Source: Candidatus Moraniibacteriota bacterium (lineage in GTDB: Bacteria; Patescibacteriota; Minisyncoccia; Moranbacterales; GCA-2747515). Taken from it: DNA of 64,000 nt. The stretch is taken from the NCBI GenBank assembly GCA_023133275.1, contig JAGLWU010000021.1:1341-65340 (forward strand), read 5' to 3'. The notes under the pieces were generated by a model that worked only from the letters and a program-made list of their open reading frames with translations, ran no database searches and was not told the origin of the DNA. This document shows, piece by piece, positions 1 through 64,000 of this stretch. Within the stretch, counting starts at the first letter, position 1; each line of letters opens with the position of its first letter. The position numbers and the translations under genes are program-made.

Positions 1-1683
1 TGACTATTATCAAATTCACCTCGCCCACGATTCACCGCACTTAATTCAAAAGTCGTTAAAATTCCCGTCGCATCAATTTTATTCTTTTCATAAAAATTCA
101 TTAATTTTGGTTGAATTGCCATCACACCATCACTTTCATATTTTTGAATAGCTGTTCGCATTTCTTTTATATAATTTTCATCCGCCTTTACATCGTTGTT
201 CAAAGTTATGATATATTTTATATTTGGATTTAAAAACGCCATTCTCATTCCAATATTATTAGGATTTGCGAAACCAGTATTTTTTTTCAAACGAATAATT
301 GAAACTTGCGGAAAATTATTTTTTATAAAATTAACTGAGTCATCCGTCGATCCGTTGTCCACTAAAATGATTTGAAAATTTTGATCCGTCTGACTTTGCA
401 ATGACTGAAAACAAGTTTCCAAATATTTCTTACCGTTCCAATTTGCAATCACAACTACCGTATCAATTTCTAAATTTTCTGATTTAACTAAATTAATTTC
501 CTGAATTTCATCAATTGCATTTTTCAAAAAGTTATAATATTCATTTTTATTTTTAGAAGAAGTAGTGTATTTTTGCAAAGCAGTTTCAAAAGCCTGTCTT
601 CCCATTTTTTCACGCAAATTTTTATTTTGAATTAAAGTGATTAATTTTTTATACCATTCATTTAAATCACTTGCAATAAAACCATCCTTTCCATCTTGAA
701 TAGATTCTTGAAATGTTTGTGTACCACTCACCACCACAGGATTTTTCACAATCGCTGACTCAAAAAACTTCAACTCAGATTTTGACTCACAAAACGGATC
801 ACCAACCTCCAACGGTGCAATCGTAACATCACATTTTGCTAATTCATGAAAATATTTTTCTCGCCTAATTAAAGATTTCCGAGTAATTTGATTCTCATAT
901 TTTTCAAATTTCTTACTTATTTCCAAAGCTCCCACGAGATAAAGTTGCACATTTTTATTTTCTTTCAAAATTCGCAAAAGCACATCCGACACCACAGCAA
1001 AATCTCGATCATGCGATTTGGAGCCGCTAAAATATCCAATAGTTATTTTTTCATTATTTTTTTTAACATTCCTTCTCGCAAATTTAGCATCTGATAAATC
1101 TTTTTCGGAAAGTTTATTTGGAATTACAAAAACTTTTTTATTGTATTTTTTTAATCGCTCTGCCAAATAAGTAGTCGTAGTAGTCGCAAATTTAACTGCT
1201 GAATTTTCTAACAAAAAATTATTTTCTTCATATTGTTTTTTTTCTAACTCTGTTAAATTTTTATAAGCGTTTGTTTTTTGAAATATTTGTTTTTCAAAAG
1301 TTAAATCATCAGTTTCAAAAATTATTGTTTTTTTATTTTTTTCTAATTTTGAAATAAATTTTTCTAACTTTTCTGTTTTTGTTGCATGATGAAAAATGAA
1401 GACTTGAAATCGTTTTGCTTGTTTTTGTAAAAGCGGACTGGATTGATGAATTATAGAAACTTTAAATTTTTGGTTTTTTAATTCTTCGGCAATGTGAAAG
1501 ACTCTGTGTAATGTACTTGCTCCAGAGGCGCCAGAGGCTACAAATAAAATTTCGCCTCGTCGCACCACCATCATTTTGGAAATTTGAAAAAGTCCTCGCA
1601 GAAACATGGATAATCCTGAGATCAAGCCTTCGTTTTTTACAATTCCAACAACTTTTCCAAATAGTATTGATATTATTTTCATG
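1..1683 (-). CDS. Bifunctional glycosyltransferase fusion: N-terminal GT4-like (glycosyl transferase group 1) half and C-terminal GT2 half. The 3' end runs off the window edge.
   Basis: ATG at 1681-1683 on the minus strand opens a reading frame that is still open at position 1. It translates as MKIISILFGKVVG...FVASGASGASTLHRVFHIAEELK, then a GT4-like segment (GYFSGSKSHDRDFAVV...). It ends with a GT2 signature, NFQIILVDNGSTDDSVNFIKNNFPQVSIIRLKKNTGFANPNNIGM (DxD and nucleotide-binding region). Confidence 0.7.
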
Positions 1684-1691
1684 ATTTTATT

Positions 1692-2234
1692 TTAATATTC
1701 TATTTTCAAATTTTTATAAAAACCCCAACTAGCCAAAACATGAACATGAATAATTTCACCACTTTTAATCTTTTTATCAATAATATTCTCCTGAACCCAA
1801 TGATTCAACAAATCCTCTTCAGTAGCATCTCGATTCCCTTTCAAATCAGCCACTTCCAAATCTTCCGCCAAAAATACATACATAAAAGATTTTGAACGTC
1901 GATTATTCATCAAATACTTACCAATTTGAGTCAATTTATTGCTCTTATAACCCAATTCCTCCATCAACTCCCTATTAGCACCGTCTTCAATATTTTCACC
2001 ACAAGGAACAAACCCACCAGGAAATTGATAAAGACTTTTTCTTATTGGATAAGAAAATTCTTTTTGCAAATTAATTTTGCCCTCTTCATTTCTACAAATA
2101 ATCGTTACACAATCACCTTTATCTTCAAATAATAAATATTTACTTTTCGTTCCATTAGGTAACTGAATATCATCCTCGATCAAAGTTAATCGAGAATGTT
2201 CAAATATCTTTTTAGAATTTAAAGTTTTCCACAT
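1692..2234 (-). CDS. NUDIX hydrolase
   Basis: Canonical Nudix box GGFVPCGENIEDGANRELMEELGY (GX5EX7REUXEEXGU). Compact 180 aa size. Confidence 0.85.
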   Translation of the reverse strand: MWKTLNSKKIFEHSRLTLIEDDIQLPNGTKSKYLLFEDKGDCVTIICRNEEGKINLQKEFSYPIRKSLYQFPGGFVPCGENIEDGANRELMEELGYKSNKLTQIGKYLMNNRRSKSFMYVFLAEDLEVADLKGNRDATEEDLLNHWVQENIIDKKIKSGEIIHVHVLASWGFYKNLKIEY

Positions 2235-2255
2235 ATTTTTTTAATTAAAAATTCA

Positions 2256-4220
2256 CTACTCAAAAATCTGTCTCCACAAATATCTAACTTGAGCACTCGA
2301 GCTAAATTTTGGATCACGATCTTTCGGTTTAAAAACTTTTCTATCATCCGTAATAAATTCCCCTTTCGGCTTCAATTCATACAAAGTCAAAGTCCCAAAA
2401 ACTTTTTTCTCCACGACATCCATCCCCACAACAAATTTCTCCAAATAATTTTTCGCATTAGATTGCGTACGAATAATAATAAAATAATTCCCCTCACGAT
2501 ATAAAGGCTTCAAATCACCTGAAATATGATCACGTGGAATATCACGCACATCAATCCGCTCCCAAAACGCCCGTTTAAATTCCGCCTGTGCATCCAAAAA
2601 AATCGGGTAATTATTTTCTTCATACTTACTGACCATATACTCAACAATTTCTTCCATCTGTTCCAAAGTCATTCGATTCTTCTCCTTCAAAATATGATCA
2701 GTTTTAATTCTCAAATCTGGATTACTTTTTGCCTGCGACAATTCATTGAAATACAAAAATACAAAAATTAAATTAGAAATTATAAAACCAGCAGTAATTA
2801 ACCAAATAATAATTCGCAAATATTTATTTTTACTTTGCGAAACAACTTTCAAAACCATTCCCCACAAAACTAAAACTAACGGACCGCTGAGCAAAAAAAA
2901 TCTCGGTGCTAAATCATAAGACAACGGAATGTATGCCATAAAATTAATCCCCAGCCATAAAAGAATTATTATTAAAAAGTTTTTTCTCTCATCTTTTTTT
3001 TCTTTCCAATAAAGATAAACCCCTGAAATTAAACCTAACAATAATATCACAAAAGAAATGATTCCTCTAAAAAATCCGTCTTTACAATCTTGATCACATT
3101 TAATATCCTTATCGCTAATTTGAGGCAATTCCGCTCGCTGATCGCCTGTTAAAATTAACCAATTATATTGTGTGTGTTCTCCACCATTTCGCACAAATTT
3201 TTCAAAAAGAGAGTGTTTATTAATTTCTTTTCCAGTTTCTGGATCAAGTATTTTTTTATCAGATTTTTTTAAAACAGCTGAAATAAAAGCCTTGTAATTT
3301 TCACCGTCAGTTTTAATATCGTTAATAATCAAAGGAATATTCAGAAAAATAAAAATCGCAATTGCTCCCAGCCAATATTTCAAAGCAATTTGTGGTCGTG
3401 TCCAAATAAGATAAACAACTGCTACAACTGGTGCAATCGTAAAAGCTAAAAAGTGCATATTACTCAAAAACGCCAAAGAAATACTTACCACCATCAACCA
3501 CCAACCATTTTGTTTTTTAGGATTATTTTGAAAATGATTAGAAACACTTTCAACTTTTTTTTCAATAATGTTTAAACTTTTTGCGACAAACCTTGTAAAT
3601 TTATTTTTGCAACAATCACTTTCTACAATAATTTTAAATTGCCTGAAAAAATTTAAAGTTCTACCTAAACAATTTTTATTCTTACTTGTAGCTTGCAATA
3701 AACTATACACAAAAGCTAGCATGAAAAAAGGCATTAAATTTGGATTCCACCCAAAGCGACTGTAAGTTACGAAAAAAATTGAGACTGAAAAAATTGTCAT
3801 CAATGCTAAAGAAATTTTTTGATTGAAAAATTCTCGCACAAAAATATAAAAAAGTGGAATGGTCAAAAATGAAAAAATTAAAATTAAGACAATGCTGCCC
3901 ACTGGAGTGTCGCCAAAAATTAATGCACTAACATATTCCATGTAATAAAAAAGCGGTCCTAAACGTAATGTTGTTTTGTCATCAGCAATGTCAGATCCTT
4001 TTGATTTAATCATTACATTCCCCGCTGCTTTTGGTCCTTGTAACGGAAGTTCGCCAACACCGTATTTTATCGCAGAATGGATAATTCGAAAATCTCGTGC
4101 TTGATCTAGCTGATAATGCATCCAGTCATTGAATTTGAATGCTCGCAAAAAAAATCCTAAACTTAAAATTACGATAAAAATTATAGCGATTTTATTTTTT
4201 TTGAATGTATTTTTTTTCAT
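2256..4220 (-). CDS. PMT/ArnT-type GT-C membrane glycosyltransferase (GT39/GT83-like), paralog 1
   Basis: Polytopic N-terminal half with the loop-1 acidic motif YQLDQARD. Basic Cys-containing insert (ESDCCKNKFTRF) and a C-terminal soluble domain. Clearly paralogous to 11723..13843 and 14626..16488. Confidence 0.65.
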   Translation of the reverse strand: MKKNTFKKNKIAIIFIVILSLGFFLRAFKFNDWMHYQLDQARDFRIIHSAIKYGVGELPLQGPKAAGNVMIKSKGSDIADDKTTLRLGPLFYYMEYVSALIFGDTPVGSIVLILIFSFLTIPLFYIFVREFFNQKISLALMTIFSVSIFFVTYSRFGWNPNLMPFFMLAFVYSLLQATSKNKNCLGRTLNFFRQFKIIVESDCCKNKFTRFVAKSLNIIEKKVESVSNHFQNNPKKQNGWWLMVVSISLAFLSNMHFLAFTIAPVVAVVYLIWTRPQIALKYWLGAIAIFIFLNIPLIINDIKTDGENYKAFISAVLKKSDKKILDPETGKEINKHSLFEKFVRNGGEHTQYNWLILTGDQRAELPQISDKDIKCDQDCKDGFFRGIISFVILLLGLISGVYLYWKEKKDERKNFLIIILLWLGINFMAYIPLSYDLAPRFFLLSGPLVLVLWGMVLKVVSQSKNKYLRIIIWLITAGFIISNLIFVFLYFNELSQAKSNPDLRIKTDHILKEKNRMTLEQMEEIVEYMVSKYEENNYPIFLDAQAEFKRAFWERIDVRDIPRDHISGDLKPLYREGNYFIIIRTQSNAKNYLEKFVVGMDVVEKKVFGTLTLYELKPKGEFITDDRKVFKPKDRDPKFSSSAQVRYLWRQIFE

Positions 4221-4255
4221 AGAAAATTTTAGTAAATTAATCTAATTATCTTCAA

Positions 4256-5833
4256 TTAGAAAAACTTTTTTATAAACCAATTATCACAGTCAACATCCAC
4301 TCTTGAATTTTCTTGAGTAACTTTAGGACAATCATTATCATTTATAATTTTGATGTCTAATGAATTCTCTATCTCAAAAAAAGGAATACTTACATTTTTA
4401 AAATTAATATTATTTATATCCTTTAATTTTACAAAAATTTTCTCTCCTTCAACCTGAATATTTTTAAATAATACACCATTAACTTTATTTTTAAATCCCT
4501 TAAATCTAATAATCGTCTTTTTCCCATTATTAATAATTTTAATATCACAAAACTCAATATTTCTCATTTCAGGCTCCTTAGTTGTTTCAGAGTCTTCACC
4601 ACCATAACGAAAATTTATTTTTATAGCTTCTTTATCAGAATTTTTAATAAGAATATTTCTAAATACTACATTTTCTATTATACCACTTCTACCAGCTTTA
4701 GTTTTTATTCTTAAACCGTTATTAGATTTTTCAACTATCAAATCTTCAACAAATACATTTCTAACATCACCAGACATTTCACTTCCAATCGTAACTGCTC
4801 CATGACTTTCTTCAACGATATTATTTCTAATCACAATATTTTCGGATGACTTGCCTACTCTCCAACCATCTTTATCCCTTCCAGATTTTATTACAATTGC
4901 ATCATCCCCGCTTCTAATATTGTTATTTTCAATTAATACATTTTTTGATGAATCTATTGCAATCCCATCAGTATTTGGAGCACTCGTTTCTATATTTACA
5001 TTCCGTATAATCAAATTTTCTGTATACAAAGAATGAATTGTCCACATAGGACCATCCTTAACAGTAACATTTTCAATTAATACATTTTTTGAATTATAAG
5101 GCTGTATGAAAGAAGTTCTTATATAATCATCAACTTTACCAAAAATTCTATTTTCTACTGCGACATCTTCCAAAAACATATTGTATAATCTTCTTTTTGC
5201 CTCAGTTTCCTTTTCTTTAAAATCATTCCAACCATTAGGATTATTATTTTTTTGAATAATTCCTTTTCCTGTAATAGCTACATTCACACAATCAGGTATA
5301 TATATCATGAGCGAAAAATTCATTAATTCCATCCCTTCATAACGAGTTTTTACAACTGGAATATAATCGGTTGGCTCTGAAGAAAAAGTAATTATTGACC
5401 CTTCTTCTAAAAATAAGTTAATATTACTTTTAAAGTGAATTGGACCATTAAGCAGCCATTCACCAACTGGAACTTTTACTGTCCCACCCCCTTTATTTGA
5501 ACAATCTTCAATGGCTTTTTTAAAAGATTCTACATTGTGATTTTCAACTTCACTGTTAATTTTTATAGCACCGTAATCAGAAATATTACAAATATTATTT
5601 GGAAATATTGGAGAACTAATATTTTCAACAAAATCAACGAAAGTTAAATCTATTTCAACATATTTACTGCTTAAGTCACTATTTAAATCAATATCTTCTT
5701 TTGTAAACTTATTCTTAGTATTATTTATAAAAATAAAACAAAGTAAGCTAATTAATACAATTATAAAGTAAACTAAATAATTGGAATTTAAAAATTTTTT
5801 AATTTTTTCTTTTAGCATAAAAAATTTAATCAT
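4256..5833 (-). CDS. Membrane-anchored GH28-like (polygalacturonase family) beta-helix glycoside hydrolase, paralog 1
   Basis: N-terminal TM anchor. All four GH28 signature segments are present: NTDGIAIDSS, SGDDAIVIKSG, ESHGAVTIGSEMSGDVRNV and RIKT. Also the CSNKGGGTVKVPVGEW N-cap typical of pectate-lyase-fold enzymes. Confidence 0.75.
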   Translation of the reverse strand: MIKFFMLKEKIKKFLNSNYLVYFIIVLISLLCFIFINNTKNKFTKEDIDLNSDLSSKYVEIDLTFVDFVENISSPIFPNNICNISDYGAIKINSEVENHNVESFKKAIEDCSNKGGGTVKVPVGEWLLNGPIHFKSNINLFLEEGSIITFSSEPTDYIPVVKTRYEGMELMNFSLMIYIPDCVNVAITGKGIIQKNNNPNGWNDFKEKETEAKRRLYNMFLEDVAVENRIFGKVDDYIRTSFIQPYNSKNVLIENVTVKDGPMWTIHSLYTENLIIRNVNIETSAPNTDGIAIDSSKNVLIENNNIRSGDDAIVIKSGRDKDGWRVGKSSENIVIRNNIVEESHGAVTIGSEMSGDVRNVFVEDLIVEKSNNGLRIKTKAGRSGIIENVVFRNILIKNSDKEAIKINFRYGGEDSETTKEPEMRNIEFCDIKIINNGKKTIIRFKGFKNKVNGVLFKNIQVEGEKIFVKLKDINNINFKNVSIPFFEIENSLDIKIINDNDCPKVTQENSRVDVDCDNWFIKKFF

Positions 5834-5845
5834 TTTAAAAATTAA

Positions 5846-7144
5846 CTACAAAAACACATTAATATCCTTATTTACAAAAATAACATAAGAAATAATTAAA
5901 GAAAGAACACCTCCGTAAACAATTTGATAATTCAACGATTTAGTCTTATGTCTCACAGTAATAAAAGTCAAAATCAAAGGAATAATATAATACCTAAATT
6001 CAAATAACCAATGCAATGAAAGAAATAAAAAGGAAAAAGGAATAATTAAAGAATATTTATTCTTAATAAATGGCTTAGTAAAAAAATATCCAATTGCTAA
6101 AACAAAGAGTGAATATCCAAATATTGAAAAAAATAAATTCTCCTGCAAATAATACAACACCCAATTGTGCATAAATCTAAGTTTCACATTATAAACATGC
6201 GGTTCCAAAACTAAAGTTCTAACAAAAACAAAATACCCAGTGAACATCAAAACTAAAGTAATTATTGATCTTTTTAAATCTCTAAAATAAAAGTTATAAA
6301 TCTTTTTAATATTAGAAATAACGACTGGAAAAAACATAAATGAAAATAATATTAGAAATCCATAAATATTCCCAAAATGAAGACTCATCGATGGATGTCT
6401 GGATTTATCACCTGTCGCTATCCCCTCATTGAAAACATAAAACATAACAAATAAAAACATAACCACAAAATATGATGCACTTTTAGAAATAAAATCCACA
6501 AGAAGACTCTTATTTATTTTTTTATCATTTTCAACAAAAATATCTAATGCCAATAAAGTCATTAACAAGCCTAACCACAATATATTATCCTGACGTACTA
6601 ATAAAGATAATAATAAAAATAAAGCCGACGCATCATAACGCTTATATAAATAAAATACAAAAGCAGAACTAACGAGAACTAATGACCAAACATCCGTATA
6701 AACCAAAAAAAACAACGGTGCTAAAGTTGGCACTGATAAAATAGCTAATATTGTTCGTTGATTTTGCTTAAGTTTTTTATTAGCAAAGAATAAAACAATT
6801 GGCAAAAGTAAAGCTAAAATAACTTGAAAAACTCGAAGCCATTGATCGCTTGGATGTCCTTTTTTTGTTTTATAATCAATAAAAGGATCTGCAATCTTTC
6901 CTATAAAAGCTAGTGTATAATGATAACCTGGTATTGTTGTTAGCTGTTTAACGGGTCTATTAGTTTCTCCTCTGAAAATTCTTTTAACTTGCAAAGTGTG
7001 AGAATTTTCATCTGTAAATCTACCAGGTGCTAATTTGTAAACATACATTGCCCCACCTGTAATTAAAATTAGTGCAATCACTAAAATTATTTTTTCTAAA
7101 TCATCTCTCATTATAAACTTTTTGATTTGCTCTATTTTTTGCAT
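5846..7144 (-). CDS. Polytopic GT-C membrane protein, ALG10/DIE2-like (GT59-like) candidate
   Basis: More than 10 predicted TM segments. The first luminal loop FTDENSHTLQVKRIFRGE...KQLTTIPGYHY matches the ALG10 pattern DEIFHxPQAQ...ITTxPGLY. Confidence 0.45.
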   Translation of the reverse strand: MQKIEQIKKFIMRDDLEKIILVIALILITGGAMYVYKLAPGRFTDENSHTLQVKRIFRGETNRPVKQLTTIPGYHYTLAFIGKIADPFIDYKTKKGHPSDQWLRVFQVILALLLPIVLFFANKKLKQNQRTILAILSVPTLAPLFFLVYTDVWSLVLVSSAFVFYLYKRYDASALFLLLSLLVRQDNILWLGLLMTLLALDIFVENDKKINKSLLVDFISKSASYFVVMFLFVMFYVFNEGIATGDKSRHPSMSLHFGNIYGFLILFSFMFFPVVISNIKKIYNFYFRDLKRSIITLVLMFTGYFVFVRTLVLEPHVYNVKLRFMHNWVLYYLQENLFFSIFGYSLFVLAIGYFFTKPFIKNKYSLIIPFSFLFLSLHWLFEFRYYIIPLILTFITVRHKTKSLNYQIVYGGVLSLIISYVIFVNKDINVFL

Positions 7145-7278
7145 GTTTTTAACTTTATTAATTATTTTTTCTAATTTTAAATTATTTTTCTATTTTATCA
7201 CATTCTGACATATTAACTACCTTACACGTTCTTATAACAAATTTTTTTACAAAAATGATTATTCTATAAAATTAGGTG

Positions 7279-8913
7279 TTAAATTTCTAATTTTTTATCC
7301 ATATTATTCTGTATCCACCTATAAACACTAATCCGTCCTCGAACTAATGATGAATCCGTAACTTTCTCAAAATTATCATCAAAATATTCTCTCGCTTCTT
7401 TTGTAATAAAATCCCTATCATTATCAGAAAAAACCACCCAACCGCTCGGATTTTCACTAACGATTTCTTTAACATATTCAAGAGTAATTTTATGAACTTT
7501 CCCCTCTTTCTCAATATCCTCCACGCTCCGCTCAGAACCAAAATCAAAAACAGGAATATCCAACTTATTATAATAATAATTCCGAAAATTACGAGTAATC
7601 ATTACGTCGCCCTTCTGATAATTTCTTTTCACATAATCAAAAACTTTCCTGTAATTTGGCGTGTCTGACGAAGAAGTTAAATGGTAAGTATTATTTTCTT
7701 GAAAAAAATAACTAACATTCAAAGTTAAAATTAAAAATATTCCAACAATAATTGACATCCATTGTTTTTCATTCAGTTTAATCTTTTTACTGAAAATTTT
7801 AATTGAACGAGAAGAAATTGTTTCAACAATAAATTTAGCTAAAACGAAAATTCCACTTGCTGTTAAAATTAAACCGAAACTTTGAATAAAGAAAATATAT
7901 TGAGGTCCAACATTTCTCGCCCAGACAAAAACTGCTGCTAACAATATTGCCATAAAATTTAAAAATATCCACAATCCACTTTTCGAGATTTCTTTTTTAC
8001 GCATTAAATACCACGATCCCATAAACATTAAAAACCACCCAACTACAGCATTCCCATAATTTAAACCAATATGATTAAAATAATTCCAATGATCCTCAAA
8101 GAAAACTAAAGTTTTTTTAAGCCATTCGAATTGTGTTTTCGCCGCTATAGAAAAAATCACAATAACAAAAATCATTCCCGTAACATAAAAAATGTAACGA
8201 TTTAATTTATTCTTTTTTCTGTATTCAACAAAAAATCTAATCAAACAATAGACAAAAATCGCCAAAGTAATATTTCCAGTCAATTGATGTAAATGTGCAG
8301 CTAATAATCCAAAAAATAAAACTGGCAACAAATAAACCCACCTGAAATTAAAAAAAGACTTAAATAAAGTTTTTGTTTTCTGTTTACTTATTTCTATAAA
8401 TTGAAAAATTGTCCAAGATAATATTAAAAATATCGGTGCAAACATTGAGTACATTCTGATTTTTCGATTTATTTCAATGGCTGGCACGCTCGTCGCCCAG
8501 AGAAATGCTGAAATTAGTGCGATCCAACGATTTTTTGTGAAACTTAATGTTACAAAATATAAAATTGCAATGGTAAAAATTCCCCACAACGCACTGACCA
8601 AACGAATTGTAAATTCTGTTGGTGGAAAATACTTAAATTTGTACAATTGACTAACTTGCCATCGGTAAACCCACGCTCTTTTGTCGCTTAATTTATTATC
8701 ACGGACGCTTTCTTGATTGTGATTGAAATCCCATGCTTGCCACTCTCCTAGTTTGTGATAACCGTAAGTTGCGTTTACGTCTAAAAATTCATCAGCGACA
8801 AATGAGTTTTCTCCTAAATTATATAATCGTAAAAATGATCCTAATATTATTACTGTTAATAAAGCAACGTAAATATATTTGTAATTTTTTAATTCGTTTA
8901 AGATTTTGTTCAT
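7279..8913 (-). CDS. GT-C membrane glycosyltransferase (PMT/ArnT-like) with C-terminal soluble domain
   Basis: N-terminal TM followed by an acidic loop FVADEFLD (the DE motif of GT39/GT83). Polytopic core of about 380 aa. C-terminal roughly 150 aa hydrophilic domain. Confidence 0.55.
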   Translation of the reverse strand: MNKILNELKNYKYIYVALLTVIILGSFLRLYNLGENSFVADEFLDVNATYGYHKLGEWQAWDFNHNQESVRDNKLSDKRAWVYRWQVSQLYKFKYFPPTEFTIRLVSALWGIFTIAILYFVTLSFTKNRWIALISAFLWATSVPAIEINRKIRMYSMFAPIFLILSWTIFQFIEISKQKTKTLFKSFFNFRWVYLLPVLFFGLLAAHLHQLTGNITLAIFVYCLIRFFVEYRKKNKLNRYIFYVTGMIFVIVIFSIAAKTQFEWLKKTLVFFEDHWNYFNHIGLNYGNAVVGWFLMFMGSWYLMRKKEISKSGLWIFLNFMAILLAAVFVWARNVGPQYIFFIQSFGLILTASGIFVLAKFIVETISSRSIKIFSKKIKLNEKQWMSIIVGIFLILTLNVSYFFQENNTYHLTSSSDTPNYRKVFDYVKRNYQKGDVMITRNFRNYYYNKLDIPVFDFGSERSVEDIEKEGKVHKITLEYVKEIVSENPSGWVVFSDNDRDFITKEAREYFDDNFEKVTDSSLVRGRISVYRWIQNNMDKKLEI

Positions 8914-8931
8914 AAGTTTAAAAATTAATTT

Positions 8932-9585
8932 TTATAATTTTCCTTCCCATTCTTTATAAAACTCATCTAAATATTGTTTCATAAATTCATGTCTGTGTTC
9001 AGCAATTTTTCTACCAGTCTCTGTATTCATTCGATCTTTTAATAATAAAAGCTTTTCATAAAAATGATTAACAGTTGTAGAGTTTCCTTTTTTATATTCT
9101 TCTTTATTCATATTGAGATTCGACTTTATACTTGGATCATGAAGAGGACTATTTATATATCCTCCATAATTAAAAGTTCTTGCAATTCCCATTGCGCCCA
9201 TCGCATCTAGTCTATCTGCATCTTGAACAACACCTAATTCAAGAGATTTAAAATTTTGAACATAACTACCTCCTTTGAAAGAGATATTATCAATAATCTT
9301 TCCAATATGATCAATAATCTCTTCATCAACATTAAGCGACTGCAAAAAATTTCTTGCTTTTTTTGGACCAATTGTCTCATCTCCATCATGAAATTTTGAA
9401 TCTGCAATGTCGTGAAGTAACGCACCTAATTCAACAATAAATAAATTAACTTTTTCATCTTTAGCGATGTGTTTTGATAATTTCCAAACACGATAAATAT
9501 GCCACCAATCATGACCGCTTTCAGCATTTTTCAATTCTTCTTTTACAAATTCTATCGTTTTATCTATTACTTTAGCTTTATCCAT
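8932..9585 (-). CDS. HD-domain phosphohydrolase
   Basis: Shows the H...HD...D metal-binding pattern: HDWWHIYRVWKLSKHIAKDE...LHDIADSKF...DADRLDAMGA. Confidence 0.8.
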   Translation of the reverse strand: MDKAKVIDKTIEFVKEELKNAESGHDWWHIYRVWKLSKHIAKDEKVNLFIVELGALLHDIADSKFHDGDETIGPKKARNFLQSLNVDEEIIDHIGKIIDNISFKGGSYVQNFKSLELGVVQDADRLDAMGAMGIARTFNYGGYINSPLHDPSIKSNLNMNKEEYKKGNSTTVNHFYEKLLLLKDRMNTETGRKIAEHRHEFMKQYLDEFYKEWEGKL

Positions 9586-9630
9586 TTTTTTAATAACTTT
9601 TTAATTTAATTAAAATAAATTTCTAAAAAT

Positions 9631-10614
9631 TTACTCAAATTCATTCTCAAAATCAATCTCTATTTTACCACCATTTTCCAAATCAGTGTAGAACATCTTA
9701 ACATCCATTTCTCCATCCTCAATAATTAATTCGTAAAAAGATCCTGGATATTCTAAACTTTTTTTAGTTCCTGTAAAAGAATAATATTTAACATCATTTT
9801 TTTCTCTGAAATAATTAAATTCAATATGTCCACTAAATATTGCCTTGACATTATACTTTTCAAGCAACTCTATTAAATGTTCTCCATTCCCCACAACTCT
9901 ATCAATTCCCTCACCTCTCCCCAAAGCAGGCTGATGTGTAAAAACAAAAACCTGTTTATCAGTTTGCAAATACGGTTCTAACCAAGTGAAAATATGATCA
10001 GGGATATGTCCACCAATCGAAGAATGTCCCGGCTCTGAAGTACTTTCATCAGGAAAAAAATTTGTATCCATAATTATAAAACGATAATCACCTTGATCAA
10101 TAATTTGATTTTCACTTTCTAAATTTAACGTTTCTCGAAATTGCGTTTTAGTAACACTTCTCAAATCATGATTTCCCACCACAAGATAAACTGGTGAACC
10201 AACTCTGCTCAATTCTTTCTTTACTAATTGTATTCCCATAATGCTGACAAAATCTTTATCATTAGTTCCCTCAACAATATCGCCTAAATGAAAAATTAAA
10301 TCTGGCTGGAATATTTTCATTTGTTCGTTAAATTCATTCAAAGGTTTTATGTTTTTTTCTGAAAGGTAACGAGGTGCGTCATCTGCTTTATTTTCTCGAA
10401 CGATTCTTTTGGCGTGAACGTGGGTGTCGGTTATTATTCCGATTTTTATGTCTTGTTGGGTTTTGATTTTTCGTTCCCAAATTGGTTTTAGTTTTGGTAA
10501 TGGGAAAAATCCTCGATGTTCGTAGTCGGGCGTGTCGTATTTATTGAAGTACCAAAGACTTGCTCCGCCAACTGGTATTAGGAATATGAATAATGTTAGG
10601 ATTATTTTTTTCAT
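9631..10614 (-). CDS. Secreted or anchored metallophosphoesterase (calcineurin-like)
   Basis: Signal/TM N-terminus. MPE motifs GIITDTHVH, HLGDIVEG, GNHD and GHIEF, in the order D-x-H, GD, GNH, GH. Confidence 0.8.
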   Translation of the reverse strand: MKKIILTLFIFLIPVGGASLWYFNKYDTPDYEHRGFFPLPKLKPIWERKIKTQQDIKIGIITDTHVHAKRIVRENKADDAPRYLSEKNIKPLNEFNEQMKIFQPDLIFHLGDIVEGTNDKDFVSIMGIQLVKKELSRVGSPVYLVVGNHDLRSVTKTQFRETLNLESENQIIDQGDYRFIIMDTNFFPDESTSEPGHSSIGGHIPDHIFTWLEPYLQTDKQVFVFTHQPALGRGEGIDRVVGNGEHLIELLEKYNVKAIFSGHIEFNYFREKNDVKYYSFTGTKKSLEYPGSFYELIIEDGEMDVKMFYTDLENGGKIEIDFENEFE

Positions 10615-10683
10615 GTTTTTTTGGTAATGTTTAATGTGTTTATTATATCATAGTTATGTTTTTTGTTTTTTTGGATAAAAAAA

Positions 10684-10720
10684 GTAGGCACTCAGAAATC
10701 TAAGTGCCTACATTATTCTT
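10684..10720 (-). terminator. Rho-independent terminator overlapping the end of ORF 10700..11266
   Basis: On the minus strand: GTAGGCAC-ttagatttctga-GTGCCTAC then TTTTTTTATCC. Confidence 0.5.
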
Positions 10721-11266
10721 CCTCCTTTTCCTCAGCTTTACACACCAAGGAATAAAAACGAAAAAATAAATCAATAAACTGCCAATAATTTTATACTCTA
10801 TGCTAAGAGCAATAAAAAACAACAGCCTCCCTTTATAAATCCAATAAAGAATCTTCCCTAACAATAGGAAAACGTTCTTCATTGTTGTTTTGACGTAAAT
10901 CACGCCGCTCCAGAATTTCTTCCAAACCTTCCTAACTTTCTCAAAAAAATCTGAAATCTTCTTTCGGATTTTTCTTATAATTAGAATTAAGGCTTTTATT
11001 TTTTTCTTAACTCTTTTCAAAAAATCAAAAATTTCACTCCAAAATTTTTTTATCATTAAAACTAAAATAATAAAAAAAATGAATGCAAAAAAATAAATAA
11101 ATATTTCTCTTTTAAAAAAGAAGATTAATACTCCTATCCCCCAAATAATAAAAAATATATTAGAATATTTTTTATGAAGATCTTCTTTCATTACATTTTC
11201 TCCTTCATTCAAGAGATTATCAATTAAAGCTGTCCCAAACCGATATTTTTTGATTTCCTGATTCAT
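10700..11266 (-). CDS. Hypothetical Lys-rich membrane protein
   Basis: ORF only. Low-complexity, hydrophobic segments. Overlaps the next ORF by 47 nt. Ends inside a terminator hairpin. Confidence 0.3.
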   Translation of the reverse strand: MNQEIKKYRFGTALIDNLLNEGENVMKEDLHKKYSNIFFIIWGIGVLIFFFKREIFIYFFAFIFFIILVLMIKKFWSEIFDFLKRVKKKIKALILIIRKIRKKISDFFEKVRKVWKKFWSGVIYVKTTMKNVFLLLGKILYWIYKGRLLFFIALSIEYKIIGSLLIYFFVFIPWCVKLRKRRKNNVGT

Positions 11267-11639
11267 AAGAAGAATCTACATAACATCCAGCGAAAAGAAG
11301 AGCTATAACGATAATAACCGCAATGACATAACGGATGTTTTCAAACATAAATACAATAGCCCTGAAAAAAAATTTAATGATTTTTCCAATGCCAACAAAT
11401 ATGGAAATTATCACATTTATCGTACCGATTATTATAGGCCAAATTTGAACAATAGCCCAAATAATTCCAATAAGCAAGGCAAATAATAATGCTTCTGGTA
11501 AAAAAATACCAAGTGAACATACTATAAACAACCCTATCAGAACAATATAAATCATTCCGCTATTATTGTCTACAAAGTCTTTATTTTTTGCCAATGCTTT
11601 ATTCATAGGCGGACCAAGTTGCAATTTATTGTTTTTCAA
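11220..11639 (-). CDS. Hypothetical small polytopic membrane protein
   Basis: ORF with 3-4 hydrophobic helices. No recognisable motif. Confidence 0.3.
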   Translation of the reverse strand: MKNNKLQLGPPMNKALAKNKDFVDNNSGMIYIVLIGLFIVCSLGIFLPEALLFALLIGIIWAIVQIWPIIIGTINVIISIFVGIGKIIKFFFRAIVFMFENIRYVIAVIIVIALLFAGCYVDSSYESGNQKISVWDSFN

Positions 11640-11722
11640 AATATTTCTCCTATAAATATTTTTAATTTAAAAGAACACAACAATTAATAATATATCCAAA
11701 CCCAAAAAAAGTCAATAGCGAA

Positions 11723-13843
11723 TCACCTCACAAAACACCCCTGCAAATTCCCACCACCCACATCACCAGCCCCAACAACATCATCCCCCAACATCAACAC
11801 ATACAATTTCAAAGTCCCAAAAGACCTCTCATCCACAATCATATGATTCACCAACATCTCATCATTAACATGCACCCCCGTCTTCTCCCGAACCAGCAAA
11901 TAAAAATTCCCACCCGAAACAATCTCTTTTTCAAAACCGCCCCGCTTTACATAACACAACAACCCCTCACCCTCACTTTTAGAATTAACCAAATAAAAAA
12001 TCGCCCGAGCATACCGATTATCACCCACCACAATTTTACCAACATCATTATTTCCGCTTTTATTTTCCGATTCCAAAATATAATCCGCCACATCCCGCAA
12101 CTGACTTAAAATAATTCTGTCCGACCTTTTTAAAACAAGATCCCGACTAGATTCAATATTTTCCGTTCTCGATAAATGCAATTCCGTAAAACCAATTTTA
12201 ATATTAAACAAATTTATCACTATAAAAATAATTGTTAATCCTATCGTAATAAATTTTCCAAATCTCCGAAAAACTTTTTCAATAAAATAAAAAACAGATC
12301 CCAGTAAAATCAAAAATGGCGGATACATAAAAAGAAAAAATCGTGGAGAAATTTGATAAGCTACCAAAATTAAAAACAAACCGCCCATCACTAACCACGG
12401 CAAAATTAAAAATATCGCCGAATGTTTTTTTCTGAACAAAGAGTTGCAATTCCTTGTTAAGTTTTTACAAAATTTCCTACTTCTTCTGAACAAGAGGTCA
12501 TGACCCCTTGTTGAAATTCTGAAATATTCCTTCACACGAGAGAATGAAAAGTTTTTTAAATAAATTCTCACAGCAAATAAAGTTCGCCGAAAAAATAATT
12601 TGATCGATTTTCTATCTCTGCGCAAACCACTTTTTTTATAAACAACATAAAAATTCCTTTTAAAAATATAAAAGAAAAAAGTCGCCAAAGAAATTAAAAA
12701 TAAAATTATTGCCAAAATTAAATAAAGTAATCTCTCCTTGCAAGTCTTATCACAAATCAAAGGAAAATAACCCTGTGTTTGTTTTTTAGTAATTAATAAA
12801 TCCCGACCATGCTGATCGCCCGTAAAAATCGTGAAGAAAAAAGTACTACTTTCTTGAAAAGCTCGAAAAGTTTTTTCCGCTAAATCATGTTTATCATTTT
12901 TATCTTCCGTAACTGAAGCAATTAAACCTTTCGTATTCTTCCCGCCAGTTTTGTACTCGTTAACAATGACTGGAAAAAATAAAAGGATAATTAAACTTAA
13001 TGAAATTAAAATCGTTTGCCAAGAAATTCGTATTTTTGAAAAGATAAAATAAATTATAAAAACCACAGGAAAACATAAAAACGCAATAAAATGAAGTTGT
13101 AATAAAATTGCTGTTGAAAAAATTGCGAGAATAAACCACCGAGATATTTTTTTATTTGCAAAAAATTTATTTACAAACCAATTCTTAAAATTTATTAAAA
13201 ATTTATTAAAAAAATTGTGCTTGCCGCACGGGCAAAATACCTTTTCACAATCGTTCACTGATTTTCCATCAGCTTTTTTAAAATTAAAAAATAGTTTTTG
13301 ATTGTAAAAACGTTTTGGCAAAATATCTTTACCTAAAAAATTTCCACACCGCAACAAAGAATACGCCGCCAACATTAACCAAAAAGGCATTGAATTTGGA
13401 TTCCATGCAAATCGCCCGTAAATAATTAAAAAATAAGAAAAAGATGTTATCGTGAAAAGTAAAAAACTAATTCTTCTAGAAAAAAATTGTCGTGCGAAAA
13501 AATAGGATAACGGAATTGTTAAAATTGAAAATAGTAAATCTGGAAATGCAACAGCAACTGGCAAAGAAGTATTTTGCCAAAACATATTTCTTGCAAAAAT
13601 CTTCGCAGAAAAAAATTGGAAGTAATAAAAAATAGGACCAAGTTGTAATTCTCGCCCTCGTGCTTGTGGACCGAGTAATGGCAAATCTCTCGTTCCATCG
13701 ATCGCATCTGAAATTATGAAAACGTCTCGTGCCTGATCCAATTCAAAATGCAACCAATCTGTAAAATGATAAGTTCGTAAAAATATTCCGACAATGAATA
13801 TCGCAATTGCTAAATATATTATTTTGTTTTTTGTGTTAAACAT
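11723..13843 (-). CDS. PMT/ArnT-type GT-C membrane glycosyltransferase, paralog 2. Carries in-frame repeat-element insertions.
   Basis: N-terminus FELDQARD...PLLGPQARG is paralogous to 2256..4220. At 706 aa it is longer than its paralogs. Two stretches match the intergenic repeat family. Bases 13219-13235 encode CPCGKHNFF, and 12431-12524 encode HDLLFRRSRKFCKNLTRNCNSLFRKKHS. Confidence 0.65.
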   Translation of the reverse strand: MFNTKNKIIYLAIAIFIVGIFLRTYHFTDWLHFELDQARDVFIISDAIDGTRDLPLLGPQARGRELQLGPIFYYFQFFSAKIFARNMFWQNTSLPVAVAFPDLLFSILTIPLSYFFARQFFSRRISFLLFTITSFSYFLIIYGRFAWNPNSMPFWLMLAAYSLLRCGNFLGKDILPKRFYNQKLFFNFKKADGKSVNDCEKVFCPCGKHNFFNKFLINFKNWFVNKFFANKKISRWFILAIFSTAILLQLHFIAFLCFPVVFIIYFIFSKIRISWQTILISLSLIILLFFPVIVNEYKTGGKNTKGLIASVTEDKNDKHDLAEKTFRAFQESSTFFFTIFTGDQHGRDLLITKKQTQGYFPLICDKTCKERLLYLILAIILFLISLATFFFYIFKRNFYVVYKKSGLRRDRKSIKLFFRRTLFAVRIYLKNFSFSRVKEYFRISTRGHDLLFRRSRKFCKNLTRNCNSLFRKKHSAIFLILPWLVMGGLFLILVAYQISPRFFLFMYPPFLILLGSVFYFIEKVFRRFGKFITIGLTIIFIVINLFNIKIGFTELHLSRTENIESSRDLVLKRSDRIILSQLRDVADYILESENKSGNNDVGKIVVGDNRYARAIFYLVNSKSEGEGLLCYVKRGGFEKEIVSGGNFYLLVREKTGVHVNDEMLVNHMIVDERSFGTLKLYVLMLGDDVVGAGDVGGGNLQGCFVR

Positions 13844-13887
13844 TTTTAAAATACAGAACCTTTAATTTTTTTATTAATTTAACAATT

Positions 13888-14619
13888 TCAAATTTTATAA
13901 CTCTCAGGAACACAAGAATTTATAAAGAGTTTCCCAAAAGAAGTTACTTTTATGTCACTATTTATAAAGACTCCTACTTGCGTTTTACCATCATCGCTAC
14001 TAATAATTTCCTGATTTCCATTTTGCCACACGCCTGCAATATTCAAACTATACAAGTGATCCATATAAATAAAAAAGTTCTCTGGAAATTGCAATTTATC
14101 AATGGGAAATTCATTTTTAATAATTTTTTTATTAAAAAACAAATGCTTATTATGATCAAACTCTGACTGTTGCCTTAATTTATATAATTGTTTCTTTTTC
14201 AAAAAATACAGGATTACAGCTTCATCATGAGATAATTGTTGTATAATTTTTGGAAATGCTGGATGAACTAATCCTTGTTTTGTTTTATCTACTGAATTAG
14301 CTAATAAATTTACAAACATATCACACAACAAAGTATTTTCATAAGAAAGTGCTAATCCTTCTAGTACTGGAACAACAATTTGAGGATGCCCCTTAATAAG
14401 ATTTTTTTCTTCTACTTTTTCTGCAATATTTTTCAAATATCTCTCCCACCTACTACGATAAGCTGCAACATATTCAACTGGTGCCAACAAAAAACGCCCA
14501 GCTTTTACAGTATTACCTAAAGCCTTCCCTATTTCCTTCATGGCAGGACTCAGTCCATCATCATAGATTTTTTCTACAGGAGCTTCTTCAAGTATTTTTT
14601 TAGTAATTTCTTCTTCCAT
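13888..14619 (-). CDS. Hypothetical soluble protein (weak resemblance to DUF4393/Abi-alpha-type helical proteins; unverified)
   Basis: 243 aa ORF between two GT39 paralogs. No TM and no catalytic motif recognised. Confidence 0.35.
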   Translation of the reverse strand: MEEEITKKILEEAPVEKIYDDGLSPAMKEIGKALGNTVKAGRFLLAPVEYVAAYRSRWERYLKNIAEKVEEKNLIKGHPQIVVPVLEGLALSYENTLLCDMFVNLLANSVDKTKQGLVHPAFPKIIQQLSHDEAVILYFLKKKQLYKLRQQSEFDHNKHLFFNKKIIKNEFPIDKLQFPENFFIYMDHLYSLNIAGVWQNGNQEIISSDDGKTQVGVFINSDIKVTSFGKLFINSCVPESYKI

Positions 14620-14625
14620 AAAAAT

Positions 14626-16488
14626 TTATTTAAAAATAAACTTCAAATCCCGCAACGAACATTTTGCCCTTTCCTCTATTCCCAATTCTAACATAAAACA
14701 CCTATTTACACTTACTTCATAACCATTATTATTCAACCTATTTTTTTCAACAAAGTTATCCTTATTTTTCAAATCTAACTCAATCAAAATCACAGTTCCA
14801 AAATCAATCTCCTCAACAATTTCAAATTTATCTTTTAAATCTTTCGGCAATTTCACTTTATTTTTAAATTTATCAGCCTCTCGCAAAAGAAAATATAAAC
14901 CCTTTCTATCCAAATTTTCAACATTAATTTCAGTAACTGGCAATTCCTTTTCAATTTGCAAAAGATATAAAAGTGAACGAATATGATACGGGGAAGAATG
15001 TACATAGATATTCGAAAATTCATTTTCATCAAATCTATTTTCAATCACATCAGTAATTTTTTTCCACTGCTTATTTGTAACTAAATAATACGGCTCCAAA
15101 ATAAATTCATTTATTTCAACATCTTTTTTATCATCATTATCAATCATTTTGAGCCAACTGAAAGATTGCCAAAAATTCAAAATTATTAAAAACAACATTC
15201 CCACAAAAATTATCTTTTTACCATATTTTGGAAAATACTTTTCAAATAAAATTATCGCAAAACCCAATAAAATAAACGGTACAAATAAAACAACCAGAAA
15301 ATAACGCGAATCAACATCCAGCGACAACGGATAAAATAAAAATAAATAAACTACCTGCCAAATTAACATTAATAAAACAAAACGATTTTTCTGAATATTA
15401 ATTTTAGAAAAATTATCTTTTAATTTAGAGAAATAATTTCTCGCAAAAAAGTAAAAACTTATCATTAAAAAGATAAAAATTAAAATTGCTTTAAAAATAT
15501 TATTTTGTAAAACGCTGTTAGAAAAATTCTTTGTCATCAAATCATTTAAACCATCACTACTCTCAACTCTAATCGGATCACTGATAAAATTTTTCGACAC
15601 TAAAATATTTGTATAAAATCTGGTGAAATTGTAAACATTCATGAAAGATTTTTTTGGCATCGTCGCTTGTTCATCTGAAGCATTTCTTCTGATAGTTGCC
15701 TTTAGAAATTCCTGTGTATTTTCTCCTTTGGTTAAAATGTCATTACAAATCAGAGGAAAAAATAAAAAAATACTCACTGATCCAAAAATCGCAAAATGTT
15801 TTAAAGAAATTTTTACTCTAGTAATTATAAAATATAGAAATAATATTATTGGCAATCCGATCAGTGCGACTGTGTGAAGTTGCATCGCCCAAGCTGTTGA
15901 AAAAGCGAATGGAATAATCCAAAAAGTTTTATTGTCTAAGTTTTTTAGAAGATTTTTAATTTTTAGGAACAAAAAATTATGACTTTTTATTATTTTAATT
16001 TTTTTATTTTCTGCTCGAGAATAACGTAAAAGAGAGTAGAAAGATAATACTAAAAAAAACGGAATTGAATTTGGATTCCAAGAAAAATATGTATATTCCA
16101 CTACAAAAAGTGAAACTGAAAATAAGGCAATGAGATATAAAGAAATTCTTTTTGAAAAAAATTCTTTGAGTAAAAAGTAAAATGCTGGGATTGTTAAAAT
16201 TGAAAAAATCAATTCTGGTAAAACCATTGAAAAAACACTCAAACCGAAAATTTTACTACTGATTAAAGCTGGTAAATAAAATAATGATCCTAAACGAAAA
16301 AATGTTCCGCCTGCTTTTGGACCGACTAGTGGAAATTCGCCGATGCCGTTAGTTAAAACTTTATCGATGATTCTGTAATCTCGAGCTTGATCGATTTCGA
16401 AAAAGATGTTGTTGCTAAAATTATAGGTTCGTAAAAATATTCCTACGCAACAAATTGCTATTAAAATTATTATTGTTTTATTTTTCAT
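14626..16488 (-). CDS. PMT/ArnT-type GT-C membrane glycosyltransferase, paralog 3
   Basis: N-terminus FEIDQARDYRI...PLVGPKAGG is paralogous to the other two. Polytopic. C-terminal soluble domain. Confidence 0.65.
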   Translation of the reverse strand: MKNKTIIILIAICCVGIFLRTYNFSNNIFFEIDQARDYRIIDKVLTNGIGEFPLVGPKAGGTFFRLGSLFYLPALISSKIFGLSVFSMVLPELIFSILTIPAFYFLLKEFFSKRISLYLIALFSVSLFVVEYTYFSWNPNSIPFFLVLSFYSLLRYSRAENKKIKIIKSHNFLFLKIKNLLKNLDNKTFWIIPFAFSTAWAMQLHTVALIGLPIILFLYFIITRVKISLKHFAIFGSVSIFLFFPLICNDILTKGENTQEFLKATIRRNASDEQATMPKKSFMNVYNFTRFYTNILVSKNFISDPIRVESSDGLNDLMTKNFSNSVLQNNIFKAILIFIFLMISFYFFARNYFSKLKDNFSKINIQKNRFVLLMLIWQVVYLFLFYPLSLDVDSRYFLVVLFVPFILLGFAIILFEKYFPKYGKKIIFVGMLFLIILNFWQSFSWLKMIDNDDKKDVEINEFILEPYYLVTNKQWKKITDVIENRFDENEFSNIYVHSSPYHIRSLLYLLQIEKELPVTEINVENLDRKGLYFLLREADKFKNKVKLPKDLKDKFEIVEEIDFGTVILIELDLKNKDNFVEKNRLNNNGYEVSVNRCFMLELGIEERAKCSLRDLKFIFK

Positions 16489-17113
16489 TCAATTCCCTTT
16501 CTATTTTGTGTTTCTCTACATCTTCACATTTTAACATGTCAACAATATCACCATATTCATAACAATTATTTTTATCTTTTGCATAATTAAGTTCATCATA
16601 ATAATCTTCAACAAGCTGAAAAGTTTTTGGATCAGCTCCTTCTATTATGCTAGTTACAGCGTAAACGTTATTTTTATCTATTGAGTAAAAATAATTCAAA
16701 GATTCAAAAGTGTTTGAATCTGCATTTTTTATAATTTTATCTTCATGGTAAACAAAATTTTTATCTATTGAATAATTATATTTTAAAGGTTTAAAAGTCT
16801 TTGCATCAGCTTCTTTTATTTTTTGCATAAAATAAGAATCTAATTTATTATAGTCTCTTACATAAACATTGCTTTTATCAACTGCATAATATTTATGTAT
16901 TTTCCTAAAAGTCAAAGAATCAGCTCCTTCTACTATTTTTTCATTATAATAAACACTACCATTTTTATACCCTACAAATTCTCTTCCAATAGAATAAGTA
17001 ATATTGTTTTTTATATTAATAATTTCTCTCAAATTATAATAAGCCAGTAAAATAAAAATAAGCCAAACTACAATTAAAACTATATATTTATACTTTTTTA
17101 AAAATTTTTTCAT
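16478..17113 (-). CDS. DKNYY-family repeat protein, N-terminally membrane anchored
   Basis: N-terminal TM. Four repeats of the form GADxxTF...(Y/L)xxDKNxVY: DKSNVYVRD, DKNFVYHED, DKNNVYAVT, DKNNCYEYG. Confidence 0.7.
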   Translation of the reverse strand: MKKFLKKYKYIVLIVVWLIFILLAYYNLREIINIKNNITYSIGREFVGYKNGSVYYNEKIVEGADSLTFRKIHKYYAVDKSNVYVRDYNKLDSYFMQKIKEADAKTFKPLKYNYSIDKNFVYHEDKIIKNADSNTFESLNYFYSIDKNNVYAVTSIIEGADPKTFQLVEDYYDELNYAKDKNNCYEYGDIVDMLKCEDVEKHKIERELNEK

Positions 17114-17162
17114 AAAATTACTCTAAATAATTATTTCAATCACTATACCCCGAAACACAAAA

Positions 17163-18188
17163 TCAATCAAACAACCACCCAAACAAACTAAATTTATTTT
17201 TCTCTTTCAAAACAAACTTATCAATATTTTCATTTAACTCTTTAATTTCTTTTTTATCTTCATTCAACAACTCAATCGAACCCTGATTTTCAGTCTGTCG
17301 CAACAACTCATCCAATTCATCAATATGATTTTTATAACTCTCAATTTTCCCATCCAATTCATTCAGTTTATCATAATCAGAACCAATCAAAAAAGTCTTC
17401 AACTTCGAACGATTTTGCACCGCTGTCTGAATAATTTGCCTATCGACCTCGTCCACTAAAAATTCATAATAGCCCTTTTCAATTTTATCCTCTAACGTTT
17501 CAGTTCTCAAAGCATTAAATTTCATCTCATCAGAAAATTTACAGGAGCTATGAAAATTACCCAGCTCATTGCCACGAATCAAATTTGCATTCATTTCCTC
17601 AATTGAGTCCGACCAATATTTTCCACCCGGCGATCCACCTCTCGGTCGAGTACAATTTATTCCATTTCTCTGATTATTTAAAATCGTATTATTGTTTATT
17701 TTAAATTCACCTGTCGCATCCGCATCTTTATAATATTGAAAAAGAATTCCGTTCGCCACATTGTTAGAAATAATATTATTAGAAATATCTATTTTAGTAA
17801 AACCCATCACAACTTCAATCCCACTTAAATCATTATTTTCAATTTTATTATTTGAAATTACGCCTCTTACATCATCTCTAATATCAATCCCTTCCTCAAA
17901 ATTATCAGAAATATTTGAATTGGCGATATTAAAATCCCTACCTTTTTTAATATAAACTGCTTTAGCTGTTTTCGTAACTTTAGAATCTTCCAAATTAAAC
18001 TGACCTTTTCCATCCGTCTCAATGCCAATTTTTCCCCCAGACACAATTATATTTTTGATCGTAACATTAGACCCATTACCAACCCATATATTTACCTCGT
18101 TTTTCAAATACGAATTTAAATACCATTCATCTCCTGATTTCTTTTCCAGAATTGACGAAATATTTTCTAATCGTGAATTACCCGCCAT
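17163..18188 (-). CDS. Right-handed parallel beta-helix repeat protein (NosD/pectin-lyase fold) with C-terminal coiled coil. The 5' end appears truncated.
   Basis: PbH1-type repeats (ISDNFEEGIDIRDD, ISNNKIENNDLSGIEV, ISNNVANGILF, ILNNQRNGINC). Lacks a signal peptide. Upstream, in frame but behind a TGA, lies a typical beta-helix N-cap (see findings). Confidence 0.6.
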   Translation of the reverse strand: MAGNSRLENISSILEKKSGDEWYLNSYLKNEVNIWVGNGSNVTIKNIIVSGGKIGIETDGKGQFNLEDSKVTKTAKAVYIKKGRDFNIANSNISDNFEEGIDIRDDVRGVISNNKIENNDLSGIEVVMGFTKIDISNNIISNNVANGILFQYYKDADATGEFKINNNTILNNQRNGINCTRPRGGSPGGKYWSDSIEEMNANLIRGNELGNFHSSCKFSDEMKFNALRTETLEDKIEKGYYEFLVDEVDRQIIQTAVQNRSKLKTFLIGSDYDKLNELDGKIESYKNHIDELDELLRQTENQGSIELLNEDKKEIKELNENIDKFVLKEKNKFSLFGWLFD

Positions 18189-18581
18189 TATTATTTTACC
18201 TTTAATAATTGTTTTTTCTCGATCTTCACCAATTAAATTAGCATCTGAAAAAATTATATCATCTTCATAAACACCGTTGGCAACATGAATATTTTTCGCT
18301 CCACCTCAACAGCCTGTGAAATTTTTTTAAAAGGTCATTCTTTACTTCCATCACCTTGATAAAAATAATTAATGTCTACATAACAACCCTCTCCATTCAA
18401 AAAACAACAACATTGATTTGCTAAAATTGTTTTTGGAAAAATATAAAATAAGCTAAAAAAAATTACAAAACACAAAACTATTTTTTTTATTCATAAAAAA
18501 TTATTAAATCATTTACTATTTACTCTAAATATACTAAGATTCATATAAAGACATTATCATTATATTAGAACAATAAATTTT

Positions 18582-20825
18582 ATGCAAACAATTCTATTAA
18601 AAGTTAAACCACTTTGGCTAAACATTTCTCTAACATTATCAATCACAATAATTTTAATCCACAAAATCGATTTATTAAATAATTTAAGATTTTTAAACTC
18701 ATTGAAAATATTTTATCTATTATTTTTAATTTCACTTTTTGGAATAATATTTTTAAAATTGTTGAAAGTTATAAATAATAAATCACTAATTTTACACACG
18801 CTTCCCACTCAAATTATTTTATTCATCGGAATTCATTCAACTGAAAATTTACATTATATTTTTAATTTACTCGTTGGCATATGGCTAATCTTCGGCGGAA
18901 TTTTAATTGTAAAAAAAATTACAAAACAAAATAATCACCAAAAATCATACTCAAAAAGTTTCACCAAACAAAGTGTATTTTTTTTAATTTTAATAATTTC
19001 TTGCCAACTATTTTTTGCACTTTATCAAGTTGACAAAGCACTTTACATCGATGAAAAACTCTGGACTTACAGCAAAGAAAAACGAATTGAAAAATATTGG
19101 AATAACATTTTTGAACAAGATTGGAAAAATACCCGACCCAGCGACAAACCTGGAGTAACTTTAGCCATCATTTCTGGAATTGGATTATTTTGGGAAACAC
19201 CTTCAGATTTTTTAAATATTGAAGAAAATAATTATTCAAAAGACGAATTTTTAAAAATGCTTTTCAGAATGAGATTGCCAGTAATTCTTTTTGCCTCACT
19301 AAATTTAATCATTTTTTATTTTCTGTTTTCAAAATTATTTAATAATAAAACTGGATTACTTACCACTACACTGATTGGACTTTCCCCGCTGTTGATTGGA
19401 ATAAGTCGAGTGATAAATCCAGACGCTTTCAGTTGGATTTTAATGTCGCTCACAATAATCACTTATTTCATTTATCAAAAAAACAACAAACCAAAATATC
19501 TCTATGCAACAGGAATTTTACTCGGATTATCTTTACTCACAAAATATATTGCCAATTTGTTAATTCCATTTTTTCTAGCAGAAATTTTCATTCAAACAAT
19601 TTTATTTAACGTAAACGAAAAAGATTTACCAAAAATTTTAAAGAAAAAATTTCTCAATTTTATTGAAATTATTATTTTAGCGTTAATCACTTTTTACATT
19701 CTTTACCCTGGAACGTGGGTCGCCCTAGACAGATTGTTAAAAGGAACATTGTGGAGTCAAGCTTTCGAACCATTTTGGAAACCGTTTATTACTTTCATAT
19801 TTTTATTTACAGTCGATTTATTCTGGCTCAACTCAAAATTTTTCTCTTCAATTATTCTAAAGCTCCAAAAATTTAAAAAAGTTTTATTTTTTTCTGTGCC
19901 AACAATTTTTACTTTTTCAATATTATTCACTCTATTAAATGTTTACACTCAAATGAGTTTTATCAATTTTGAATATTTTATAGCATCACCAAAAAGTGCA
20001 GGTGGCGAAAGTTTAATTTCCGTTTTTTTCTCAGGATTTTATAGTTTAATTTTCGGCATCACACCTTTAGTTTTCTTCGGACTTTTGCTAACTTTATTTT
20101 TTGTTTTAAGAAAAATTAAGAAAAATAAAAACACTCTAAAAATTAATTTCCAAAATTATTTCATCTGGCAAATATTGTTCTTCATTTTTATTTTTTATCT
20201 ATCTTCTGCATTCAGTGAAGTAGTTCCCATGGTTCGTTACCAAATTATAATTTATCCACTCACAATAATTTTAGCAACTTTAGGCTACACACAATTATTT
20301 GAAATGGAAAAACTAAAAAACTTTTCTAAAAAAATATTTCCAATCTTTTTACTTTTTGTTATTTTTACAAACTGTTTTATTTTATGGAATTTAAAACCTA
20401 ACTTTTTTAGTTACAATAGTTTTCTACTCCCGAAAAAATATATTATTAATCCAAAAGATATTGGCGATGGAAATTATGAAGTCGCTCAATTTTTAAATAA
20501 ATTGCCAAATGCAAAAAATTTAAAAATCTGGTCTGACAAAAATGGTATTTGTAATTTATTTATTGGAAAATGTTATTCTGTTGAACATCCTGAGGATTTT
20601 GAATTTCACGGTCCCGATTATGATTATTTTGTTATTTCTCGTGGGCGAAAAAGTAAGATTGTGAGATTGACTAATCAAAGACTTGACGGTAATCCTGATT
20701 ATGAATTGCGATTGGATAGACTTTATTTTACCGACAAAATTTTAAAAGAGTTTAACCCAGGTAATCGTAAGGTTAATTTTATTCGTGTAATTGAGAGTGA
20801 TGATGTGAAAGTTTGGGAAAAGTAA
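18582..20825 (+). CDS. Large polytopic GT-C-like membrane glycosyltransferase candidate with C-terminal soluble domain
   Basis: 747 aa with more than 12 TM. Acidic loop ALYIDEKLWTYSKEKRIE after the first TM cluster (a DE-type motif). C-terminal roughly 150 aa hydrophilic. Confidence 0.45.
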   Translation: MQTILLKVKPLWLNISLTLSITIILIHKIDLLNNLRFLNSLKIFYLLFLISLFGIIFLKLLKVINNKSLILHTLPTQIILFIGIHSTENLHYIFNLLVGIWLIFGGILIVKKITKQNNHQKSYSKSFTKQSVFFLILIISCQLFFALYQVDKALYIDEKLWTYSKEKRIEKYWNNIFEQDWKNTRPSDKPGVTLAIISGIGLFWETPSDFLNIEENNYSKDEFLKMLFRMRLPVILFASLNLIIFYFLFSKLFNNKTGLLTTTLIGLSPLLIGISRVINPDAFSWILMSLTIITYFIYQKNNKPKYLYATGILLGLSLLTKYIANLLIPFFLAEIFIQTILFNVNEKDLPKILKKKFLNFIEIIILALITFYILYPGTWVALDRLLKGTLWSQAFEPFWKPFITFIFLFTVDLFWLNSKFFSSIILKLQKFKKVLFFSVPTIFTFSILFTLLNVYTQMSFINFEYFIASPKSAGGESLISVFFSGFYSLIFGITPLVFFGLLLTLFFVLRKIKKNKNTLKINFQNYFIWQILFFIFIFYLSSAFSEVVPMVRYQIIIYPLTIILATLGYTQLFEMEKLKNFSKKIFPIFLLFVIFTNCFILWNLKPNFFSYNSFLLPKKYIINPKDIGDGNYEVAQFLNKLPNAKNLKIWSDKNGICNLFIGKCYSVEHPEDFEFHGPDYDYFVISRGRKSKIVRLTNQRLDGNPDYELRLDRLYFTDKILKEFNPGNRKVNFIRVIESDDVKVWEK

Positions 20826-20902
20826 AAAATTACGTTAGAAGAAGCTATAAACTTATTTAAATGGTATAATAAAAAAGATAAAAAATTTAAATCTAAAAAA
20901 TC

Positions 20903-22483
20903 ATGGAAAAACCTAATTTCAAAAAAATGAGCAAATCAAAAATCACTAAAGTAATCGCAATAAGTTTCACTATAATTTTAGCAACTTCAATCATTTGGAA
21001 AATCCTAAATAAAAAAACCACCGAAACAAATATTGATTTATCTTTTGTCCAAAAAGTAGAAAATATCACGCCCCCAACTTTTCCAGATAATGTTTGTAAT
21101 GTTGTTGATTATGAAGCAGTTCCAAATCTTACAAAAACATTAGAAACGGCACAATATTTGTCATCAAAAGAACAATTTGAAAAAATGATAAAAGGAGCTA
21201 AAGAAGGAGAAAAGCAAAATTTTCAAGCATTTCAAAAAGCCGTAGAAGACTGCTCAAATAAAGGTGGCGGGACAGTAAAGATTCCGGCTGGTGAATGGAA
21301 AGTCGGCGGACCAATTCATTTGAAAAGCAATATTAATTTACATTTAGAAGAAAACGCCGTAATTTCATTTTCAAGCAATCCCGATGACTTTTTACCAGTT
21401 GTGAAAACTCGATATGCAGGTTTAGAGCTGTACAACTATTCCCCGATGATTTACGCACTAGATTGTGAAAATATTGCCATCACCGGAAAAGGAACGATCC
21501 GCGGAATTACTGAACCAAATAATTGGAAACCTTTTATAAAAAATAAAAAGAAGGCTGAAAAACGACTTTACAAAATGGCAAATAATAATATTCCGCTTGA
21601 AGAAAGGATTTTTGGAACTGTGGAAGATTCACTGCGACCATCAATGATTCAACCTTACAATTGCAATAATATTTTGATCGAAGGAATAAAAATTGAAGAA
21701 GGTCCGATGTGGACACTCCATGTACTTTACACAAATAATTTAATTATTCGTGATTTAAATATTGAAACAAGAAGCACAAACAACGACGGAATTGTTATAG
21801 ATTCCTCAACAAATGTTTTGATTGAAAATAATAATTTAGCGACTGGCGATGATGCGATTGCCATAAAATCTGGAAAAGATAGAGACGGCTGGCGAGTTGG
21901 AAAACCGTCAGAAAATATTGTAATCAGAAATAATAAAGTTACCGAAGCTCATGCTGGTGTAGCGATTGGTAGCGAGATGTCTGGTGATGTACGAAATGTT
22001 TTGATTGAAAATTTGAATGTTGAACAGGCTGATCGTGGCATTAGAATTAAAAGTCGAGTTGGGCGTGGTGGCACTGTAGAAAATATTCTTGTTCAAAATA
22101 GTATTATTAAAAATTCCGGAAGAAAAGAACCCCTTCAAATTAATTTTGATTACGGATCAAAATCTACCCAACCAAAAACTAAGAAAAAACCTGAAATTCG
22201 AAATGTCGAATTTAGAAATATTGAAATTGATAGTGATGCAGAAAATGCTATTGAAATTGTTGGACTTAAAAATCAAATGTCTTCTATTTTATTTAAAGAT
22301 ATTGAAATTAAAAATACTAATCAATTTGTAAGAGTTGATAATGCTGAATTTATTAAATTTGAAAATATTACTGGCGTTTTTTTCAAAATGAAGAATTCTG
22401 CCAATCTTGAAATTGTGAATGATGCTTGTCCAAAAGTTGAACAGGGAAAATCTGAAAATATTATTATTGACTGTAAAAAATAA
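20903..22483 (+). CDS. Membrane-anchored GH28-like beta-helix glycoside hydrolase, paralog 2
   Basis: Colinear with 4256..5833 (CSNKGGGTVKIPAGEW; NNDGIVIDSS; TGDDAIAIKSG; AHAGVAIGSEMSGDVRNV; RIKS). N-terminal TM. Confidence 0.75.
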   Translation: MEKPNFKKMSKSKITKVIAISFTIILATSIIWKILNKKTTETNIDLSFVQKVENITPPTFPDNVCNVVDYEAVPNLTKTLETAQYLSSKEQFEKMIKGAKEGEKQNFQAFQKAVEDCSNKGGGTVKIPAGEWKVGGPIHLKSNINLHLEENAVISFSSNPDDFLPVVKTRYAGLELYNYSPMIYALDCENIAITGKGTIRGITEPNNWKPFIKNKKKAEKRLYKMANNNIPLEERIFGTVEDSLRPSMIQPYNCNNILIEGIKIEEGPMWTLHVLYTNNLIIRDLNIETRSTNNDGIVIDSSTNVLIENNNLATGDDAIAIKSGKDRDGWRVGKPSENIVIRNNKVTEAHAGVAIGSEMSGDVRNVLIENLNVEQADRGIRIKSRVGRGGTVENILVQNSIIKNSGRKEPLQINFDYGSKSTQPKTKKKPEIRNVEFRNIEIDSDAENAIEIVGLKNQMSSILFKDIEIKNTNQFVRVDNAEFIKFENITGVFFKMKNSANLEIVNDACPKVEQGKSENIIIDCKK

Positions 22484-22637
22484 AGTTTAATTAAAATTTT
22501 AAAAATATAGATTTTAACAAAAAGTCTGAAACTAAAAAAATTATAAACTTATCAAAAAAGTTTTTAAATAAACTAATATTCCCCATCAAATTATCTTATT
22601 GATTGCAGAAAAATTTATTGGATTTTCTAAATTAAAT

Positions 22638-24443
22638 TTATTCAACTTTGTAAATCAAAAAAGAAGTTCCAACTTGAGCAATCGGTTTATACTTTAAAGT
22701 CCAACGATAAGAATTATCATCTGACAGTTCCGAATTATAAATAGAGCCTTGAAGATGATTCACAGAAATAGCATAGTAACCTTTTTCAATCGGACGTTTA
22801 GAATCCCACCACTCAATAAATCTATCCTCGCCTAATCTATTACTTGGTCGATCACCACCAAAATAATGCACATGAATTTTATCAATTTCAGGATGTTCAT
22901 TTAAATATTTTTCAAGTCGTTTCAAGTCTTGCCCCCAATCAGCATTCGAATCAGTCATAATTTTATAACCATTTTTCGGACCGCCAACTGTTTGATTAAA
23001 ATAAGAAATATAATAAGGATAAGCCCAAATCACCTCAGTAATCATTAGCGAAATCATAGCAATAAAAACATAACGAATAGCAATAATTCCCTTTCCATTG
23101 ATTAACTTACTATAAATATTTACACAAACTCTGGCGGTAATTAAATAAATTAAAGGCATTATCGGAAATAAATGACGAAAACCAATATTTAAATTTCCCG
23201 TGATTGAAATGTAAAGATAAAAAATAATAAATAAAATAAGAGAAATTTCGGTAAAATTATGTAAGATATATTTTCGTCCGCCACTCAATGATTTTGTAAT
23301 TTTTTGCGAAAAAAGTTTTAAAATATCTTGATAAATTAAAATCAAGAAAGTGCTAATGGCAAAAACATAAAAGAAAAGATGAAATAATGTCTGTTTTGTT
23401 ATAAAAGCAACAGGAAAATAAGTAGGAAAAGATTGGTTAGCAACTTGTCCCATAAAATATGCACCATTGCCTCCAGCTACTCTATTTTTTACATACATAA
23501 CGCCGTACACATAAGTTCCCAACGATCGAGTAAGTGAATTTTTGTTTGTTAAAATTATAAAATTAAATGCTTGTTGATCAATAATTCCATCATCAGGATT
23601 TATTTTTGCGGGTGTGAGAGTGGAGAGAACTTCCGTCGGCATATTGTAAGTAAATGGAATATAAGTAAGCCAAATTACAAAAAATATAGTAAATCCTATC
23701 AAAATACTTTTCTTAAAATAATTCAAAATAAAACGAAATTTGTGATTTTCTATTTCAAATAATTTAAAAATTATAAAAGTAATCAGTAATAATACAAAAA
23801 ATATAACAAGAAGTATTGCTGAAAATTTTGTAATTTGGGCGATTCCTAGAGTGAGTCCAGTCAAGAAAGCATTTTTCCAGCTAGGATGCCGAACGAAAGA
23901 TAAAAAGAAATAAAAAGCAAAAACCATTGCAGCTGCAATTCCGATGTCAGTGGTAACTAAATGATTATGTCCTAAAATATTTGGATCGAAAACACAAAGC
24001 AAAAGTGCAAAAATCCCTGTGGCTGTTCCGCCAATTTTTTTACCCCATTGAAAAAGTAGAAGAGCAAGTCCGATTGAAATTAAAATAATTGGCAAACGAG
24101 CGAAAAAAGTAATTTGATCGACATTATTTCCTACTTCGTGAAGGAGGTGATGTCCGGCTTGCCATTGTTTGTATTCTCCCCACTGATTAGTTTCGTTCCA
24201 TAAATTTTGGCTAGTTTCAAAGTTTAAATTTAAAAATAATAATGGAATTCCTGAAAGAACTTTGACTAATGGTGGATGTTCAGGATTTAATCGGTAGTCG
24301 AATTCTGAAACGTAACTGTATCCAGCGGGAATGTGAGCGACTTCATCAAAAGTTAGTGAATCGTCGTTGGCTAATTTTACTGAAACGATTGTTAAAAAAA
24401 GTATTGCGAGAGTGATAATTATTTTATAATGCTTAGTGAACAT
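22638..24443 (-). CDS. GT39-type (protein O-mannosyltransferase-like) GT-C membrane glycosyltransferase
   Basis: Loop-1 motif TFDEVAHIPAGYSY matches the PMT FDEVH signature. Polytopic, with a C-terminal soluble domain. Start moved to the internal ATG (MFTKHYKIII...). The longer extension would overlap the neighbouring gene and its terminator. Confidence 0.7.
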   Translation of the reverse strand: MFTKHYKIIITLAILFLTIVSVKLANDDSLTFDEVAHIPAGYSYVSEFDYRLNPEHPPLVKVLSGIPLLFLNLNFETSQNLWNETNQWGEYKQWQAGHHLLHEVGNNVDQITFFARLPIILISIGLALLLFQWGKKIGGTATGIFALLLCVFDPNILGHNHLVTTDIGIAAAMVFAFYFFLSFVRHPSWKNAFLTGLTLGIAQITKFSAILLVIFFVLLLITFIIFKLFEIENHKFRFILNYFKKSILIGFTIFFVIWLTYIPFTYNMPTEVLSTLTPAKINPDDGIIDQQAFNFIILTNKNSLTRSLGTYVYGVMYVKNRVAGGNGAYFMGQVANQSFPTYFPVAFITKQTLFHLFFYVFAISTFLILIYQDILKLFSQKITKSLSGGRKYILHNFTEISLILFIIFYLYISITGNLNIGFRHLFPIMPLIYLITARVCVNIYSKLINGKGIIAIRYVFIAMISLMITEVIWAYPYYISYFNQTVGGPKNGYKIMTDSNADWGQDLKRLEKYLNEHPEIDKIHVHYFGGDRPSNRLGEDRFIEWWDSKRPIEKGYYAISVNHLQGSIYNSELSDDNSYRWTLKYKPIAQVGTSFLIYKVE

Positions 24444-24507
24444 ATTTTTGTTATTTTTTATTTTGTTAGTTTTAATTTGTAATTTAATTATAACATTGTT
24501 TTTTGTA

Positions 24508-24552
24508 AAAATAAAAATCCGTGCCAGCGATGGTTCCGCCAGCACAGATTTT
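24508..24552 (-). terminator. Rho-independent terminator of the zinc-ribbon gene
   Basis: On the minus-strand RNA the stem is CUGUGCUGGCGG-AACCAU-CGCUGGCACGG (with G-U pairs), followed by AUUUUUAUUUUU. Confidence 0.5.
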
Positions 24553-24747
24553 TTACCATATTTCTTCATTCCCATCTTCTGCGTTTACGCTACGTTTACG
24601 TTCATAACATACAGGACATATTTTTGTTTGAGGGATTTCTCCTCCCAAAAATATTCCCTCACATTTAGGACAAGTATAACTCGTAGCAGGTAACTCCTGA
24701 AAATACCCCCACCAAGTTACAGTCTCGCCTTTTTTATTTTTATACAA
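24553..24747 (-). CDS. Small zinc-ribbon protein
   Basis: CPKC...x17...CPVC. TTG start preceded by AGGAGA 8 nt upstream. Own terminator downstream. Confidence 0.5.
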   Translation of the reverse strand: MYKNKKGETVTWWGYFQELPATSYTCPKCEGIFLGGEIPQTKICPVCYERKRSVNAEDGNEEIW

Positions 24748-25051
24748 AATTTTATCTCCTATAATTTATAAATAAAAAAACATAAACAAAAAAACCGATC
24801 GATATCGGCTTATATTTACTAACAAGAAGTTTTAAAAAAGTATTTTTACAAACAAAAACAAGCCGACCTCTGATATGATCGCCACCACCAAACTTGTTTA
24901 TCAATTGTCTGTTTATTCAAATTCATAATACCATCATACACAACAAAAAAAATCTCGTCAACCCAACATAAACAAAAAAAGACTGATCTCCCGCTTGAGA
25001 CCAGCCTATTTTTACCAATAAAAAACAATAATCATTTTTTACAAACAACCT

Positions 25052-25378
25052 CTAGCCCCTACTAAAAACTAATCTCTCCAATTTAATCATTCTTTTTTCA
25101 AGAGCATTAAACTCATCTCGATCAACCTTTTCCGACAATTTATGTTTAATCTCAGTAACATCTTCCTGCAAAACATCAACCTTCTCTTCAACATTACCCA
25201 ATCTATCTTTTACTTCCACCATATCAGTTTTTAAAATTGAAACATCTTTTTCAATATTATTCAAATGTCTATTAGTTATATCATTCTGATCAAAAGCAAG
25301 CTGAACTGTGCTAGTTAAAGCTTCAATCATAGATCCAACTTCATCAATATTATAAGTTTTTTTATTTTCTTTTTTCAT
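25052..25378 (-). CDS. Small coiled-coil protein, hypothetical
   Basis: 108 aa. Heptad-rich with charged residues. No motif. Confidence 0.4.
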   Translation of the reverse strand: MKKENKKTYNIDEVGSMIEALTSTVQLAFDQNDITNRHLNNIEKDVSILKTDMVEVKDRLGNVEEKVDVLQEDVTEIKHKLSEKVDRDEFNALEKRMIKLERLVFSRG

Positions 25379-25527
25379 ATCTTTATTATAAAATATCTTA
25401 TAACTTATTTTATTTTCTCTTATGCTTATAATATACCTCTAATTAAAATAAAAGTCAAAAAAATAAAAGTAAATTTTAAAAATCTACTTTTATTTTCACA
25501 TTTCAATTGTATCTTTTTTACAAAAAA

Positions 25528-26559
25528 CTAAATTAAATGAGCTTTAATCATCAAACGCCTATCATTCGTACCAAGTGGCCAACAAGTCGTCAACGTCAAA
25601 ACCTGCAATTGAGTATTAGCAAAGATACGCGGATCATCATCATTAACTTCAAGCTTTTCACTCACCTCATATTCATAATTAAAAGTCTTTCCATTTTTTT
25701 GCGTAACCGTAAGCGTAATTTTATCACCAACATTTAAATTATTTAAATTTTGAAAAATAAAATTATAACTTCCTGCTGACCAAGAATAATTACTACTGTG
25801 CCCTGCAATGTAAGTATTTCCACGTTGACCCGGCATCGCTGTTTTCGGATAATGAACAACGCCACCCTCCAAATCTTTTTGCAAAGCATCCTCTGAACCA
25901 TCATTCGATAAAATCACAGGAGCATCAATACCAATTTTTTTAATTTTAATTTCCACTTTTGGACGTACAGTACCCAAAGCCACTGGATCATAACCATTTT
26001 CAATTTCAGTTAAATCATCGTAACCATCACCGTCTGTATCAGCTTTATTTGGATCAGTGCCATGAGCTTTTTCCAAATCATTACTCAAACCATCATTATC
26101 AAAATCATCTTCATTACGATTTTCGTCATCCAATTTTACAGTTAAACTTTCACTAGATTTTTCATCTTTAACTATTTGAGCATCATCTAATTTTCCATCT
26201 CCAGTTGGAGAATTTCCATTAACAATTTCTTCGCCATCTTTATACCCATCGCCGTCAGTGTCGTCGCTAAATGGATTGGTTAAATATAAATATTCTTGTT
26301 CCAAAGTTAATCCATCATTATCTGCATCAGCCTGTGCGTCTTCCATTGAACTAATTGAAATTTGATAACGATCTAACCAATACGGTGAAATACCAAAATT
26401 TTGTTCAGCTAATTTATCCATCAGTTGAGTTGTCGTTATAGTTGTTTTTTTGTCTGTTTTCATCAAATTCTGCATCCGAGTGATTCCGCCTCCGAAAATA
26501 AAATACATTAAACTGAATACTATGATGAAAATTATAATTGTTGGTAAATATTTTTTCAT
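25528..26559 (-). CDS. Sortase-family transpeptidase with N-terminal TM and thrombospondin-type-3-like Ca-binding repeats
   Basis: C-terminal sortase fold with His (YIAGHSS), Cys (LTLTTCWP) and Arg (RRLMIKA). Upstream region carries DADNDGLTLEQEY, DDTDGDGYKDGEEI and DFDNDGLSNDLE...DTDGDGYDDLTEIENGYDP repeats. Confidence 0.75.
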   Translation of the reverse strand: MKKYLPTIIIFIIVFSLMYFIFGGGITRMQNLMKTDKKTTITTTQLMDKLAEQNFGISPYWLDRYQISISSMEDAQADADNDGLTLEQEYLYLTNPFSDDTDGDGYKDGEEIVNGNSPTGDGKLDDAQIVKDEKSSESLTVKLDDENRNEDDFDNDGLSNDLEKAHGTDPNKADTDGDGYDDLTEIENGYDPVALGTVRPKVEIKIKKIGIDAPVILSNDGSEDALQKDLEGGVVHYPKTAMPGQRGNTYIAGHSSNYSWSAGSYNFIFQNLNNLNVGDKITLTVTQKNGKTFNYEYEVSEKLEVNDDDPRIFANTQLQVLTLTTCWPLGTNDRRLMIKAHLI

Positions 26560-26748
26560 TTAAAATAGTTATTGGTTTTTTAATACTAACCGTAAACTAT
26601 AGCATTTTAAATGTTGTTTGTCAATAGGTGTATAATTTTAGTTTCATCTCGCTATCATTATGCTCGAAATACTAATATAAAAAGTTTTTAAGAAATCTGC
26701 TTAACTAAATTACAATTTTTTTGTCAAAGAAAATTTTTAGATTTTTTT

Positions 26749-26930
26749 GTGCTCGTCGCACGGGCTTTTGAGGTTTGCCAATGGCAAACCACTACAGATT
26801 TTTAAACTCCCTCAGACATATCATTCCAGAAAATAACTTTATAATAAAATGGAAAAATTATTTATCCGAAATCTATATTTTAAGATTTAAGAAAATTTAA
26901 AGCATAACATTCTTTCAGAATAACACACTA
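26749..26930. repeat. Mosaic palindromic intergenic repeat element (modules A+F+C+D), copy R1
   Basis: GTGCTCGTCGCACGGGC (26749-26765). Palindrome GGTTTGCCAATGGCAAACC (26772-26790). ATTTATCCGAAATCTATATTTTAAGATTTAAGAAAATTTAAA (a near-identical copy is at 45568-45609). CATTCTTTCAGAATAACAC. Confidence 0.8.
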
Positions 26931-27008
26931 AAAAAATTTTGAAAAATCACAATCACTACCAAATATCTCAAATAAAGAAATTGAAAATAGTTAAGTCAAT
27001 GATCAAAT

Positions 27009-28157
27009 TTATTCCTCTTTTTTAAAAGTCAAAAGAAAAAGCCCAACAATTATTGCTCCCACGAAAATAATCAAAGTCATTGGCAACCAAGAATGTCTTG
27101 CAAAAAATCGATTTTCTTCTTCATCGCAAACATCTCCAATGCCGTCGACATCTTCATCTTTCTGATAACGATTTGGATTATTTGGACAATTGTCATCAGG
27201 ATTCAAAACCCCATCACGATCAAAATCATCACACGCATCTCCCCGATCATTTCCATCAATATCCTTCTGATTTTCATTAGCAATTAAAACGCAATTATCA
27301 ATTTCATCTGAAATACCATCCTCGTCAGAATCCGCTTTTTTGTAAATAGAATTTAAATTAATGGTAACATTATTAATTTTCAAAATATCTTTATTACTTC
27401 GCAAATTTGGCATTTCACCAGTTTCAACTTTTGTATAAATATCCGCATTGTAATAAATACTGTAAGACTTTTCAGAATAAGCTAAAAACCTAACAGATTT
27501 ATTAACTTGCTGTAAATCAGTCGGATTAAAACTTATTTCTCTAATTCGCAAAGGTTGCGAGTACTCTAATTCAATCTTAAAATCTTTTGCAAATACTTTT
27601 GGAAAATTAATTGTACTAGATTTCATCGGAGATTTAGCAAAAATAATTTTTTCAGCTTGACTTTCCTTGTCGTAAATAGAAATTTTAATCGTCTTTGGTA
27701 AAGCAACATATTTGTCAAAATTAAAAGTCAATGAAAAAGTTGAGACATTCTTGTCCGCAGAAATATTTATAGAAACTTTACTAATTTGTCCATCATCAGA
27801 AACAGAATATTCTTCAAAAGTATCTTTATTCTCATCCACTAATTGTGAATCATATTTACTTTTAAAATTAACTTTTTTAACTTCGCTTTTGGAAATAACT
27901 AAACTTGGCACAAATGAATTATCTGAATCATCCACTGTTGCCACGCTATTTAAAATTTCTTTTTCAAAATTTATCGGAACTTCTACCACTGTTGGCACTT
28001 TGATATTTTGTTTTGAAACACTTATTACAGATTGAAAAGATTCTAACGAATTTTCCTCCACTTTTTTATCATTAACATCACTTTTTTTATTTTCAGCTAA
28101 AACCAATGAACTGAAACTAAAAAATATCAACAAAAAACCTAAAAAAATTTTATTCAT
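27009..28157 (-). CDS. Secreted thrombospondin type 3 repeat (Ca-binding) protein with C-terminal LPMTL + hydrophobic + KKEE anchor
   Basis: Signal peptide. C-terminal DSDEDGISDEIDNC...DIDGNDRGDACDDFDRDGVLNPDDNCPNNPNRYQKDEDVDGIGDVCD (TSP3 DxDxDGxxDxxDNC repeats). Ends WLPMTLIIFVGAIIVGLFLLTFKKEE. Confidence 0.65.
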   Translation of the reverse strand: MNKIFLGFLLIFFSFSSLVLAENKKSDVNDKKVEENSLESFQSVISVSKQNIKVPTVVEVPINFEKEILNSVATVDDSDNSFVPSLVISKSEVKKVNFKSKYDSQLVDENKDTFEEYSVSDDGQISKVSINISADKNVSTFSLTFNFDKYVALPKTIKISIYDKESQAEKIIFAKSPMKSSTINFPKVFAKDFKIELEYSQPLRIREISFNPTDLQQVNKSVRFLAYSEKSYSIYYNADIYTKVETGEMPNLRSNKDILKINNVTINLNSIYKKADSDEDGISDEIDNCVLIANENQKDIDGNDRGDACDDFDRDGVLNPDDNCPNNPNRYQKDEDVDGIGDVCDEEENRFFARHSWLPMTLIIFVGAIIVGLFLLTFKKEE

Positions 28158-28198
28158 AAAAACGTAAATTTAAATTTTATAGCTACACAAATTTTTAT

Positions 28199-30076
28199 TT
28201 ATTTCTTTTTTCTCTCCAAAAAAACTGTGCTAATCAATAATCCACCGACAATAAATAATGTGATAATTCTCTGCACAATATCCATCTCCCAAAATTCCAC
28301 AAAGAATACTCGGGCAATCACAATTGCAAACAATAAATCTCCCACAATTCTCAAAGCCATATTACCACCTGTCTTTCCAACAACATAAAAATAAATTCCA
28401 ACTAAAGTATAAATAATCAAAGAAATCATTATGGCGATTTCAGTATTTATGTTAAAAGATAGACAAATTAAATGTGCCACGATCCAAACTAAAACAGTCG
28501 CATACATTCCTCCAATCGCCAAAAATGTTCGCAAAACAAATCTTTGTTCGATAGAAATTGACTTATTTTTTCTGGCTGAAAAATATAATATACTAATTCC
28601 AATTAAAAACGTTGCCAAACAAATATAAAATACTACAAATAAATTTTCAGAATTATTTAAATGACTACTTACAGTAGGTGTTGGTTCTTTAATTACAGCT
28701 ATATATTCAAACAATTCTGCAACATTGATTAAAGACATCACCGCTGGAATTCCAAAAATTAAAACGCTGGAAAAATTAATTGAAGGCAACTTTTTACTAA
28801 ATGATAAAGCTATCCAAAAGATAATTACTAACGTAAATTCTGTAATCAAAGCAATAGTTAATGCAAAACCTTCTAATTCAATTGCTGTTGCCGTTGCTAA
28901 TAAAGTTAACGAAACAACTGAATACATTGAAACAGGATGACGTGAAGCGGAAAATTTGTATAAAACGAAAGAACCAACTGCGAAAATAAATGCTCCCAGC
29001 AAAACAAACATACTTATCAAATCTTTAGGAGCTACCATGCCCATCCACATCAAGAATAATAAACCCGTCCCAGCTGAAACAAATAAGTCAGCAAAAGTAA
29101 TTTTTTTGGATGACATTAAAGCAACTACGTTTGCAAAATAGAAAACTGCTGTAAATATAAAAGAAAAAACTAAATTGATAGTATCCCTGTCAAATCCTTT
29201 AACTACATAAAAAATCAAAGAATAAATAGTTACTACAAAAAGTGAAATCACTGTTAAAGTTCGCCACTTAGTTTTATAAACTGTCCATAAAGTTCCTGAA
29301 GTCAAAACGAAAAGATAAAGAAAAAATGTATTTATTTCAATCTTACCTAAAACAAAAACCGGAACGATTGCCCCTAAAAGATAAGTTACCACGCCGAAAG
29401 AAAGATTTTTTTGTTTCATCGACATAGCTGCTAAAAATGTCACCACTAAAAGTGAAACTACAAGTGCCGCCTCCACAGGAAAAAGCTCATAAATTACTAC
29501 ACCTGAAATATTTGCCACTAAAACAGAAATGCCTCCGACAATCATTAATACATTTCCTTGGACTTTACTTTTGAACGAACGAAATGCTCCGATAATTAAA
29601 AGTACAATTCCAAAAAGCAATCCTAGAAAAATCCTTCCCTCTGGACTAATCCAATCATTTCGAAAAGTGTAAGACACAAACCAACCGATTGCCGAAATTA
29701 CCAAAAAAGCCCCGACTTTCATTGGCCAATCTTTCGCCAGCCAAATGAAAAACTTTGTGATAAAATCTTCTTCATATTTTTTCTCCACAAAATTATTTTC
29801 AGTTTCAAGACTCTTTTTAAGATTTTGTTGGATTTCGTGATATTCATCTTTTCCCTCATTAAATCCATCGCTAGAAATTGGTCGAGAAAGAAAACCTTTT
29901 TCAATATTAACGGGCTTCGTGAAATCTGAAATATTTTTAGTAGACATTTTACTTTCCGCAAAATTTTTTGCTTGTTTTTTAATTAAACTTTCTAGCTTAT
30001 CTATTCTGTTATTTAAATTAGTATAAATTATGATTATCATTACACTAACCATAATTACCAATATTACTCCAATCAT
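28199..30076 (-). CDS. Large polytopic membrane protein with N-terminal coiled coil (DUF2339-like?)
   Basis: 625 aa. TM1, then a coiled coil (NRIDKLESLIKKQAKN), then about 16 TM helices. Family assignment from memory only. Confidence 0.35.
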   Translation of the reverse strand: MIGVILVIMVSVMIIIIYTNLNNRIDKLESLIKKQAKNFAESKMSTKNISDFTKPVNIEKGFLSRPISSDGFNEGKDEYHEIQQNLKKSLETENNFVEKKYEEDFITKFFIWLAKDWPMKVGAFLVISAIGWFVSYTFRNDWISPEGRIFLGLLFGIVLLIIGAFRSFKSKVQGNVLMIVGGISVLVANISGVVIYELFPVEAALVVSLLVVTFLAAMSMKQKNLSFGVVTYLLGAIVPVFVLGKIEINTFFLYLFVLTSGTLWTVYKTKWRTLTVISLFVVTIYSLIFYVVKGFDRDTINLVFSFIFTAVFYFANVVALMSSKKITFADLFVSAGTGLLFLMWMGMVAPKDLISMFVLLGAFIFAVGSFVLYKFSASRHPVSMYSVVSLTLLATATAIELEGFALTIALITEFTLVIIFWIALSFSKKLPSINFSSVLIFGIPAVMSLINVAELFEYIAVIKEPTPTVSSHLNNSENLFVVFYICLATFLIGISILYFSARKNKSISIEQRFVLRTFLAIGGMYATVLVWIVAHLICLSFNINTEIAIMISLIIYTLVGIYFYVVGKTGGNMALRIVGDLLFAIVIARVFFVEFWEMDIVQRIITLFIVGGLLISTVFLERKKK

Positions 30077-30168
30077 ATTTTGTTATTTATTATAATTAAA
30101 TTTTTTTATACTGTTCATCACACACTTAAAATGATTTAAAAAAACATACAAAAATAAAATTTAAAAAA

Positions 30169-31128
30169 TTATTTTGTTAATTCTTTTTTTATTCTAACAA
30201 GTTCCATCGGTTCTGTAAAATTCAAATTTTCCTCGTCAAAAACTAATTCTTCATGTTCCGCACCTTGCTCAGCGAAATATTTAACAATCTCCTGAACACG
30301 ATATTCCGGAGCACTCGCACCCGAAGTCAATCCTAAAATCTTTTTATTTTTAAACCAATTTTCATCAATCTCCCCCACTTCATCAATCAAATAAGTATTC
30401 ACCCCATCATCTCGAGCCAACTCCGCCAAACGATTTGAATTAGAAGAAGTCTTTGAACCCACTACTAAAACTACATCCACATGTTTAACTAATTCTTTAA
30501 CTGCATTTTGCCGATTAGTCGTCGCATAACAAATATCTTCCGCTGGCGGCTCAATAACATTTTTATATTTTTGCTTAATCGCTTCAATAATTTTTTTAGT
30601 TTTATTTATATTTAAAGTTGTTTGAGTTAATATTGCAATTTTTTCATCAGTAGAATATTTTAAATTTTCCACTTCATCAATATTATCTATCACTGGAATT
30701 TGAACATTCATTTTTTCCGCCTCACCCAAAACACCCAAGCCCTCCACATGACCATGATGTCCAATGTAAATAATTTTAAAACCTTCCTTAATATATCGAA
30801 TTATTTCAATGTGAACTTTTGTAACCAATGGACAAGTTGCATCAATCACTTGAATATTTCTTTTTCTCGCTTTTATAAAATGTTCTGGCGGAGATCCGTG
30901 AGCACTAAAAATCGCCACTGTTTCTTCAGGAATTTCCGAAACTTTTTCTACTGTAATCATTCCTTTTTTTTCTAAATCTGAAACGACTGTTTTGTTGTGT
31001 ACAATTTCGTGCTTGACATAAATTGGCGATCCGAAAATTTTCAGGCAATCTTCTACTACTTTTATAGATCGAGTTACTCCTGCACAAAATCCTCGAGGCT
31101 TAACTGTAATTATTTTTTCTATGTTCAT
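30169..31128 (-). CDS. ispH: 4-hydroxy-3-methylbut-2-enyl diphosphate reductase (IspH/LytB)
   Basis: GFCAGVTRSIKVVE, HEIVHNKTVV, ATCPLVTKVH and the three conserved Cys positions of IspH. 319 aa. Confidence 0.9.
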   Translation of the reverse strand: MNIEKIITVKPRGFCAGVTRSIKVVEDCLKIFGSPIYVKHEIVHNKTVVSDLEKKGMITVEKVSEIPEETVAIFSAHGSPPEHFIKARKRNIQVIDATCPLVTKVHIEIIRYIKEGFKIIYIGHHGHVEGLGVLGEAEKMNVQIPVIDNIDEVENLKYSTDEKIAILTQTTLNINKTKKIIEAIKQKYKNVIEPPAEDICYATTNRQNAVKELVKHVDVVLVVGSKTSSNSNRLAELARDDGVNTYLIDEVGEIDENWFKNKKILGLTSGASAPEYRVQEIVKYFAEQGAEHEELVFDEENLNFTEPMELVRIKKELTK

Positions 31129-31295
31129 AAAATTATATTTTTTAAAATTTAACCTTTTTTATTATACTACATAATTTTACTGAATAAATTTATTTCACTT
31201 AATTTAAGTGATCAAAAGAAGAAGTCAAACGAAAAATTTTAAATTTAACTATGATATAATAAAATCAATCTAAAAAATCCTAAACAAAAAAACCA

Positions 31296-32117
31296 ATGAA
31301 AACCAATGAAAAAAATCTCCTCATCGTTGCCTTATTTGGAATAAGTTTTATCTTTATTTGGACATTTTCCAATTACCGAGAAATGAAACAAGAAAAAACC
31401 AAAATCGAAAACCAAAAGATCGAGAAAGAATTTATAAAAACCGAAAAAGAAACTGAAGCAGAATCACTCCCATCAATAACCCCAGCGAAACTAAAAATTA
31501 AAATGTTTAAAGAAAACCCCCCTCTGATTGTCGATACGAGAAGTAACATTCTTTACCAAAAAAGTCACATTCTTAACAGTATTCAATTAAACGATTTAAA
31601 TCCTACTCAAAATAATAAAAATATCGTTTTAGTTACCAATAATGAAAATGATTCCACTCTCGTTTCACTTCACAAATCCTTGACCAGTGCTGGTAATCAA
31701 GTTCACATACTCACTGGCGGACTCGATGCATGGAAAAATTCTGGCGGAACAATAATTTCTTTTGGAGATCCCGAATCATTCATCGATCAATCTAAAGTGA
31801 AATTAGTAGAACCTCGTGATGTCAACAAAGTTCGTACTGAAAATCCTGAAAATATACTTATCATAGATGTTCGCCGAGAAGGAAATTTCAAGAAAAGTCA
31901 TATCCCCAACGCAATAAATATCCCCCTTTTAGAATTAGAAAAAAAACATCGTGATATTTCCATGAAAAAAAATATTTATGTTTACGGAGCTGATGAATTA
32001 ACGAGTTTTAGTGCAGGCGTTATACTTTATGATCTCGGTTTTTTTAATGTAAAAACTATTAACGGTGGTTTTATCGCTTGGGAAAAATATGAGTATCCCG
32101 TTGAAGCTAACAAATAA
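31296..32117 (+). CDS. Tandem rhodanese-like domain protein with N-terminal TM
   Basis: Two rhodanese-fold segments (PLIVDTRSNILYQKSHILNSIQL; ILIIDVRREGNFKKSHIPNAINIP). No catalytic Cys in the active-site loop position (YVYGADELTS), so likely non-catalytic. Confidence 0.6.
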   Translation: MKTNEKNLLIVALFGISFIFIWTFSNYREMKQEKTKIENQKIEKEFIKTEKETEAESLPSITPAKLKIKMFKENPPLIVDTRSNILYQKSHILNSIQLNDLNPTQNNKNIVLVTNNENDSTLVSLHKSLTSAGNQVHILTGGLDAWKNSGGTIISFGDPESFIDQSKVKLVEPRDVNKVRTENPENILIIDVRREGNFKKSHIPNAINIPLLELEKKHRDISMKKNIYVYGADELTSFSAGVILYDLGFFNVKTINGGFIAWEKYEYPVEANK

Positions 32118-32150
32118 GAAGAATTAAAACTTTTTTGTAAAAAATAAAAA

Positions 32151-32325
32151 GTGCTCGCCGCACGGGCTTTTCTGAACAAGAGATTACAACTCCTTGTTGA
32201 AATTCTAAAATATTTTTGTTATCTAAATTTTCCGTTATTTAAGTTTACTGTCATTCTGAACGGATTTAATTCTTCACTACATAATTTTTATTTCATAAAA
32301 ATTACTTCATTCAGAATGACAAATT
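32151..32325. repeat. Mosaic palindromic intergenic repeat element (modules A+B2+C/C' inverted pair), copy R2
   Basis: GTGCTCGCCGCACGGGC at 32151-32167. TTCTGAACAAGAGATTACAACTCCTTGTTGAAATTCTAAAA. CTGTCATTCTGAACGG (32249) and its inverse CATTCAGAATGACA (32308). Confidence 0.8.
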
Positions 32326-32402
32326 AAAATACCAAAAAACAAAAAGAACTAGTTATAAAACTAGTTCCTGCAAAATCATAAAACCACTTATTTCAAAAGA
32401 TA

Positions 32403-32603
32403 CTATTCATCCTTTTCACTTGAATCATTTTTTATTTTAAGATGAGGATGTGTACTTTGAATAATTCTTTTATTCATCTTTCCAAATCTATAAGAAATTC
32501 TACCAGAAGTAATATCTCCTTCCCCAGATCGCTCATCATCAGCTCTCTGCAATTCCTCAGCATCACCTTTTAACTTTGACCAATAATTTTCAAAACTGCT
32601 CAT
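32403..32603 (-). CDS. Small hypothetical protein, translationally coupled to the upstream phosphatase gene
   Basis: 66 aa ORF starting 1 nt after the stop of 32605..35115. Charged, no motif. Confidence 0.3.
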   Translation of the reverse strand: MSSFENYWSKLKGDAEELQRADDERSGEGDITSGRISYRFGKMNKRIIQSTHPHLKIKNDSSEKDE

Positions 32604-32604
32604 A

Positions 32605-35115
32605 CTATTTTTTCTCTAATTTAAATTTTAAAACTTGTTTAGAAGTGTTAACAATAGCCGTTTTAGTTTTTTCATCTATCACAAAAGAAACAGCATTTTT
32701 AATATCATCATGAGTAAACTTATCCATCAATTTTCCCGTACTCTTATTAAATTTATAAATAGTAGCCTCTTCCTTATTCACCAACCACAAATAATTCATC
32801 CTCCCTCTAATATAAACTAAATCACCAACCTGATCATTTTCCAATTTAAAATTATTCTTTTTATACTTAAAAAAAGCCTCAATCTTTTTATTATTAGAAA
32901 CATAAATAGTTCCATTGATAGCAATATTTTTAATATTCGATGTGTCATACTCCTCCTTGAGCCAATTATTTCCCTCGCTAAAACCACCAACTTTTCGAGT
33001 ATGTCGAATAATACCATCATCAGTTACAACATAAAGATTCGTCGTATATGCACCGACAGTTTTAACATTTTTATTATCAATATTTAAACTTTGACTTTCA
33101 AACTTTTTAGAAACTGGACTGAAAGAAAATAATTTATCTTTATCTGTAAGCAAAAAAACTAAATTCAAATCATCCATTACAGTCGCATGTTTTATCGCTC
33201 CAGAATCAGTCGGGAGAGAATATTTAATATTTTCATCATCCAAAATAATTACACTATCTTTCGTAATCGCCACATCATATTTATTCACTTTATCCGCATA
33301 AATCAAAGCCACTCCCTTGTAAATCTCCTCAGGATCATTTATATTCCCCTCAATTTTAGGCTCCTCAACAACATCAACAGCTGGTGCATTTTCATTATTT
33401 TCTTGATTACTATTATCATTTTCAGTTTGAATATTTTCACTTTCTTCGGTTGTTAAATTTTGATCTTTATTTTCCGTATCATTTCCTTTATTATTTATAA
33501 AAATCAATGGAACAGCCAAAATTAGAGCCAACAAAGTTAAACCAATAATTTTATTTTTTCCACTCACTTTTTTCCAAGATTGTTTTGAAACAGTAAAAAA
33601 GCTAAAAGATTTTTTATCAACTGACGGCTTATTTTTTTCTTGTCTCGATTTTGAATGCACATTTTTCACTTTTGTAAAAAACTTATTTGAAATTCCTGTA
33701 AATACTTTTTTCAAAGAAATGGAAGTTTTTCCAAAAAAATTAATTATTCTACCTTGAGAAGATTGTGAACTATTTTTATCTTTAGTTAAAACTGAATTAT
33801 TTTTTTCACTTCGCCTAATTACGTCCAAACTAAATTTACCATCTTCACTATCATTAAACAGTTTTTCTTTTTTATTTTGAACAACATTTATTTTGATTGA
33901 TTTTGAATTACGCTCAATTCCATCTCGCACGCCTATCTCCTTTTTCAATTTGACAATTTCATCATTAACATTAGCTGGCATTACTGAATCAATTTGAGTT
34001 TTATTTTCCTCTTTCCGAGATTCTATAAATTTTTTAATTTTTTTCCTTACCCTTCTAAATTTCTTTTTAGTACCTTCCTTAATATTACGAGTCAAATCTT
34101 TAAAACCATCAGAAATTGATGACCATAATCGATTAGTCCCCTCTTCATCTTCTTCACCCTGCAAATAAATATGCCCTGTTCTCTTGTCAACATATTCACC
34201 CGCCTCCTCATCTTCCATAGCAGATTCAGTTTCATCGTTAATTTTTTTGTCATTTAAATTTTCTTCTTTTTGTTGTTGCTCTTCAATTTCACCCTCAAAA
34301 ACCTGAGCACTAAAAACATTATCAGGAATAGGCATTTCCTCTACTTTTTCCTCATTTGCTTCTTGAATAATATTTCTATTAATATTAACCTCGGCAACTG
34401 GGCTTATTTTTTCATTAATGTCGATTATAGAAGTAACTGCCATTTTACATTCATTGGTAAGAACAGTATTTATAAATTGAACAAAATTATCTCTCCCCAA
34501 TCGCAAAGCATTTCTCTGTAATTCATCAAAAGAAATTAAATCTAACAGCTCAGGTGAAGTAATAATAATTTTATCACCAGCCATCAACTGACCACTTGAA
34601 ATATCTATAAAAGTTTTCAATGGATGTTGTTTAGCTTCATCAGACGTTAACCCTTCGCTAATATCCATTATATTTTCTCCTCGCATCAGTAAAACTGCAG
34701 CTCCACCCGTAACACTAAAATACATATCCGTTTCATCAACTGCACAAACAGCACCATCAATTGATCCTAACCAATCAACATTTCCCACATTAGCAACTTC
34801 CGCTAAAGCTCGGTTGACTCTGTGAAGAGCTGTCTCAAAACTCTCAGCGATCCCTCGTTTCGGAAAAGCAAAATATTCTTTTTTAATTTCGGCGGTTAAA
34901 AAGTTTACTATATTTGCTGAAGATGCTGATGAATCACGAACGATAAAAAAACCTAAAAATGTTCCTAATTTTTTTTGAGTGAAATTAACGCCTTTATGTT
35001 TGAATTGTTCTACGTATGCTCTTCGTTTGGAATTTTGCACAACAAAAACATCGGATACTTCTGCATCTAATAAAGTGTTTTTTTTCTTTTGTGTTATTTG
35101 TTCATCTTTTTTCAT
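32605..35115 (-). CDS. Transmembrane PP2C/SpoIIE-like Ser/Thr phosphatase with acidic linker and extracellular beta-propeller-like domain
   Basis: N-terminal PPM-like core (DGAVCAVDETDMYFSVTGGAAVLLMRG...AGDKIIITSPELLDLISFDELQ). Long charged low-complexity linker. Single TM (KIIGLTLLALILAVPLIF). C-terminal roughly 300 aa beta-rich repeats. Confidence 0.55.
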   Translation of the reverse strand: MKKDEQITQKKKNTLLDAEVSDVFVVQNSKRRAYVEQFKHKGVNFTQKKLGTFLGFFIVRDSSASSANIVNFLTAEIKKEYFAFPKRGIAESFETALHRVNRALAEVANVGNVDWLGSIDGAVCAVDETDMYFSVTGGAAVLLMRGENIMDISEGLTSDEAKQHPLKTFIDISSGQLMAGDKIIITSPELLDLISFDELQRNALRLGRDNFVQFINTVLTNECKMAVTSIIDINEKISPVAEVNINRNIIQEANEEKVEEMPIPDNVFSAQVFEGEIEEQQQKEENLNDKKINDETESAMEDEEAGEYVDKRTGHIYLQGEEDEEGTNRLWSSISDGFKDLTRNIKEGTKKKFRRVRKKIKKFIESRKEENKTQIDSVMPANVNDEIVKLKKEIGVRDGIERNSKSIKINVVQNKKEKLFNDSEDGKFSLDVIRRSEKNNSVLTKDKNSSQSSQGRIINFFGKTSISLKKVFTGISNKFFTKVKNVHSKSRQEKNKPSVDKKSFSFFTVSKQSWKKVSGKNKIIGLTLLALILAVPLIFINNKGNDTENKDQNLTTEESENIQTENDNSNQENNENAPAVDVVEEPKIEGNINDPEEIYKGVALIYADKVNKYDVAITKDSVIILDDENIKYSLPTDSGAIKHATVMDDLNLVFLLTDKDKLFSFSPVSKKFESQSLNIDNKNVKTVGAYTTNLYVVTDDGIIRHTRKVGGFSEGNNWLKEEYDTSNIKNIAINGTIYVSNNKKIEAFFKYKKNNFKLENDQVGDLVYIRGRMNYLWLVNKEEATIYKFNKSTGKLMDKFTHDDIKNAVSFVIDEKTKTAIVNTSKQVLKFKLEKK

Positions 35116-35221
35116 TTTGTATTAGTCTACTTTAAATTATACAGAATTTTTTTGATCTTGACAAAGCCTGTTAATTATTTGAATGTTAAAAAATATAATA
35201 ATTAAATTGTAACATAAAAAA

Positions 35222-35256
35222 TTGACTTGACATAATAATAATAATATAAATTTACA
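35222..35256 (+). promoter_or_regulatory. Promoter cassette copy a: TTGACtTGACA + (AAT)4 + TATAAAT
   Basis: cTTGACAtaataataataatataaat. Same cassette at 44122, 52582, 57121 and 62421. Confidence 0.55.
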
Positions 35257-35300
35257 CTGGAGCTTTAGTTATCATACTAACTTTTACCAAAGAGGATGTT

Positions 35301-35645
35301 ATGAAAACATTTACTAAAACTGAATATTTCTTTCAGCAAGTTCTTTTGAGTATCAAAGAGTTAAAAAAAAGAACTTTTAGCCCAGGTATTAAAGTGACGC
35401 GTTTTTATGAAAAAAATAAATGTACAGGGATCTCGATGAATTTCATCGAGATAAATGGGAGGCATGAGGAAATAAAAGAAATTGAAGAAAGTATTGAAAT
35501 AAACTGTCCAATGAAATATTGGGAATGCAACAACGCATTTTTCAATTATCAAGGTTTTCATAATTCTCCAAATCGAAGTTATCCAAAATTTGGAAAAACC
35601 GAGGATGGAAGAAGTTGGGAATCACAACTTCAAGTTCCTATGTAG
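35301..35645 (+). CDS. Hypothetical small Cys-containing protein (cassette-driven ORF a)
   Basis: 114 aa. AGAGGA RBS-like sequence. Followed by the terminator at 35666-35707. Confidence 0.45.
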   Translation: MKTFTKTEYFFQQVLLSIKELKKRTFSPGIKVTRFYEKNKCTGISMNFIEINGRHEEIKEIEESIEINCPMKYWECNNAFFNYQGFHNSPNRSYPKFGKTEDGRSWESQLQVPM

Positions 35646-35665
35646 CTGACTACAACCAGCAAAAA

Positions 35666-35707
35666 GCCCGCAAACCTCGAAAGGAATGCGGGCATCTTTT
35701 ATTTTTG
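35666..35707 (+). terminator. Rho-independent terminator
   Basis: GCCCGCA-aacctcgaaaggaa-TGCGGGC followed by ATCTTTTATTTTTG. Confidence 0.7.
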
Positions 35708-35736
35708 AATCTTAAAAACTTTTTACTTTAAATTTC

Positions 35737-36924
35737 CTAACTAATTATAATCTTCCGAAAAAACTTTTTCCCAACTTTCAAAACTTTTTCATTGTCATTT
35801 TCAGAAATAATATATTTTACATCAGAAACTTTTTCACCATCAATAGAAACACCACCTTGTTCAATCTTCCGCCTCGCATCACCTTTACTATTTGCTCCAC
35901 CAGAATTAACCAAAAAATCTAAAATACTTTCACCATTTTTAACTTTAAATTTCTCAACATCATCAACAACATTCTTTTCAATAAATTTCTTTCGCAAAAA
36001 TTCCGTTTCGCCACCTGCAATTTTCTCATCATAATAAATAGAAATAATAGCTTGAGCCAATTTAATTTTCTGCTTCCGTTTATCCTCTATTTTTAAAATT
36101 TCCGCAACTTCGCCCAAATCAATCCGTGTACAATGCACAAAATAATCCTCAATAACATCATCAGGCATGTTCATAATTTTCTCACCCATCTCCCTCGCAG
36201 GATCCGTAAGATTAATCGTATTTCCCCAACTACTACTCATCTTCCGACCATCCATCCCAGAAATAATATTAGTCATTATAATATCTTGTGGCTCTTGATC
36301 AAATTTACCCTGCAAAGTTCGCCCCGCCAAAAGATTGAAACGCTGATCAGTTCCACCCAATTCAACATCCGCCCGCACAGCTACACTGTCATAGCCCTGC
36401 ATTAACGGATATAAAACTTCACGCAAAGAAACTCGCTTCCCCGCGTCTAAACGCTTCTTAATATTATCTCGAGAAATAAATTCATGCACAGAAAAACAAT
36501 CAGCATGTTCACCAATTTCTTTGTAACTCAATTTATCTAACCAATCTGCATTATAAACAACTTCAACTTTTTTAATGTCTAAAATTTTTGCCGCCTGTTC
36601 TTTATAGCTTTTCATATTTTCTTCAACCATTTCATGAGTTAACATTGGTCGCTCCGAATCTTTATCAGAAGTATCACCAATCACACCCGTCGCATTTCCA
36701 ACAAGTAAAACAATTTGATGACCAAGTTTTTGAAAGTCTAAAAGCTTAAGTAAAGGCACAGCTCTTCCCAAATGCAAATTTGAACTTGTCGGATCAATTC
36801 CAAATTTAATTCTCAATTTTTCTCCAGACAAAAGTTTTTTTCGTAAATTTTCTTTTCCAATAATCTCATCCGCTCCCCGCTCTAAAATTTCATCAACTTT
36901 TTTTTCCAATTCTTTTTTATCCAT
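35737..36924 (-). CDS. tyrS: Tyrosyl-tRNA synthetase with C-terminal S4 domain
   Basis: Class I HIGH-type motif (SSNLHLGRAV). KMSKS variant (KMSSS). GTDQ. C-terminal S4-like RRKIEQGGVSIDGEKV. Confidence 0.9.
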   Translation of the reverse strand: MDKKELEKKVDEILERGADEIIGKENLRKKLLSGEKLRIKFGIDPTSSNLHLGRAVPLLKLLDFQKLGHQIVLLVGNATGVIGDTSDKDSERPMLTHEMVEENMKSYKEQAAKILDIKKVEVVYNADWLDKLSYKEIGEHADCFSVHEFISRDNIKKRLDAGKRVSLREVLYPLMQGYDSVAVRADVELGGTDQRFNLLAGRTLQGKFDQEPQDIIMTNIISGMDGRKMSSSWGNTINLTDPAREMGEKIMNMPDDVIEDYFVHCTRIDLGEVAEILKIEDKRKQKIKLAQAIISIYYDEKIAGGETEFLRKKFIEKNVVDDVEKFKVKNGESILDFLVNSGGANSKGDARRKIEQGGVSIDGEKVSDVKYIISENDNEKVLKVGKKFFRKIIIS

Positions 36925-37008
36925 ACAATATCAATTAACTTATTTTCTAATTCGTAGAGACAAGGCATGCCTTGTCTCTACAGTCAAAAAACAATTCGAA
37001 TTACCAAT

Positions 37009-37584
37009 CTAATAATTTTCCACAAAAAGTTCAAAGTGAGCCTGCGAATGAGCACATGACGGGCATTCCTCTAAAGCATCAGTTCCCTCATGTAAATAAC
37101 CACAATTTTGACATTTCCAAATAACTTTCTCCTCCCGTTTAAAAACCTTTCCGTTCTCAACATTTGCCAACAACTTCAAATAACGAGTTTCATGAGCCTT
37201 TTCAACTTTCGCGATATTTCGCCAAACCATCGCAATATCCACAAAACCCTCTTCCTCCGCAATATCCGCAAAAGCTGGATACAATTCCGTCCATTCTTCA
37301 TTTTCACCTTCAACCGACGCTTTCAAATTTTCCGCAGTCGTTCCAATTTTTCCCGCTGGATAAGTTGCTGTAATTTCCACCATTCGCCCTTCTAAAAACT
37401 TAAAAAAACGTTTTGCATGTTCTTTTTCATTTAAAGCTGTTTCTGCAAAAAATACTGAGATTTGTTCAAAGCCGTCTTTTTTCGCCTGCTTTGAAAAATA
37501 GTCATAACGCATCCGAGCTTGTGATTCTCCTGCAAATGATTTTAATAAATTTTGCTCCGTCTGTGTTCCTTTTAAACTTTCCAT
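37009..37584 (-). CDS. rbr: Rubrerythrin
   Basis: Ferritin-like diiron four-helix region (EKEHAKRF...EGENEEWTELY...EKAHETRY). C-terminal rubredoxin-like CQNCGY...CPSC. Confidence 0.85.
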   Translation of the reverse strand: MESLKGTQTEQNLLKSFAGESQARMRYDYFSKQAKKDGFEQISVFFAETALNEKEHAKRFFKFLEGRMVEITATYPAGKIGTTAENLKASVEGENEEWTELYPAFADIAEEEGFVDIAMVWRNIAKVEKAHETRYLKLLANVENGKVFKREEKVIWKCQNCGYLHEGTDALEECPSCAHSQAHFELFVENY

Positions 37585-37663
37585 AGTTTTATTTTTTAAT
37601 AATTATTTTACTGTAATTAATAGTATCATCTCTTGAAAAATAAATAAAGAGAGAAAATTTCAT

Positions 37664-37692
37664 TTGACTTATTTTAAAAATTTAGTTATATT
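37664..37692 (+). promoter_or_regulatory. Canonical sigma70-type promoter for the 28-aa peptide gene
   Basis: TTGACT (37664-37669), a 17-nt spacer, then TATATT (37687-37692). SD AAGGAGG lies 6 nt before the ATG. Confidence 0.6.
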
Positions 37693-37726
37693 TACTTATC
37701 ATCAAAAAAATAAAAGGAGGCACATT

Positions 37727-37813
37727 ATGGATTTTGGAGAATGGATCCTGCTCACTGTTGCAACACCAATAATAGCGTACACACTGTATCGTGTTTTCAC
37801 TCTTAAAGGGTGA
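37727..37813 (+). CDS. 28-aa hydrophobic peptide (type I toxin-like small membrane protein)
   Basis: MDFGEWILLTVATPIIAYTLYRVFTLKG. Perfect SD. Noticeably higher GC than its surroundings. An antisense ORF-like frame on the minus strand. Confidence 0.5.
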   Translation: MDFGEWILLTVATPIIAYTLYRVFTLKG

Positions 37814-37916
37814 ACTCCTGATGAATGTTCCTCAGGTGAAGAACAAAAAGACAATAACGCATGAGTTGCCAGCAGTTTGTAACACATGCATTTTTTAATT
37901 TATTTTCAAAAAAAGT

Positions 37917-37960
37917 GCTCGCCACACAGGTTTTTAAAACTACAAGCCCAATTTAAACAA
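37917..37960. repeat. Repeat module A2 (GTGCTCGCCACAnnnnTTTTnAAAAnTACAAGnC), copy R3
   Basis: About 80% identical to 56090-56135. Confidence 0.6.
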
Positions 37961-38398
37961 ACTTAAGTCACCACTTAATTCACTCTTTATCAAACTTTCA
38001 ATATTAATATTATCAGCTAATTTTATATTAAAATTAAAAGTAAAATTATCTTTAGCCTCTTTATCATCTCTTTCAATACCTTCTATTATATCTACACCAT
38101 GAGCTATAACATGAATATTATAAAATATTTCTCTACCATCTTTTGAAAAAAAATTATAAGAAATAAATCCTTTTTCCTCAAGATATTGTAAAGAATTATA
38201 AAGATTATAGAAGTTATTATCAGATATAATTAATAAATCCTTTTCTTCATCTTTCAATGGCTCAAATTTTAATTCATCTTTATCATTTATGAATTCAAGA
38301 TCAAAATTTAAACTAATATCATTTTCAATCCCTCTTCTACGTTTACGTTCATAAAAATACAAAAGTAAATCACCCGAAATTTTCTTAATCGTTTTCAT
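37940..38398 (-). CDS. Hypothetical protein
   Basis: 152 aa ORF. No motif recognised. Confidence 0.4.
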   Translation of the reverse strand: MKTIKKISGDLLLYFYERKRRRGIENDISLNFDLEFINDKDELKFEPLKDEEKDLLIISDNNFYNLYNSLQYLEEKGFISYNFFSKDGREIFYNIHVIAHGVDIIEGIERDDKEAKDNFTFNFNIKLADNINIESLIKSELSGDLSLFKLGL

Positions 38399-38423
38399 AA
38401 AATCTAAATTATTAATTACAAAT

Positions 38424-39473
38424 TTATTTAATCACTAACTTTTCAATCCCCAGCATCTCTTCCCCAATCAAAAAACTCAACATCGCACCACCACCAGTCG
38501 ACACAAAAGAAATATCCTCCCAATAACCACTCTCCGCCAAAGCCTGCACACTCTCCCCACCACCAATCAAACTAAAAGCATCTTTATTCCCCGCTACAAA
38601 CTTAACCAATTCCCGAGTTCCAATATCATAAGGCTTTTCCTCAAATTTACCCATCGGACCATTCCACACAATCGTTTTCGCCTGCTCAATTTTTTCCCGA
38701 AAAAGCTCAATCGTTTTTGGACCAATATCCAAAGTTTCGCCCGTAAAATCCACTGGCAAAATAACCTTTTCCGAAAAATTAATCCCCTGTTCAATTGCTT
38801 CAACCGCCACTCGTCCACCAACCAAAACATAATTATAACTTTTTTCAAACATCTTAATCAAAGGTAATTTAGTCGCAATTTTTGACCCACCAATAATCGC
38901 CACCGCTGGACGTTTTTGTAAATTTTTAACTTTTTCTAAATTTTCAATTTCCTTTTGTAACCAAATTCCACCAAATGATGGAAGAATATCAGTAATTACA
39001 TAAAGAGACGCATGTCCACGATGATCAACGCCAAAAGAATCATTCACATAAATATCAAATGGTTCAGCCAACTTTTTTGCAAATTTAACATCACCTTTTT
39101 TCTCGCCAGAATAAAAACGAACATTTTCCAAAAGAATAATTTGATTTTCACCATTTTCAATTTCACCTTTCACTTTTTCACCAATACAATCATTCGCAAA
39201 AAAAACTTTTCTTTTCAAAATTCTTTCAACATCGTCAGCAATTTGTTTTACCGAAAATTCTGGTTTAATCTCACCATCCGGACGACCAAAATGAGTCAAC
39301 AAAGCAATTTTTCTCGCTCCATTTTCAATTAACCATTCTAAACTTTCTTTGGCAGCAAGAATTTTATGCGACTCAATCACATCACCTTTTTCATCAAGCG
39401 AAACATTAAAATCAACTCTCAATAAAACATTTTTTCCATTCACATCAGCGTTTTGTATTTTTTTAATATTCAT
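38424..39473 (-). CDS. pgk: Phosphoglycerate kinase
   Basis: N-terminal LLRVDFNVSL. Substrate-binding and hinge motifs. C-terminal IGGGESVQA...GGGAML. Start set at the internal ATG (MNIKKIQ...). The longer ORF would overlap dfx. Confidence 0.85.
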   Translation of the reverse strand: MNIKKIQNADVNGKNVLLRVDFNVSLDEKGDVIESHKILAAKESLEWLIENGARKIALLTHFGRPDGEIKPEFSVKQIADDVERILKRKVFFANDCIGEKVKGEIENGENQIILLENVRFYSGEKKGDVKFAKKLAEPFDIYVNDSFGVDHRGHASLYVITDILPSFGGIWLQKEIENLEKVKNLQKRPAVAIIGGSKIATKLPLIKMFEKSYNYVLVGGRVAVEAIEQGINFSEKVILPVDFTGETLDIGPKTIELFREKIEQAKTIVWNGPMGKFEEKPYDIGTRELVKFVAGNKDAFSLIGGGESVQALAESGYWEDISFVSTGGGAMLSFLIGEEMLGIEKLVIK

Positions 39474-39508
39474 AAATATTCTAAATTTAAAAAATTTATC
39501 ATTAAAAA

Positions 39509-39889
39509 TTATTTTATCGCTTTCCATAAACCATGCAAATTACAATACGCTCGAACTACAAAATCATCTGATTTGATAGCGAAAAATACCTCTGGCTGAT
39601 CACCAACTTTCAAAAAAACTTTCTGATTTTCACCACCAGCAATAATTTCAATCCACTCAATAAAATGATCCTCTTCCATCGGATGTGCCACTTCACCAAC
39701 TTTAATTTTAATTCCCCCCTTAATTTTTTCAACAACTGGAACATGCTTTTCAATCGTTGCATCTTCAATATTTTCAATCTGCAAATTCATCAGTTGATTG
39801 CAACAAACCAATTCCCCCACTCCAACATGATTAATTTGAACAATATTTCCACAAATTAAACATTTATAAACCTGATGTTTCTCAGTCAT
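39509..39889 (-). CDS. dfx: Desulfoferrodoxin (2Fe superoxide reductase)
   Basis: N-terminal desulforedoxin-like CxxC...CC (CLICGN...VCCN). SOR centre EKHVP...HPMEEDH...CNLHG. Confidence 0.85.
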   Translation of the reverse strand: MTEKHQVYKCLICGNIVQINHVGVGELVCCNQLMNLQIENIEDATIEKHVPVVEKIKGGIKIKVGEVAHPMEEDHFIEWIEIIAGGENQKVFLKVGDQPEVFFAIKSDDFVVRAYCNLHGLWKAIK

Positions 39890-39964
39890 ATTTTTATATT
39901 TTGAAAAATTACCATTTTATTATAACACAAACTTTTTACAAAAATTTTTAAATTATTTCCAATT

Positions 39965-40125
39965 GTGCTCGCCGCACGGACTTTTCACCATTTAACTTTT
40001 TTCGAAATTCTGAAACATTTCCGTAATATCTCTTGTCATTCAAATTACCTGTCATTCTGAACGTAGTAAATTTATTGCAGATAAATTTATGTAGTGAAGA
40101 ATCCCCCACAGAGAATCATAAAACT
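39965..40125. repeat. Mosaic repeat element (modules A+C+E), copy R4
   Basis: GTGCTCGCCGCACGGAC. CCTGTCATTCTGAACG. TTATGTAGTGAAGAATCCCCCACAGAGAATCATAAAAC (module E, also at 55949-55985). Confidence 0.75.
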
Positions 40126-40148
40126 TTAAAATTAAACAAAAAGTGAAT

Positions 40149-40865
40149 TTACTTCATCACCTGATTTTTCCAATCCTTCGGCATTTTCTCAATCGCATAA
40201 CGCAGAGCCGTTCGAGGCATAATTTTCTTATTTTTCAAAACAAAATCAAAAACTTCCTGAGAATAAATATTAGCTGCTTCTTTCAAAGTCCAACCATAAC
40301 CTTTTTGAACAAGATCGTCTTCATCTTGAATATCAATAAAATATTGCGAAACTTCAAAAATATTTTTTAAATAAATTTTTTCTTTTTGCTTTATGGAATG
40401 AATAAAAATAATACTCGCCGCCCGTCTCACCCAACGATTTTTTGACCTTCTCCATTTTTCAGTTTTCAATAAAAGTTCTGGAAAGGTAAAAATTAATTCG
40501 CCAAAAGCGTGCGTGCAAAAATCATCACATTTACTCCAAGTGTTTACATATTTTTTCAACCAATTTTCAAAAATAATAAAATCTGACTTTTTAAATTCGT
40601 CTTTTTTCTTTCTCGCCCAAGTAAAAGTGATTGTTGATTCTTCTAAATAATTTGATTTTAAAAGTTCTTCGCAAAGATTAAAAATTTCTTTTTTATTTAA
40701 ATCTTTTATTTTTTTCCAATGTTTGCTGGCAATTTTCCGCACAATTCCAGCACGCACACCATAAAGTTCAATCGGTTCTTTGAAAAATCTTTCTAAACCT
40801 TTCTTGTATTCTAAATCAATATTTTCTTTTAATTCTTTCCGAACTTTTTGTAAGTTTTTTTTCAT
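40149..40865 (-). CDS. DNA alkylation repair (AlkC/AlkD-like HEAT-repeat) protein
   Basis: Length and helical-repeat character. Motif region WVRRAASIIF...VQKGYGWTLKEAA is typical of the DNA_alkylation family. Confidence 0.55.
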   Translation of the reverse strand: MKKNLQKVRKELKENIDLEYKKGLERFFKEPIELYGVRAGIVRKIASKHWKKIKDLNKKEIFNLCEELLKSNYLEESTITFTWARKKKDEFKKSDFIIFENWLKKYVNTWSKCDDFCTHAFGELIFTFPELLLKTEKWRRSKNRWVRRAASIIFIHSIKQKEKIYLKNIFEVSQYFIDIQDEDDLVQKGYGWTLKEAANIYSQEVFDFVLKNKKIMPRTALRYAIEKMPKDWKNQVMK

Positions 40866-41127
40866 TTTACCTAAAATAATTTAGTTTATTTTAAACTTAG
40901 GACGCTTTTTTCTTTTAAAATAAACTTCTTCATCTAATTTTGGCAATTCAACAATACCTTTCTCTAACTCTACATTATTTTTCTCCTCATTATTATCAAC
41001 ATCAAATATCTTTCTTTGAATAAAATCTAATCTTTTTAAATCTAAAGTATTTGAAGACTTAATTGCAGCCACCATACTTTCACACAAATCTTCATTTGGA
41101 CTTATTTTAGCATAATCACTTATACGT

Positions 41128-41790
41128 CTATCGGAATCTTGACATTCGTAAATTTGTCTCGCCCCCCCCTTCTAATAATATTGGAACTTCTAGTTCTTTC
41201 CATCCAAAAGCATCTTTCCAATCATTTATTAATTGTTTGGAAAAATTATGCGATAGCTCATGAATCAAAGTTCCCTCAAAATTAGAAGCCTCTGGAATTC
41301 TATGAGGTTCAAAACTTTTTCCTGCTGGATAAATTTTTAATGAATTACACTTTTCCCAATTTTGCCCATTCATATCACTGCCAATATTTGGATTTATCTG
41401 CTGAATATTATCTAATAATATATATTTAATTTTTGACAAAGGATTTTCATCTTTCATTCTTGCAAATGCTTCGATTATATCTTCCAACTCTTGAATATGT
41501 CTACTTTCTAAAGTATTAGAAAAATTATATAATTCAATAGTACCAAAACTAGTTTTAATAATTATTTTTTCTCTTGGCTCACCTTTTTCTTTCCAGTAAT
41601 CTTGTAACCACCAGTTGTTTTCTTTTAATTTTTCAATAACTTTTTTCTCTATAATTTTTCTAGGATCATCTGCGTCAGAAAAAATTTCAATAACATTTAA
41701 ATCATCTTTGTCTTCAAAAACTTCCACTAGTTCTGGTTTGTATTTTTCTATAACTACATTTTCCATGCGTCTTTCTAAAATTTCATTCAT
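41128..41790 (-). CDS. Hypothetical protein with C-terminal HExxH (putative metallopeptidase-like)
   Basis: TLIHELSHNF near the C-terminus. A G8 homopolymer encodes GGG nine codons before the stop. Confidence 0.4.
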   Translation of the reverse strand: MNEILERRMENVVIEKYKPELVEVFEDKDDLNVIEIFSDADDPRKIIEKKVIEKLKENNWWLQDYWKEKGEPREKIIIKTSFGTIELYNFSNTLESRHIQELEDIIEAFARMKDENPLSKIKYILLDNIQQINPNIGSDMNGQNWEKCNSLKIYPAGKSFEPHRIPEASNFEGTLIHELSHNFSKQLINDWKDAFGWKELEVPILLEGGGETNLRMSRFR

Positions 41791-41804
41791 AAATCAAAAA
41801 TTAT

Positions 41805-44012
41805 TCATTTCCCCACAACCACAATCACATCAACCCCATACTTCTTCGCAACATCATCAGACTCCTCCAACCTAACCTCGCCATACCCACTCGAAATATT
41901 TTTAGCCAGCACCATAACCTCTTTATCCAAACCACTTTTATAATAAACCACCACACCCGCAACATTATTATTAGCATTAGCAGCAGTCTTAATTTGATAA
42001 TTTTTATTCTTAAAAATATTCGTCAAATCACCAGCAATACCAGATTTAGCACCACCATTTAAAACCTGAACTGAAATTTCAGATGGAATCACCAAATCAT
42101 TCGCATCACTCTCAGCTTTATCATTATCATCTTCAACACTTTCACTATCTGGATTGTTAGAATCAACATTCGATTGATCGTCATTTTCATTCGTCTTTTC
42201 ATTCTCATCAACTTCCTTTTCAACCTCATTATCAGTTTCATTATCTGTTTCCTCTTGATTATCTGACGCTAACAAATCATTAATGGAAGACTTATTCGTT
42301 GACAACTCATTACTCATTCCATACTGATAAAACCACCAAGCAACCAAACCCAACAACCCAATTATAACTACAATGAAAATTTTAATTTTAAAATTGATCG
42401 CTCGCACTTCATCTTGCATAGCATCATCAAAAGCATCATCGTCTTCATGCATCCACCTAATATCCATACCTCTCTTCGGTACACCACCATTCACAGATTG
42501 CTGTTGATTTCTCAAATCAATGTTGCGAGAAGATTTTTCTCTATTTAAATTTTCCGTTGATCTAACTGTTGAAGATTTTGTAGAATCACGAAAATTAGAC
42601 TCCCTATTATTCACACTCTTTCTTTCAGAAATATTTTGTTCAGCCATTTGCGAAACATTTTTACCATCTTCACCTTTTACATTAACTTTTATTTGATTTA
42701 AAAATGATTTTTTTTGAACACTTTTTTTACCCTGATTCTCGAAATAATTTTTGTTTTGCATAAACGTATTTTTAAAAACTTTTTTAGGTCTTGGTGGTAC
42801 CATTATAACATTTCCCGAGATTAATGTATACGGCGGATTTATTTTATTTTTATAAATCAACTCTTTCCAAGAAATTCCGTATCGGTAAGACACACTCATT
42901 ATATTATCGTTCTGTTTAATTTTATATTTAACCCAAGAAATTCCACCCACCACATTACTCAAATCCTCTTTTTTTCTCCACATCATAATTAAAGCAAAAG
43001 ACAAAATTAAAAGAACTGCAATAATTTCTCTCACAGGAATTATAAAATATGTAATTTTTTCACTAACAAACTCTTGAACTTTTTCTCCTTCACCCATTTT
43101 AATTCCACCTAATATCTCAACTTTACCAAACCACGGCATCAACACCTTAATATTATAAATATTACTTTCACCCGCTTTAGTTATCACATCCAGTTTGTAA
43201 AATTTTTCTTTATCAGAAGATTTTACTTTTACAAAAGTCTGATGACTTACTTCTAAATTATCATCACCGTCAACAACAAATTCAGCCAAATGTTCTTCTC
43301 TCCTACCCGCCTTCCACCAAGGAATAATATTAAACAAAGAAAAAGATCTTTTAAATGTAAAAGATTCAAATTTTACTTCACCAACTTCAACTTTTTCCAC
43401 TGGAATTTGATAAATTAATTTTTCTTGAGCTAAAACTTTATCATCATATTTATCTTCTAAAACTGCCGTAACGTATGCTTGATGATTTTGTGCATCCTGA
43501 GAAATTTTAATAGTGAAAGGAATGTGTTCTGACGTACCTGCTTTTACAGTTAACGTTGTACTTCGATCGCCCTCGCACCATTTTTTTAAAGCTTTGTCAT
43601 CAAAAGCCTTATCATTATTCGCTTTATTTTCATCGCATAGAATAGTAATATTACCACCATTATCTTTTAATAAATTTTGGTATTTTTCTGGCGGTGCATC
43701 GAAATAAAAAAGTGTATTAAAAAATAAATCATTACCTTCTTTCGCTTTCATTGTTTCGACTAAAGTGGTTTTTTCATCTGGAGCAATAAATAAGACAATG
43801 TCAATGTCGTCTTCGCTTTTATTGTGAACAATTAATTCTCCTGTGTGCTGACTGTCTGGCGAAACGGAAAAAATTAAATCTTTGAATTTATTGGTTCCTG
43901 ATTTTATTTCTATTTTTTCGTTTTCTGCGAGTGCAAAATTGTTATTTAGTAAACAGAAAATGAAAAGAAAAATGATGAAAGTATTTGAAAGATATTTTTG
44001 AATTTTAAACAT
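41805..44012 (-). CDS. Envelope protein with signal peptide, LysM domain, second TM, acidic linker and C-terminal LytR_C domain
   Basis: LysM (YKIKQNDNIMSVSYRYGISWKELIYKNKINPPYTLISGNVIMVP). C-terminal VQVLNGGAKSGIAGDL...VVVYYKSG...DVIVVVGK (LytR_C pattern). Confidence 0.6.
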   Translation of the reverse strand: MFKIQKYLSNTFIIFLFIFCLLNNNFALAENEKIEIKSGTNKFKDLIFSVSPDSQHTGELIVHNKSEDDIDIVLFIAPDEKTTLVETMKAKEGNDLFFNTLFYFDAPPEKYQNLLKDNGGNITILCDENKANNDKAFDDKALKKWCEGDRSTTLTVKAGTSEHIPFTIKISQDAQNHQAYVTAVLEDKYDDKVLAQEKLIYQIPVEKVEVGEVKFESFTFKRSFSLFNIIPWWKAGRREEHLAEFVVDGDDNLEVSHQTFVKVKSSDKEKFYKLDVITKAGESNIYNIKVLMPWFGKVEILGGIKMGEGEKVQEFVSEKITYFIIPVREIIAVLLILSFALIMMWRKKEDLSNVVGGISWVKYKIKQNDNIMSVSYRYGISWKELIYKNKINPPYTLISGNVIMVPPRPKKVFKNTFMQNKNYFENQGKKSVQKKSFLNQIKVNVKGEDGKNVSQMAEQNISERKSVNNRESNFRDSTKSSTVRSTENLNREKSSRNIDLRNQQQSVNGGVPKRGMDIRWMHEDDDAFDDAMQDEVRAINFKIKIFIVVIIGLLGLVAWWFYQYGMSNELSTNKSSINDLLASDNQEETDNETDNEVEKEVDENEKTNENDDQSNVDSNNPDSESVEDDNDKAESDANDLVIPSEISVQVLNGGAKSGIAGDLTNIFKNKNYQIKTAANANNNVAGVVVYYKSGLDKEVMVLAKNISSGYGEVRLEESDDVAKKYGVDVIVVVGK

Positions 44013-44121
44013 ATTTAAATAAGTTTATTTTGATAAAAAAATTTTAAACGACTTATTTAAATAATAGTTTATAAATTGCCTTTTGTAAATTTATTTAAAG
44101 TTTTAAATCAAAAAATTCTAC

Positions 44122-44150
44122 TTGACATAATAATAATAATAATAATAATG
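44122..44150 (+). promoter_or_regulatory. Promoter cassette copy b: TTGACA + (AAT)7 + GTAAAC
   Basis: cTTGACAtaataataataataataataatgtaaac. Longest microsatellite of the five copies. Confidence 0.55.
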
Positions 44151-44235
44151 TAAACTTAATTGTTAGTTTCTGATTAAATAATCAGAGTAAAAAAATTCTA
44201 ACTTTATTATTCTCTTTAAATAAATTGGAGAAAGT

Positions 44236-44373
44236 CATGAGAATGAAAGAAATGAGAGAATTAATCATTGTATTGCTTTGTCTATCAATACTATTCTTTT
44301 ATAAGGAAAACGATACTAATCCACCTAATACTACAACAAAAAAAATATTCAACTCTCGCACATCAAATAAGTA
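44236..44373 (+). CDS. 45-aa small secreted/membrane peptide (cassette-driven ORF b)
   Basis: MRMKEMRELIIVLLCLSILFFYKENDTNPPNTTTKKIFNSRTSNK. GGAGAAAG RBS. Terminator hairpin CCTAAAGCATA...TGCTTTAGG + T-run at 44380-44420. Confidence 0.5.
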
Positions 44374-44437
44374 AAACAAGCCTAAAGCATATAGATATTA
44401 TGCTTTAGGTTCTTTTTTATTAAAAAAGAAAAATTAT

Positions 44438-45400
44438 TTAACCTCTCAAAACTGCAAAAAGAATATAAGCCACATAAAGCAAAACAAAAAATATACCTTG
44501 CGATTTCTCCAAAACTTTCTTTTTCCCAATAAACATAAAAACAAAAAGAATAACGCTAACCAAAACTAAAAACAACGCATCAATAATATTATCCCCAGTA
44601 AACGCCAAATCCCCCACTGTTGCCGTAACACCCAAAGCAAAAAGAGCATTAAAAATACAACTACCCACAATTCCACCAACTACCAAATCAACATGACCTT
44701 TCCTCGCACCTATCGCTGACATAACAATTTCTGGCAAAGATGTTCCAATCGCCACAATCGTTAAACCAATTAAATTTTCAGAAATATTCAAAGAAACCGC
44801 GATCTCTGTCGCAGCTGAAACAACAAAATTTCCACCCAAAACTAACGCAAAAATTCCACCAATTGTATAAAAAATTGATTTAACTAAACTGATATTTTCT
44901 ATTTCATCACCATTCTCACCAGATTTTTCCACGCTTGCTAAACCAAAAGTATAAACAATAAACAAAATAAAAAATCCCAGCAGAGCCAAACCATCAATTC
45001 TAGTAATTACATTTTCTCCCACACCCTCAATAAATCGATCACTTCCAAAAATAAAAATCATTATCGCCGCCAATAAAGAAAAAGGAATCTCCTTCCAAAC
45101 CGTTCGCTTTTCAATCGATAACGGAACAATAATTGCCGAAATCCCAAGTCCCAACAAAATATTAATAACATTACTTCCCAAAATATTTCCAATAGAAAGT
45201 TCTGTCGATCCTTTCAAAACCGCACTAACATTTACAAATAATTCCGGTGCCGAAGTCCCAATCGCCACGATCGTCAATCCAACCACAAAAGCCGACATCC
45301 CCAATTTTACCGCAATCGACGCCGCTCCTTTAACAAAATAATCCGCTCCTTTAATTAAAATTCCAAAAGAAATTAAAACTATAATAATATTCAACAACAT
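44438..45400 (-). CDS. CaCA-family Na+/Ca2+ (K+-dependent) exchanger, YrbG-like
   Basis: Two alpha-repeats with GTSAPELFVN and GTSLPEIVMS. About 10 TM. Confidence 0.8.
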   Translation of the reverse strand: MLLNIIIVLISFGILIKGADYFVKGAASIAVKLGMSAFVVGLTIVAIGTSAPELFVNVSAVLKGSTELSIGNILGSNVINILLGLGISAIIVPLSIEKRTVWKEIPFSLLAAIMIFIFGSDRFIEGVGENVITRIDGLALLGFFILFIVYTFGLASVEKSGENGDEIENISLVKSIFYTIGGIFALVLGGNFVVSAATEIAVSLNISENLIGLTIVAIGTSLPEIVMSAIGARKGHVDLVVGGIVGSCIFNALFALGVTATVGDLAFTGDNIIDALFLVLVSVILFVFMFIGKKKVLEKSQGIFFVLLYVAYILFAVLRG

Positions 45401-45429
45401 ATTTTATTTTATAAATTAAAAATTAAATT

Positions 45430-45640
45430 GTGCTCGCCGCACGGGCTTTTCTGAACAAGGGGTCATAACCCCTTGTTTAACCCCTACAAAATTATACGAC
45501 CCCCCGACCTGTCATTCCGAAAAATATATTTTCTTTCAGAGCGTAGTGATGAACTAGAAAATAATTTATCCGGAATCTATACTTTAAGATTAAAGAAAAT
45601 TTAAAATACAATACACTTCCTAAATTCCGGATAATTTTTT
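45430..45640. repeat. Mosaic repeat element (modules A+B1+C+D), copy R5
   Basis: GTGCTCGCCGCACGGGC. TTCTGAACAAGGGGTCATAACCCCTTGTTTAACC. CCTGTCATTCCGAAAAATA. ATTTATCCGGAATCTATACTTTAAGATTAAAGAAAATTTAAA. ATTCCGGATAA is the inverse of TTATCCGGAAT. Confidence 0.8.
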
Positions 45641-45879
45641 AAGTTTTTCGTAGAAAAATTTAAAAAATTTCCAAAGTGACAAGAGGGAAAGCATCAGAAA
45701 AACTTATTAGGATTTCTGTCTGCCTGTTGCAATAGGTAGACTTCACTTCTTTATTTTTTCTTACGAAAAAATAAATCCGCCTATCTGCCAACAAAGGCAA
45801 GTTTAGAATGACATGAAGTTTCAAAGTTTTAAATAAAATTTAACAAAATCAATAACAAAAAACAACCTTTCCAAAAAAT

Positions 45880-47790
45880 CTACTCCTTTTCAACTTGCTT
45901 AATCATATCACGAACCCCTGCAAAATCAATTTCCTTTTTAGAATTAGAAAACTTTTTCGGCTCCATGTGTTGCATCTGAGAAAAATTCAAAGGCTTATCT
46001 TTTGAAACATAAACATTTTCCTTAACTTCCTCATTTTGATTCAAATTATCGCCAGTATTTTCCCCTTGCCCTTTTCTTGAATCACCTTTTTTAACATCAT
46101 CATTCTGATCTTGATTTTTAGTTTCTTTAACTTTAGCAACTGCCCTTTGATAATCTTTCAAACAATCCTTACAAAAAACTGGACGCTTTCCATCTGGTTT
46201 AAACGGAATTTCAATTGCCTCATCACAAGTATCACAATTAACTGGATAAAATTGTCGTTTAGGTTTTTGGACTTCAGTTTTTCTCTCTTCTCGAAGATCT
46301 CTTCGCTTTTCTGAAAAATTAGAATTTGAATTATCATTTGGAGTTTGTCGCGAAACCACTTTAGGCTTTTCATAAACTTTTCGTTCTGAAACTTGAGGCT
46401 TTGAAAATTTTGGAGTAAATTTCTTTGGTTTTGAATTTCTGGAAAAATCTCTGGTCTCTTTTACTCTTGAGCTTGAATATTGTCGATCTTCTCGTGAACT
46501 CGCCAAATCATCTTCTGATAACATCCCACTACTACGAGCAATTTTTTCCTCGACTTCTTTTCTAGGAGTTGCATATTTTTCTCGAGAAAGTTGAATAATC
46601 TGTTCCGTGCTATCTGATTCCAATCTTTCAATTGGTGGCAAAGTCGTCGCACTGAAAGCATCTCCAGCAATTCCATCAATCATCAATTTAAGATAAATAT
46701 TATACTTCGGCAAATTCACAATATCATTCATCATAAAAACTGGTTCAAATTCTTTTTCTAAAAATTCTGCATCAAACGCTCCGACCCGAAAAGAAACAAT
46801 CGTTCCCGCATTACCAAAAATAGCATCTCGAACCGTTTCATCCAACTGAGTAATATACTGATTCGCTAAAATTAAATTCAAGCGATATTTACGAGCCTCT
46901 GAAAGAATGTTCGCAAAAGATTCTGTCGCAAAGTTTTGAAACTCATCAACGTAAAGATAAAAATCTTTTCGATCTTCCTCAGGAGTGTCTACCCGACCCA
47001 TCGCTGCCAACTGAATTTTAGTAATAATCATCGCTCCAATCAACGCACTGTTATCCTCCCCAATCCGTCCTTTTGACAAATTCATAATGAGAATTTTTTT
47101 GTCATCCATTATTGTTCGCAAATCAAAAGCTGATTTATTCTGACCAACAACATTTCGAATTACTGGACTGGTCAAAAACTGTCCAACTTTATTTTGAATT
47201 GGAGAAATAACTTCTTGTAAAACACGCTCATTCCATTGCGGAAATTCGTCTACCCAAAAAGAACGTACTACTGGATCAGTGATTTTACTCGATACTCTTT
47301 TCCGATAATTTTTATCTACTAAAATACGCATCACTCCCAATAAATTACTTCCAGGATATTCTAAAAGTGCTAAAAGTGCATTTCGTAAAATATATTCCAA
47401 ACGAGGACCCCATGAATCTGCCCACAATTTTTGAAAAACTCCAATTAAGCCTGATGCAACTAATGGACGAAATTCTGGAGCGACTTTTTCCATCACGTTA
47501 AAAGCTAGTGGAAAATCTTGATCAGCGGGATTGAAATAAATTACATCATCTAATCGATCGCTCGGAATCATACTGATTAATTTTTCTGCTGTATCTCCAT
47601 GTGGATCGACAAAAGCTACTCCGTGTCCGTTGCGAATATCTTGAATTGCCATGTTTTCTAAAAGGTTGGTTTTACCCATACCTGTTTTTCCGATTGCGTA
47701 AAAATGTCGACGTCGATCATCGGTTTTTATTCCAAAGGTTGCTTCTTTGTTTCTAAAATTTGTTTTTGCAAATGCGATTACTTCTGACAT
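45880..47790 (-). CDS. VirD4/TraG/TraD-like (T4CP-like) P-loop ATPase lacking an N-terminal TM, with charged tail and C-terminal zinc ribbon
   Basis: Walker A AIGKTGMGKT. Walker B LYVDEFQNF. T4CP-type ANQYITQLDETVRDAIFGNAGTIVSFRVGAFD (cf. VirD4 AQSxxQLxxxYG...FLRxxD). C-terminal CDTC...x17...CKDC. Confidence 0.6.
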   Translation of the reverse strand: MSEVIAFAKTNFRNKEATFGIKTDDRRRHFYAIGKTGMGKTNLLENMAIQDIRNGHGVAFVDPHGDTAEKLISMIPSDRLDDVIYFNPADQDFPLAFNVMEKVAPEFRPLVASGLIGVFQKLWADSWGPRLEYILRNALLALLEYPGSNLLGVMRILVDKNYRKRVSSKITDPVVRSFWVDEFPQWNERVLQEVISPIQNKVGQFLTSPVIRNVVGQNKSAFDLRTIMDDKKILIMNLSKGRIGEDNSALIGAMIITKIQLAAMGRVDTPEEDRKDFYLYVDEFQNFATESFANILSEARKYRLNLILANQYITQLDETVRDAIFGNAGTIVSFRVGAFDAEFLEKEFEPVFMMNDIVNLPKYNIYLKLMIDGIAGDAFSATTLPPIERLESDSTEQIIQLSREKYATPRKEVEEKIARSSGMLSEDDLASSREDRQYSSSRVKETRDFSRNSKPKKFTPKFSKPQVSERKVYEKPKVVSRQTPNDNSNSNFSEKRRDLREERKTEVQKPKRQFYPVNCDTCDEAIEIPFKPDGKRPVFCKDCLKDYQRAVAKVKETKNQDQNDDVKKGDSRKGQGENTGDNLNQNEEVKENVYVSKDKPLNFSQMQHMEPKKFSNSKKEIDFAGVRDMIKQVEKE

Positions 47791-47799
47791 ATTTTTGTT

Positions 47800-48231
47800 T
47801 TAACTAAGGATAAAATTATTTAATAAATAAATTTCTAATTGTTTTATTAAAAACCCCAAACAAATCATTAAAGACAAAATAAAAGAATAAAAATAAGATT
47901 TACAGAAAAAATGTTTTAAATTTTTATCTTTATAGTCAACAAATAATAAAGATAGTGAACCAAACAAAACAATAGGAGATAAATAAAAAAATATTACAAA
48001 AAATATAAGCCCTAAATCCAAATAATTTATGAATTTTTCAATTGCAAAATTATTACAATACATATAATTACTATCGCTTCCAAATTCTAAATAACATCTT
48101 CCTTTTTCAAATGCAAAATTAAAAATAAATAAACTACCTAATGATAAAAGTAATCCTGTAGTATAAAAAATACTAATTATATTTAAAAGTCTCTTGGTAT
48201 TTTTTTTCTTAAGTCTTTCTTTAAATTTCAT
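47800..48231 (-). CDS. Small polytopic membrane protein (partner of the ATPase)
   Basis: 143 aa, 4 TM. Gene ends 9 nt before the ATPase start. Confidence 0.45.
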   Translation of the reverse strand: MKFKERLKKKNTKRLLNIISIFYTTGLLLSLGSLFIFNFAFEKGRCYLEFGSDSNYMYCNNFAIEKFINYLDLGLIFFVIFFYLSPIVLFGSLSLLFVDYKDKNLKHFFCKSYFYSFILSLMICLGFLIKQLEIYLLNNFILS

Positions 48232-48274
48232 AAAACAAAAATTTTAAAATTAATCAAGTAATTATACCCCAAAA

Positions 48275-49546
48275 TTAAGTCGTCGGCAAGTTAGTCGGGG
48301 CACCACCACGGCGAGCAGAAGAAAACTGAACACTCGGCGACACAATCGACATATCTGGCAAATGAAAAACCGTCGCCAACTCAGTCGTACTCAAATGAAA
48401 AGTTACCCCCGAATCATCCCGATCACGATACCGCTCCAAAATCCGCCTCATTCGAGAACCTTTCCGAGCATCAACATTCACATAATCCGCATAAGTCTTA
48501 CTTCTATCTACAGGAATAAATTGATTAGTATGATTATCTGAAAATTCTTTAAGCATCGCACTTGCTCCTGCCACATTAATCATTGAAAAATTTTCCTTAC
48601 GTCCAATGCAAAGTATTCTTGCCTTTACTGAAAACATCGACTTCGCAATATTTTCCTCCAAAGACGCAAGAGTTTGTTTTTCACCCGGAGTCAATCTAAA
48701 TTCAAGAGGTTGTTCATCAGTCGCTGGAGATTCTAAAGAAGAAAATTCCACTGGACCAAAAAGAGCTGGGAAAATATTTTTAACAATTTCCTTAACGTCA
48801 TAAAAAAAACGATCAAAAAAACCAAACTTTTCATTATTCTTTCCAAGAAATTCATCAACTGTTGTTTTCCCCCATTCATCAAACCATTGTGGTCTATCTG
48901 GCTGAACTACGTATTGTAACCAAAGATGCTGATTCGGTCCTAAAGTACTAATAATTTCCATATAATTTGCCAAAGGATCAATCATTTTCCCCGTAACATC
49001 CTCATCAAAATATTTATAAGTTTTAATTGGATAAGCATCATCTTTTAATAACGTCCAATCTGCTCCCCAAAGTGTCCACTCATCATTCGGAATTAAAGCA
49101 GGAATATTACCAGTATAATCATCCACCTGAAAAATTTCAACTCCTTGATATTGAGCGTACAAAGCACTTTCCACTAAATCCCGAAAAAAAGCTGGCGTAC
49201 GAATATAAAAATGAGCCGCTCCTTCAGACCCCACAAGTTCCAAACTAAAATAAGGATTCATTTTTCCTAAAGCATATTGAGCAAATTTATTCATTCCAGC
49301 ATCAGTCGCCGCCAATGCGTTAAAAAAACCTTCCATTATTTTTGGACTTTTTTCGACATCTTGAGGCGGAATAATTTCTAAAAGAATATCATTCTGCGTC
49401 ATCAACCAACCAATCGCTGCATGTCGTCCCCACAAATTTTTAAAAAGAAACCATGAAAACGTTGGTAAAATTAAAAACCAAACTTTTCCAAAAATTAAAA
49501 ATATTCGAATAAAAAAATCAAAAAATGACGATAGCTCGCTAAACAT
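48275..49546 (-). CDS. Membrane-anchored hypothetical protein (first gene of the ATPase trio)
   Basis: 423 aa. Two N-terminal TM, then a soluble domain. Same strand and tight spacing with the next two genes. Confidence 0.45.
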   Translation of the reverse strand: MFSELSSFFDFFIRIFLIFGKVWFLILPTFSWFLFKNLWGRHAAIGWLMTQNDILLEIIPPQDVEKSPKIMEGFFNALAATDAGMNKFAQYALGKMNPYFSLELVGSEGAAHFYIRTPAFFRDLVESALYAQYQGVEIFQVDDYTGNIPALIPNDEWTLWGADWTLLKDDAYPIKTYKYFDEDVTGKMIDPLANYMEIISTLGPNQHLWLQYVVQPDRPQWFDEWGKTTVDEFLGKNNEKFGFFDRFFYDVKEIVKNIFPALFGPVEFSSLESPATDEQPLEFRLTPGEKQTLASLEENIAKSMFSVKARILCIGRKENFSMINVAGASAMLKEFSDNHTNQFIPVDRSKTYADYVNVDARKGSRMRRILERYRDRDDSGVTFHLSTTELATVFHLPDMSIVSPSVQFSSARRGGAPTNLPTT

Positions 49547-49751
49547 CTATTTTTATTTTAATTTAACTTAAATCTAAATTTATTATACAACATTTTTAAC
49601 AATTAGTAGAGCCACAATTTGTAAAAACGTTTTACCAAAATGTTTCTACTTGTCTATTTTCAAAAAAACCTTATAATTAAATTATTCGTAATTTATATAA
49701 ATTTAAAAGTTACGAATTTAAAAGTTATAAAATAATTATTTTAAAAAAATT

Positions 49752-51050
49752 ATGAAAAAAAATAATCCAAGTCAGAAAGAAAAAGAAACAGTTTGCGTTG
49801 TAGGTTTAGGATATGTTGGTTTGCCACTAGCAGTTCGAACAAAAGAAAAAGGATATAATGTAATCGGTTTAGAATTAGATAAAAAAAAGATTGAATTAAT
49901 AAATAAAAAACAATCGCCGATCGAAGAAGTGTATCTTTATGAAAATCTTCCTAAACATCCGATTCGAGCAACAGACAATGCAAAGGAAATAAAAAAAGCA
50001 GATATCGTTTTAATCTGCGTACCAACGCCAGTTGATGAATATTATAATCCTGATTTAACACTGGTTCAAAAATCTTGCGAAATGGTAGCTAAAAATTTAA
50101 AAAAAGGAGCCTTGGTAGTCTTAGAGTCAACAGTAAATCCGGGAGTTTCCGAGGAAGTTGTTCATCCAATTTTTGAAAGTTTCGGACATAAAATTGGTTC
50201 TGATGTTTTTATCGCCCATTGCCCCGAAAGAATTAATCCCGGTGATTCAAAATGGAATGTAACAAATATTCCACGTGTCGTCGGAGCTTTCACGCAAAAA
50301 GGATTGAAAAAATCTGTTGAATTTTACGAGGACATAATTGATGGAGAAATTCGTCCGATGAAACATATCCGTGAAGCCGAAGCTTGCAAAGTTGTAGAAA
50401 ATTCTTTTCGTGATGTAAACATTGCCTTTGTCAATGAGTTGGCAAAATCTTTTGACGCCCTTGATATTGATATTAAAGATGTGATTGATGGAGCGAGTAC
50501 GAAACCTTTTGCGTTTATGCCTCACTATCCATCTTGCGGAATTGGCGGGCATTGTATTCCAGTTGATCCTTATTATTTAATTGAGAGAGCTAAACGTGCT
50601 GGTTTTGATCATAAATTTTTGCGAACTTCTCGAGCGATTAACAACTCTATGCCAGCTTACACCGTTGAACTTTTACAGGATAAATTAAATGAAGTGAAAA
50701 TGCCTTTAAATGGAACGAACGTTGGAATTTTAGGAATTGCTTATAAGCCCAATGTAGATGATGACCGAGAATCGCCTTATTATGACATTGTAAATGCTTT
50801 GGAAAAACATGGTGCAAAAATTCATTCTTTCGACCCGCACATTAAAGAAAAATCTTCAGTGAAAACTTTAGCAACATTATTAAAAAAATCTGATGCAATA
50901 ATTCTTGTTACTAATCATAAAGAGTTTGATGAGATCAATGGAAAGTTGTTAAAGAAAAATAAGATAAAAGTTATTATTGACGGTAAAAATACTTTGAATA
51001 AAAAAGATATAGAAAAAAATGGTGTTGTTTATAAGGGGATTGGGAGATAA
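49752..51050 (+). CDS. Nucleotide-sugar dehydrogenase (UDP-glucose/UDP-ManNAc/GDP-mannose dehydrogenase family)
   Basis: N-terminal Rossmann VCVVGLGYVGLPLAV. Catalytic Cys region (PHYPSCGIGGHCIP). Central and C-terminal UDPG_MGDP_dh domains. Confidence 0.85.
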   Translation: MKKNNPSQKEKETVCVVGLGYVGLPLAVRTKEKGYNVIGLELDKKKIELINKKQSPIEEVYLYENLPKHPIRATDNAKEIKKADIVLICVPTPVDEYYNPDLTLVQKSCEMVAKNLKKGALVVLESTVNPGVSEEVVHPIFESFGHKIGSDVFIAHCPERINPGDSKWNVTNIPRVVGAFTQKGLKKSVEFYEDIIDGEIRPMKHIREAEACKVVENSFRDVNIAFVNELAKSFDALDIDIKDVIDGASTKPFAFMPHYPSCGIGGHCIPVDPYYLIERAKRAGFDHKFLRTSRAINNSMPAYTVELLQDKLNEVKMPLNGTNVGILGIAYKPNVDDDRESPYYDIVNALEKHGAKIHSFDPHIKEKSSVKTLATLLKKSDAIILVTNHKEFDEINGKLLKKNKIKVIIDGKNTLNKKDIEKNGVVYKGIGR

Positions 51051-51070
51051 GCAAAGGAAATAATATCATA

Positions 51071-51101
51071 AGAGCAGGTTTTACAACCTGCTCTTTTTTT
51101 A
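51071..51101 (+). terminator. Rho-independent terminator
   Basis: AGAGCAGGTT-ttac-AACCTGCTCT + TTTTTTT. Confidence 0.75.
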
Positions 51102-51213
51102 ATATTTTTAAGATAAAATTATTTATTTATAAAAGCAATTCAACTTTCTATTTATAAAAATAAAATTAAGTTTATTAGCTTCTCAAAATATTGATTTTTA
51201 AATTTTATTTAAA

Positions 51214-52515
51214 CTATAATTTATCTTTATAATTTTTTGACCAATACATAACGTCATTTGCATAATCCACACATACCTTACGAGAAAGACGTGACCCACA
51301 ATAATATTTTCGTGCTGCATCGTATTCTCCACTTTTACTTGTAGCTCCATCATTTGCTAATTTTATTGCCATCGCCATTACACCATCAGTAAGACTCCAA
51401 GGATCTGCTGGGGAATGACCTGTGTATTTTTCAATTTTTAATTCATACCCTTGCCATGTTGTTGGTATAAATTGAGCCACTCCCATTGCTCCCCCATAAT
51501 ATTTTCCCTCTACACCACAAGAAACTTTTTTTTCTTTTGATTTATAATCTAAATCAGACATAATTCTTTTAAAAACAGGTATATCATAAGAATGCATATT
51601 AGCTTTTTTATAAGTACATCCACCAGTATAACGTCCCAGATCTGTTTCCTGAATTAATTCACCAAAAAGAAAAGCTTTGCGAACACCTGTTTTTTTACTA
51701 GCTATTTCAACTGCCTCCACAATATCCCCCGCTTCAACTGACTCACCCAACAAACCAGAAAGATCTGATTCAACAGCCGCCAATTTTGCATTCAATTCTG
51801 AAATTGTAGCATTTTTAGAAATTATTTGAGCTTGCGTTTGATTTTTTTCAGACACTAAAGAATTTTCTTGTTGCTTTTGAGACAATAAAAGTGTCTCTTT
51901 CTCTTTTTTTACATCTTCAATAGATTCCTTTTTATCTTGTGTAACACGCTTCGTTTCATTTATTTCATCAACTAAATTTAAAACTTCATTCCTCAAATTA
52001 TCAAAACTATCAGAAGAACCTAAAAACTTAGAATTTCCTTCATTCTTAAAAGCTAAATAAACTGCCGATTCATTCTGTTGATAATAAAAATTTCTCAGCG
52101 CCGAAGCTAATGCCTCTTGATAAAGTTTATTTTTTTGATTAAGTAATTCAATTTGTTTGTTGTGTCGATTAATTTCGTGTTCTTTATTTTTAATTTCATC
52201 TTTGGTCTGTTCTAAAGATTGTTGAGTAGAATTTAAAGATTGTTGAACGATGTTTAAATCTTTTTGTAAGTTATTTTTTTGATTTTCTTCTTTTTCAATT
52301 TTATCTTCAATTTTATCTTTTTTTTCTTCAAGCTCTTCTTCTTTTTCTTCCTCCTCTTCTTTTTTCTTCTCAAGTTCTTCTTTTTGTTCTTCAGTCAATT
52401 CTGTTTCTTCGTCATCATTTCCAGCTAATGAAAAATGACTTACATTCAAAAAAGTGATTGAAAATATCAAAAGTAAAAATAAAATATATTTTGTTTTTTT
52501 GTTTAAGTTTTTCAT
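51214..52515 (-). CDS. Secreted coiled-coil protein with C-terminal lytic transglycosylase (SLT_2/MltB-like) domain
   Basis: Signal peptide. About 250 aa E/K/Q-rich coiled coil. C-terminal GGAMGVAQFIPTTW (MltB AMGxxQFMPxT signature). Confidence 0.6.
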   Translation of the reverse strand: MKNLNKKTKYILFLLLIFSITFLNVSHFSLAGNDDEETELTEEQKEELEKKKEEEEEKEEELEEKKDKIEDKIEKEENQKNNLQKDLNIVQQSLNSTQQSLEQTKDEIKNKEHEINRHNKQIELLNQKNKLYQEALASALRNFYYQQNESAVYLAFKNEGNSKFLGSSDSFDNLRNEVLNLVDEINETKRVTQDKKESIEDVKKEKETLLLSQKQQENSLVSEKNQTQAQIISKNATISELNAKLAAVESDLSGLLGESVEAGDIVEAVEIASKKTGVRKAFLFGELIQETDLGRYTGGCTYKKANMHSYDIPVFKRIMSDLDYKSKEKKVSCGVEGKYYGGAMGVAQFIPTTWQGYELKIEKYTGHSPADPWSLTDGVMAMAIKLANDGATSKSGEYDAARKYYCGSRLSRKVCVDYANDVMYWSKNYKDKL

Positions 52516-52581
52516 TGATAAAAAAATTTTAATATTCTTAACTAAGTTCTATAATAACATGAATTTTAAATGAAAAAAAGC

Positions 52582-52606
52582 TTGACATAATAATAATAAT
52601 AATATA
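52582..52606 (+). promoter_or_regulatory. Promoter cassette copy c: TTGACA + (AAT)5 + ATAAAA
   Basis: gcTTGACAtaataataataataatataaaatg. Confidence 0.55.
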
Positions 52607-52722
52607 AAATGAAATATTACGATTTCTTAAATTAGCGATCGTAAATAGTTTCTTAAAAATAAGAAATAAAGTTTTTCAACGATTGATTTATTTTTCATAA
52701 ACAAATTCAATAGGAGTAAAAG

Positions 52723-53001
52723 ATGAGTGAAATAAAAAGAGTACTCGGAAATCCAGACATTATTTTCAGAAAAATGATAAAAGAAAAAGGACATGAGAGG
52801 CTTATAAAACTCGCCATTGTAACTTGGTGTCCTAATGAAGCTGCAAAACCAGTAGAATTTCAATACCAAATTGTAGGTGTCGCCGATGAAGAAAGAAATA
52901 GCATCTCTCTTAAAGGACGACTTGTTGATAATTATGATTTGGCAGAACATCAAGGAACCAAAGCCTTTAAGGCAATAGAATTAGCTCTGATCAATTCATA
53001 A
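52723..53001 (+). CDS. Hypothetical small protein (cassette-driven ORF c)
   Basis: 92 aa. AGGAG RBS 7 nt upstream. Two downstream hairpins. Preferred over the antisense ORF 52627..52953. Confidence 0.45.
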   Translation: MSEIKRVLGNPDIIFRKMIKEKGHERLIKLAIVTWCPNEAAKPVEFQYQIVGVADEERNSISLKGRLVDNYDLAEHQGTKAFKAIELALINS

Positions 53002-53093
53002 TGTGATTTGATTAGATTGAGAAGTCAGACCTCAAAAATCTGACTTCAGTAATTAAGCATTTCAAATTAATTTTTGGAATATTTATAGCTAAT

Positions 53094-53126
53094 AAAAAAC
53101 CACCAAATTTACTCGGTGGTTTTTTA
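53094..53126. terminator. Bidirectional rho-independent terminator between ORF c (+) and rplY (-)
   Basis: AAAAAACCACC-aaatttactc-GGTGGTTTTTT. U-runs on both strands. Confidence 0.7.
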
Positions 53127-53150
53127 TTTTTAAGAAGTTTTCAAAAAAGA

Positions 53151-53828
53151 TTATTTTTTCTCTTCTTTCTTTTCACCATTTTCATCTCCCTCAGGCACAT
53201 CTTCCGCAGCACCCTCAACTTTAGAAACATCAGCATCAACTTCCTCATCAAGAGATTCCATTTCAGCATCCGTTCGAGGCGGAGTTACCGAAGCAATCGT
53301 ATTTTTCTCATCAAGTAATAATTTAACTTTATCACCAACTTTAATATCACTAACAACAATATGATCTTCAAAATCAACAATTTTACTCAAATCAACCTCA
53401 ATTTCACTCGGCAAATCATCTGGCAAAGCCTCAACAACAACATGATCAAAACTCTTCACCAAAGTTCCACCTTTTTCCTTAACTGCTGGAGACTCCCCAA
53501 CAAAAACCAAAGGCACTTCAGCTTCTGTAGCTTCATTCATATTCACCTGAAGAAAATCAACATGCCTAATTTCATCAGAAACTGGTTCAGCCTGAAAATC
53601 ATGAATTAAAACATTCAACGCTTTTTCTTTACCAATTTTAAGTTCTACCACCGTATTTTTACCAGCTTCACCGAAAACTTGTATAAAATCATTTTTATCA
53701 ACCCAAACAACATTAGATTCCATTCCGACACCATAAACAATTGCAGGAATACGCTCTCCTACTAATTTACGCATAGGTCTTCCTGTTTCCTCACGTTTTT
53801 CTGCATTAAGCACTATTTTTTTACTCAT
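53151..53828 (-). CDS. rplY: 50S ribosomal protein L25 / general stress protein Ctc, with acidic C-terminal tail
   Basis: N-terminal LNAEKREETGRPMRKLVGERIPAIVYG. bL25 beta-barrel plus Ctc-type C-domain. Confidence 0.8.
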   Translation of the reverse strand: MSKKIVLNAEKREETGRPMRKLVGERIPAIVYGVGMESNVVWVDKNDFIQVFGEAGKNTVVELKIGKEKALNVLIHDFQAEPVSDEIRHVDFLQVNMNEATEAEVPLVFVGESPAVKEKGGTLVKSFDHVVVEALPDDLPSEIEVDLSKIVDFEDHIVVSDIKVGDKVKLLLDEKNTIASVTPPRTDAEMESLDEEVDADVSKVEGAAEDVPEGDENGEKKEEKK

Positions 53829-53877
53829 AATATTTTTTTAAAAAATTTACAACTGATTATTTATTCTACTTATTTTA

Positions 53878-54210
53878 TTATTTTAAATTACAAATATCGC
53901 CAGTAGCCCCGCTAAAATCATTAAGATATTCATACATATCGATAATGTCGTCATCTGACACAGGAGTAGCTCCAAAAAAGTTTTTTGCTTCTCTGGCATT
54001 GACATCGGTTAAAACACCCATGGTTATGATCCCCATTTCATTTTGGGTGATAAAAAATACTATGGACGCTAGACATTTTTCACACGACACATAAATAGCT
54101 GTACGAGTTTTGTCTCTGCCGACTGGTTCGTAAGTTAAATTGTCTCGTTGTGATCCGCACACGGGACATTTTTTTGGTATTATGCGATCGTATTCTCGTG
54201 AAATATTCAT
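53878..54210 (-). CDS. Zinc-ribbon-containing hypothetical protein
   Basis: CPVCGS...x24...CEKC. Confidence 0.4.
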   Translation of the reverse strand: MNISREYDRIIPKKCPVCGSQRDNLTYEPVGRDKTRTAIYVSCEKCLASIVFFITQNEMGIITMGVLTDVNAREAKNFFGATPVSDDDIIDMYEYLNDFSGATGDICNLK

Positions 54211-54282
54211 AAGATTATTTTAATATATTTACAGAAAAAAAGCAAATTGGAAACTAAAGAATTACGATTTAAGATTTATGAA

Positions 54283-54516
54283 TTATTTACTATTTTCATC
54301 ATTTTTTATTTTTGACTGCAAAATTTTAAAAACTTTTTTATTATAAAACAAACCTGGAAGAACAGTTAAAACACTCTCCGAATTTTCATCAGTGTATTTA
54401 ATCTTAATTCCAAAATGTGGAAGCTTATTTCTAGAAATATCTTTTATATCCTCGTACTTCAAAATTAAATTTTTAAAAGAAGATTTAATAATAATAAAAT
54501 CATCATAAATCGACAA
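54283..54516 (-). CDS. Hypothetical small protein
   Basis: ORF only. Confidence 0.25.
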   Translation of the reverse strand: MSIYDDFIIIKSSFKNLILKYEDIKDISRNKLPHFGIKIKYTDENSESVLTVLPGLFYNKKVFKILQSKIKNDENSK

Positions 54517-54712
54517 TTCTGCAAAAGAATCTTGAACCGAAGCCCAATTTCCAAAAATACAATTAACCCTATCCTTAAATAATGGTATTTTACCTTCTTC
54601 TATTTCTAAAAGTTTTTTTCTTCTAGAAATAAATTTATAAATAAAAAAATACTCCTATAATAACTAAAGATAATAATTCAAATAAAATTTCCATAAATAT
54701 CATTTTTAAAAT

Positions 54713-55798
54713 TTATTCCTCAATCTCCCGCAACTTCTCAATCAATTTCTTTTCCTTTCGAGAAAGTTTAGTCGGCACATCAACAATAACCTTAACCAAA
54801 TGATCACCTCGCCCAAACCCACGCAACTTCGGCACACCCTTCGAACGAATACGGTAAATCTCACCAGATTGAGTCCCTGCCGGCACTTTCATCTTCACCG
54901 AACCCTCAACCGTCTCCACATCAATCTTATCCCCCAAAGCTGCCTGAGCAAAACTCACATGAACCGTACTATTAATATCATCACCATCCCGTTCAAACCT
55001 CTCATCTCGAACAACAGAAATCGTAACCAATAAATCACCCGCAGGAGCACCATTTTCACCCGCCTCACCCTTACCGCCAACCGCCAATGTTTGACCAGAA
55101 TTAATCCCGGCTGGCACTTCTATTTTTTCAGCAACTTCTTCCTTATGTCGACCATCACCACCACACTGACTACATTTTTTATCAAAAGTTTTTCCTTTGC
55201 CTTTACAATCATGACACACAACATTTTGAGCAAAATTTCCCAACATTGTTCGCATCATTTTTTTAATTTTTCCACTACCTTTACAAGTTTTACAATTTTC
55301 TTCTTTACTCCCAACCTCACCACCATTCCCGCCACATTTTTTACAAACAATTGCCTTATAAAGTTTAATTTCTTTCTGAACACCAGAAATCATTTCCGCA
55401 AAAGTAATCTCCACCTCAACCTGAATATCTCGTCCTCGCGACTGTCTCCCACCGCTTCCACCACCACCGAAAATATCTGAGAAAATATCACCAAACCCCT
55501 CTCCGCCACCAAAATTAAATTCAAAACCACCATCTTGACCTCTAAATTGATTAGGATCAAAACCGCCACCCTGACCACCACCAGCACCGTTGAAAGTTTG
55601 ACCGAACTGATCATATTGCGATCTTTTTTGCTTGTCCGACAAAACTTGATATGCTGAATTAATTTCCTTAAATTTAGCCTCATCACCGCCCTTTTTGTCA
55701 GGATGATGTTTATGAGCCAATTTCCGATACGCCTTTTTAATTTCATCATCAGACGCTCCCCGATCAACTCCTAAAATTTTATAATAATCTTCTGCCAT
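54713..55798 (-). CDS. dnaJ: Chaperone DnaJ
   Basis: J domain with HPD ([14 protein letters not shown]). G/F-rich region. Four CxxCxGxG zinc-finger repeats. Start placed at [11 protein letters not shown]. The upstream extension contains repeat module A. Confidence 0.9.
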
Positions 55799-55828
55799 AT
55801 TGTTTATTTTAAAGTTTAAAAAATAATT

Positions 55829-55985
55829 GTGCTCGCCGCACGGGCTTTTCTGAAACAATGGATCATGACCCCTTGTTGAAATTCTAAAAATTTTCTGTCA
55901 TTTTTACTGTCATTCTGAACGGAATAATTTTTATAAAATAAAAATTATGTAGTGAAAAATCCCCCACAGAACACCACGAAACATT
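55829..55985. repeat. Mosaic repeat element (modules A+B1+C+E), copy R6
   Basis: GTGCTCGCCGCACGGGC. TTCTGAAACAATGGATCATGACCCCTTGTTGAAATTCTAAAA. TGTCATTCTGAACGG. TTATGTAGTGAAAAATCCCCCACAGAACACCACGAAAC. Confidence 0.8.
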
Positions 55986-56089
55986 CACTTTCCTCTTCAC
56001 AAGTTTACTACCAATCTATCATAAATAAAAAAAATTAGCAATCTCTATGTTCGAGTGCCAATTTATAGTCTATTTAAAAAATCAAAAAA

Positions 56090-56135
56090 GTGCTCGCCAC
56101 AGAAACTTTTGAAAATACAAGTCAATTTCATGATT
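56090..56135. repeat. Repeat module A2, copy R7
   Basis: GTGCTCGCCACAGAAACTTTTGAAAATACAAGTCAATTT. Compare 37917-37960. Confidence 0.6.
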
Positions 56136-56167
56136 TCAAAATATTTAAAAATTATATCTTCCTAATT

Positions 56168-57127
56168 TTAATTTTTAACATCCAAATAAGCCCTCCTAAC
56201 CGCCAAATTAATTTTTGTCGGTCGAAATTTAACATCCAAATAATTCTTAAGCTTTCGCAAAAATAAATAAATATTCAAATAAATTTTCCAAAAACCCTTA
56301 CCGTGTTTACGAAAAAATAAAATACCTGATAAAACTAACCAATAAATTTTCTGCGACTGATTTTCCTCGCTTTGCTCTTGATGATAAACTTTTGCACTCG
56401 GAACAATCAAATTTTTCAATTCAGCTTTTTTCACTCGCAAAGATAAATCTGCATCCTCATAATAAAGAAAAAAAAATTCATCAAATAATCCAACTTTCTC
56501 AAAAACTTTTTTACTAATCAACATCGCACAACCTGTTACATATTCTGTTTCTTCTACATCTGTGTAGGGAACGGTTTGAAACCGTTCCCTACCAAACACG
56601 ACTTGAAACCATTTCCTACCAAACAATGATATACAATCAAAATGTTCCGCCCTCATTTTCCACCAATTTATTTTTCCACCACAGAACCAAATATTTTTAT
56701 ATTTTAAATCTGAATAAATCACAGGACTTACTAATCCAATTTCACTTTCATCTTTAATAGAATCAATCAATTTTGAAATTGTGTTTTTTCGCACCAATGC
56801 ATCATTGTTCAAAAGAAAAACATAATCTGCGCTATTTTCAAAAGCAAATTTTATACCAACATTATTTCCCGCTCCGAATCCGAGATTTTTTTTGTTTTTA
56901 ATAAAATAAATTTTTGAAAAGTTTTTTTCACTTGAACAATGGGTTGCAACCCATTGTTCAGCTAGATTTAAAGAATTGTCAGTAGAATTATTATCCACTA
57001 AAATTATTTCTAAATTTTGATAATTTGAATCAACTACACTTTTAATAGTTTTTAGTAAATCTGTTCCGCCATTGTAATTTAGAATTATGACAAATATTTT
57101 TGGTTTTTTTGGAATTGTACTTGACAT
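56168..57127 (-). CDS. GT2-family glycosyltransferase carrying an in-frame palindrome/tandem-repeat insert
   Basis: KIFVIILNYNGGTDLLKTIKSVVDSNYQNLEIILVDNNSTDNS (GT2 N-terminus). DxD YYEDAD. N-terminus MSSTIPKKPK shared with 61255..62427. Confidence 0.8.
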   Translation of the reverse strand: MSSTIPKKPKIFVIILNYNGGTDLLKTIKSVVDSNYQNLEIILVDNNSTDNSLNLAEQWVATHCSSEKNFSKIYFIKNKKNLGFGAGNNVGIKFAFENSADYVFLLNNDALVRKNTISKLIDSIKDESEIGLVSPVIYSDLKYKNIWFCGGKINWWKMRAEHFDCISLFGRKWFQVVFGRERFQTVPYTDVEETEYVTGCAMLISKKVFEKVGLFDEFFFLYYEDADLSLRVKKAELKNLIVPSAKVYHQEQSEENQSQKIYWLVLSGILFFRKHGKGFWKIYLNIYLFLRKLKNYLDVKFRPTKINLAVRRAYLDVKN

Positions 57128-57145
57128 AATAATAATAATTTAAAC
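57101..57145 (+). promoter_or_regulatory. Promoter cassette copy d (TTGACA + (AAT)4 + TTTAAAC), overlapping the divergent GT2 start codon
   Basis: tggtttttttggaattgtacTTGACAtaataataataatttaaac. The GT2 ATG is the reverse complement of the CAT inside TTGACAT. Confidence 0.55.
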
Positions 57146-57197
57146 TTACTTATTGGTGATAAACTGAACATTAACAAAAACATTAACGGAGGTCATC

Positions 57198-57596
57198 ATG
57201 TCATCTGATTATCCAGAAATTAATCATAATCTCGGAGAAAACGGCTACGTCATCTACGGAGAAACATACTCCTCTTTCATTAAATATGAATATCAGCTAA
57301 TACTAGGTATGATATTTACTTGCTTTGTAAGAGAGGGTTCATGGTCATTGAAGGTGAAATGGTCAGATAAAATTATAGAACCTGGCCACATCTTAAATAC
57401 CACAGAAATCCCATTTATTGATGTATTATTTGATTATCCAGTTATTAATGATTTTCTTGGATCCCAACCTTATGTGCTTCATTGTTTTAAAAGTTATGGA
57501 TACAAAAAAATACTCAAAGAGATGGATAAATATCGATTGATCTCATATACTAACAAACCAACAATTATGACTATATATATATATCTCCTCACGTAG
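57198..57596 (+). CDS. Hypothetical protein (cassette-driven ORF d)
   Basis: 132 aa. GGAGG RBS 7 nt upstream. Confidence 0.45.
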   Translation: MSSDYPEINHNLGENGYVIYGETYSSFIKYEYQLILGMIFTCFVREGSWSLKVKWSDKIIEPGHILNTTEIPFIDVLFDYPVINDFLGSQPYVLHCFKSYGYKKILKEMDKYRLISYTNKPTIMTIYIYLLT

Positions 57597-57741
57597 CCCG
57601 ACTCTATTTTGAGAATTTCTTCAAAAGACCTGTAGATAAGAATCTCATTTTGGAACCTATCAGAGTCTAAACCTGCACAATGTTCACGCCACCAACAAAA
57701 ACAGGTCTTGCAAAATCATGCGGAACCCGTTTTTAAATTTC

Positions 57742-58116
57742 CTAACTCTTAATCCCCAACCTCTTTTTCGCAATTTTATATTGTTTAGAATTCAACTGAC
57801 CTGCCTCACGCATTTCCTCGATTTGCTTCAACATTTTTTCCTTGTCTTCCCCACCTTTCTGACCCATCTTCCCAAACGCCTGAGCAAAAACTTCTTTCCG
57901 TTTTTCAGGACTCATTTTTTTCAAACCTTTAATTGCCATTTTTTGCATCATTCCCAATTTTGGCATTCCAGGCATTTCTCCTGCCAAAATCTGATCAATC
58001 ATTTCATCTGAAATTTCTGGAAGTTGTCCTCCCATAAAATCTTCTGCCTGTTTTTTAACCTGCACTGGATCAATATTTTGATCTTTTTTCTTCTTAAACA
58101 AATCTGTTATTCCCAT
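57742..58116 (-). CDS. Small Met/Lys-rich hypothetical protein downstream of secDF
   Basis: 124 aa. GMPKLGMMQKMAIKGLKKM low-complexity. No confident family. Confidence 0.35.
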   Translation of the reverse strand: MGITDLFKKKKDQNIDPVQVKKQAEDFMGGQLPEISDEMIDQILAGEMPGMPKLGMMQKMAIKGLKKMSPEKRKEVFAQAFGKMGQKGGEDKEKMLKQIEEMREAGQLNSKQYKIAKKRLGIKS

Positions 58117-58148
58117 ATTTTTAATGTTAAATTATTAATTCTTAGTTA

Positions 58149-60770
58149 CTATTTCTTATCTTTCTTATATCTAAAAATGCTAGCAATAAAAGCTGTTGCC
58201 ACGAACATTGATGAATAAGTCCCTGCAATCACACCAACTAACATTGCAATCGCAAAACTCTGCAATGACTCACCACCGAACAAAATAACTGATACCAACA
58301 CAACAACCACCGTAAGCGAAGTATTCATTGATCTCGCCAAAGATTCATTCAACGAACGATTCAACAACTTCTCAAATTTTCCAGTCTCTCGTGTACGAAT
58401 AACATTTTCCCGAATACGATCATAAACCACAATCGTATCATTCACAGAATAACCTAAAATTGTCAGCAAAGCCGCAACAAATGGAATTCCAATTTCAATA
58501 TTGTAAAAATAACCCAAAAATGCAAATACTCCCAACACAATAATTATATCATGAGTCAACGCCAATACCGCTCCAATACCATAATTCCAAGATGAAACAG
58601 GAAAAGAAACTTTACGAAAAGCTATAGCAATGTAAATCAGAATAGCTATCACCGAAAGAATAATCGCTTTGAACGCCCCGCTTTTTAATTGTTCAGAAAT
58701 AGTCGCTCCGATAAAATCAGTTCGTAATTGCTCAGCCTGAGGATCGATTTCTCTCACTGCCGTTAAAACTCTTTGATTAAATTCTTCACTCGCTTGTTTG
58801 TATCGAATAATAATGTGATTATTATCACTCTCTTGCAAAGTAAAACTTTCATTGCAACCATCTTCACCTATGATTTGACAAACTTTTTCCGTATCTGGCA
58901 TTCCAATACCATCTGAAATTTTAAACTCAGTCAAAGTTCCACCAACAAAATCAATTCCTAATTTTAAGCCGAAATTTGAAAGTGCAAAAATACTTATTCC
59001 AATCAAACCAGCTGAAAAAATGTAAGTAAACTTTCTCTTATTAATAATTTGCAAAAACTTTTTTTCTTTAGCATTTTCAATTTCAACCTTTTTCTTAAAA
59101 CCAAAAATTAACCAAGTATTATTTTCTAACCAATCTCGAGAAATAAATTTAACAATAATTTTCACTAAAACAATCGCCGTGAACATTGAAATCAACACAC
59201 CAATAATCAAAATTAAAGCAAAGCCTTTCACAAAACCAGCGCCGATCATCATCAAGATGAAAGATGTAATAATCGTAGAATAATTACCATCACGAATAGA
59301 TGACCACGCACGTTCAAAACCTTCGTTCACTGAATATTTCAAAGATTTTCCTTTTTTCAATTCTTCCTTGATTCTTTCAAAAATGAGAATATTTGCATCC
59401 ACCGCCATACCAACGGATAAAATAAGTCCCGCAATTCCTGCTAAAGTTAAAGTAATTGCCATTCCTTGAGGCATCGTTCCTGAAATTTTAAAAATTGAAA
59501 CAATGGTCGTTGCATAAATCATCAAAGCTACTGCCGCCACAACACCAAATACTCGATAATAAAAAATCATGTAAATCATCGTCAAAATCAAACCGATCAA
59601 TCCAGCTTTCAGTCCCATAGCCAAGGATTCCATTCCCAATGATGCTCCAATACTCTGCTGTGAAACTAATTTAATTGGCACTGGCAATGCACCCTCATTC
59701 ATTCTTTTCACTAAATTTTTTGCCTCTTCAACCGTAAAATTTCCACTAATCACCGCTTGACCTGTTGTAATTTCATCGTTGACAACTGGTGCACTTATTA
59801 CTTCATTATCAAGAAAAATAGCTACCGTTTTTTCTAAATTTCGTTTTGTAATTTCTGCAAAAAGTTTTGTACCCTCATCATTAAATTCTAAACTAACACT
59901 TGGAGTACCTAATCCAACTCCGCCACCAGAAAAACTAACATCCGCTCGCTCCAAGTGTTTTCCATCCAAATCAGTCGCTTTATATTTTTCTGGAACTTTT
60001 TTAAAAAAATCTAAAGAATATAAAATTTTTGCTTTAATTTTTTTTTCTTCTCCCTCACCTTGAGTCTCTAATTTCTTAACAAGCAAATAACTTTCGTCTG
60101 TTTCAAGTATTCCATTGTACACAGAACCATTATTTAAATCATCTGAAAAAATAACATCATCAATAGAACTTGATAATTGTCCTTTTTCAAAAAATTGCAA
60201 ATCCTCATCAGAAATATTTAAACCAATCTTTGTATTTTCTTCATTGTAAATATCATCAAAATTCTCACCATTATTAATTCTATCCAAAACTGCTTGAGCA
60301 TTCTTTTTTACAAATTGCTCATTCACAGAAACATAAATTTTCTTTTCTTCCTCCAATTCTTCCTCAGTTTTTTCCTCTCTAAATTGTAAAAATGGAGTTT
60401 TATCAATCACATTTTTCACATCTGCAACATCCTCCGCTCCAGGAAATTCTACAATAAGAAAATTCTGATCACCACGTTTTGCATGCTGAACAACTGGCTC
60501 ACCAACACCATAAGCATTTACTCGCCGCTCAACAACCGCTTGCACAGAATCAATCGCTTCACCTTTTTTATCATCAGGAACTTGCGACAAATCCATTTCA
60601 TATTCAAGGTGTAATCCTCCCTGTAAATCAAGTCCCAAATTAATTTGAAATTTATCTAAACTCTCTTGAGCTTTCGCGGGTAAGTATGGTATTTTCGGCA
60701 CTGCAATTCCGCCCACCAATATTGCGAAAAGTACCACTAAAATAAACTTTTGTCTAATTTTCTTATTCAT
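58149..60770 (-). CDS. secDF: Protein translocase subunit SecDF (fused)
   Basis: SecD N-terminus (LGLDLQGGLHLEYEMD). Large periplasmic domain. Two 6-TM bundles. SecF start region GIDFVGGTLTEF. 873 aa. Confidence 0.9.
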   Translation of the reverse strand: MNKKIRQKFILVVLFAILVGGIAVPKIPYLPAKAQESLDKFQINLGLDLQGGLHLEYEMDLSQVPDDKKGEAIDSVQAVVERRVNAYGVGEPVVQHAKRGDQNFLIVEFPGAEDVADVKNVIDKTPFLQFREEKTEEELEEEKKIYVSVNEQFVKKNAQAVLDRINNGENFDDIYNEENTKIGLNISDEDLQFFEKGQLSSSIDDVIFSDDLNNGSVYNGILETDESYLLVKKLETQGEGEEKKIKAKILYSLDFFKKVPEKYKATDLDGKHLERADVSFSGGGVGLGTPSVSLEFNDEGTKLFAEITKRNLEKTVAIFLDNEVISAPVVNDEITTGQAVISGNFTVEEAKNLVKRMNEGALPVPIKLVSQQSIGASLGMESLAMGLKAGLIGLILTMIYMIFYYRVFGVVAAVALMIYATTIVSIFKISGTMPQGMAITLTLAGIAGLILSVGMAVDANILIFERIKEELKKGKSLKYSVNEGFERAWSSIRDGNYSTIITSFILMMIGAGFVKGFALILIIGVLISMFTAIVLVKIIVKFISRDWLENNTWLIFGFKKKVEIENAKEKKFLQIINKRKFTYIFSAGLIGISIFALSNFGLKLGIDFVGGTLTEFKISDGIGMPDTEKVCQIIGEDGCNESFTLQESDNNHIIIRYKQASEEFNQRVLTAVREIDPQAEQLRTDFIGATISEQLKSGAFKAIILSVIAILIYIAIAFRKVSFPVSSWNYGIGAVLALTHDIIIVLGVFAFLGYFYNIEIGIPFVAALLTILGYSVNDTIVVYDRIRENVIRTRETGKFEKLLNRSLNESLARSMNTSLTVVVVLVSVILFGGESLQSFAIAMLVGVIAGTYSSMFVATAFIASIFRYKKDKK

Positions 60771-60955
60771 ATTGTTTGTAATTTATTAAATTTCTTTGAA
60801 AAAAATTCTGCTTTATCATAAAACATTTTCGCAAACTATCTTTTGTAATTTTAACTAAGATGAATTTAAAAATATTTATCACACGATAAAAACAAAACTC
60901 GATAATTTCAAGCTTTTTTTATTCTACTATAAAAACTTAAGATTGTCATATTTTG

Positions 60956-61262
60956 TGCTCGCCGCACGGGCTTTTCAACAAAAGGTCATGGTCCCTTGTT
61001 GAAATTCTAAAACATTTTTGTTATCAAAATTTTAGGTTTGCCACTGGCAAACCCCTACAATTTTTTATCATTTAAGTTTCTTGTCATTCTAAACGGATTT
61101 ATTTTTTCTTTAGAAAAAATAAAGGAATGAAGATTCCCTCACGAAAAATCATTAAACTTTAAATTTACTAAAAGTATCAGAAAAACTTATCTAGATTCTT
61201 CACTTCATAAATTTTTTTACAAAAAATTTATTTCGTTCAGAATGACAGGAAATTTTAAAATT
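60956..61262. repeat. Mosaic repeat element (modules A+B1+F+C/C' inverted pair), copy R8
   Basis: GTGCTCGCCGCACGGGC. TTTTCAACAAAAGGTCATGGTCCCTTGTTGAAATTCTAAAA. GGTTTGCCACTGGCAAACC. TGTCATTCTAAACGG (61092) and inverse CGTTCAGAATGACAGG (61237). Confidence 0.8.
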
Positions 61263-62427
61263 TAATCTTCTCCTCCACAAACTCCAAAATTCTATCTTTA
61301 AAAACATCTTTATCAAACTTCTCCGCAGATTTTTTAATAATATTTTTATCATAAAAATTCTCATTATCCAAAAATCGTCGCACACCATCCGCCAAAACCT
61401 CAACCGTCGGAGCATTAAAAAACTCTCCCGTAACACCTTCCTGAACAATCTCCCTCGCTCCACCTTTCCGCAAAGCAATCACTGGCAATCTAGCATTCAA
61501 CGCCTCCACGCACACAATTCCAAAATCATCCTCAGACGGAAAAATAAACGCCCGAGAATTATTTAAAATTTTCTGTTTTACCTTTTCATCCACCCAACCT
61601 AAAATTTGAATATTTTTACCAGCAATTTTTTCTAAATGTTTTCTCTCCTCACCATCACCAATCACAATCAACGGCAAATTTAATTTATTAAAAGCTTTCA
61701 CAGTCAACACCACATTTTTATAAGTAGAAAGCCGAGAGATAATCATGAAAGGTTTTTTTGAGTTTTTTCCGCATCCTCCCTTTTCTGAACAAGGGGTCAT
61801 GACCCCTTGTTCATCAAAATAATTTTCTACAAATTCAACTGGTGGATAGATAATTTCTGAATCACGTCGATAATATTTAGAAATTCTCGCTTGAGTGTAT
61901 TTTGAATTTGCAATTAAAAAATCTGGTCGCTTACTCGCCTGTGCATCCCAAATCCGCAAATAACTTAAAATTTGTCGCACAATAAAATTACTTTTAAAAT
62001 TTTTATTTCGCTTTAGATATTTTTCATTTTCATCCCAAATAAAACGCATTGGCGAATGAATGTAAGCGATGTGTTTCGTGTCAACTCGAGTTACAATTCC
62101 CTTACTCCACGCTCCCGAACTGGAAATCACCAAATCAAAATCTCGCAAATTGTAAGTTTCCACTGCCGAAGCGTAAAAAGGTAAAAGCCACCGATGATGT
62201 TTTCGAATAAACTTTGGAAATTTTTGTAAAAAAGAAGTATGGATTTTTTTGTCTTCAAACATTTTCTTCATGTTTTTTTCGTCATAAAGCAAAGTGTAAA
62301 TCGGTGCTTCGGGAAATATTTCGCAAAGTGTTTCTAATACTTTTTCCGCCCCTCCTTGATAAATTAAAAAATCATGAACAAGAGCAATTTTTAAGTTTTT
62401 AGTTTTTTTTGGATTTGTACTTGACAT
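61255..62427 (-). CDS. GT4-family (glycosyl transferase group 1) glycosyltransferase with in-frame B1-repeat insertion
   Basis: Start at MSSTNPKKTKNLKIALVHDF (internal to the longer ORF). GT4 C-domain (AFIFPSEDDFGIVCVEAL). Bases 61779-61813 match repeat module B1 and encode EQGVMTPCSEKGGCG. Confidence 0.75.
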   Translation of the reverse strand: MSSTNPKKTKNLKIALVHDFLIYQGGAEKVLETLCEIFPEAPIYTLLYDEKNMKKMFEDKKIHTSFLQKFPKFIRKHHRWLLPFYASAVETYNLRDFDLVISSSGAWSKGIVTRVDTKHIAYIHSPMRFIWDENEKYLKRNKNFKSNFIVRQILSYLRIWDAQASKRPDFLIANSKYTQARISKYYRRDSEIIYPPVEFVENYFDEQGVMTPCSEKGGCGKNSKKPFMIISRLSTYKNVVLTVKAFNKLNLPLIVIGDGEERKHLEKIAGKNIQILGWVDEKVKQKILNNSRAFIFPSEDDFGIVCVEALNARLPVIALRKGGAREIVQEGVTGEFFNAPTVEVLADGVRRFLDNENFYDKNIIKKSAEKFDKDVFKDRILEFVEEKIKF

Positions 62428-62446
62428 AATAATAATATAAAATTCA
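62401..62446 (+). promoter_or_regulatory. Promoter cassette copy e (TTGACA + (AAT)3 + ATAAAA), overlapping the divergent GT4 start codon
   Basis: agtttttttttggatttgtacTTGACAtaataataatataaaattc. Confidence 0.55.
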
Positions 62447-62512
62447 ATATTAGCTAACTCCTCACAAAATTGAGGAAAATTGTTCATTTAAAGAAAGAGG
62501 GAGATATAAAAA

Positions 62513-62749
62513 ATGGAATTATTAAAAGAAACTATAACTAATACCTATTGGGAATCAGGAAAAAAGGGATTTATCGCTTATTTGTTCACATCTTTCAGCA
62601 TTATATTTCCGATTGTAATATGGTTAATTTCTTCTGAAATTTCTTCTGCAGAATCCTGTGGTATAGCGGGAATATCACTTGGCATTGGTTTGCTTTTATC
62701 CGCAACAATTATAGAGCAAAATATGTACAAAAAAGCGAAAGCTGACTGA
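62513..62749 (+). CDS. Small 2-TM membrane protein (cassette-driven ORF e)
   Basis: 78 aa. GAGGGAG RBS. Terminator GGCTATCTT-cctgc-AAGATAGCC + GTTTTTATTTTT at 62797-62831. Confidence 0.5.
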   Translation: MELLKETITNTYWESGKKGFIAYLFTSFSIIFPIVIWLISSEISSAESCGIAGISLGIGLLLSATIIEQNMYKKAKAD

Positions 62750-62796
62750 AAAAAAGTGTCATTCAATCAATCAACATCCTCGAAAGTATACTCCAA

Positions 62797-62831
62797 GGCT
62801 ATCTTCCTGCAAGATAGCCGTTTTTATTTTT
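62797..62831 (+). terminator. Rho-independent terminator
   Basis: 9-bp stem, 5-nt loop, then a T-run. Confidence 0.7.
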
Positions 62832-62859
62832 AAAAGTCTGTTTATCTAAAACAATCTAT

Positions 62860-63963
62860 CTATCCCATCCGCAAAACTTTTGCCATTAACTTCGCACAAC
62901 GATCCCAACTAAATCTCTTAATATTCTCATAGCCCCTATTAATAACATCATTCCGCTTTTCCTGATCACTAATCAAAACATGAATCTTCTCCGCAATTTC
63001 CGCTGGCACGTGAGGATCCGCCATCAAAGCACTTTCCAGAGCCGTCTCCTTCAACGAAGAATGATCAGAAGTAACCACTGGCACACCAACTTGCTGAGCT
63101 TCTAAAATCGGTAAACCAAAGCCTTCGTACAAAGTCGGAAAAACAAAAACCGAAGCATTTCGTAAAAAAGCCCACTTCTCTTGATCAGTCACAAAACCAG
63201 TCAAAAGAATATCATCCTTATATTCATGTTCTTCCAATTCCTCTTCAATATATTTCCAACCAAAACCAGTCTTTCCCGCTAAAACCAATTTATGAGGCAT
63301 ACGAAAATGAGTCTTTAAAATCTCAAACGCTTTTAAAATATTCACAATATTCTTCCGCTCCTCTAAACGCCCTACAAAAAATAAATACTTTTTTCTTTCC
63401 AATCCATTTCTTTGTAGTAAAATTGTATCGTAATGTTCCTCACTTTCGCAAACAGGATTCACACCTTCATAAATTACCCGCATTTTAGTTTCAGGTACTT
63501 TGTAATAATCAACCAAATCCTTTTTCGTATTATTCGAAACACAAATAATTCGTTTTGCCCACTTACAAGAATTTCGAATTCCTCGCCGCATTGTTCGATA
63601 CTCTTTTTTAGAATAAGCCTCAGGATAAATTTCATATTCAATTCCGTGAATAACCGTTGTTGTATTTTTTGGATGAATTGGCGGAACAATATGACTAGAA
63701 ATCAAAAGTCGATCTGGCCAATGAAAAAGAATTTCCCAAGAAAGTCGCCAATAAGTCCAAAACCGTCTCGCCGCCAATTCCTTAACCTCCCAATTCGGTG
63801 GTAAATTAAAATCAATATTCTCCTCAGTCCCTTTTCGCAAATACAAAATGACCTGTTCATCCAATAAATACTTTCTCAAATGTTTAATAAGTTGATAAGA
63901 ATATTCCTCAATCCCAGTTCGCTCATGAAGAAAAGCTTTCGAAGCATCAATCGCAATACGCAT
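62860..63963 (-). CDS. GT4-family glycosyltransferase
   Basis: EX7E-type motif region FFVGRLEERKNIVNILKAF...FPTLYEGFGLPILEAQQVGVPVV. Confidence 0.8.
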   Translation of the reverse strand: MRIAIDASKAFLHERTGIEEYSYQLIKHLRKYLLDEQVILYLRKGTEENIDFNLPPNWEVKELAARRFWTYWRLSWEILFHWPDRLLISSHIVPPIHPKNTTTVIHGIEYEIYPEAYSKKEYRTMRRGIRNSCKWAKRIICVSNNTKKDLVDYYKVPETKMRVIYEGVNPVCESEEHYDTILLQRNGLERKKYLFFVGRLEERKNIVNILKAFEILKTHFRMPHKLVLAGKTGFGWKYIEEELEEHEYKDDILLTGFVTDQEKWAFLRNASVFVFPTLYEGFGLPILEAQQVGVPVVTSDHSSLKETALESALMADPHVPAEIAEKIHVLISDQEKRNDVINRGYENIKRFSWDRCAKLMAKVLRMG

Positions 63964-64000
63964 ATTTTATTTTTATTATTTAGATTTATATATTATAGCA

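Follow-up and report, generated by a model that had tools for sequence, protein, structure and literature searches.

A GTAG REP is defined by a conserved GTAG at one end of a stem-loop (PMC3733652, PMC8266576), RPE-4 and RPE-6 have been equated with CGTC REPs (PMC3733652), and in IS200/IS605 the orientation of the elements is tied to the lagging-strand template (PMC6006769). The stretch of DNA analysed here (the window; 64 kb from a Candidatus Moranbacteria MAG, i.e. a CPR host with a tiny genome of ~30% GC) carries repeats that invite comparison with these systems; our search of the literature found no report of REP/RAYT for the CPR phylum. The initial annotation had described eight loci (R1 to R8), built from the modules A, B1, B2, C, D, E and F, as mosaic dispersed palindromic repeats like BIMEs or RPEs. 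The eight loci, linked by direct and inverted repeat families, and the seven modules were all re-found in place, with a chance expectation of none. The core of that reading is supported by recurrence of the modules, covarying hairpins, a GTAG REP, RayT genes and in-frame copies; it was essentially right, although incomplete. Our preferred reading, which we regard as reasonably probable, is that the loci represent a non-autonomous population of REP/RAYT-type hairpin elements, specific to the Moranbacteria lineage.

Module A (GTGCTCGCCGCACGGGC), a non-palindromic, strand-polar sequence of 17 nt, stands at the left end of most composites and has eight matches in the window at up to three mismatches, all on the + strand, versus none expected (100 shuffles). 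In R1 (26749..26930, +) A (26749-26765, one mismatch) is followed by F, a GTAG REP on the - strand (26772-26795), and by a D-type long hairpin unit (~26810-26902), while in R2 (32151..32325, +) A is joined by a B2 palindrome at 32175-32198, a solitary C arm at 32248-32263 and, in reverse orientation, a C-E hairpin unit at 32268-32319. R4 (39965..40125, +) consists of A with one mismatch, a 'G' linker (TTTTCACCATTTAAC..GAAATTCTGAAA) and a C-E hairpin unit (40049-40113). R5 (45430..45813, +), which runs past its earlier end at 45640 to ~45813, starts with A, continues with a B1 palindrome at 45452-45479 and a D unit at ~45508-45606, and has a C-E unit in reverse (~45705-45813) enclosing two nested GC palindromes of 22-25 nt (~45716-45740 and ~45779-45800). 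The A of R6 (55829..55985, +) lies 30 nt upstream of the ATG of dnaJ, encoded on the opposite strand, and precedes B1, again as a palindrome (55855-55878), and then a C-E unit (55907-55971). The most complete composite, R8 (60955..61258, +), occupies the whole space from the secDF promoter to the GT4 stop with A, B1 (60975-61000), a linker, F as a GTAG REP on the - strand (61035-61058) and two C-E units, one forward (61081-61136) and one reversed (61194-61245). The mosaics of R8 and R2 thus include C-E units in opposite orientation, and certain linkers (GAAATTCTAAAA..., TTTTCACCATT..., TATGATACA) recur among copies. R3 (37915..37960, +) and R7 (56090..56135, +) are degenerate A copies only, with three mismatches and a short tail in R3 and a strongly degenerate sequence (GTGCTCGCCACAGAAAC) followed by the same tail in R7.

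Judged by its sequence, F (GTAGGGGTTTGCCAGTGGCAAACC, at 26772 and 61035), with GTAG and a 9-bp stem on the - strand, is a classical, bona fide GTAG-tagged REP matching the published definition. The tag is confined to F and to GTAG...CTAC palindromes at 10684..10711 (intergenic, one mismatch), 36954..36981 (intergenic and perfect, the orthologous copy of the sister genome being decayed) and 56564..56592 (perfect); it is lacking from A, B, C-E and D. B is a 28-nt palindrome, TGAACAA...TTGTTCA. Modules C and E together make up a single 63-nt hairpin, in which the arms are conserved and the inner stem covaries: in an alignment of 27 copies 97.7% of the cells are paired, as compared with 84.6% after shuffling and 53% or less when the alignment is slid, and nine pairs have changed on both sides, in 58 cells. 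Compensatory stem substitutions, proposed earlier as a check, are therefore present in C-E and also in the GTAG palindromes, whose perfect 14-bp arms are maintained via double changes. D is a long hairpin related to C-E. GC palindromes of 20-22 nt are nested within other modules and within themselves, their insertion points lying after GTGAAG^, GAAC^ and GTG^CTCG in C-E copies of different subtypes, as well as inside the palindrome itself. Both the hairpin census of the window and the counts in the sister genome describe short palindromic units in high copy and mostly extragenic, as expected of REPs, whose units measure 20-40 nt.

The intergenic placement that had been reported holds for most copies, but others lie in coding DNA (12398-12550, 13217, 56564, 56933 and 61786), and the family also reaches beyond the range first delimited. 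Placement 3' of genes or between convergent or divergent genes was inaccurate, since co-directional genes flank seven of the eight loci and convergent genes only R2. The loci had been described as the GC-richest non-coding DNA; with 28-39% GC, R1-R8 rise above the remaining intergenic DNA (23.7%; 31.3% in CDS), but other spacers are equally GC-rich. In-frame modules were found in three genes of the window. The ORF 11723..13843(-), which encodes a 706-aa membrane protein, contains two tandem B units (B2+B1) with a C/E-like remnant (12398..12550, +), part of a ~70-aa insert missing from two paralogues in the window, and an A copy with one mismatch (13217..13233, +) that encodes ..CPCGKH... The GT2 gene 56168..57127(-) accommodates the palindrome at 56564, a site where the L064 orthologue has another GTAG palindrome and that of L065 a B palindrome, together with a perfect B-type 28-nt palindrome (56933..56960, EQWVATHCS) present in all three species compared, with its differences compensated. 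In the GT4 gene 61255..62487(-) a decayed A-like stretch and a perfect B1 palindrome (61786-61813) span 61762..61813 (+); this insertion (EQGVMTPCSEKGGCG) sits in the interdomain linker, where six relatives have other modules. At the GT4 linker, the two GT2 sites and the 706-aa protein the frame is kept on both sides, in an RPE-like manner, and in-frame insertion is backed by paralogues or orthologues with no module or with different ones. Some hairpin repeats in frame in protein genes are selfish DNA of a kind with precedent.

Recurrence of the modules outside the window, on which the earlier description depended, was seen in a sister species, where the family occurs ~90 times in 58 sampled 8-kb blocks (464 kb; A copies were counted at ~93, hairpin units in the tens). 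No fewer than four other relatives have it too, A being known from at least six genomes. The near-invariance of A there is due in part to the fetching of the sister-genome loci by an exact 21-mer; in the unbiased sample of the window only four of nine copies are perfect. Across 185,579 species genomes A followed by TTTT was found at 62 loci, 58 of them from one sister MAG, and in other lineages the search for the family returned GC-rich chance matches only. L043, a fifth locus on an AT-rich contig, has the A-G-C-E composite of the window and no other DNA in common with it, and the contigs of L064 and L069 start exactly at A'. Rfam 15 covariance models gave no match to the elements at gathering score, only chance-level ones (E up to 5). 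We consider it rather likely that this is a repeat family of REP/BIME type restricted to the Moranbacteria lineage. Its content turns over at orthologous sites: spacers of the window differ in their elements from those of L018, L064 and L065, R8 has no counterpart at its orthologous site in either L064 or L065, and the A of R6 upstream of dnaJ is orthologous to a sister-genome copy (L003) followed by different modules. Neither a target-site duplication nor a clean excision footprint was seen between filled and empty orthologous sites, among which clean empty ones are few.

Orientation follows replication. Of 86 A copies in the sister genome 72, and in the window all, are on the lagging nascent strand; their orientation flips with GC skew (~112-120 kb of contig c5) and still follows the replichore in 19 of 23 copies flanked by convergent or divergent genes; asymmetric GTAG REPs have their GTAG on the lagging-template strand in 10 of 11 cases. 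This link of A and GTAG REPs to the replication strand fits transposition as single-stranded DNA (PMC6006769). The 64-kb window has no RayT gene, and the candidates come from the sister genome, where two genes match Pfam Y1_Tnp above the curated cut-off (L011 7222..7764 and L055 4975..5481). The homologues of the L011 protein carry the JGI name 'REP element-mobilizing transposase RayT', and its gene has a GTAG palindrome upstream, a second one in frame within and A' 16 nt past the stop. Inverted hairpins from a multi-copy family (k-mer ~11 copies) stand on both sides of the L055 gene, which has A' ~115 nt downstream, and in L058 an N-terminal RayT remnant adjoins a RayT-2 hairpin doublet along with a D unit and A. 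RayT flanked by repeats, as in a REPtron, is found at L011, L055 and the L058 remnant, all in the sister genome, although the association of A with RayT could be coincidence (p ~0.01, a rough estimate), there being only two independent intact RayT loci. The family is probably spread by a RayT-type transposase of the kind encoded in the sister genome, which may mobilise all modules. RayT-type Y1/HUH enzymes would copy or move the coexisting and mutually nesting families (GTAG REPs and palindromes, B, C+E and D hairpins, the GC palindrome and A) as single-stranded hairpins, by analogy with IS200/IS605 and REP/RAYT at the fork, on the template for lagging-strand synthesis. Copies would be retained in spacers and also, provided that the reading frame remains open, in those loops and linkers of proteins that tolerate them.

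Hairpin covariation would also be expected if the loci acted primarily in host RNA (as terminators, as 3' hairpins that stabilise mRNA or as insulators separating transcription units) and were conserved for their structure and not mobile, an explanation that we consider unlikely. It could draw on module A, which together with its T run is picked up on the + strand when terminators are scanned for with minimal requirements, lies 3-60 nt past the stop codon where the 5'-side gene shares its strand, and at one site of the sister genome corresponds to an ordinary terminator at 35660-35710 of the window; A' in turn is often found just 5' of extended -10 promoters. However, A is not a palindrome: its stem of 4-5 bp (-6 kcal/mol, z = 0.01) is no better than that of shuffled sequence, whereas ordinary terminators here have 8-12-bp stems, and 13 of 98 copies are devoid of the T run. 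With this weak stem, and with 64 of 89 copies pointing towards the start of a gene encoded on the other strand, A was rejected as an intrinsic terminator. Furthermore, A·C mismatches are as frequent as G·T in the B palindromes, the replichore and not the neighbouring genes sets orientation, and both the in-frame copies and the turnover at orthologous sites speak against an RNA function, for which some copies may nonetheless have been secondarily co-opted.

It is quite improbable that A represents a host-selected, strand-polar DNA signal (for uptake, or linked to replication or segregation) beside which the hairpins merely gather, even though it is the best-conserved module, is bordered by A-rich sequence 5' and by T-rich sequence 3', is strongly strand-polar and stands mostly alone (62 of 98 copies without an adjoining hairpin module). 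DUS and USS occur at about one copy per kb, in both orientations and frequently in coding DNA. The density of A, ~1 per 12-18 kb as estimated from 67 exact 21-mer matches, is some ten times lower, 84% of its copies share one orientation and it is nearly missing from ORFs (3 of 93 copies, 3%), on which grounds it was discarded as a DNA uptake sequence. In addition, orthologous sites differ in whether they hold A, and a sub-lineage with one identical 20-nt insertion recurs at eight or more loci, which fits a copied element. Within the REP/RAYT-type population we infer that A, which occurs as singlets only, is an element end or recognition site and not a host signal. Derivation as MITEs from a DDE-type IS, with the C motif (TGTCATTCTGAAC) as terminal inverted repeat in the manner of the Correia elements invoked initially, is very improbable, even though C forms inverted pairs in R2 and R8 and the sister genome has a multicopy ISL3-like IS: the supposed terminal repeats are the two arms of one hairpin whose inner stem covaries, that IS has ends (GGCTCTTTAACATC...) unlike any module and no matching DDE transposase was found, target-site duplications are not seen between filled and the few clean empty sites, and replication-strand polarity is unexpected for cut-and-paste transposition of double-stranded DNA.

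Among the known systems, pneumococcal BOX and Neisseria Correia elements share with these loci a modular, intergenic make-up with hairpin potential near promoters and terminators. In BOX the order A-B(n)-C is fixed, and Correia has 26-bp TIRs with a TA duplication; neither is seen here. The cyanobacterial SDR of Elhai et al. (2008) are reportedly palindromic elements of ~20-25 nt nested in other repeats and in their own copies, and very small palindromes nested in the same two ways are found here, although with another sequence, in another phylum and with insertion at only a few set points within the host modules. Like Rickettsia RPEs, our repeats are palindromic and add peptide segments in frame to tolerated regions of proteins, but the units are smaller (28 nt upward) and modular, show no apparent sequence relationship to RPEs, and one protein site may hold different modules across species. 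With IS200/IS605 and their gene-less PATEs they have in common that the enzyme is Y1/HUH, that the hairpin-bearing ends are dissimilar, that no target duplication is seen and that orientation follows the lagging-strand template (PMC6006769); however, the sister-genome enzymes are nearer to RayT than to the TnpA of IS608, and neither a left-end/right-end pair nor a target tetranucleotide of the IS200/IS605 kind could be derived from the elements. The nearest group is REP/BIME with RAYT (TnpA-REP), i.e. E. coli REP/BIME, Pseudomonas REPINs and Stenotrophomonas SMAG (PMC3733652, PMC2817692, PMC3116915, PMC8266576). Our elements depart from it in their CPR host of ~30% GC, in that many GTAG units are symmetric, perfect GTAG...CTAC and not a hairpin with an unpaired tag, and in that the commonest module, A, is non-palindromic, strand-polar and free of a GTAG tag. 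They resemble it in being short, high-copy, mostly extragenic hairpins of several families per genome, with GTAG 5' of the stem (F), inverted pairs, mosaics with conserved linkers, occasional intragenic copies and RayT genes with family members on their flanks (cf. REPtron or TIRtron), while the REPIN arrangement, two inverted REPs and a spacer forming one long hairpin, with doublets better conserved than singlets, may have counterparts in the 63-nt C-E hairpin and in the RayT-2 hairpin doublet of L058.

Module A (GTGCTCGCCGCACGGGC) matches the window eight times at ≤3 mismatches, always on the + strand, where chance predicts no match at all. Direct and inverted repeat searches joined the eight repeat loci R1-R8 to one another, and a pattern check re-found each of the recurring modules A-F where the initial annotation had placed it; together these three results confirm the observation. 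The family nevertheless extends beyond the original list, with additional copies outside R1-R8 at 10684, 12398-12550, 13217, 36954, 56564, 56933 and 61786, and with R5 reaching to about 45813. The window has a GC content of ~30% and carries its genes mostly on the - strand. The elements had been described as its GC-richest non-coding DNA, a statement which holds for their cores only, since whole elements range from 28 to 39% GC as compared with 23.7% in the remaining spacers and 31.3% in coding sequences.

The best-supported interpretation of these repeats is a community of REP/BIME-type hairpins maintained by RayT-type enzymes, the Y1/HUH transposases tied to REP elements, acting on single-stranded DNA. 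A tblastn search with an E. coli RAYT sequence retrieved two genes (loci L011 and L055) in the sister genome, the Moraniibacteriota MAG HOU_bin.0114. Both products match Pfam Y1_Tnp above the cut-off, and JGI annotates proteins homologous to that of L011 as RayT. A GTAG palindrome stands upstream of the L011 gene and recurs in frame within its coding sequence, and A' follows its stop codon by 16 nt. The L055 gene is accompanied by a frameshifted duplicate; both are flanked by inverted hairpins belonging to another repeat family, with A' downstream. In a third locus (L058) a RayT remnant adjoins a hairpin doublet, a D unit and A. No RayT gene was found in the 64-kb window, and tblastn with an IS608-type TnpA sequence found nothing. 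Some further features of these genes were recorded. The in-frame GTAG...CTAC of RayT (7455-7482 in L011, about 3273-3302 in L070) lies between the HUH motif and the C-terminal half and encodes VGAYxNTPL; a VGA..PL-like segment occupies the same position in homologues from several phyla, one of which has expanded it into NTPLR repeats. The L055 duplication (4845-7511) is segmental and comprises RayT, A' and the first codons of a downstream peptidase-like gene.

A GTAG followed by an adjoining stem is the definition of GTAG REPs (PMC3733652, PMC8266576); read on the - strand, module F consists of GTAG and a 9-bp stem and, judged by its sequence, is a GTAG REP. Related to F are symmetric GTAG...CTAC palindromes of 28-29 nt, which fall into several subfamilies and whose arms keep perfect complementarity through double changes. 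Modules C and E are the two arms of a single hairpin of about 63 nt, with outer arms conserved in sequence and an 11-bp inner stem variable in sequence and constant in geometry. Among 27 copies of this hairpin 97.7% of cells are paired, versus 84.6% in shuffled sequences and at most 53% with slid partners, and nine pairs are altered on both sides. Module B is palindromic over 28 nt, and two perfect variants of it predominate; in its decayed copies A·C mismatches are as frequent as G·T. The RNA-specific G·U asymmetry sought is absent from these palindromes, and C-E units gave no clear sign of it either way. Finally, a small GC palindrome of 20-22 nt (CCTGCCTGTCGGCAGACAGG) is inserted at fixed points, which follow GTGAAG in E, GAAC in C and GTG in A or lie within the palindrome itself; it is present in C-E copies of different subtypes, and two of its insertions are found in the window.

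Orientation relative to replication was assessed in the sister genome from block contig coordinates and GC skew. Module A lies on the lagging nascent strand in 72 of 86 copies, and its polarity flips with the skew at about 112-120 kb of a 374-kb contig. Between convergent or divergent genes, 19 of 23 A copies still match the replichore (two-sided binomial p ~0.003). Among the asymmetric GTAG REPs, 10 of 11 have the GTAG strand, which is the one recognised by RayT in vitro (PMC8266576), on the lagging-strand template, the substrate used by IS200/IS605 elements (PMC6006769). This stretch, at about 112-120 kb of the sister contig CALNYG010000005.1, is where gene strand also switches along with GC skew and the orientation of A, and it is a probable replication origin.

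Comparison of window positions 35200-40900 with the syntenic locus of the sister species (L018) revealed turnover at orthologous sites: A with a 30-nt tail and one GTAG palindrome are each present in one species and missing in the other, another GTAG palindrome is perfect in the window and decayed in L018, the same spacer is filled by different composites, and an ordinary terminator occupies in the window the position at which L018 has A. Some copies may have been co-opted as transcript boundaries. R8, located between the secDF promoter and the stop codon of the glycosyltransferase gene GT4, is missing from the two relatives L064 and L065, and the window and the sister species share an orthologous A upstream of dnaJ, with different modules beyond it. 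No target-site duplication was seen between filled and empty orthologous sites.

The elements also enter genes in frame, as is known for REPs in other phyla, including the RPEs of Rickettsia (PMC3733652). The interdomain linker of GT4 (61255..62487, - strand) is composed of different modules across seven relatives: B in the window and L068, two B copies in L064, a GTAG REP in L065 and L067, and a C-E-like unit in L066 and L069; in distant homologues the linker is short. The GT2 gene (56168..57127, - strand) carries B at a first site in all three species compared, with compensated differences, and at a second site either B or one of two distinct GTAG palindromes, depending on the species. The decorated peptides read from the sequence are EQGVMTPCSEK in GT4 and EQWVATHCSSEK in GT2. 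A 706-aa membrane protein (11723..13843, - strand) contains A and, separately, a B-B-C/E-like insert of about 70 aa, which is missing from its two paralogues in the window, homology picking up in frame on both sides. The three paralogues (2256-4220, 11723-13843 and 14626-16488, all on the - strand) measure 620-706 aa, are 33-34% identical and look membrane-embedded; a Pfam scan of the 706-aa protein gave nothing at E 0.001.

The family recurs widely inside a narrow lineage, and this recurrence across relatives removes the objection, raised at the outset, that its modules might not be found elsewhere. The glycosyltransferase at 61255..62427 has an identical counterpart among NCBI proteins, from a Candidatus Moranbacteria MAG. 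A scan for A followed by TTTT, with one genome per species, returned 62 loci, 58 of them from HOU_bin.0114, a sister species of the window source with coding DNA about 85% identical. Contig L043 (JAGLUC010000165.1), labelled as a Methylococcales MAG, has 29.5% GC and shares with the window no DNA other than the A-G-C-E composite (G being the linker between A and C-E); it is therefore probably a mis-binned CPR relative, and these repeats may help to flag such contigs. Two independent short-read contigs from two further relatives, L064 and L069, begin exactly at A' (1-18 in both), so the repeat evidently breaks assemblies; a third relative carries A together with the same modules. With R8 as query, BLAST found nothing in phages and gave a single chance match, about 55 bp long, in plasmids. 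In Rfam there was no match at gathering score and only chance-level matches at a permissive threshold, and no tRNA or tmRNA genes were found. A metagenome scan for A returned only, by chance, a GC-rich terminator, and also showed that A corresponds to the 3' two-thirds of a generic hairpin, GCCC-GTGC-TCGCC-GCAC-GGGC.

Module A itself is not palindromic. It forms the left end of every composite, is solitary in 62 of 98 copies, and is flanked by A-rich sequence 5' and usually by TTTT 3'; 4 of 9 window copies are perfect, and the apparent invariance of A in the sister genome stems in part from the exact matching by which the loci were collected. As a terminator it can be dismissed, its best hairpin having a folding energy no better than that of shuffled sequence. 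A role as -35 element or fixed promoter part is rejected by the spacing from A to ATG, which varies from 23 to >140 nt, true extended -10 promoters being found at variable distances from it; and a regulon operator is rejected because the adjoining genes (sortase, desulfoferrodoxin, Na/Ca exchanger, DnaJ, SecDF) are unrelated. A may be a 17-nt signal of the host lineage, conserved and polar with respect to the replication strand, that serves as a landing pad for the integration of adjacent hairpins; the 20-22-nt GC palindrome may be one of the smallest mobile units known, seemingly autonomous, site-specific and nesting in itself. Taken jointly, these two linked ideas are a speculation that we consider rather unlikely to hold; if true, A and the palindrome would continually remodel the spacers and protein linkers of a genome that otherwise passes for streamlined. 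Of the whole system, these two, module A and the self-nesting 20-nt palindrome, are the more interesting components.

Three other features were noted alongside. A promoter-like repeat (TTGACATAATAATAATAAT...) has near-identical + strand copies at 35216-35251, 44111-44146, 57110-57145 and 62397-62437, upstream of small + strand ORFs among - strand genes, one of them encoding a 45-aa hydrophobic peptide (44238-44375) followed by a strong terminator (44379-44411); these ORFs may form a family whose small peptides are secreted or membrane-located and share a strong promoter. A 165-nt sequence (GGCTCTTTAACATC...ATGCAAAAAAAAGAGATT...), counted about 13 times in sister-genome loci and absent from the window, resembles the terminus of an ISL3-like insertion sequence together with its start codon. 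Weak Rfam psRNA14 and Phe_leader matches on both strands at 53068-53166 coincide with a 15-bp hairpin (53091-53128) bordered by A and T runs; the simplest reading is a bidirectional terminator that follows the L25 gene.

The small genomes of CPR/Patescibacteria are commonly portrayed as streamlined, and our literature search found no relevant report on REP/RAYT in these bacteria. A dense, actively turning-over REP-like population, with its RayT partner, its replication-strand polarity and its recurrent in-frame additions to glycosyltransferases and to a membrane protein, would bring REP/RAYT biology to a new phylum and offer a compact, natural system for studying hairpin nesting and the tolerance of proteins to such elements. 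Between them, REP/BIME elements with their REPtrons, the RPEs and the cyanobacterial SDRs provide precedents for each of the features described here.

Follow-up and report, generated by a model that had tools for sequence, protein, structure and literature searches.

A putative sigma-70-type promoter family with an AAT-repeat spacer heads small orphan genes in a Candidatus Moraniibacteriota genome

Background

Repeat tracts between the −35 and −10 boxes are known from homopolymer-spaced phase-variable promoters, the poly-A tract of Mycoplasma hyorhinis vlp, the poly-G tract of Neisseria porA and the poly-C tract of opc, in which the length of the spacer repeat tunes or switches transcription in 1-nt steps and high switching rates have been demonstrated. 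At the hifA/hifB locus of H. influenzae, as summarised in PMC2651432 (citing van Ham 1993 and Geluk 1998), nine to eleven TA units lie between the −35 and −10 of the divergent genes, and the number of units sets the spacing. In M. gallisepticum, (GAA)n tracts accompany many paralogous vlhA promoters with conserved flanks whatever the unit number, and this number differs from one paralog or ortholog to another; the tract is not part of the −35/−10 spacer but sits some 40 nt upstream from the start site, and 12 units are required (PMC6258824).

The locus described here lies in a 64,000-nt stretch of DNA (the window) from the MAG of an uncultivated Candidatus Moraniibacteriota bacterium of the CPR, with about 30% GC, and comprises five cassettes, each with a TTGACA followed by an (AAT)n tract. 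As at hifA/hifB, a simple-sequence repeat lies in the promoter spacer, and cassettes 4 and 5 also lie between a small plus-strand gene and a divergent minus-strand gene. The repeat there is a dinucleotide of 9–11 units whereas here it is a trinucleotide of 3–7 units, switching was demonstrated there whereas here it is a possibility, and a single locus for a defined surface organelle of a pathogen contrasts with five paralogous promoters of unrelated orphan cargo in a CPR bacterium. The vlhA genes share with the cassettes a trinucleotide repeat tied to many paralogous promoters of one genome, but they encode one homologous lipoprotein family, while the cassettes have unrelated cargos and a tract that itself forms the spacer; the vlhA arrangement, a repeat upstream of the core promoter of one lipoprotein family, is not that of the cassettes. 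The vlp, porA and opc tracts differ in being mononucleotides with 1-nt steps instead of AAT units. Phage morons are likewise self-contained units with their own promoter and terminator, placed between and opposite to operons and variable among relatives, but the modules here lack a prophage setting, their proteins showed no similarity to those of phages, and the base composition is native.

CPR bacteria, or Patescibacteria, are mostly uncultivated episymbionts. For this group, a literature search returned no work on how transcription is controlled or on variation within populations, and no report of SD usage classes or repeat-driven promoter variation in CPR. The analysis below leads us to regard the cassette as, on balance, probably a sigma-70-type promoter family whose spacer has been modified by AAT slippage and which heads self-contained small-ORF units. 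A repeat in a promoter is a known design, and a trinucleotide-spacer family is a new form of it.

Results

Exact matches to TTGACATAATAATAAT occur at 35227, 44122, 52582, 57121 and 62421, on the plus strand only, followed in that order by 4, 7, 5, 4 and 3 AAT units, confirming the positions and unit numbers of the five-copy cassette in the original prediction. In 100 dinucleotide shuffles of the window, 0.01 occurrences of the 16-mer cTTGACAT(AAT)n were expected against the five seen. Runs of (AAT)3 are frequent in the window, and no further tract of at least four units was found in it beyond the five cassettes. One base 3′ of the tract, irrespective of n, all five copies have a −10-like TAAANT (TAAATT, TAAACT, TAAAAT, TAAACT and TAAAAT); the −10 region first read as TATAAA, GTAAAC or TTTAAAC is therefore present, but in the refined form of one base and then TAAANT. 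The t(AAT)n and this one base make up the entire −35/−10 spacer in every copy, giving spacings of 14, 23, 17, 14 and 11 nt. That the copies reflect chance low-complexity similarity has next to no probability: the 30% GC genome and its common (AAT)3 runs would favour it, but the copies share one strand, intergenic placement and the same downstream geometry, and the shuffle expectation together with conservation in orthologs at the GT2 slot (below) already refutes it.

All five modules are on the plus strand. Cassette 1 (35222–35252) has TTGACA at 35227–35232, (AAT)4 at 35234–35245 and TAAATT at 35247–35252; a second −35, TTGACT at 35222–35227, overlaps the TTGACA and, read directly from the sequence, allows the alternative pairing TTGACT-17-TATAAA (35245–35250). 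Its cargo (35291–35693) has the SD AGAGGA at 35291–35296, an orphan ORF of 114 aa at 35301–35645 and a hairpin terminator at 35666–35693. Cassette 2 (44122–44156), with TTGACA at 44122–44127, (AAT)7 at 44129–44149 and TAAACT at 44151–44156, precedes cargo 2 (44227–44410), in which the SD GGAGA (44227–44231) is followed by a 45-aa ORF with one TM-like segment (44237–44374) and a terminator (44380–44410). Cassette 3 (52582–52610) consists of TTGACA at 52582–52587, (AAT)5 at 52589–52603 and TAAAAT at 52605–52610, and its cargo (52713–53127) of the SD GGAGT at 52713–52717, an orphan ORF of 92 aa at 52723–53001 and a terminator at 53092–53127. In cassette 4 (57121–57146), TTGACA occupies 57121–57126, (AAT)4 57128–57139 and TAAACT 57141–57146; cargo 4 (57188–57733) has the SD GGAGGT at 57188–57193, a 132-aa ORF at 57198–57596 and a hairpin at 57698–57733. 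Cassette 5 (62421–62443) carries TTGACA at 62421–62426, (AAT)3 at 62428–62436 and TAAAAT at 62438–62443, the latter also 17 nt from a TTGTAC at 62415–62420, and heads cargo 5 (62496–62819), with the SD AGAGGG at 62496–62501, a 78-aa ORF with two TM-like segments at 62513–62749 and a terminator at 62797–62819.

Other promoters of the window read TTGACA, TTGACT or TTGTCA-17-TATAAT-like, often with TGn, indicating that the organism uses normal sigma-70 spacing. Cassette 3, matching 11 of 12 consensus positions, is the only canonical copy of the five. If a −10 is required to have A at position 2 and T at position 6 and to lie 16–18 nt from TTGACA, cassette 3 has its TAAAAT (17 nt) and the copy at 44122 has an AATAAT within the tract (16 nt), while the copies at 35227, 57121 and 62421 have no acceptable −10 at this distance, their TAAANT lying at 14, 14 and 11 nt; alternative −35 boxes are present at 35222 and 62415. 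AT-rich sequence is rich in −10-like hexamers, which makes the assignment of boxes by eye weak.

In the mechanism that we propose, TTGACA, the spacer and TAAANT would form the core promoter, and each copy would head a unit of promoter, leader, strong SD, single small orphan ORF and hairpin terminator placed antisense between housekeeping operons. Replication slippage would add or remove whole AAT units and thereby shift the −35/−10 distance in 3-nt steps, with the canonical 17 nt reached only at n = 5. Copies with other unit numbers would be weakened, or might fire via overlapping signals, namely the extended −10-like TGaCATAAT of the cassette, a second −35 (TTGACT at 35222, TTGTAC at 62415) or the AATAAT inside the long tract. 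The spacer is, by its sequence, a slippage-prone microsatellite, and we infer that the cassette acts as a transcription start signal whose output is modulated by spacing.

An alternative that we consider improbable is that the working promoter is the extended −10 TGaCATAAT formed by TTGACATAAT, with the start inside the AAT tract and tract length of little effect. A TG one base before CATAAT (TGnCATAAT) is found in all five copies and in six of eight GT2-slot orthologs, a promoter scan pairs the TG-preceded CATAAT with upstream TTGTAA (35207) and TTTAAA (44102), TGnTATAAT promoters are common in the window, and relative L179 has a canonical TTGACA-17-CATAAT promoter with CATAAT as its −10; such a promoter would also account for the intact ORFs behind the n = 4 and n = 3 copies. 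However, two of the eight orthologs have lost CATAAT (L177, TTGACATTTT; L179, TTGACAAAAT) whereas the post-spacer hexamer is kept in all eight, and the constant one-base gap between tract and TAAANT would be left unexplained.

The cargo ORFs begin 74, 115, 141, 77 and 92 nt from TTGACA, in agreement with the distances and lengths first given for them. They are the five strongest SD matches among the 49 genes of the window, in which no other gene is strongly SD-led, the ordinary genes of this genome having A/T-rich leaders with no SD before the start. A hairpin with a T-rich tail follows each of the five, of which a consensus terminator scan flags only two, so that the expected SD site and own terminator were found for every ORF. 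The claim that these are essentially the only plus-strand genes of the region holds for the most part, the exception being a plus-strand gene of 432 aa (49752–51050) that has no cassette. In all cargo ORFs, frame 0 scores best for coding among the six frames, and the GC content is that of the genome. As had been proposed, no similarity was found among the five proteins. Searches of Pfam, PHROGs and NCBIfam gave zero matches for any small ORF, a tblastn search of 50,697 phage records with two of the cargos gave no match, and a search of 1.8 billion representatives gave two significant homologs and a truncated self-copy for the 132-aa cargo 4. An AlphaFold2 model of the 92-aa ORF, made without an alignment, was unusable (pLDDT 46.6). 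About half of the cargo ORFs would encode tiny membrane peptides. The leaders of the modules are 50–110 nt long; a riboswitch or sRNA in them was considered and rejected, as there is no Rfam match or tRNA in the whole window and no common or unusually stable fold, the z-scores of the five leaders against shuffled sequence being +0.65 to −1.97.

Two of the cassettes overlap the start codon of a minus-strand gene. The CAT at 57125–57127 in cassette 4 is the ATG of a GT2 glycosyltransferase gene (56168–57127, minus strand), whose start and opening codons (M-S-S) read as cTTGACAT in reverse complement, and the CAT at 62425–62427 in cassette 5 is the true ATG of a GT4 glycosyltransferase gene (61255–62427, minus strand), which starts at 62427 inside the cassette and not at the ATG at 62487. 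Conservation of the cassette at these two sites could therefore come partly from coding or the other strand. Taken further, the arrangement could mean that the minus strand is mainly served, (ATT)n-ATG-TCA-AGY being an AT-rich, SD-less or near-leaderless start (M-S-S) in which the tract sets the −10-to-ATG distance and the plus-strand promoter is secondary; we judge this quite improbable. It agrees with the leaders of the genome's normal genes, with the base before cTTGACAT, which is always A or G and makes the third codon always Ser or Arg, with the MS[SR] N-terminus kept in GT2 homologs down to 54% identity, and with relative L008, which retains an AAT-like tract (CATAATAGTAATAAATAAT) upstream of GT4 without TTGACA and the small ORF; selection from the minus-strand side could also lie behind the recurrence of n = 4. 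At three of the five sites, however, the ATG opens a frame of only 6–16 codons, 67–112 nt upstream of the real gene, and for two of these three genes a promoter of their own lies between them and the cassette: TTGTCA-17-TATAAT, its −10 preceded by TG (35136–35164, minus strand), for an 836-aa gene next to cassette 1, and TTTACA-17-TATTAT (44061–44089, minus strand) for a LysM/LytR_C gene next to cassette 2, the latter conserved in L183 and L184, both without the cassette. The minus-strand genes at 35115 and 44012 thus do not need the cassette. Moreover, L179 keeps TTGACA although its GT2 start falls outside it, and TTGACA co-occurs with the plus-strand ORF, not with the minus-strand gene.

The GT2 slot was compared in eight genomes, all of which keep a perfect TTGACA, as do the five window copies, and a −10 (TAAAAT, TAAACT, TAAGCT or TATAGT), while the sequence downstream is fully different and the cargo ORF is swapped in almost every species. 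This conservation supports reading the cassette as a promoter, as does the absence of TTGACA wherever relatives lack the small ORF, the cassette and the SD-led ORF being present or absent jointly. The spacer at this slot is (AAT)4 in four genomes (the window, L008, L182 and L180), (AAT)5 in L181, a GAT repeat in L177, a degenerate tract in one genome and a plain 17 nt in L179 (TTGACA-17-TATAGT). Between the window (n = 4) and L181 (n = 5) the promoter and leader flanks are about 90% identical and differ by a single 3-nt indel at the tract, while the ORFs share only 47% protein identity. The idea that a trinucleotide sets the spacing in 3-nt steps is borne out by this pair and by the window spacers of 11, 14, 14, 17 and 23 nt.

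The GT2 proteins of the four (AAT)4 species are 54–78% identical, and their common 14-nt spacing suggests that n = 4 is selected for, not that it results from decay. The recurrence of 14 nt at this slot is unexplained by the promoter-family model.

At other sites, modules come and go. Module 2 is wholly missing from the orthologous site in L183 and L184, module 3 in L185 and module 5 in L008, and modules 2, 3 and 5 are all missing at the orthologous sites of the closest relative; with synteny broken at cassette 1, the comparison of tract lengths is limited to the GT2 slot. The window has five cassettes in 27 kb where its closest relative has one in 65 kb, and two window sites resemble each other over a 38-nt patch more than orthologs do; both observations hint at the duplication of the module that had been proposed. 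Its proposed mobility fared worse. We consider it very improbable that cassette and cargo form a transposon-, integron- or phage-moron-like mobile gene cassette that inserts between operons with its own promoter. The presence or absence of modules between close relatives, the replacement of cargo at one slot, the local density of copies and the promoter-ORF-terminator organisation would fit such an element, but no consistent terminal inverted or direct repeats surround the modules, no integrase, transposase or recombinase was seen among the neighbouring genes with Pfam domains, and the cargos have native GC and no PHROG, phage or Pfam match. At the GT4 site, the TTGACA of the window is two substitutions from the TTTTCA of the relative, for which a local origin is enough.

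In a metagenome scan for the 17-mer, which serves as a background set only, the matches listed were single and mostly unrelated, with no close relative of the window among them. Among the unrelated matches listed, a −10-like hexamer follows the tract after exactly one base in 9 of 16 cases with n = 5, 5 of 98 with n = 3 and 1 of 12 with n = 4, a geometry favouring n = 5 that indicates that the −10 belongs to the tract and that the n = 5 form is the functional archetype. A viral scan gave 29 contigs with one chance-like match each and no phage enrichment, which also speaks against mobility. The unrelated TTGACAT(AAT)5-N-TATAAT-type promoters share with the cassettes the 17-mer, n = 5 and a −10 at 17 nt, but occur once per contig, are unrelated to the window and, in the viral contigs, stand in about 50% GC. 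They show the motif to be a generic strong-promoter solution with repeated origins.

Discussion

If the cassettes are promoters with slippage-prone spacers, they could be true contingency loci, at which AAT slippage within the population would reversibly switch the small genes ON (n = 5, 17 nt) and OFF, and perhaps the divergent glycosyltransferases too, much as the original prediction suggested. We regard this as unlikely. In its favour, two cassettes adjoin genes for glycosyltransferases, which are classic targets of phase variation. The −35 and −10 directly enclose the repeat, the spacing classes differ by multiples of three, orthologs with conserved flanks differ by one unit, and the same spacer position in L177 holds another trinucleotide repeat, (GAT)n. 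Near-identical loci with the same 17-mer in unrelated low-GC, Clostridia-like contigs also vary among the matches listed, L119 having n = 5 and L169 n = 7, two units apart. The ORFs behind mis-spaced promoters are intact, as reversible OFF states predict; at 30% GC roughly 8% of codons should be stops, which on a rough estimate makes 132 codons in a row without one very unlikely by chance.

Other observations point to stability. The tracts are short, since n = 7 and n = 5 reach the PhasomeIt cut-off of at least five units for longer repeat units (PMC6321876) but n = 4, 4 and 3 do not, although this cut-off was derived from different species and repeat unit lengths, and in H. influenzae trinucleotide tracts of four units or fewer are not counted as phase-variable (PMC2651432). 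The (AAT)4 tract is identical in four species despite their divergence in GT2. Three or four independent assemblies have the same tract lengths, but these are consensus sequences of clones 100% identical to the window over 2–6 kb, and are therefore uninformative on length heterogeneity and not evidence against variability.

High-frequency switching at AAT-spaced promoters is a plausible prediction. In its fullest form, which we hold to be rather unlikely and offer tentatively, the system would be a small CPR phasome, in which AAT slippage stochastically switches fast-turnover, SD-dependent orphan genes, many of them for tiny membrane peptides, in a genome whose ordinary genes are SD-less, and at two loci, where the tract directly precedes the start codon of a divergent surface glycosyltransferase gene, could retune that gene as well. 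If true, repeat-driven phase variation would be described for the first time in the Candidate Phyla Radiation, and would act via a trinucleotide spacer; one slippage event could then retune both divergent genes at the GT2 and GT4 loci.

Conclusions

The locus defines a recognisable gene class, in which a perfect −35 and repeat spacer are followed by a long leader, a strong SD, one orphan ORF and its terminator. Most of the genome is SD-less, and the class is distinct from it; at the GT2 slot the promoter stays while the cargo is replaced between species. If switching is real, contingency-locus biology would reach past pathogens into ultra-small symbionts. Otherwise, the cassettes would still offer a clean natural series of spacers (11 to 23 nt) in which to follow the making and erosion of promoters by microsatellites and the origin of orphan genes behind such promoters.

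Cassette anatomy and genomic setting

The window, which has a GC content of 30% and nearly every gene on the minus strand, belongs to a 77.7-kb metagenome scaffold, and its nearest genome matches are Candidatus Moraniibacteriota MAGs (SecDF is 81% identical in GCA_942490825.1). Exact matches to the 16-mer TTGACATAATAATAAT occur at 35227, 44122, 52582, 57121, and 62421 (cassettes 1-5), all on the plus strand, compared with 0.01 matches expected from shuffled sequences. In that order the cassettes carry 4, 7, 5, 4, and 3 AAT units, and no further AAT run of at least four units was found in the window. One base 3′ of each tract lies a plus-strand -10-like hexamer (TAAATT, TAAACT, TAAAAT, TAAACT, and TAAAAT), spaced 14, 23, 17, 14, and 11 nt from TTGACA. 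Re-examination of the sequence bore out the anatomy given in the original prediction, including the motif, positions, AAT counts, and downstream small ORFs with their Shine-Dalgarno (SD) sites and terminators. The window's ordinary promoters follow the canonical pattern, with examples such as TTGACA-17-TATAGT, TTGACT-17-TATATT, and TTGTCA-17-TATAAT, plus many TGnTATAAT forms. A consensus promoter scan scored 52582 (TTGACA-17-TAAAAT) and 44122 (TTGACA-16-AATAAT) at 11 of 12 positions and found TTGACA without a paired -10 at 35227, 57121, and 62421; by sequence reading, cassette 1 also has an overlapping TTGACT 17 nt from TATAAA, and cassette 5 a TTGTAC 17 nt from TAAAAT.

Conservation of the probable promoter at orthologous sites

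Comparative evidence for a promoter is stronger than the consensus scan. The intergenic site holding cassette 4, between a glycosyltransferase gene (GT2, 56168..57127, minus) and a 124-aa gene, was compared across eight genomes including the window (GT2 identity 54-100%). TTGACA and a hexamer immediately after the spacer were kept in all eight, with complete sequence turnover beyond about 40 nt. The spacer is (AAT)4 at 14 nt in the window (-10 TAAACT), L008 and L182 (both TAAAAT), and L180 (TATAGT); (AAT)5 at 17 nt in L181 (TAAGCT); a degenerate taataatataaaataatg at 18 nt in L178 (TAAAAT); a GAT repeat at 20 nt in L177 (TAAAAT); and non-repeat sequence at 17 nt in L179 (TATAGT). At other orthologous sites, TTGACA and the SD-led ORF were lost together: at the site of cassette 5, beside a second glycosyltransferase gene (GT4, 61255..62427, minus), L008 has TTTTCAT in place of TTGACAT and no ORF; at the LysM site of cassette 2, L183 and L184 retain the LysM gene's own promoter and lack the entire module; and at the cassette 3 site in L185, a same-strand HD-domain gene occupies its place. 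An alternative reading of the segment TTGACATAAT is an extended -10 (TGnCATAAT), which is found in all five cassettes and flagged by the scan in two; it is missing from two of the eight GT2-site orthologs, whereas the post-spacer hexamer is kept in all. From these sequence comparisons, the cassettes appear to form a genuine family of promoters spaced by a microsatellite.

In the window the one-base-then-hexamer geometry holds for every n, as expected if an ancestral promoter with 17-nt spacing had later gained or lost whole AAT units. Among the unrelated 17-mer matches listed, a -10 one base after the tract was present in 9 of 16 with n = 5, 5 of 98 with n = 3, and 1 of 12 with n = 4; among these matches the geometry is typical of n = 5 only.

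Cargo ORFs

The downstream ORFs (114, 45, 92, 132, and 78 aa) start 74-141 nt from their cassettes, and each is preceded by an SD and followed by a hairpin whose tail is rich in T. SD scores for 49 window genes placed these five at the top; in the other 44, SD is essentially absent and A/T-rich leaders of about 20-35 nt precede the starts. No rRNA gene lies within the window. The five ORFs share no similarity with one another, and Pfam, PHROG, and NCBIfam searches with them returned zero matches. Their GC is native, and frame 0 has the top coding score among six frames, yet below that of ordinary genes. Half of the 12 cargo ORFs considered (6) are predicted small membrane peptides. The sole distant match of the 132-aa ORF, a 2321-aa protein (P0123) aligning six times to residues 22-58 (57261-57371), suggests a repeat-domain relative.

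Cargo ORFs at the GT2 site (132, 152, 40, >32, 42, 86, and 85 aa) are mutually unrelated save for the window/L181 pair. In that pair, the ORFs share only about 60% DNA and 47% protein identity, compared with about 90% identity in the 5′ leader and about 88% in the 3′ intergenic region (57600-57741); constraint is greater on the non-coding flanks than on the cargo gene.

The motif in unrelated contigs

Four Clostridia-like contigs of 27-29% GC, L119 (437-), L169 (11000-), L166 (5-), and L110 (556-), carry a CTTGACAT(AAT)n promoter, followed directly by gTATAAT in L119, L166, and L169 and by agtg with an extended -10 TGTATAAT in L110. A conserved leader hairpin (AGGGCAAnTnGCCC ... GAGGTTGGTCRCA), for which an Rfam search gave no significant match, is common to all four, and each locus has a different SD-led small ORF. 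A family of ten further contigs of 43-55% GC, seven viral and three metagenomic (L028, L031, L034, L036, L037, L047, L054, L088, L114, and L141), has, in order, an AT-rich upstream region, CTTGACAT(AAT)5, a ATAGATTAG-like or ATAATCTG-like sequence, and an SD-led gene. Since n = 5 without exception in these ten, the motif is a recurrent strong-promoter solution.

Spacer lability and possible switching

The spacer is shown by these alignments to be evolutionarily labile. High-frequency switching by AAT-unit slippage is a further step that we consider possible but unlikely. It would fit a repeat that is itself the promoter spacer, ORFs that are still open behind mis-spaced promoters, filling of the same spacer by another trinucleotide repeat in L177, the window/L181 pair, where promoter and leader are about 90% identical apart from exactly one AAT unit, and the near-identical L119 (n = 5) and L169 (n = 7) loci, which differ by two units. 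Against it, cut-offs of at least five units applied to repeat tracts in other work (PMC6321876; PMC2651432) are reached by only two window tracts, and (AAT)4 is common to four species at the GT2 site. Independent assemblies of the window organism are clonal, at 100% identity, and so carry no weight on either side. Read on the minus strand, the cassette is (ATT)n-ATG-TCA-AGY; GT2 and GT4 both have their true start codon at this ATG, and selection from the glycosyltransferase side may be a reason for the persistence of n = 4. At cassettes 1-3, the same ATG-TCA-AGY (M-S-S) begins only short frames, with 15, 6, and 16 codons respectively (35233-35186, 44128-44108, and 52588-52538, minus); these lie upstream of the actual minus-strand gene and could be uORF-like or remnants of copying.

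Origin and relation to other repeats

Five cassettes occur within 27 kb of the window, compared with one in 65 kb of the closest relative. The GT2 and GT4 start regions (57095-57139 and 62395-62439) share the N-terminus MSST[IN]PKK[PT]K despite unrelated protein families. Over a 38-nt patch (the first nine codons and the cassette start), the two window sites match each other at 34 positions, each matches its L008 ortholog at only 31, and the two sites within L008 match at 25, which hints at short-patch copying (gene conversion) or parallel evolution. The proposal that the module is mobile is not supported, because no terminal repeats, recombinase, or phage-protein similarity was found among the window modules, neighbouring genes, and cargo ORFs.

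A second repeat family, resembling Rickettsia palindromic elements, fills long intergenic gaps of the window. In this family, AACAAGGGGTCATGACCCCTTGTT and CTGTCATTCTGAACGG modules often come after the composite palindromic element GTGCTCGCCGCACGGGCTTTTC (12489-12512, 45454-45477, 55854-55877, and 61788-61811). Family 22-mers lie at 26749, 32151, 39965, 45430, 55829, and 60955, and the family also occurs at about 14302 in L008. Two copies are in frame within coding sequence (ORF 11723..13843 and the GT4 gene); the relatives' GT2 gene contains the palindrome (segment QGVMTPC in P0003 and P0004), and the window GT2 is without it.

In function, the closest system to the AAT cassette design is the (TA)n divergent promoter of hifA/hifB (PMC2651432). 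The vlhA family resembles the cassettes in its many paralogous trinucleotide-repeat (GAA)n promoters (PMC6258824), but the cassettes are not members, because repeat position and cargo differ. As new features, the spacer consists of AAT units, the host is a CPR bacterium, the orphan cargo is unrelated and quickly replaced, and the gene class is SD-only.

What the first reader, a model, noticed from the sequence alone, without database searches (positions are those of the whole stretch)
37664..37890. Type I toxin-like 28-aa hydrophobic peptide gene with textbook promoter and SD inside an oxidative-stress gene cluster
TTGACT, a 17-nt spacer, TATATT, then AAGGAGG 6 nt before the ATG. It encodes MDFGEWILLTVATPIIAYTLYRVFTLKG, a single TM helix with a basic C-terminus. 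GC content is about 45% against roughly 29% for the surroundings. The opposite strand carries an ORF-like frame (37702..37887), which could reflect an antisense RNA. Such small, strongly expressed, membrane-active peptides with antisense partners are typical of type I toxin-antitoxin loci, or they act as small regulatory membrane proteins. It lies between rbr and pgk-dfx.
Basis: partly seen in the sequence, partly recalled or inferred. Interest (0 to 1): 0.6.

Follow-up and report, generated by a model that had tools for sequence, protein, structure and literature searches.

The report
Orphan small-peptide gene splitting rbr promoter
A roughly 265-base insertion in the promoter of an oxidative-stress gene of an uncultured Moranbacteria genome carries its own promoter, a 28-codon reading frame and a terminator; it is probably a real, fast-evolving small peptide gene, but nothing shows that it is a toxin-antitoxin locus.

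Summary
The promoter (TTGACT-17-TATATT), the AAGGAGG 6 nt before the ATG, and the 28-codon ORF (37727..37813) are all present. The GC contrast is overstated: the ORF is 41% GC, the neighbouring rbr gene 38%, and the window 30%.

The main result is comparative. Four close relatives have an intact rbr promoter (TTGAAA-17-TATATT), and a fifth has unrelated DNA upstream of the -10. This window has about 265 nt (37623..37887) inserted between that -35 and -10, and the whole small-ORF unit lies inside the insertion, facing away from rbr. One other relative (L097) has a homologous insertion at the same site.

Between the two copies, both promoter hexamers and their spacing, the 15-mer AGGAGGCACATTATG, the stop position and a stem-loop plus T6 terminator are conserved. 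The only indel inside the ORF is 15 nt, so it stays in frame. The peptides share only about 35% identity, and substitutions show no third-position excess. The antisense 61-aa frame is broken in L097, and no antisense promoter is conserved.

No homologue was found in any database searched. The host genome almost never uses Shine-Dalgarno motifs, so this one is an outlier.

Verdict: a probable orphan small-peptide cassette. A type I toxin role is possible but unsupported.

The parts
37623..37887 (.). About 265-nt insertion relative to the empty-site relatives. It holds the whole small-ORF unit. Boundaries are good to about +/-3 nt.
   Evidence: the two flanks match L092 at 5448-5496 (90%) and 5499-5535 (95%). 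They are contiguous in L092, L091 and L093 but 265 nt apart here. L095 and L096 also have the empty site. L097 has a homologous insertion (blastn E = 4e-34).
37664..37692 (+). Sigma-70-type promoter: TTGACT, 17 nt, TATATT. The transcription start is inferred at about 37698-37701.
   Evidence: 10/12 match. Both hexamers and the 17-nt spacing are identical in L097, while 6 of the 17 spacer bases differ.
37714..37720 (+). AAGGAGG, a Shine-Dalgarno-like motif 6 nt before the ATG. It is part of a 15-nt block, AGGAGGCACATTATG, that is identical in L097.
   Evidence: It is an outlier in a genome where 45 of 46 long ORFs lack any SD. It is the only AGGAGG-ATG pair outside a gene.
37727..37813 (+). 28-codon ORF plus stop: MDFGEWILLTVATPIIAYTLYRVFTLKG. 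It has a hydrophobic N-terminal segment and a basic, aromatic C-terminus.
   Evidence: The L097 orthologue is MNSGEWIILAIVTIITGRPIFKLIRSIIIDRKK, with the same start and stop columns and a 15-nt in-frame indel. Neutral retention of the open frame is estimated at p about 0.035-0.10.
37815..37854 (+). 3' UTR containing the conserved block GAATGYTCCTCAGGTGARG. This block is partly complementary to the SD/AUG region.
   Evidence: 76% identity excluding gaps, against 42% for the ORF C-terminal half. The RNAalifold consensus pairs GAGG/CCUC and CAUU/AAUG. The duplex energy is marginal in the window (p about 0.035) and not significant in L097 (p = 0.34).
37859..37896 (+). Intrinsic terminator: a 10-11-bp stem (GCATGA-GTTGC / GTAAC-A-CATGC), a 9-nt loop, then A and T6.
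   Evidence: -10.3 kcal/mol here and -18.2 kcal/mol in L097 (z = -3.6). Identity is 91%. One pair changes from G-U to G-C. The consensus scan missed it because the loop exceeds 8 nt.
37904..37909 (-). Orphaned -35 hexamer (TTGAAA) of the ancestral rbr promoter. It now lies about 265 nt from its -10.
   Evidence: The L092 empty site reads TTGAAA-17-TATATT with TG upstream (10/12).
37620..37628 (-). Remaining rbr -10 region, read as TGATACTAT (TGn plus TACTAT). The TG is supplied by the end of the insertion. It is a possible extended -10 promoter for rbr.
   Evidence: Read directly. L097 has TGATATATT at the same place. An alternative is TTTTCA-17/18-TA(C/T)AGT. Function is inferred only.
37009..37584 (-). 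rbr (rubrerythrin, 191 aa). Its promoter is split by the insertion.

Best explanation
The locus is an accessory, lineage-restricted small-gene cassette of about 265 bp. It sits in the spacer of the rubrerythrin promoter of a Candidatus Moranbacteria genome and is transcribed away from rbr.

The cassette is autonomous. It has a near-consensus sigma-70 promoter, an A-rich leader with a GGAGG motif, a 28-33-codon ORF, and a stem-loop plus U-tract terminator. Together these would give an RNA of about 200 nt.

I consider the ORF most likely to be translated into a rapidly evolving peptide. Its conserved N-terminal GEWI-hydrophobic segment would insert in the membrane, with the basic C-terminal tail on the cytoplasmic side (positive-inside rule). 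What the peptide does there is not shown; it could modulate a membrane function or damage the membrane.

A second, inferred consequence concerns rbr. Its original -35 is displaced, so rbr must now be transcribed in one of two ways. One is from a weaker extended -10 or hybrid promoter at the cassette edge. The other is read-through from the upstream genes, which would run antisense across the cassette.

Shown: the insertion, its anatomy, and its conservation in a second lineage. Inferred: transcription, translation, membrane insertion, and the effect on rbr.
For: **Insertion.** Relatives L091, L092, L093, L095 and L096 keep dfx/pgk-[variable]-rbr-tyrS synteny or the same rbr upstream sequence. 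All show a contiguous TTGAAA-17-TATATT rbr promoter. The window has 265 extra nt between the two hexamers.

**Second copy.** L097 carries a homologous element at the same site and in the same orientation.

**Segment identities (gaps excluded).** The region from the -10 through the SD to the ATG is 89% identical. The terminator is 91%. The ORF N-terminal half is 73%. The ORF C-terminal half is 42%.

**Coding signals.**
- Both copies use the same start and stop columns.
- The only indel within the ORF is 15 nt. Indels outside the ORF are 1, 3, 1, 6 and 1 nt.
- Three of the seven substitutions in codons 2-9 are synonymous.
- Many replacements are conservative: L/I, V/I, A/V, Y/F, R/K.
- Neutral retention of an open frame is estimated at p about 0.035-0.10.

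**Other signals.**
- The terminator hairpin is stable in both copies.
- The AGGAGG-ATG arrangement is unique in 222 kb of strands searched.
- The antisense frame is not conserved.
Against: - Overall substitutions in the ORF show no third-position excess (14/11/9 by codon position). There are 19 nonsynonymous changes against 3 synonymous.
- The peptides are only about 35% identical, and the match is not significant at the protein level. The ORF is the least conserved part of the element. That pattern also fits an sRNA with conserved ends.
- Hydrophobicity does not discriminate in this genome. In L097, R and P interrupt the putative helix.
- Only two copies are known, so there is no real power for dN/dS or covariation.
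- No gene caller annotated the ORF, and neither peptide is among 15 billion predicted proteins.
- The SD may not be functional in this host.
- There are no expression data.
Confidence: 0.55

Rival explanations
1. Type I toxin-antitoxin-like module. On this reading the peptide is a membrane-damaging toxin. Its mRNA would be kept silent by a fold-back between the SD/AUG region and the conserved 3'-UTR block. An antisense RNA could also contribute, for example rbr-directed or read-through transcription from the pgk side crossing the cassette.
For: - The size and layout fit: a hydrophobic segment followed by a charged, bulky C-terminus, as in the Fozo et al. 2010 criteria (PMC2887945). L097 passes their >= 10/15 hydrophobic rule.
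- The unit is autonomous, sits in an intergenic region, and shows presence/absence polymorphism among close relatives. This resembles zor-orz in EHEC against K-12.
- The SD is paired in the MFE and consensus folds of both copies.
- The two best-conserved blocks are mutually complementary, and the window duplex is -13 kcal/mol (p about 0.035).
- Any transcription into rbr from upstream would necessarily be antisense to the cassette.
Against: - No conserved antisense promoter is present in either copy. The orphaned rbr -35 has no usable -10.
- SD pairing is no stronger than in 27% of shuffles, and the L097 duplex is not significant (p = 0.34).
- The window peptide fails the 10/15 rule with 9/15.
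- There is no homology to Hok, Ldr, Fst, TisB, Ibs or other families.
- It is single copy, with no tandem repeat.
- Nothing was found on plasmids or phages.
- No paper in the held library combines type I toxin-antitoxin with Patescibacteria.
Confidence: 0.2
2. A non-coding element with a fortuitous ORF. One version is a small regulatory RNA of about 200 nt. In it the conserved 5' block and the 3' block plus terminator would be functional and the middle would be free to drift. Another version is simply a promoter-carrying insertion that rewires or insulates rbr transcription.
For: - The conservation profile is high at both ends and lowest in the ORF interior.
- There is no third-position excess.
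- The peptide similarity is insignificant while the DNA similarity gives E = 4e-34.
- The host essentially does not use SD motifs.
- Open, hydrophobic small frames are common here.
- The insertion certainly changes the architecture of the rbr promoter.
Against: - Start codon, frame and stop column are all retained despite about 40% divergence and a 15-nt indel.
- The 15/15 conservation of AGGAGGCACATTATG is most simply a translation initiation region.
- There is no Rfam match.
- The window transcript does not fold better than shuffles.
- No target can be proposed.
Confidence: 0.2
3. A relic. It could be a decayed fragment of a larger gene (PKD-repeat or 'HxHxFGEW' repeat surface protein). Alternatively it could be a MITE or an invertible promoter segment.
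For: - phmmer of the TTG-extended 49-aa frame hit repeat proteins, at E = 8.5e-11 to 1e-4.
- A 16-nt, 81% inverted repeat (37633-37648 / 37894-37909) brackets most of the unit. Such long-range inverted matches are somewhat enriched: 5 against 0.6 in shuffles.
Against: - The repeat-protein scores are sums over many weak repeats. They depend on residues translated from the promoter and leader.
- Pfam finds no PKD domain even with stops masked.
- The matched motifs (DFG, P..AYT) are not conserved in L097.
- The two candidate families are mutually exclusive.
- The inverted-repeat arms are A/T tracts and are not at the insertion ends. There is no target-site duplication and no second copy.
- No recombinase domain was found among the neighbouring genes whose Pfam hits were examined.
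- All four contigs show the same orientation.
Confidence: 0.05

Closest known systems
Chromosomal type I toxin-antitoxin toxins (Fst/Ldr, TisB, Ibs, ShoB, ZorO, AapA1, BsrG, TxpA)
   Same: - A hydrophobic peptide under 40 aa with a charged or aromatic C-terminus.
- A stand-alone intergenic unit with its own promoter and terminator.
- Missed by gene callers.
- Present or absent among close relatives.
- A possible fold-back between the 3' UTR and the SD.
   Different: - No recognisable antitoxin sRNA gene or antisense promoter.
- No sequence homology to any toxin family.
- Single copy.
- SD sequestration is not statistically supported.
- The host is a CPR bacterium with essentially SD-free genes.
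- Toxicity is untested.
Small single-pass membrane proteins that modulate larger complexes (for example AcrZ, MgtS, KdpF, CydX)
   Same: - Similar size.
- One hydrophobic helix.
- An independent or stress-linked small gene next to stress genes.
   Different: - Those proteins are conserved in sequence and usually lie in the operon or regulon of their partner.
- This peptide evolves very fast and is an accessory insertion.
- It has no partner gene or homology.
Promoter-disrupting or promoter-creating small insertions (IS- or MITE-type hybrid promoters)
   Same: - A short insertion lands between the -35 and -10 of a resident promoter.
- Its end supplies bases (TG, and TTTTCA) that could rebuild a promoter for rbr.
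   Different: - No terminal inverted repeats at the ends, no target duplication and no transposase.
- No other copies.
- It carries a complete small gene of its own.
SD-led exceptions in SD-poor genomes (rpsU/bS21 in Bacteroidia; from my own knowledge, not tested here)
   Same: A rare, strong and conserved SD in a genome whose genes otherwise lack SD.
   Different: - There is no relation to ribosomal protein genes.
- Whether this lineage keeps the anti-SD is unknown, because no 16S rRNA gene is in the window.
- The regulatory logic is purely conjectural.

Membership tests
Type I toxin-antitoxin system | Small (<70 aa) toxin with a transmembrane stretch (Fozo 2010 rule: >= 10 of 15 residues in I, V, L, F, C, M, A) and a polar, charged or bulky C-terminus | tested here: inconclusive
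   The window peptide scores 9/15 and the L097 peptide 10/15. Best 19-aa Kyte-Doolittle windows are 1.48 and 1.85. However, 54% of all mechanical 24-40-aa ORFs in the window reach 9/15. The rule is taken from PMC2887945.
Type I toxin-antitoxin system | An antisense or adjacent sRNA antitoxin gene complementary to the toxin mRNA | tested here: not met
   Neither copy has a conserved promoter-like site on the opposite strand inside or just beyond the unit. The orphaned TTGAAA has no -10, as read. The antisense frame is irrelevant and not conserved. Read-through antisense transcription cannot be excluded without RNA-seq.
Type I toxin-antitoxin system | Toxin mRNA structure that occludes the ribosome binding site | tested here: inconclusive
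   GGAG is paired in both MFE folds and in the consensus fold. However, 27% of shuffles pair it at least as well. The duplex test gives p about 0.035 for the window and 0.34 for L097.
Type I toxin-antitoxin system | Homology to a described toxin family | tested here: not met
   Pfam, NCBIfam and PADLOC give no relevant hit for either peptide. tblastn against plasmids and phages finds nothing.
Type I toxin-antitoxin system | Toxicity on overexpression, relieved by the antitoxin RNA | not testable with these tools
   This needs an experiment.
Type I toxin-antitoxin system | Tandem or multiple copies (frequent, not obligatory) | tested here: not met
   No second copy exists in the 64-kb window or in 669 kb of fetched loci, apart from the orthologous L097 site and the source contigs L001-L003, which are identical copies of this same locus.
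MITE / IS-derived insertion | Terminal inverted repeats at the element ends, a target-site duplication, and multiple genomic copies | tested here: not met
   The only long inverted repeat (16 nt, 81%) is an A/T tract. One arm lies 10 nt inside the insertion and the other in the flank. No direct repeat is seen at the junctions. The element is single copy.
Invertible promoter (inverton) | Inverted repeats flanking a promoter, a nearby site-specific recombinase, and both orientations present in populations | tested here: not met
   The inverted repeat is weak. None of the neighbouring genes whose Pfam hits were examined has a recombinase domain. Contigs L001-L003 and L097 all have the same orientation.
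Described RNA families (Rfam 15) | A covariance-model match at or near the gathering score | tested here: not met
   There are no hits at gathering threshold in the whole window. The best E-value hits in 37550-38000 score 8-17 bits against thresholds of 45-290. No tRNA or tmRNA was found.
PKD-domain or FGEW-repeat surface protein (pseudogene fragment) | A domain-level match that is independent of non-coding upstream translation and is conserved in the homologue | tested here: not met
   Pfam finds no PKD in the 49-aa or the 101-aa stop-masked frame. The hits are sums of weak repeat matches. The motifs are absent from the L097 peptide.

The most novel reading that the evidence does not exclude
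This would be the first type I-toxin-like (or otherwise selfish) small-peptide cassette described in the Candidate Phyla Radiation. It would be marked by a conserved strong Shine-Dalgarno motif in a lineage whose own genes have abandoned SD-led initiation.

On this reading, translation is gated in one of two ways. One is a fold-back between the SD/AUG block and the conserved 3'-UTR block. The other is a special ribosome state.

The cassette's position inside the rbr promoter would couple it, through antisense transcription, to the oxidative-stress response.
Probability: 0.12. Interest if true: 0.65.

Novelty: new member of a known kind. Interest (0 to 1): 0.35.

Why it matters
If real, this is an unannotated, family-less small protein gene in an uncultured episymbiotic lineage. 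It shows how a cassette under 300 bp can land inside a strong stress-gene promoter and persist.

The cassette is also the only SD-led start seen in about 220 kb of strands from these genomes. That makes it a handle for asking whether these Parcubacteria still use SD:anti-SD pairing.

The practical value is modest. It is a two-lineage orphan with no functional data, so it is mainly a candidate for metatranscriptome checks and for small-protein catalogues.

Tried and rejected
1. **Known ncRNA.** Rfam at gathering and E-value thresholds and ARAGORN found nothing. Neither strand folds better than shuffles.

2. **Second downstream ORF.** MNVPQVKNKKTITHELPAVCNTCIF (37822..37899) is not conserved. 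In L097 the frame reduces to a 4-codon ORF, as read.

3. **Antisense 61-aa ORF as a gene.** In L097 a 1-nt indel and a TTA codon break it into 28-aa and 47-aa frames.

4. **PKD or HxHxFGEW repeat relic.** These are artefacts of multi-repeat scoring.

5. **Peptide homologues.**
   - A doubled-peptide scan of JGI metagenomes gave only a spurious repeat.
   - The viral contig patterns, phages and plasmids gave nothing.
   - There was no exact match among 15 billion proteins.

6. **Synteny through rbr in GTDB genomes.** Rbr is too widely shared (79% identical to Bacteroidales), so the loci were not syntenic.

7. **The 152-aa neighbour as a partner gene.** Its homologues sit beside restriction-modification genes and have no small ORF next to them.

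8. **Small-ORF promoter as an inverted duplicate of the rbr promoter.** Alignment scores are within the shuffle range, z <= 2.

9. **MITE or inverton.** See the membership tests.

10. **SD sequestration as a significant feature.** It is not significant.

Full report
**What is there.**
- The + strand carries TTGACT (37664-37669), a 17-nt spacer and TATATT (37687-37692).
- AAGGAGG lies at 37714-37720, six bases before an ATG at 37727.
- The ORF 37727..37813 encodes MDFGEWILLTVATPIIAYTLYRVFTLKG.
- Downstream is a 10-bp interrupted stem with a 9-nt loop (37859-37889), followed by A and T6. It folds at -10.3 kcal/mol. The consensus terminator scan missed it only because of the loop size.
- The opposite strand has an open 61-codon frame at 37702..37887.
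- The GC claim is not. The ORF is 41% GC, the span 37664-37890 is 35%, the window is 30%, and the neighbouring rbr gene is 38%.

**Is it more than chance?**
- Promoter-like sites are not enriched in the region: 5 found against 3.0 expected.
- Hydrophobic small ORFs are commonplace in this 30% GC genome. Of all 24-40-codon ATG ORFs, 17% have GRAVY >= 0.86 and 54% have >= 9 of 15 hydrophobic residues.
- What stands out is the Shine-Dalgarno motif. Of 46 long ORFs in the window, only one has any SD-like motif upstream.
- AGGAGG occurs 9 times on the two strands, and only at 37715 does it precede an ORF outside a gene.
- In 47 kb of related genomes, the only [AG]GGAGG followed by an ATG 4-9 nt downstream is the orthologue of this ORF.

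**Organism and context.**
- The exact Rbr and the 152-aa neighbour trace to metagenome contigs annotated as Candidatus Moranbacteria, in the CPR/Parcubacteria.
- Nearly all genes are on the - strand.
- The local order on the - strand is dfx, pgk, a 152-aa ORF, the locus, rbr, tyrS.

**The decisive comparison.**
- Relatives with 83-89% identical Pgk (L091, L092, L093) and 90-91% identical Rbr (L095, L096) keep the synteny or the same rbr upstream sequence.
- Upstream of rbr they share three features: a conserved terminator-like motif, a strong promoter TTGAAA-17-TATATT with a TG extension (10/12), and a short A-rich leader.
- In the window, the two flanks of that promoter are 90% and 95% identical to L092 but are separated by about 265 nt (37623..37887).
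- The small ORF, its promoter and most of its terminator lie inside this extra DNA, pointing away from rbr.
- The ancestral -35 is now stranded at 37904-37909.
- L098 (Rbr 88%) has unrelated DNA and a divergent gene beyond the same -10 boundary. This junction is therefore a recurrent breakpoint.

**A second copy.**
- L097 (Rbr 86%, a 1.6-kb contig) has a homologous element at the same place and in the same orientation. The blastn match is E = 4e-34, 72% over 285 columns.
- On an rbr neighbour-joining tree, the window and L097 are not sisters. The distribution is therefore patchy, implying spread by recombination or repeated gain and loss. The tree rests on 576 nt and is weak.
- Segment identities, excluding gaps:

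| Segment | Identity |
|---|---|
| -35 to -10 (both hexamers identical, spacing kept) | 79% |
| -10 through SD to ATG | 89% |
| ORF N-terminal half | 73% |
| ORF C-terminal half | 42% |
| 3' UTR | 76% |
| Terminator | 91% |

- AGGAGGCACATTATG is identical in both copies.
- The L097 ORF encodes MNSGEWIILAIVTIITGRPIFKLIRSIIIDRKK (33 aa). It has the same start and stop columns and one 15-nt indel. All indels outside the ORF are 1, 3, 1, 6 and 1 nt.
- A simple neutral simulation gives p about 0.10 for keeping the frame open, or about 0.035 when the indel phase is included.
- Against coding: substitutions are 14/11/9 by codon position, with 19 nonsynonymous against 3 synonymous. The peptides are only about 35% identical.
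- The antisense frame is broken in L097. The putative second ORF downstream is not conserved either.

**RNA-level tests.**
- There is no Rfam family and no tRNA or tmRNA.
- The full transcript of the window does not fold better than shuffles. That of L097 does, mostly because of its terminator.
- In both MFE folds and in the RNAalifold consensus, the GGAG of the SD is paired. In the consensus, GAGG and CAUU of the initiation region pair with CCUC and AAUG of the conserved 3'-UTR block.
- However, 27% of shuffles pair the SD at least as well.
- The duplex is marginal in the window (-13.0 kcal/mol, p about 0.035) and ordinary in L097 (p = 0.34).
- No conserved promoter-like site exists on the opposite strand within or just outside the unit.

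**Homology searches.**
- Pfam, NCBIfam and PADLOC give nothing for either peptide.
- phmmer of the TTG-extended 49-aa frame against 1.84 billion representatives returned only large repeat proteins (PKD-like WDFGDG repeats, HxHxFGEW repeats).
- Their scores are sums of many weak repeat matches and depend on residues translated from the promoter and leader. Pfam sees no PKD domain, and the motifs are absent from L097.
- The JGI metagenome scan, viral contigs, phages and plasmids gave no relatives.
- Neither peptide is in the 15-billion-protein collection, and no gene was called here.

**Interpretation.**
- The best-supported reading is an accessory, self-contained small-gene cassette that entered the spacer of the rbr promoter.
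- The conservation of promoter geometry, initiation region, frame, stop and terminator across a divergence that has scrambled the peptide's C-terminal half argues that the unit is expressed and probably translated.
- The conserved part of the product is M-x-x-GEWI followed by a hydrophobic run, with a basic tail. That suggests an N-out/C-in membrane peptide.
- Its function is not shown.
- A type I toxin role is the most specific hypothesis. It fits the size, the layout, the accessory distribution and the possible fold-back (criteria from PMC2887945).
- The defining antitoxin RNA could not be found at sequence level, and the structural signals are not significant. I rate it about 0.2.
- An sRNA or regulatory insertion with a fortuitous ORF is a serious rival at about 0.2, because the ORF interior is the least conserved part and shows no synonymous excess.
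- Relic, MITE and inverton readings were tested and are unlikely.

**Consequence for rbr (inferred).**
- The insertion leaves the -10 region and the TAAT-N-ATTA palindrome downstream of it intact but removes the -35.
- The cassette end supplies TG in front of TACTAT (TATATT in L097). It also supplies a TTTTCA hexamer 17-18 nt upstream of TA(C/T)AGT. rbr may therefore now run from a weaker extended -10 or hybrid promoter.
- Alternatively, rbr may be transcribed by read-through from the pgk side, which would be antisense to the cassette.
- rbr itself remains intact in both lineages.

**The SD anomaly.**
- The host genes are essentially SD-free.
- A published survey reports that the anti-SD motif is detected in only 48% of Parcubacteria, and that SD helices probably do not form in some of them (PMC9297842).
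- No 16S gene is in the window, so I cannot say whether this lineage keeps the anti-SD.
- Either the motif is a genuine, exceptional SD, or it is conserved for another reason such as RNA pairing.
- This is the most unusual aspect of the locus.

**Limits.**
- Only two independent copies exist. One lies on a contig that ends at the terminator.
- There are no expression data.
- The insertion polarity rests on five relatives with an empty site and a weak tree.
- The database scans that could have found more copies were capped.

Noticed in passing
window 13214, 32148, 37912, 39962, 45427, 55826, 56087, 60952 (each about 19 nt, + strand); also L091, L092, L093, L095 and L096 upstream of rbr and after tyrS: The 19-nt motif AAAGTGCTCGCCRCACRGG occurs 8 times, all in one orientation, against 0.01 expected. 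It is flanked by A and T runs and scored as a terminator-like hairpin in L092. It looks like a lineage-specific REP-like or bidirectional terminator element.
   Followed up: partly
whole window; upstream regions of 46 long ORFs: Only 1 of 46 long ORFs has any Shine-Dalgarno-like motif, so the genome appears to initiate translation without SD. The single exception is 57198..57596 (+), a 132-aa ORF with no Pfam match, preceded by GGAGG, on the minority strand and of atypical composition.
   Followed up: partly
window 37940..38423 and the equivalent slot in L091-L095: The slot between pgk and the rbr promoter is hypervariable among close relatives. It holds a 152-aa ORF here, a FolC-like 425-aa gene in L091, 148-aa plus 130-aa EamA-like genes in L092, a 142-aa gene in L093, and 100-aa plus 101-aa genes followed by an apparently decayed EamA-like remnant in L095.
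   Followed up: partly
window 37940..38398 (-); L086-L090: The 152-aa ORF has no Pfam, NCBIfam or PADLOC match and is 23% GC. It has CPR homologues (<= 55% identity) that sit immediately next to restriction-modification genes (HaeIII RE plus methylase, Eco57I/MmeI-type enzymes). It may be an R-M-associated accessory protein stranded here.
   Followed up: partly
window 37009..37584 (-): The rubrerythrin is 79% identical in protein to Bacteroidales Rbr. It is nearly as close to many unrelated phyla as to some CPR relatives, which suggests frequent horizontal transfer of this gene.
   Followed up: no
window 37597..37605 and the equivalent in L091-L097: The palindrome TAAT-N-ATTA lies between the rbr -10 and the start codon and is conserved in all relatives. 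It resembles a Fur/PerR-type operator core (from my own knowledge) and is untouched by the insertion.
   Followed up: no
L098 1..180: In this relative, the sequence beyond the rbr -10 is replaced by unrelated DNA. That DNA carries a divergent gene (MINSLPPGKNRIKALKATLKKLE...) with its own TTGACT promoter and a GGAG motif. The same -10/-35 junction is therefore a recombination breakpoint in three different configurations.
   Followed up: no
window 38424..39527 / 39509..39889 (-): The longest pgk ORF (367 aa) overlaps the dfx stop by 19 nt. Database homologues start about 18 codons later (349 aa), so the true pgk start is probably downstream of the first ATG.
   Followed up: no
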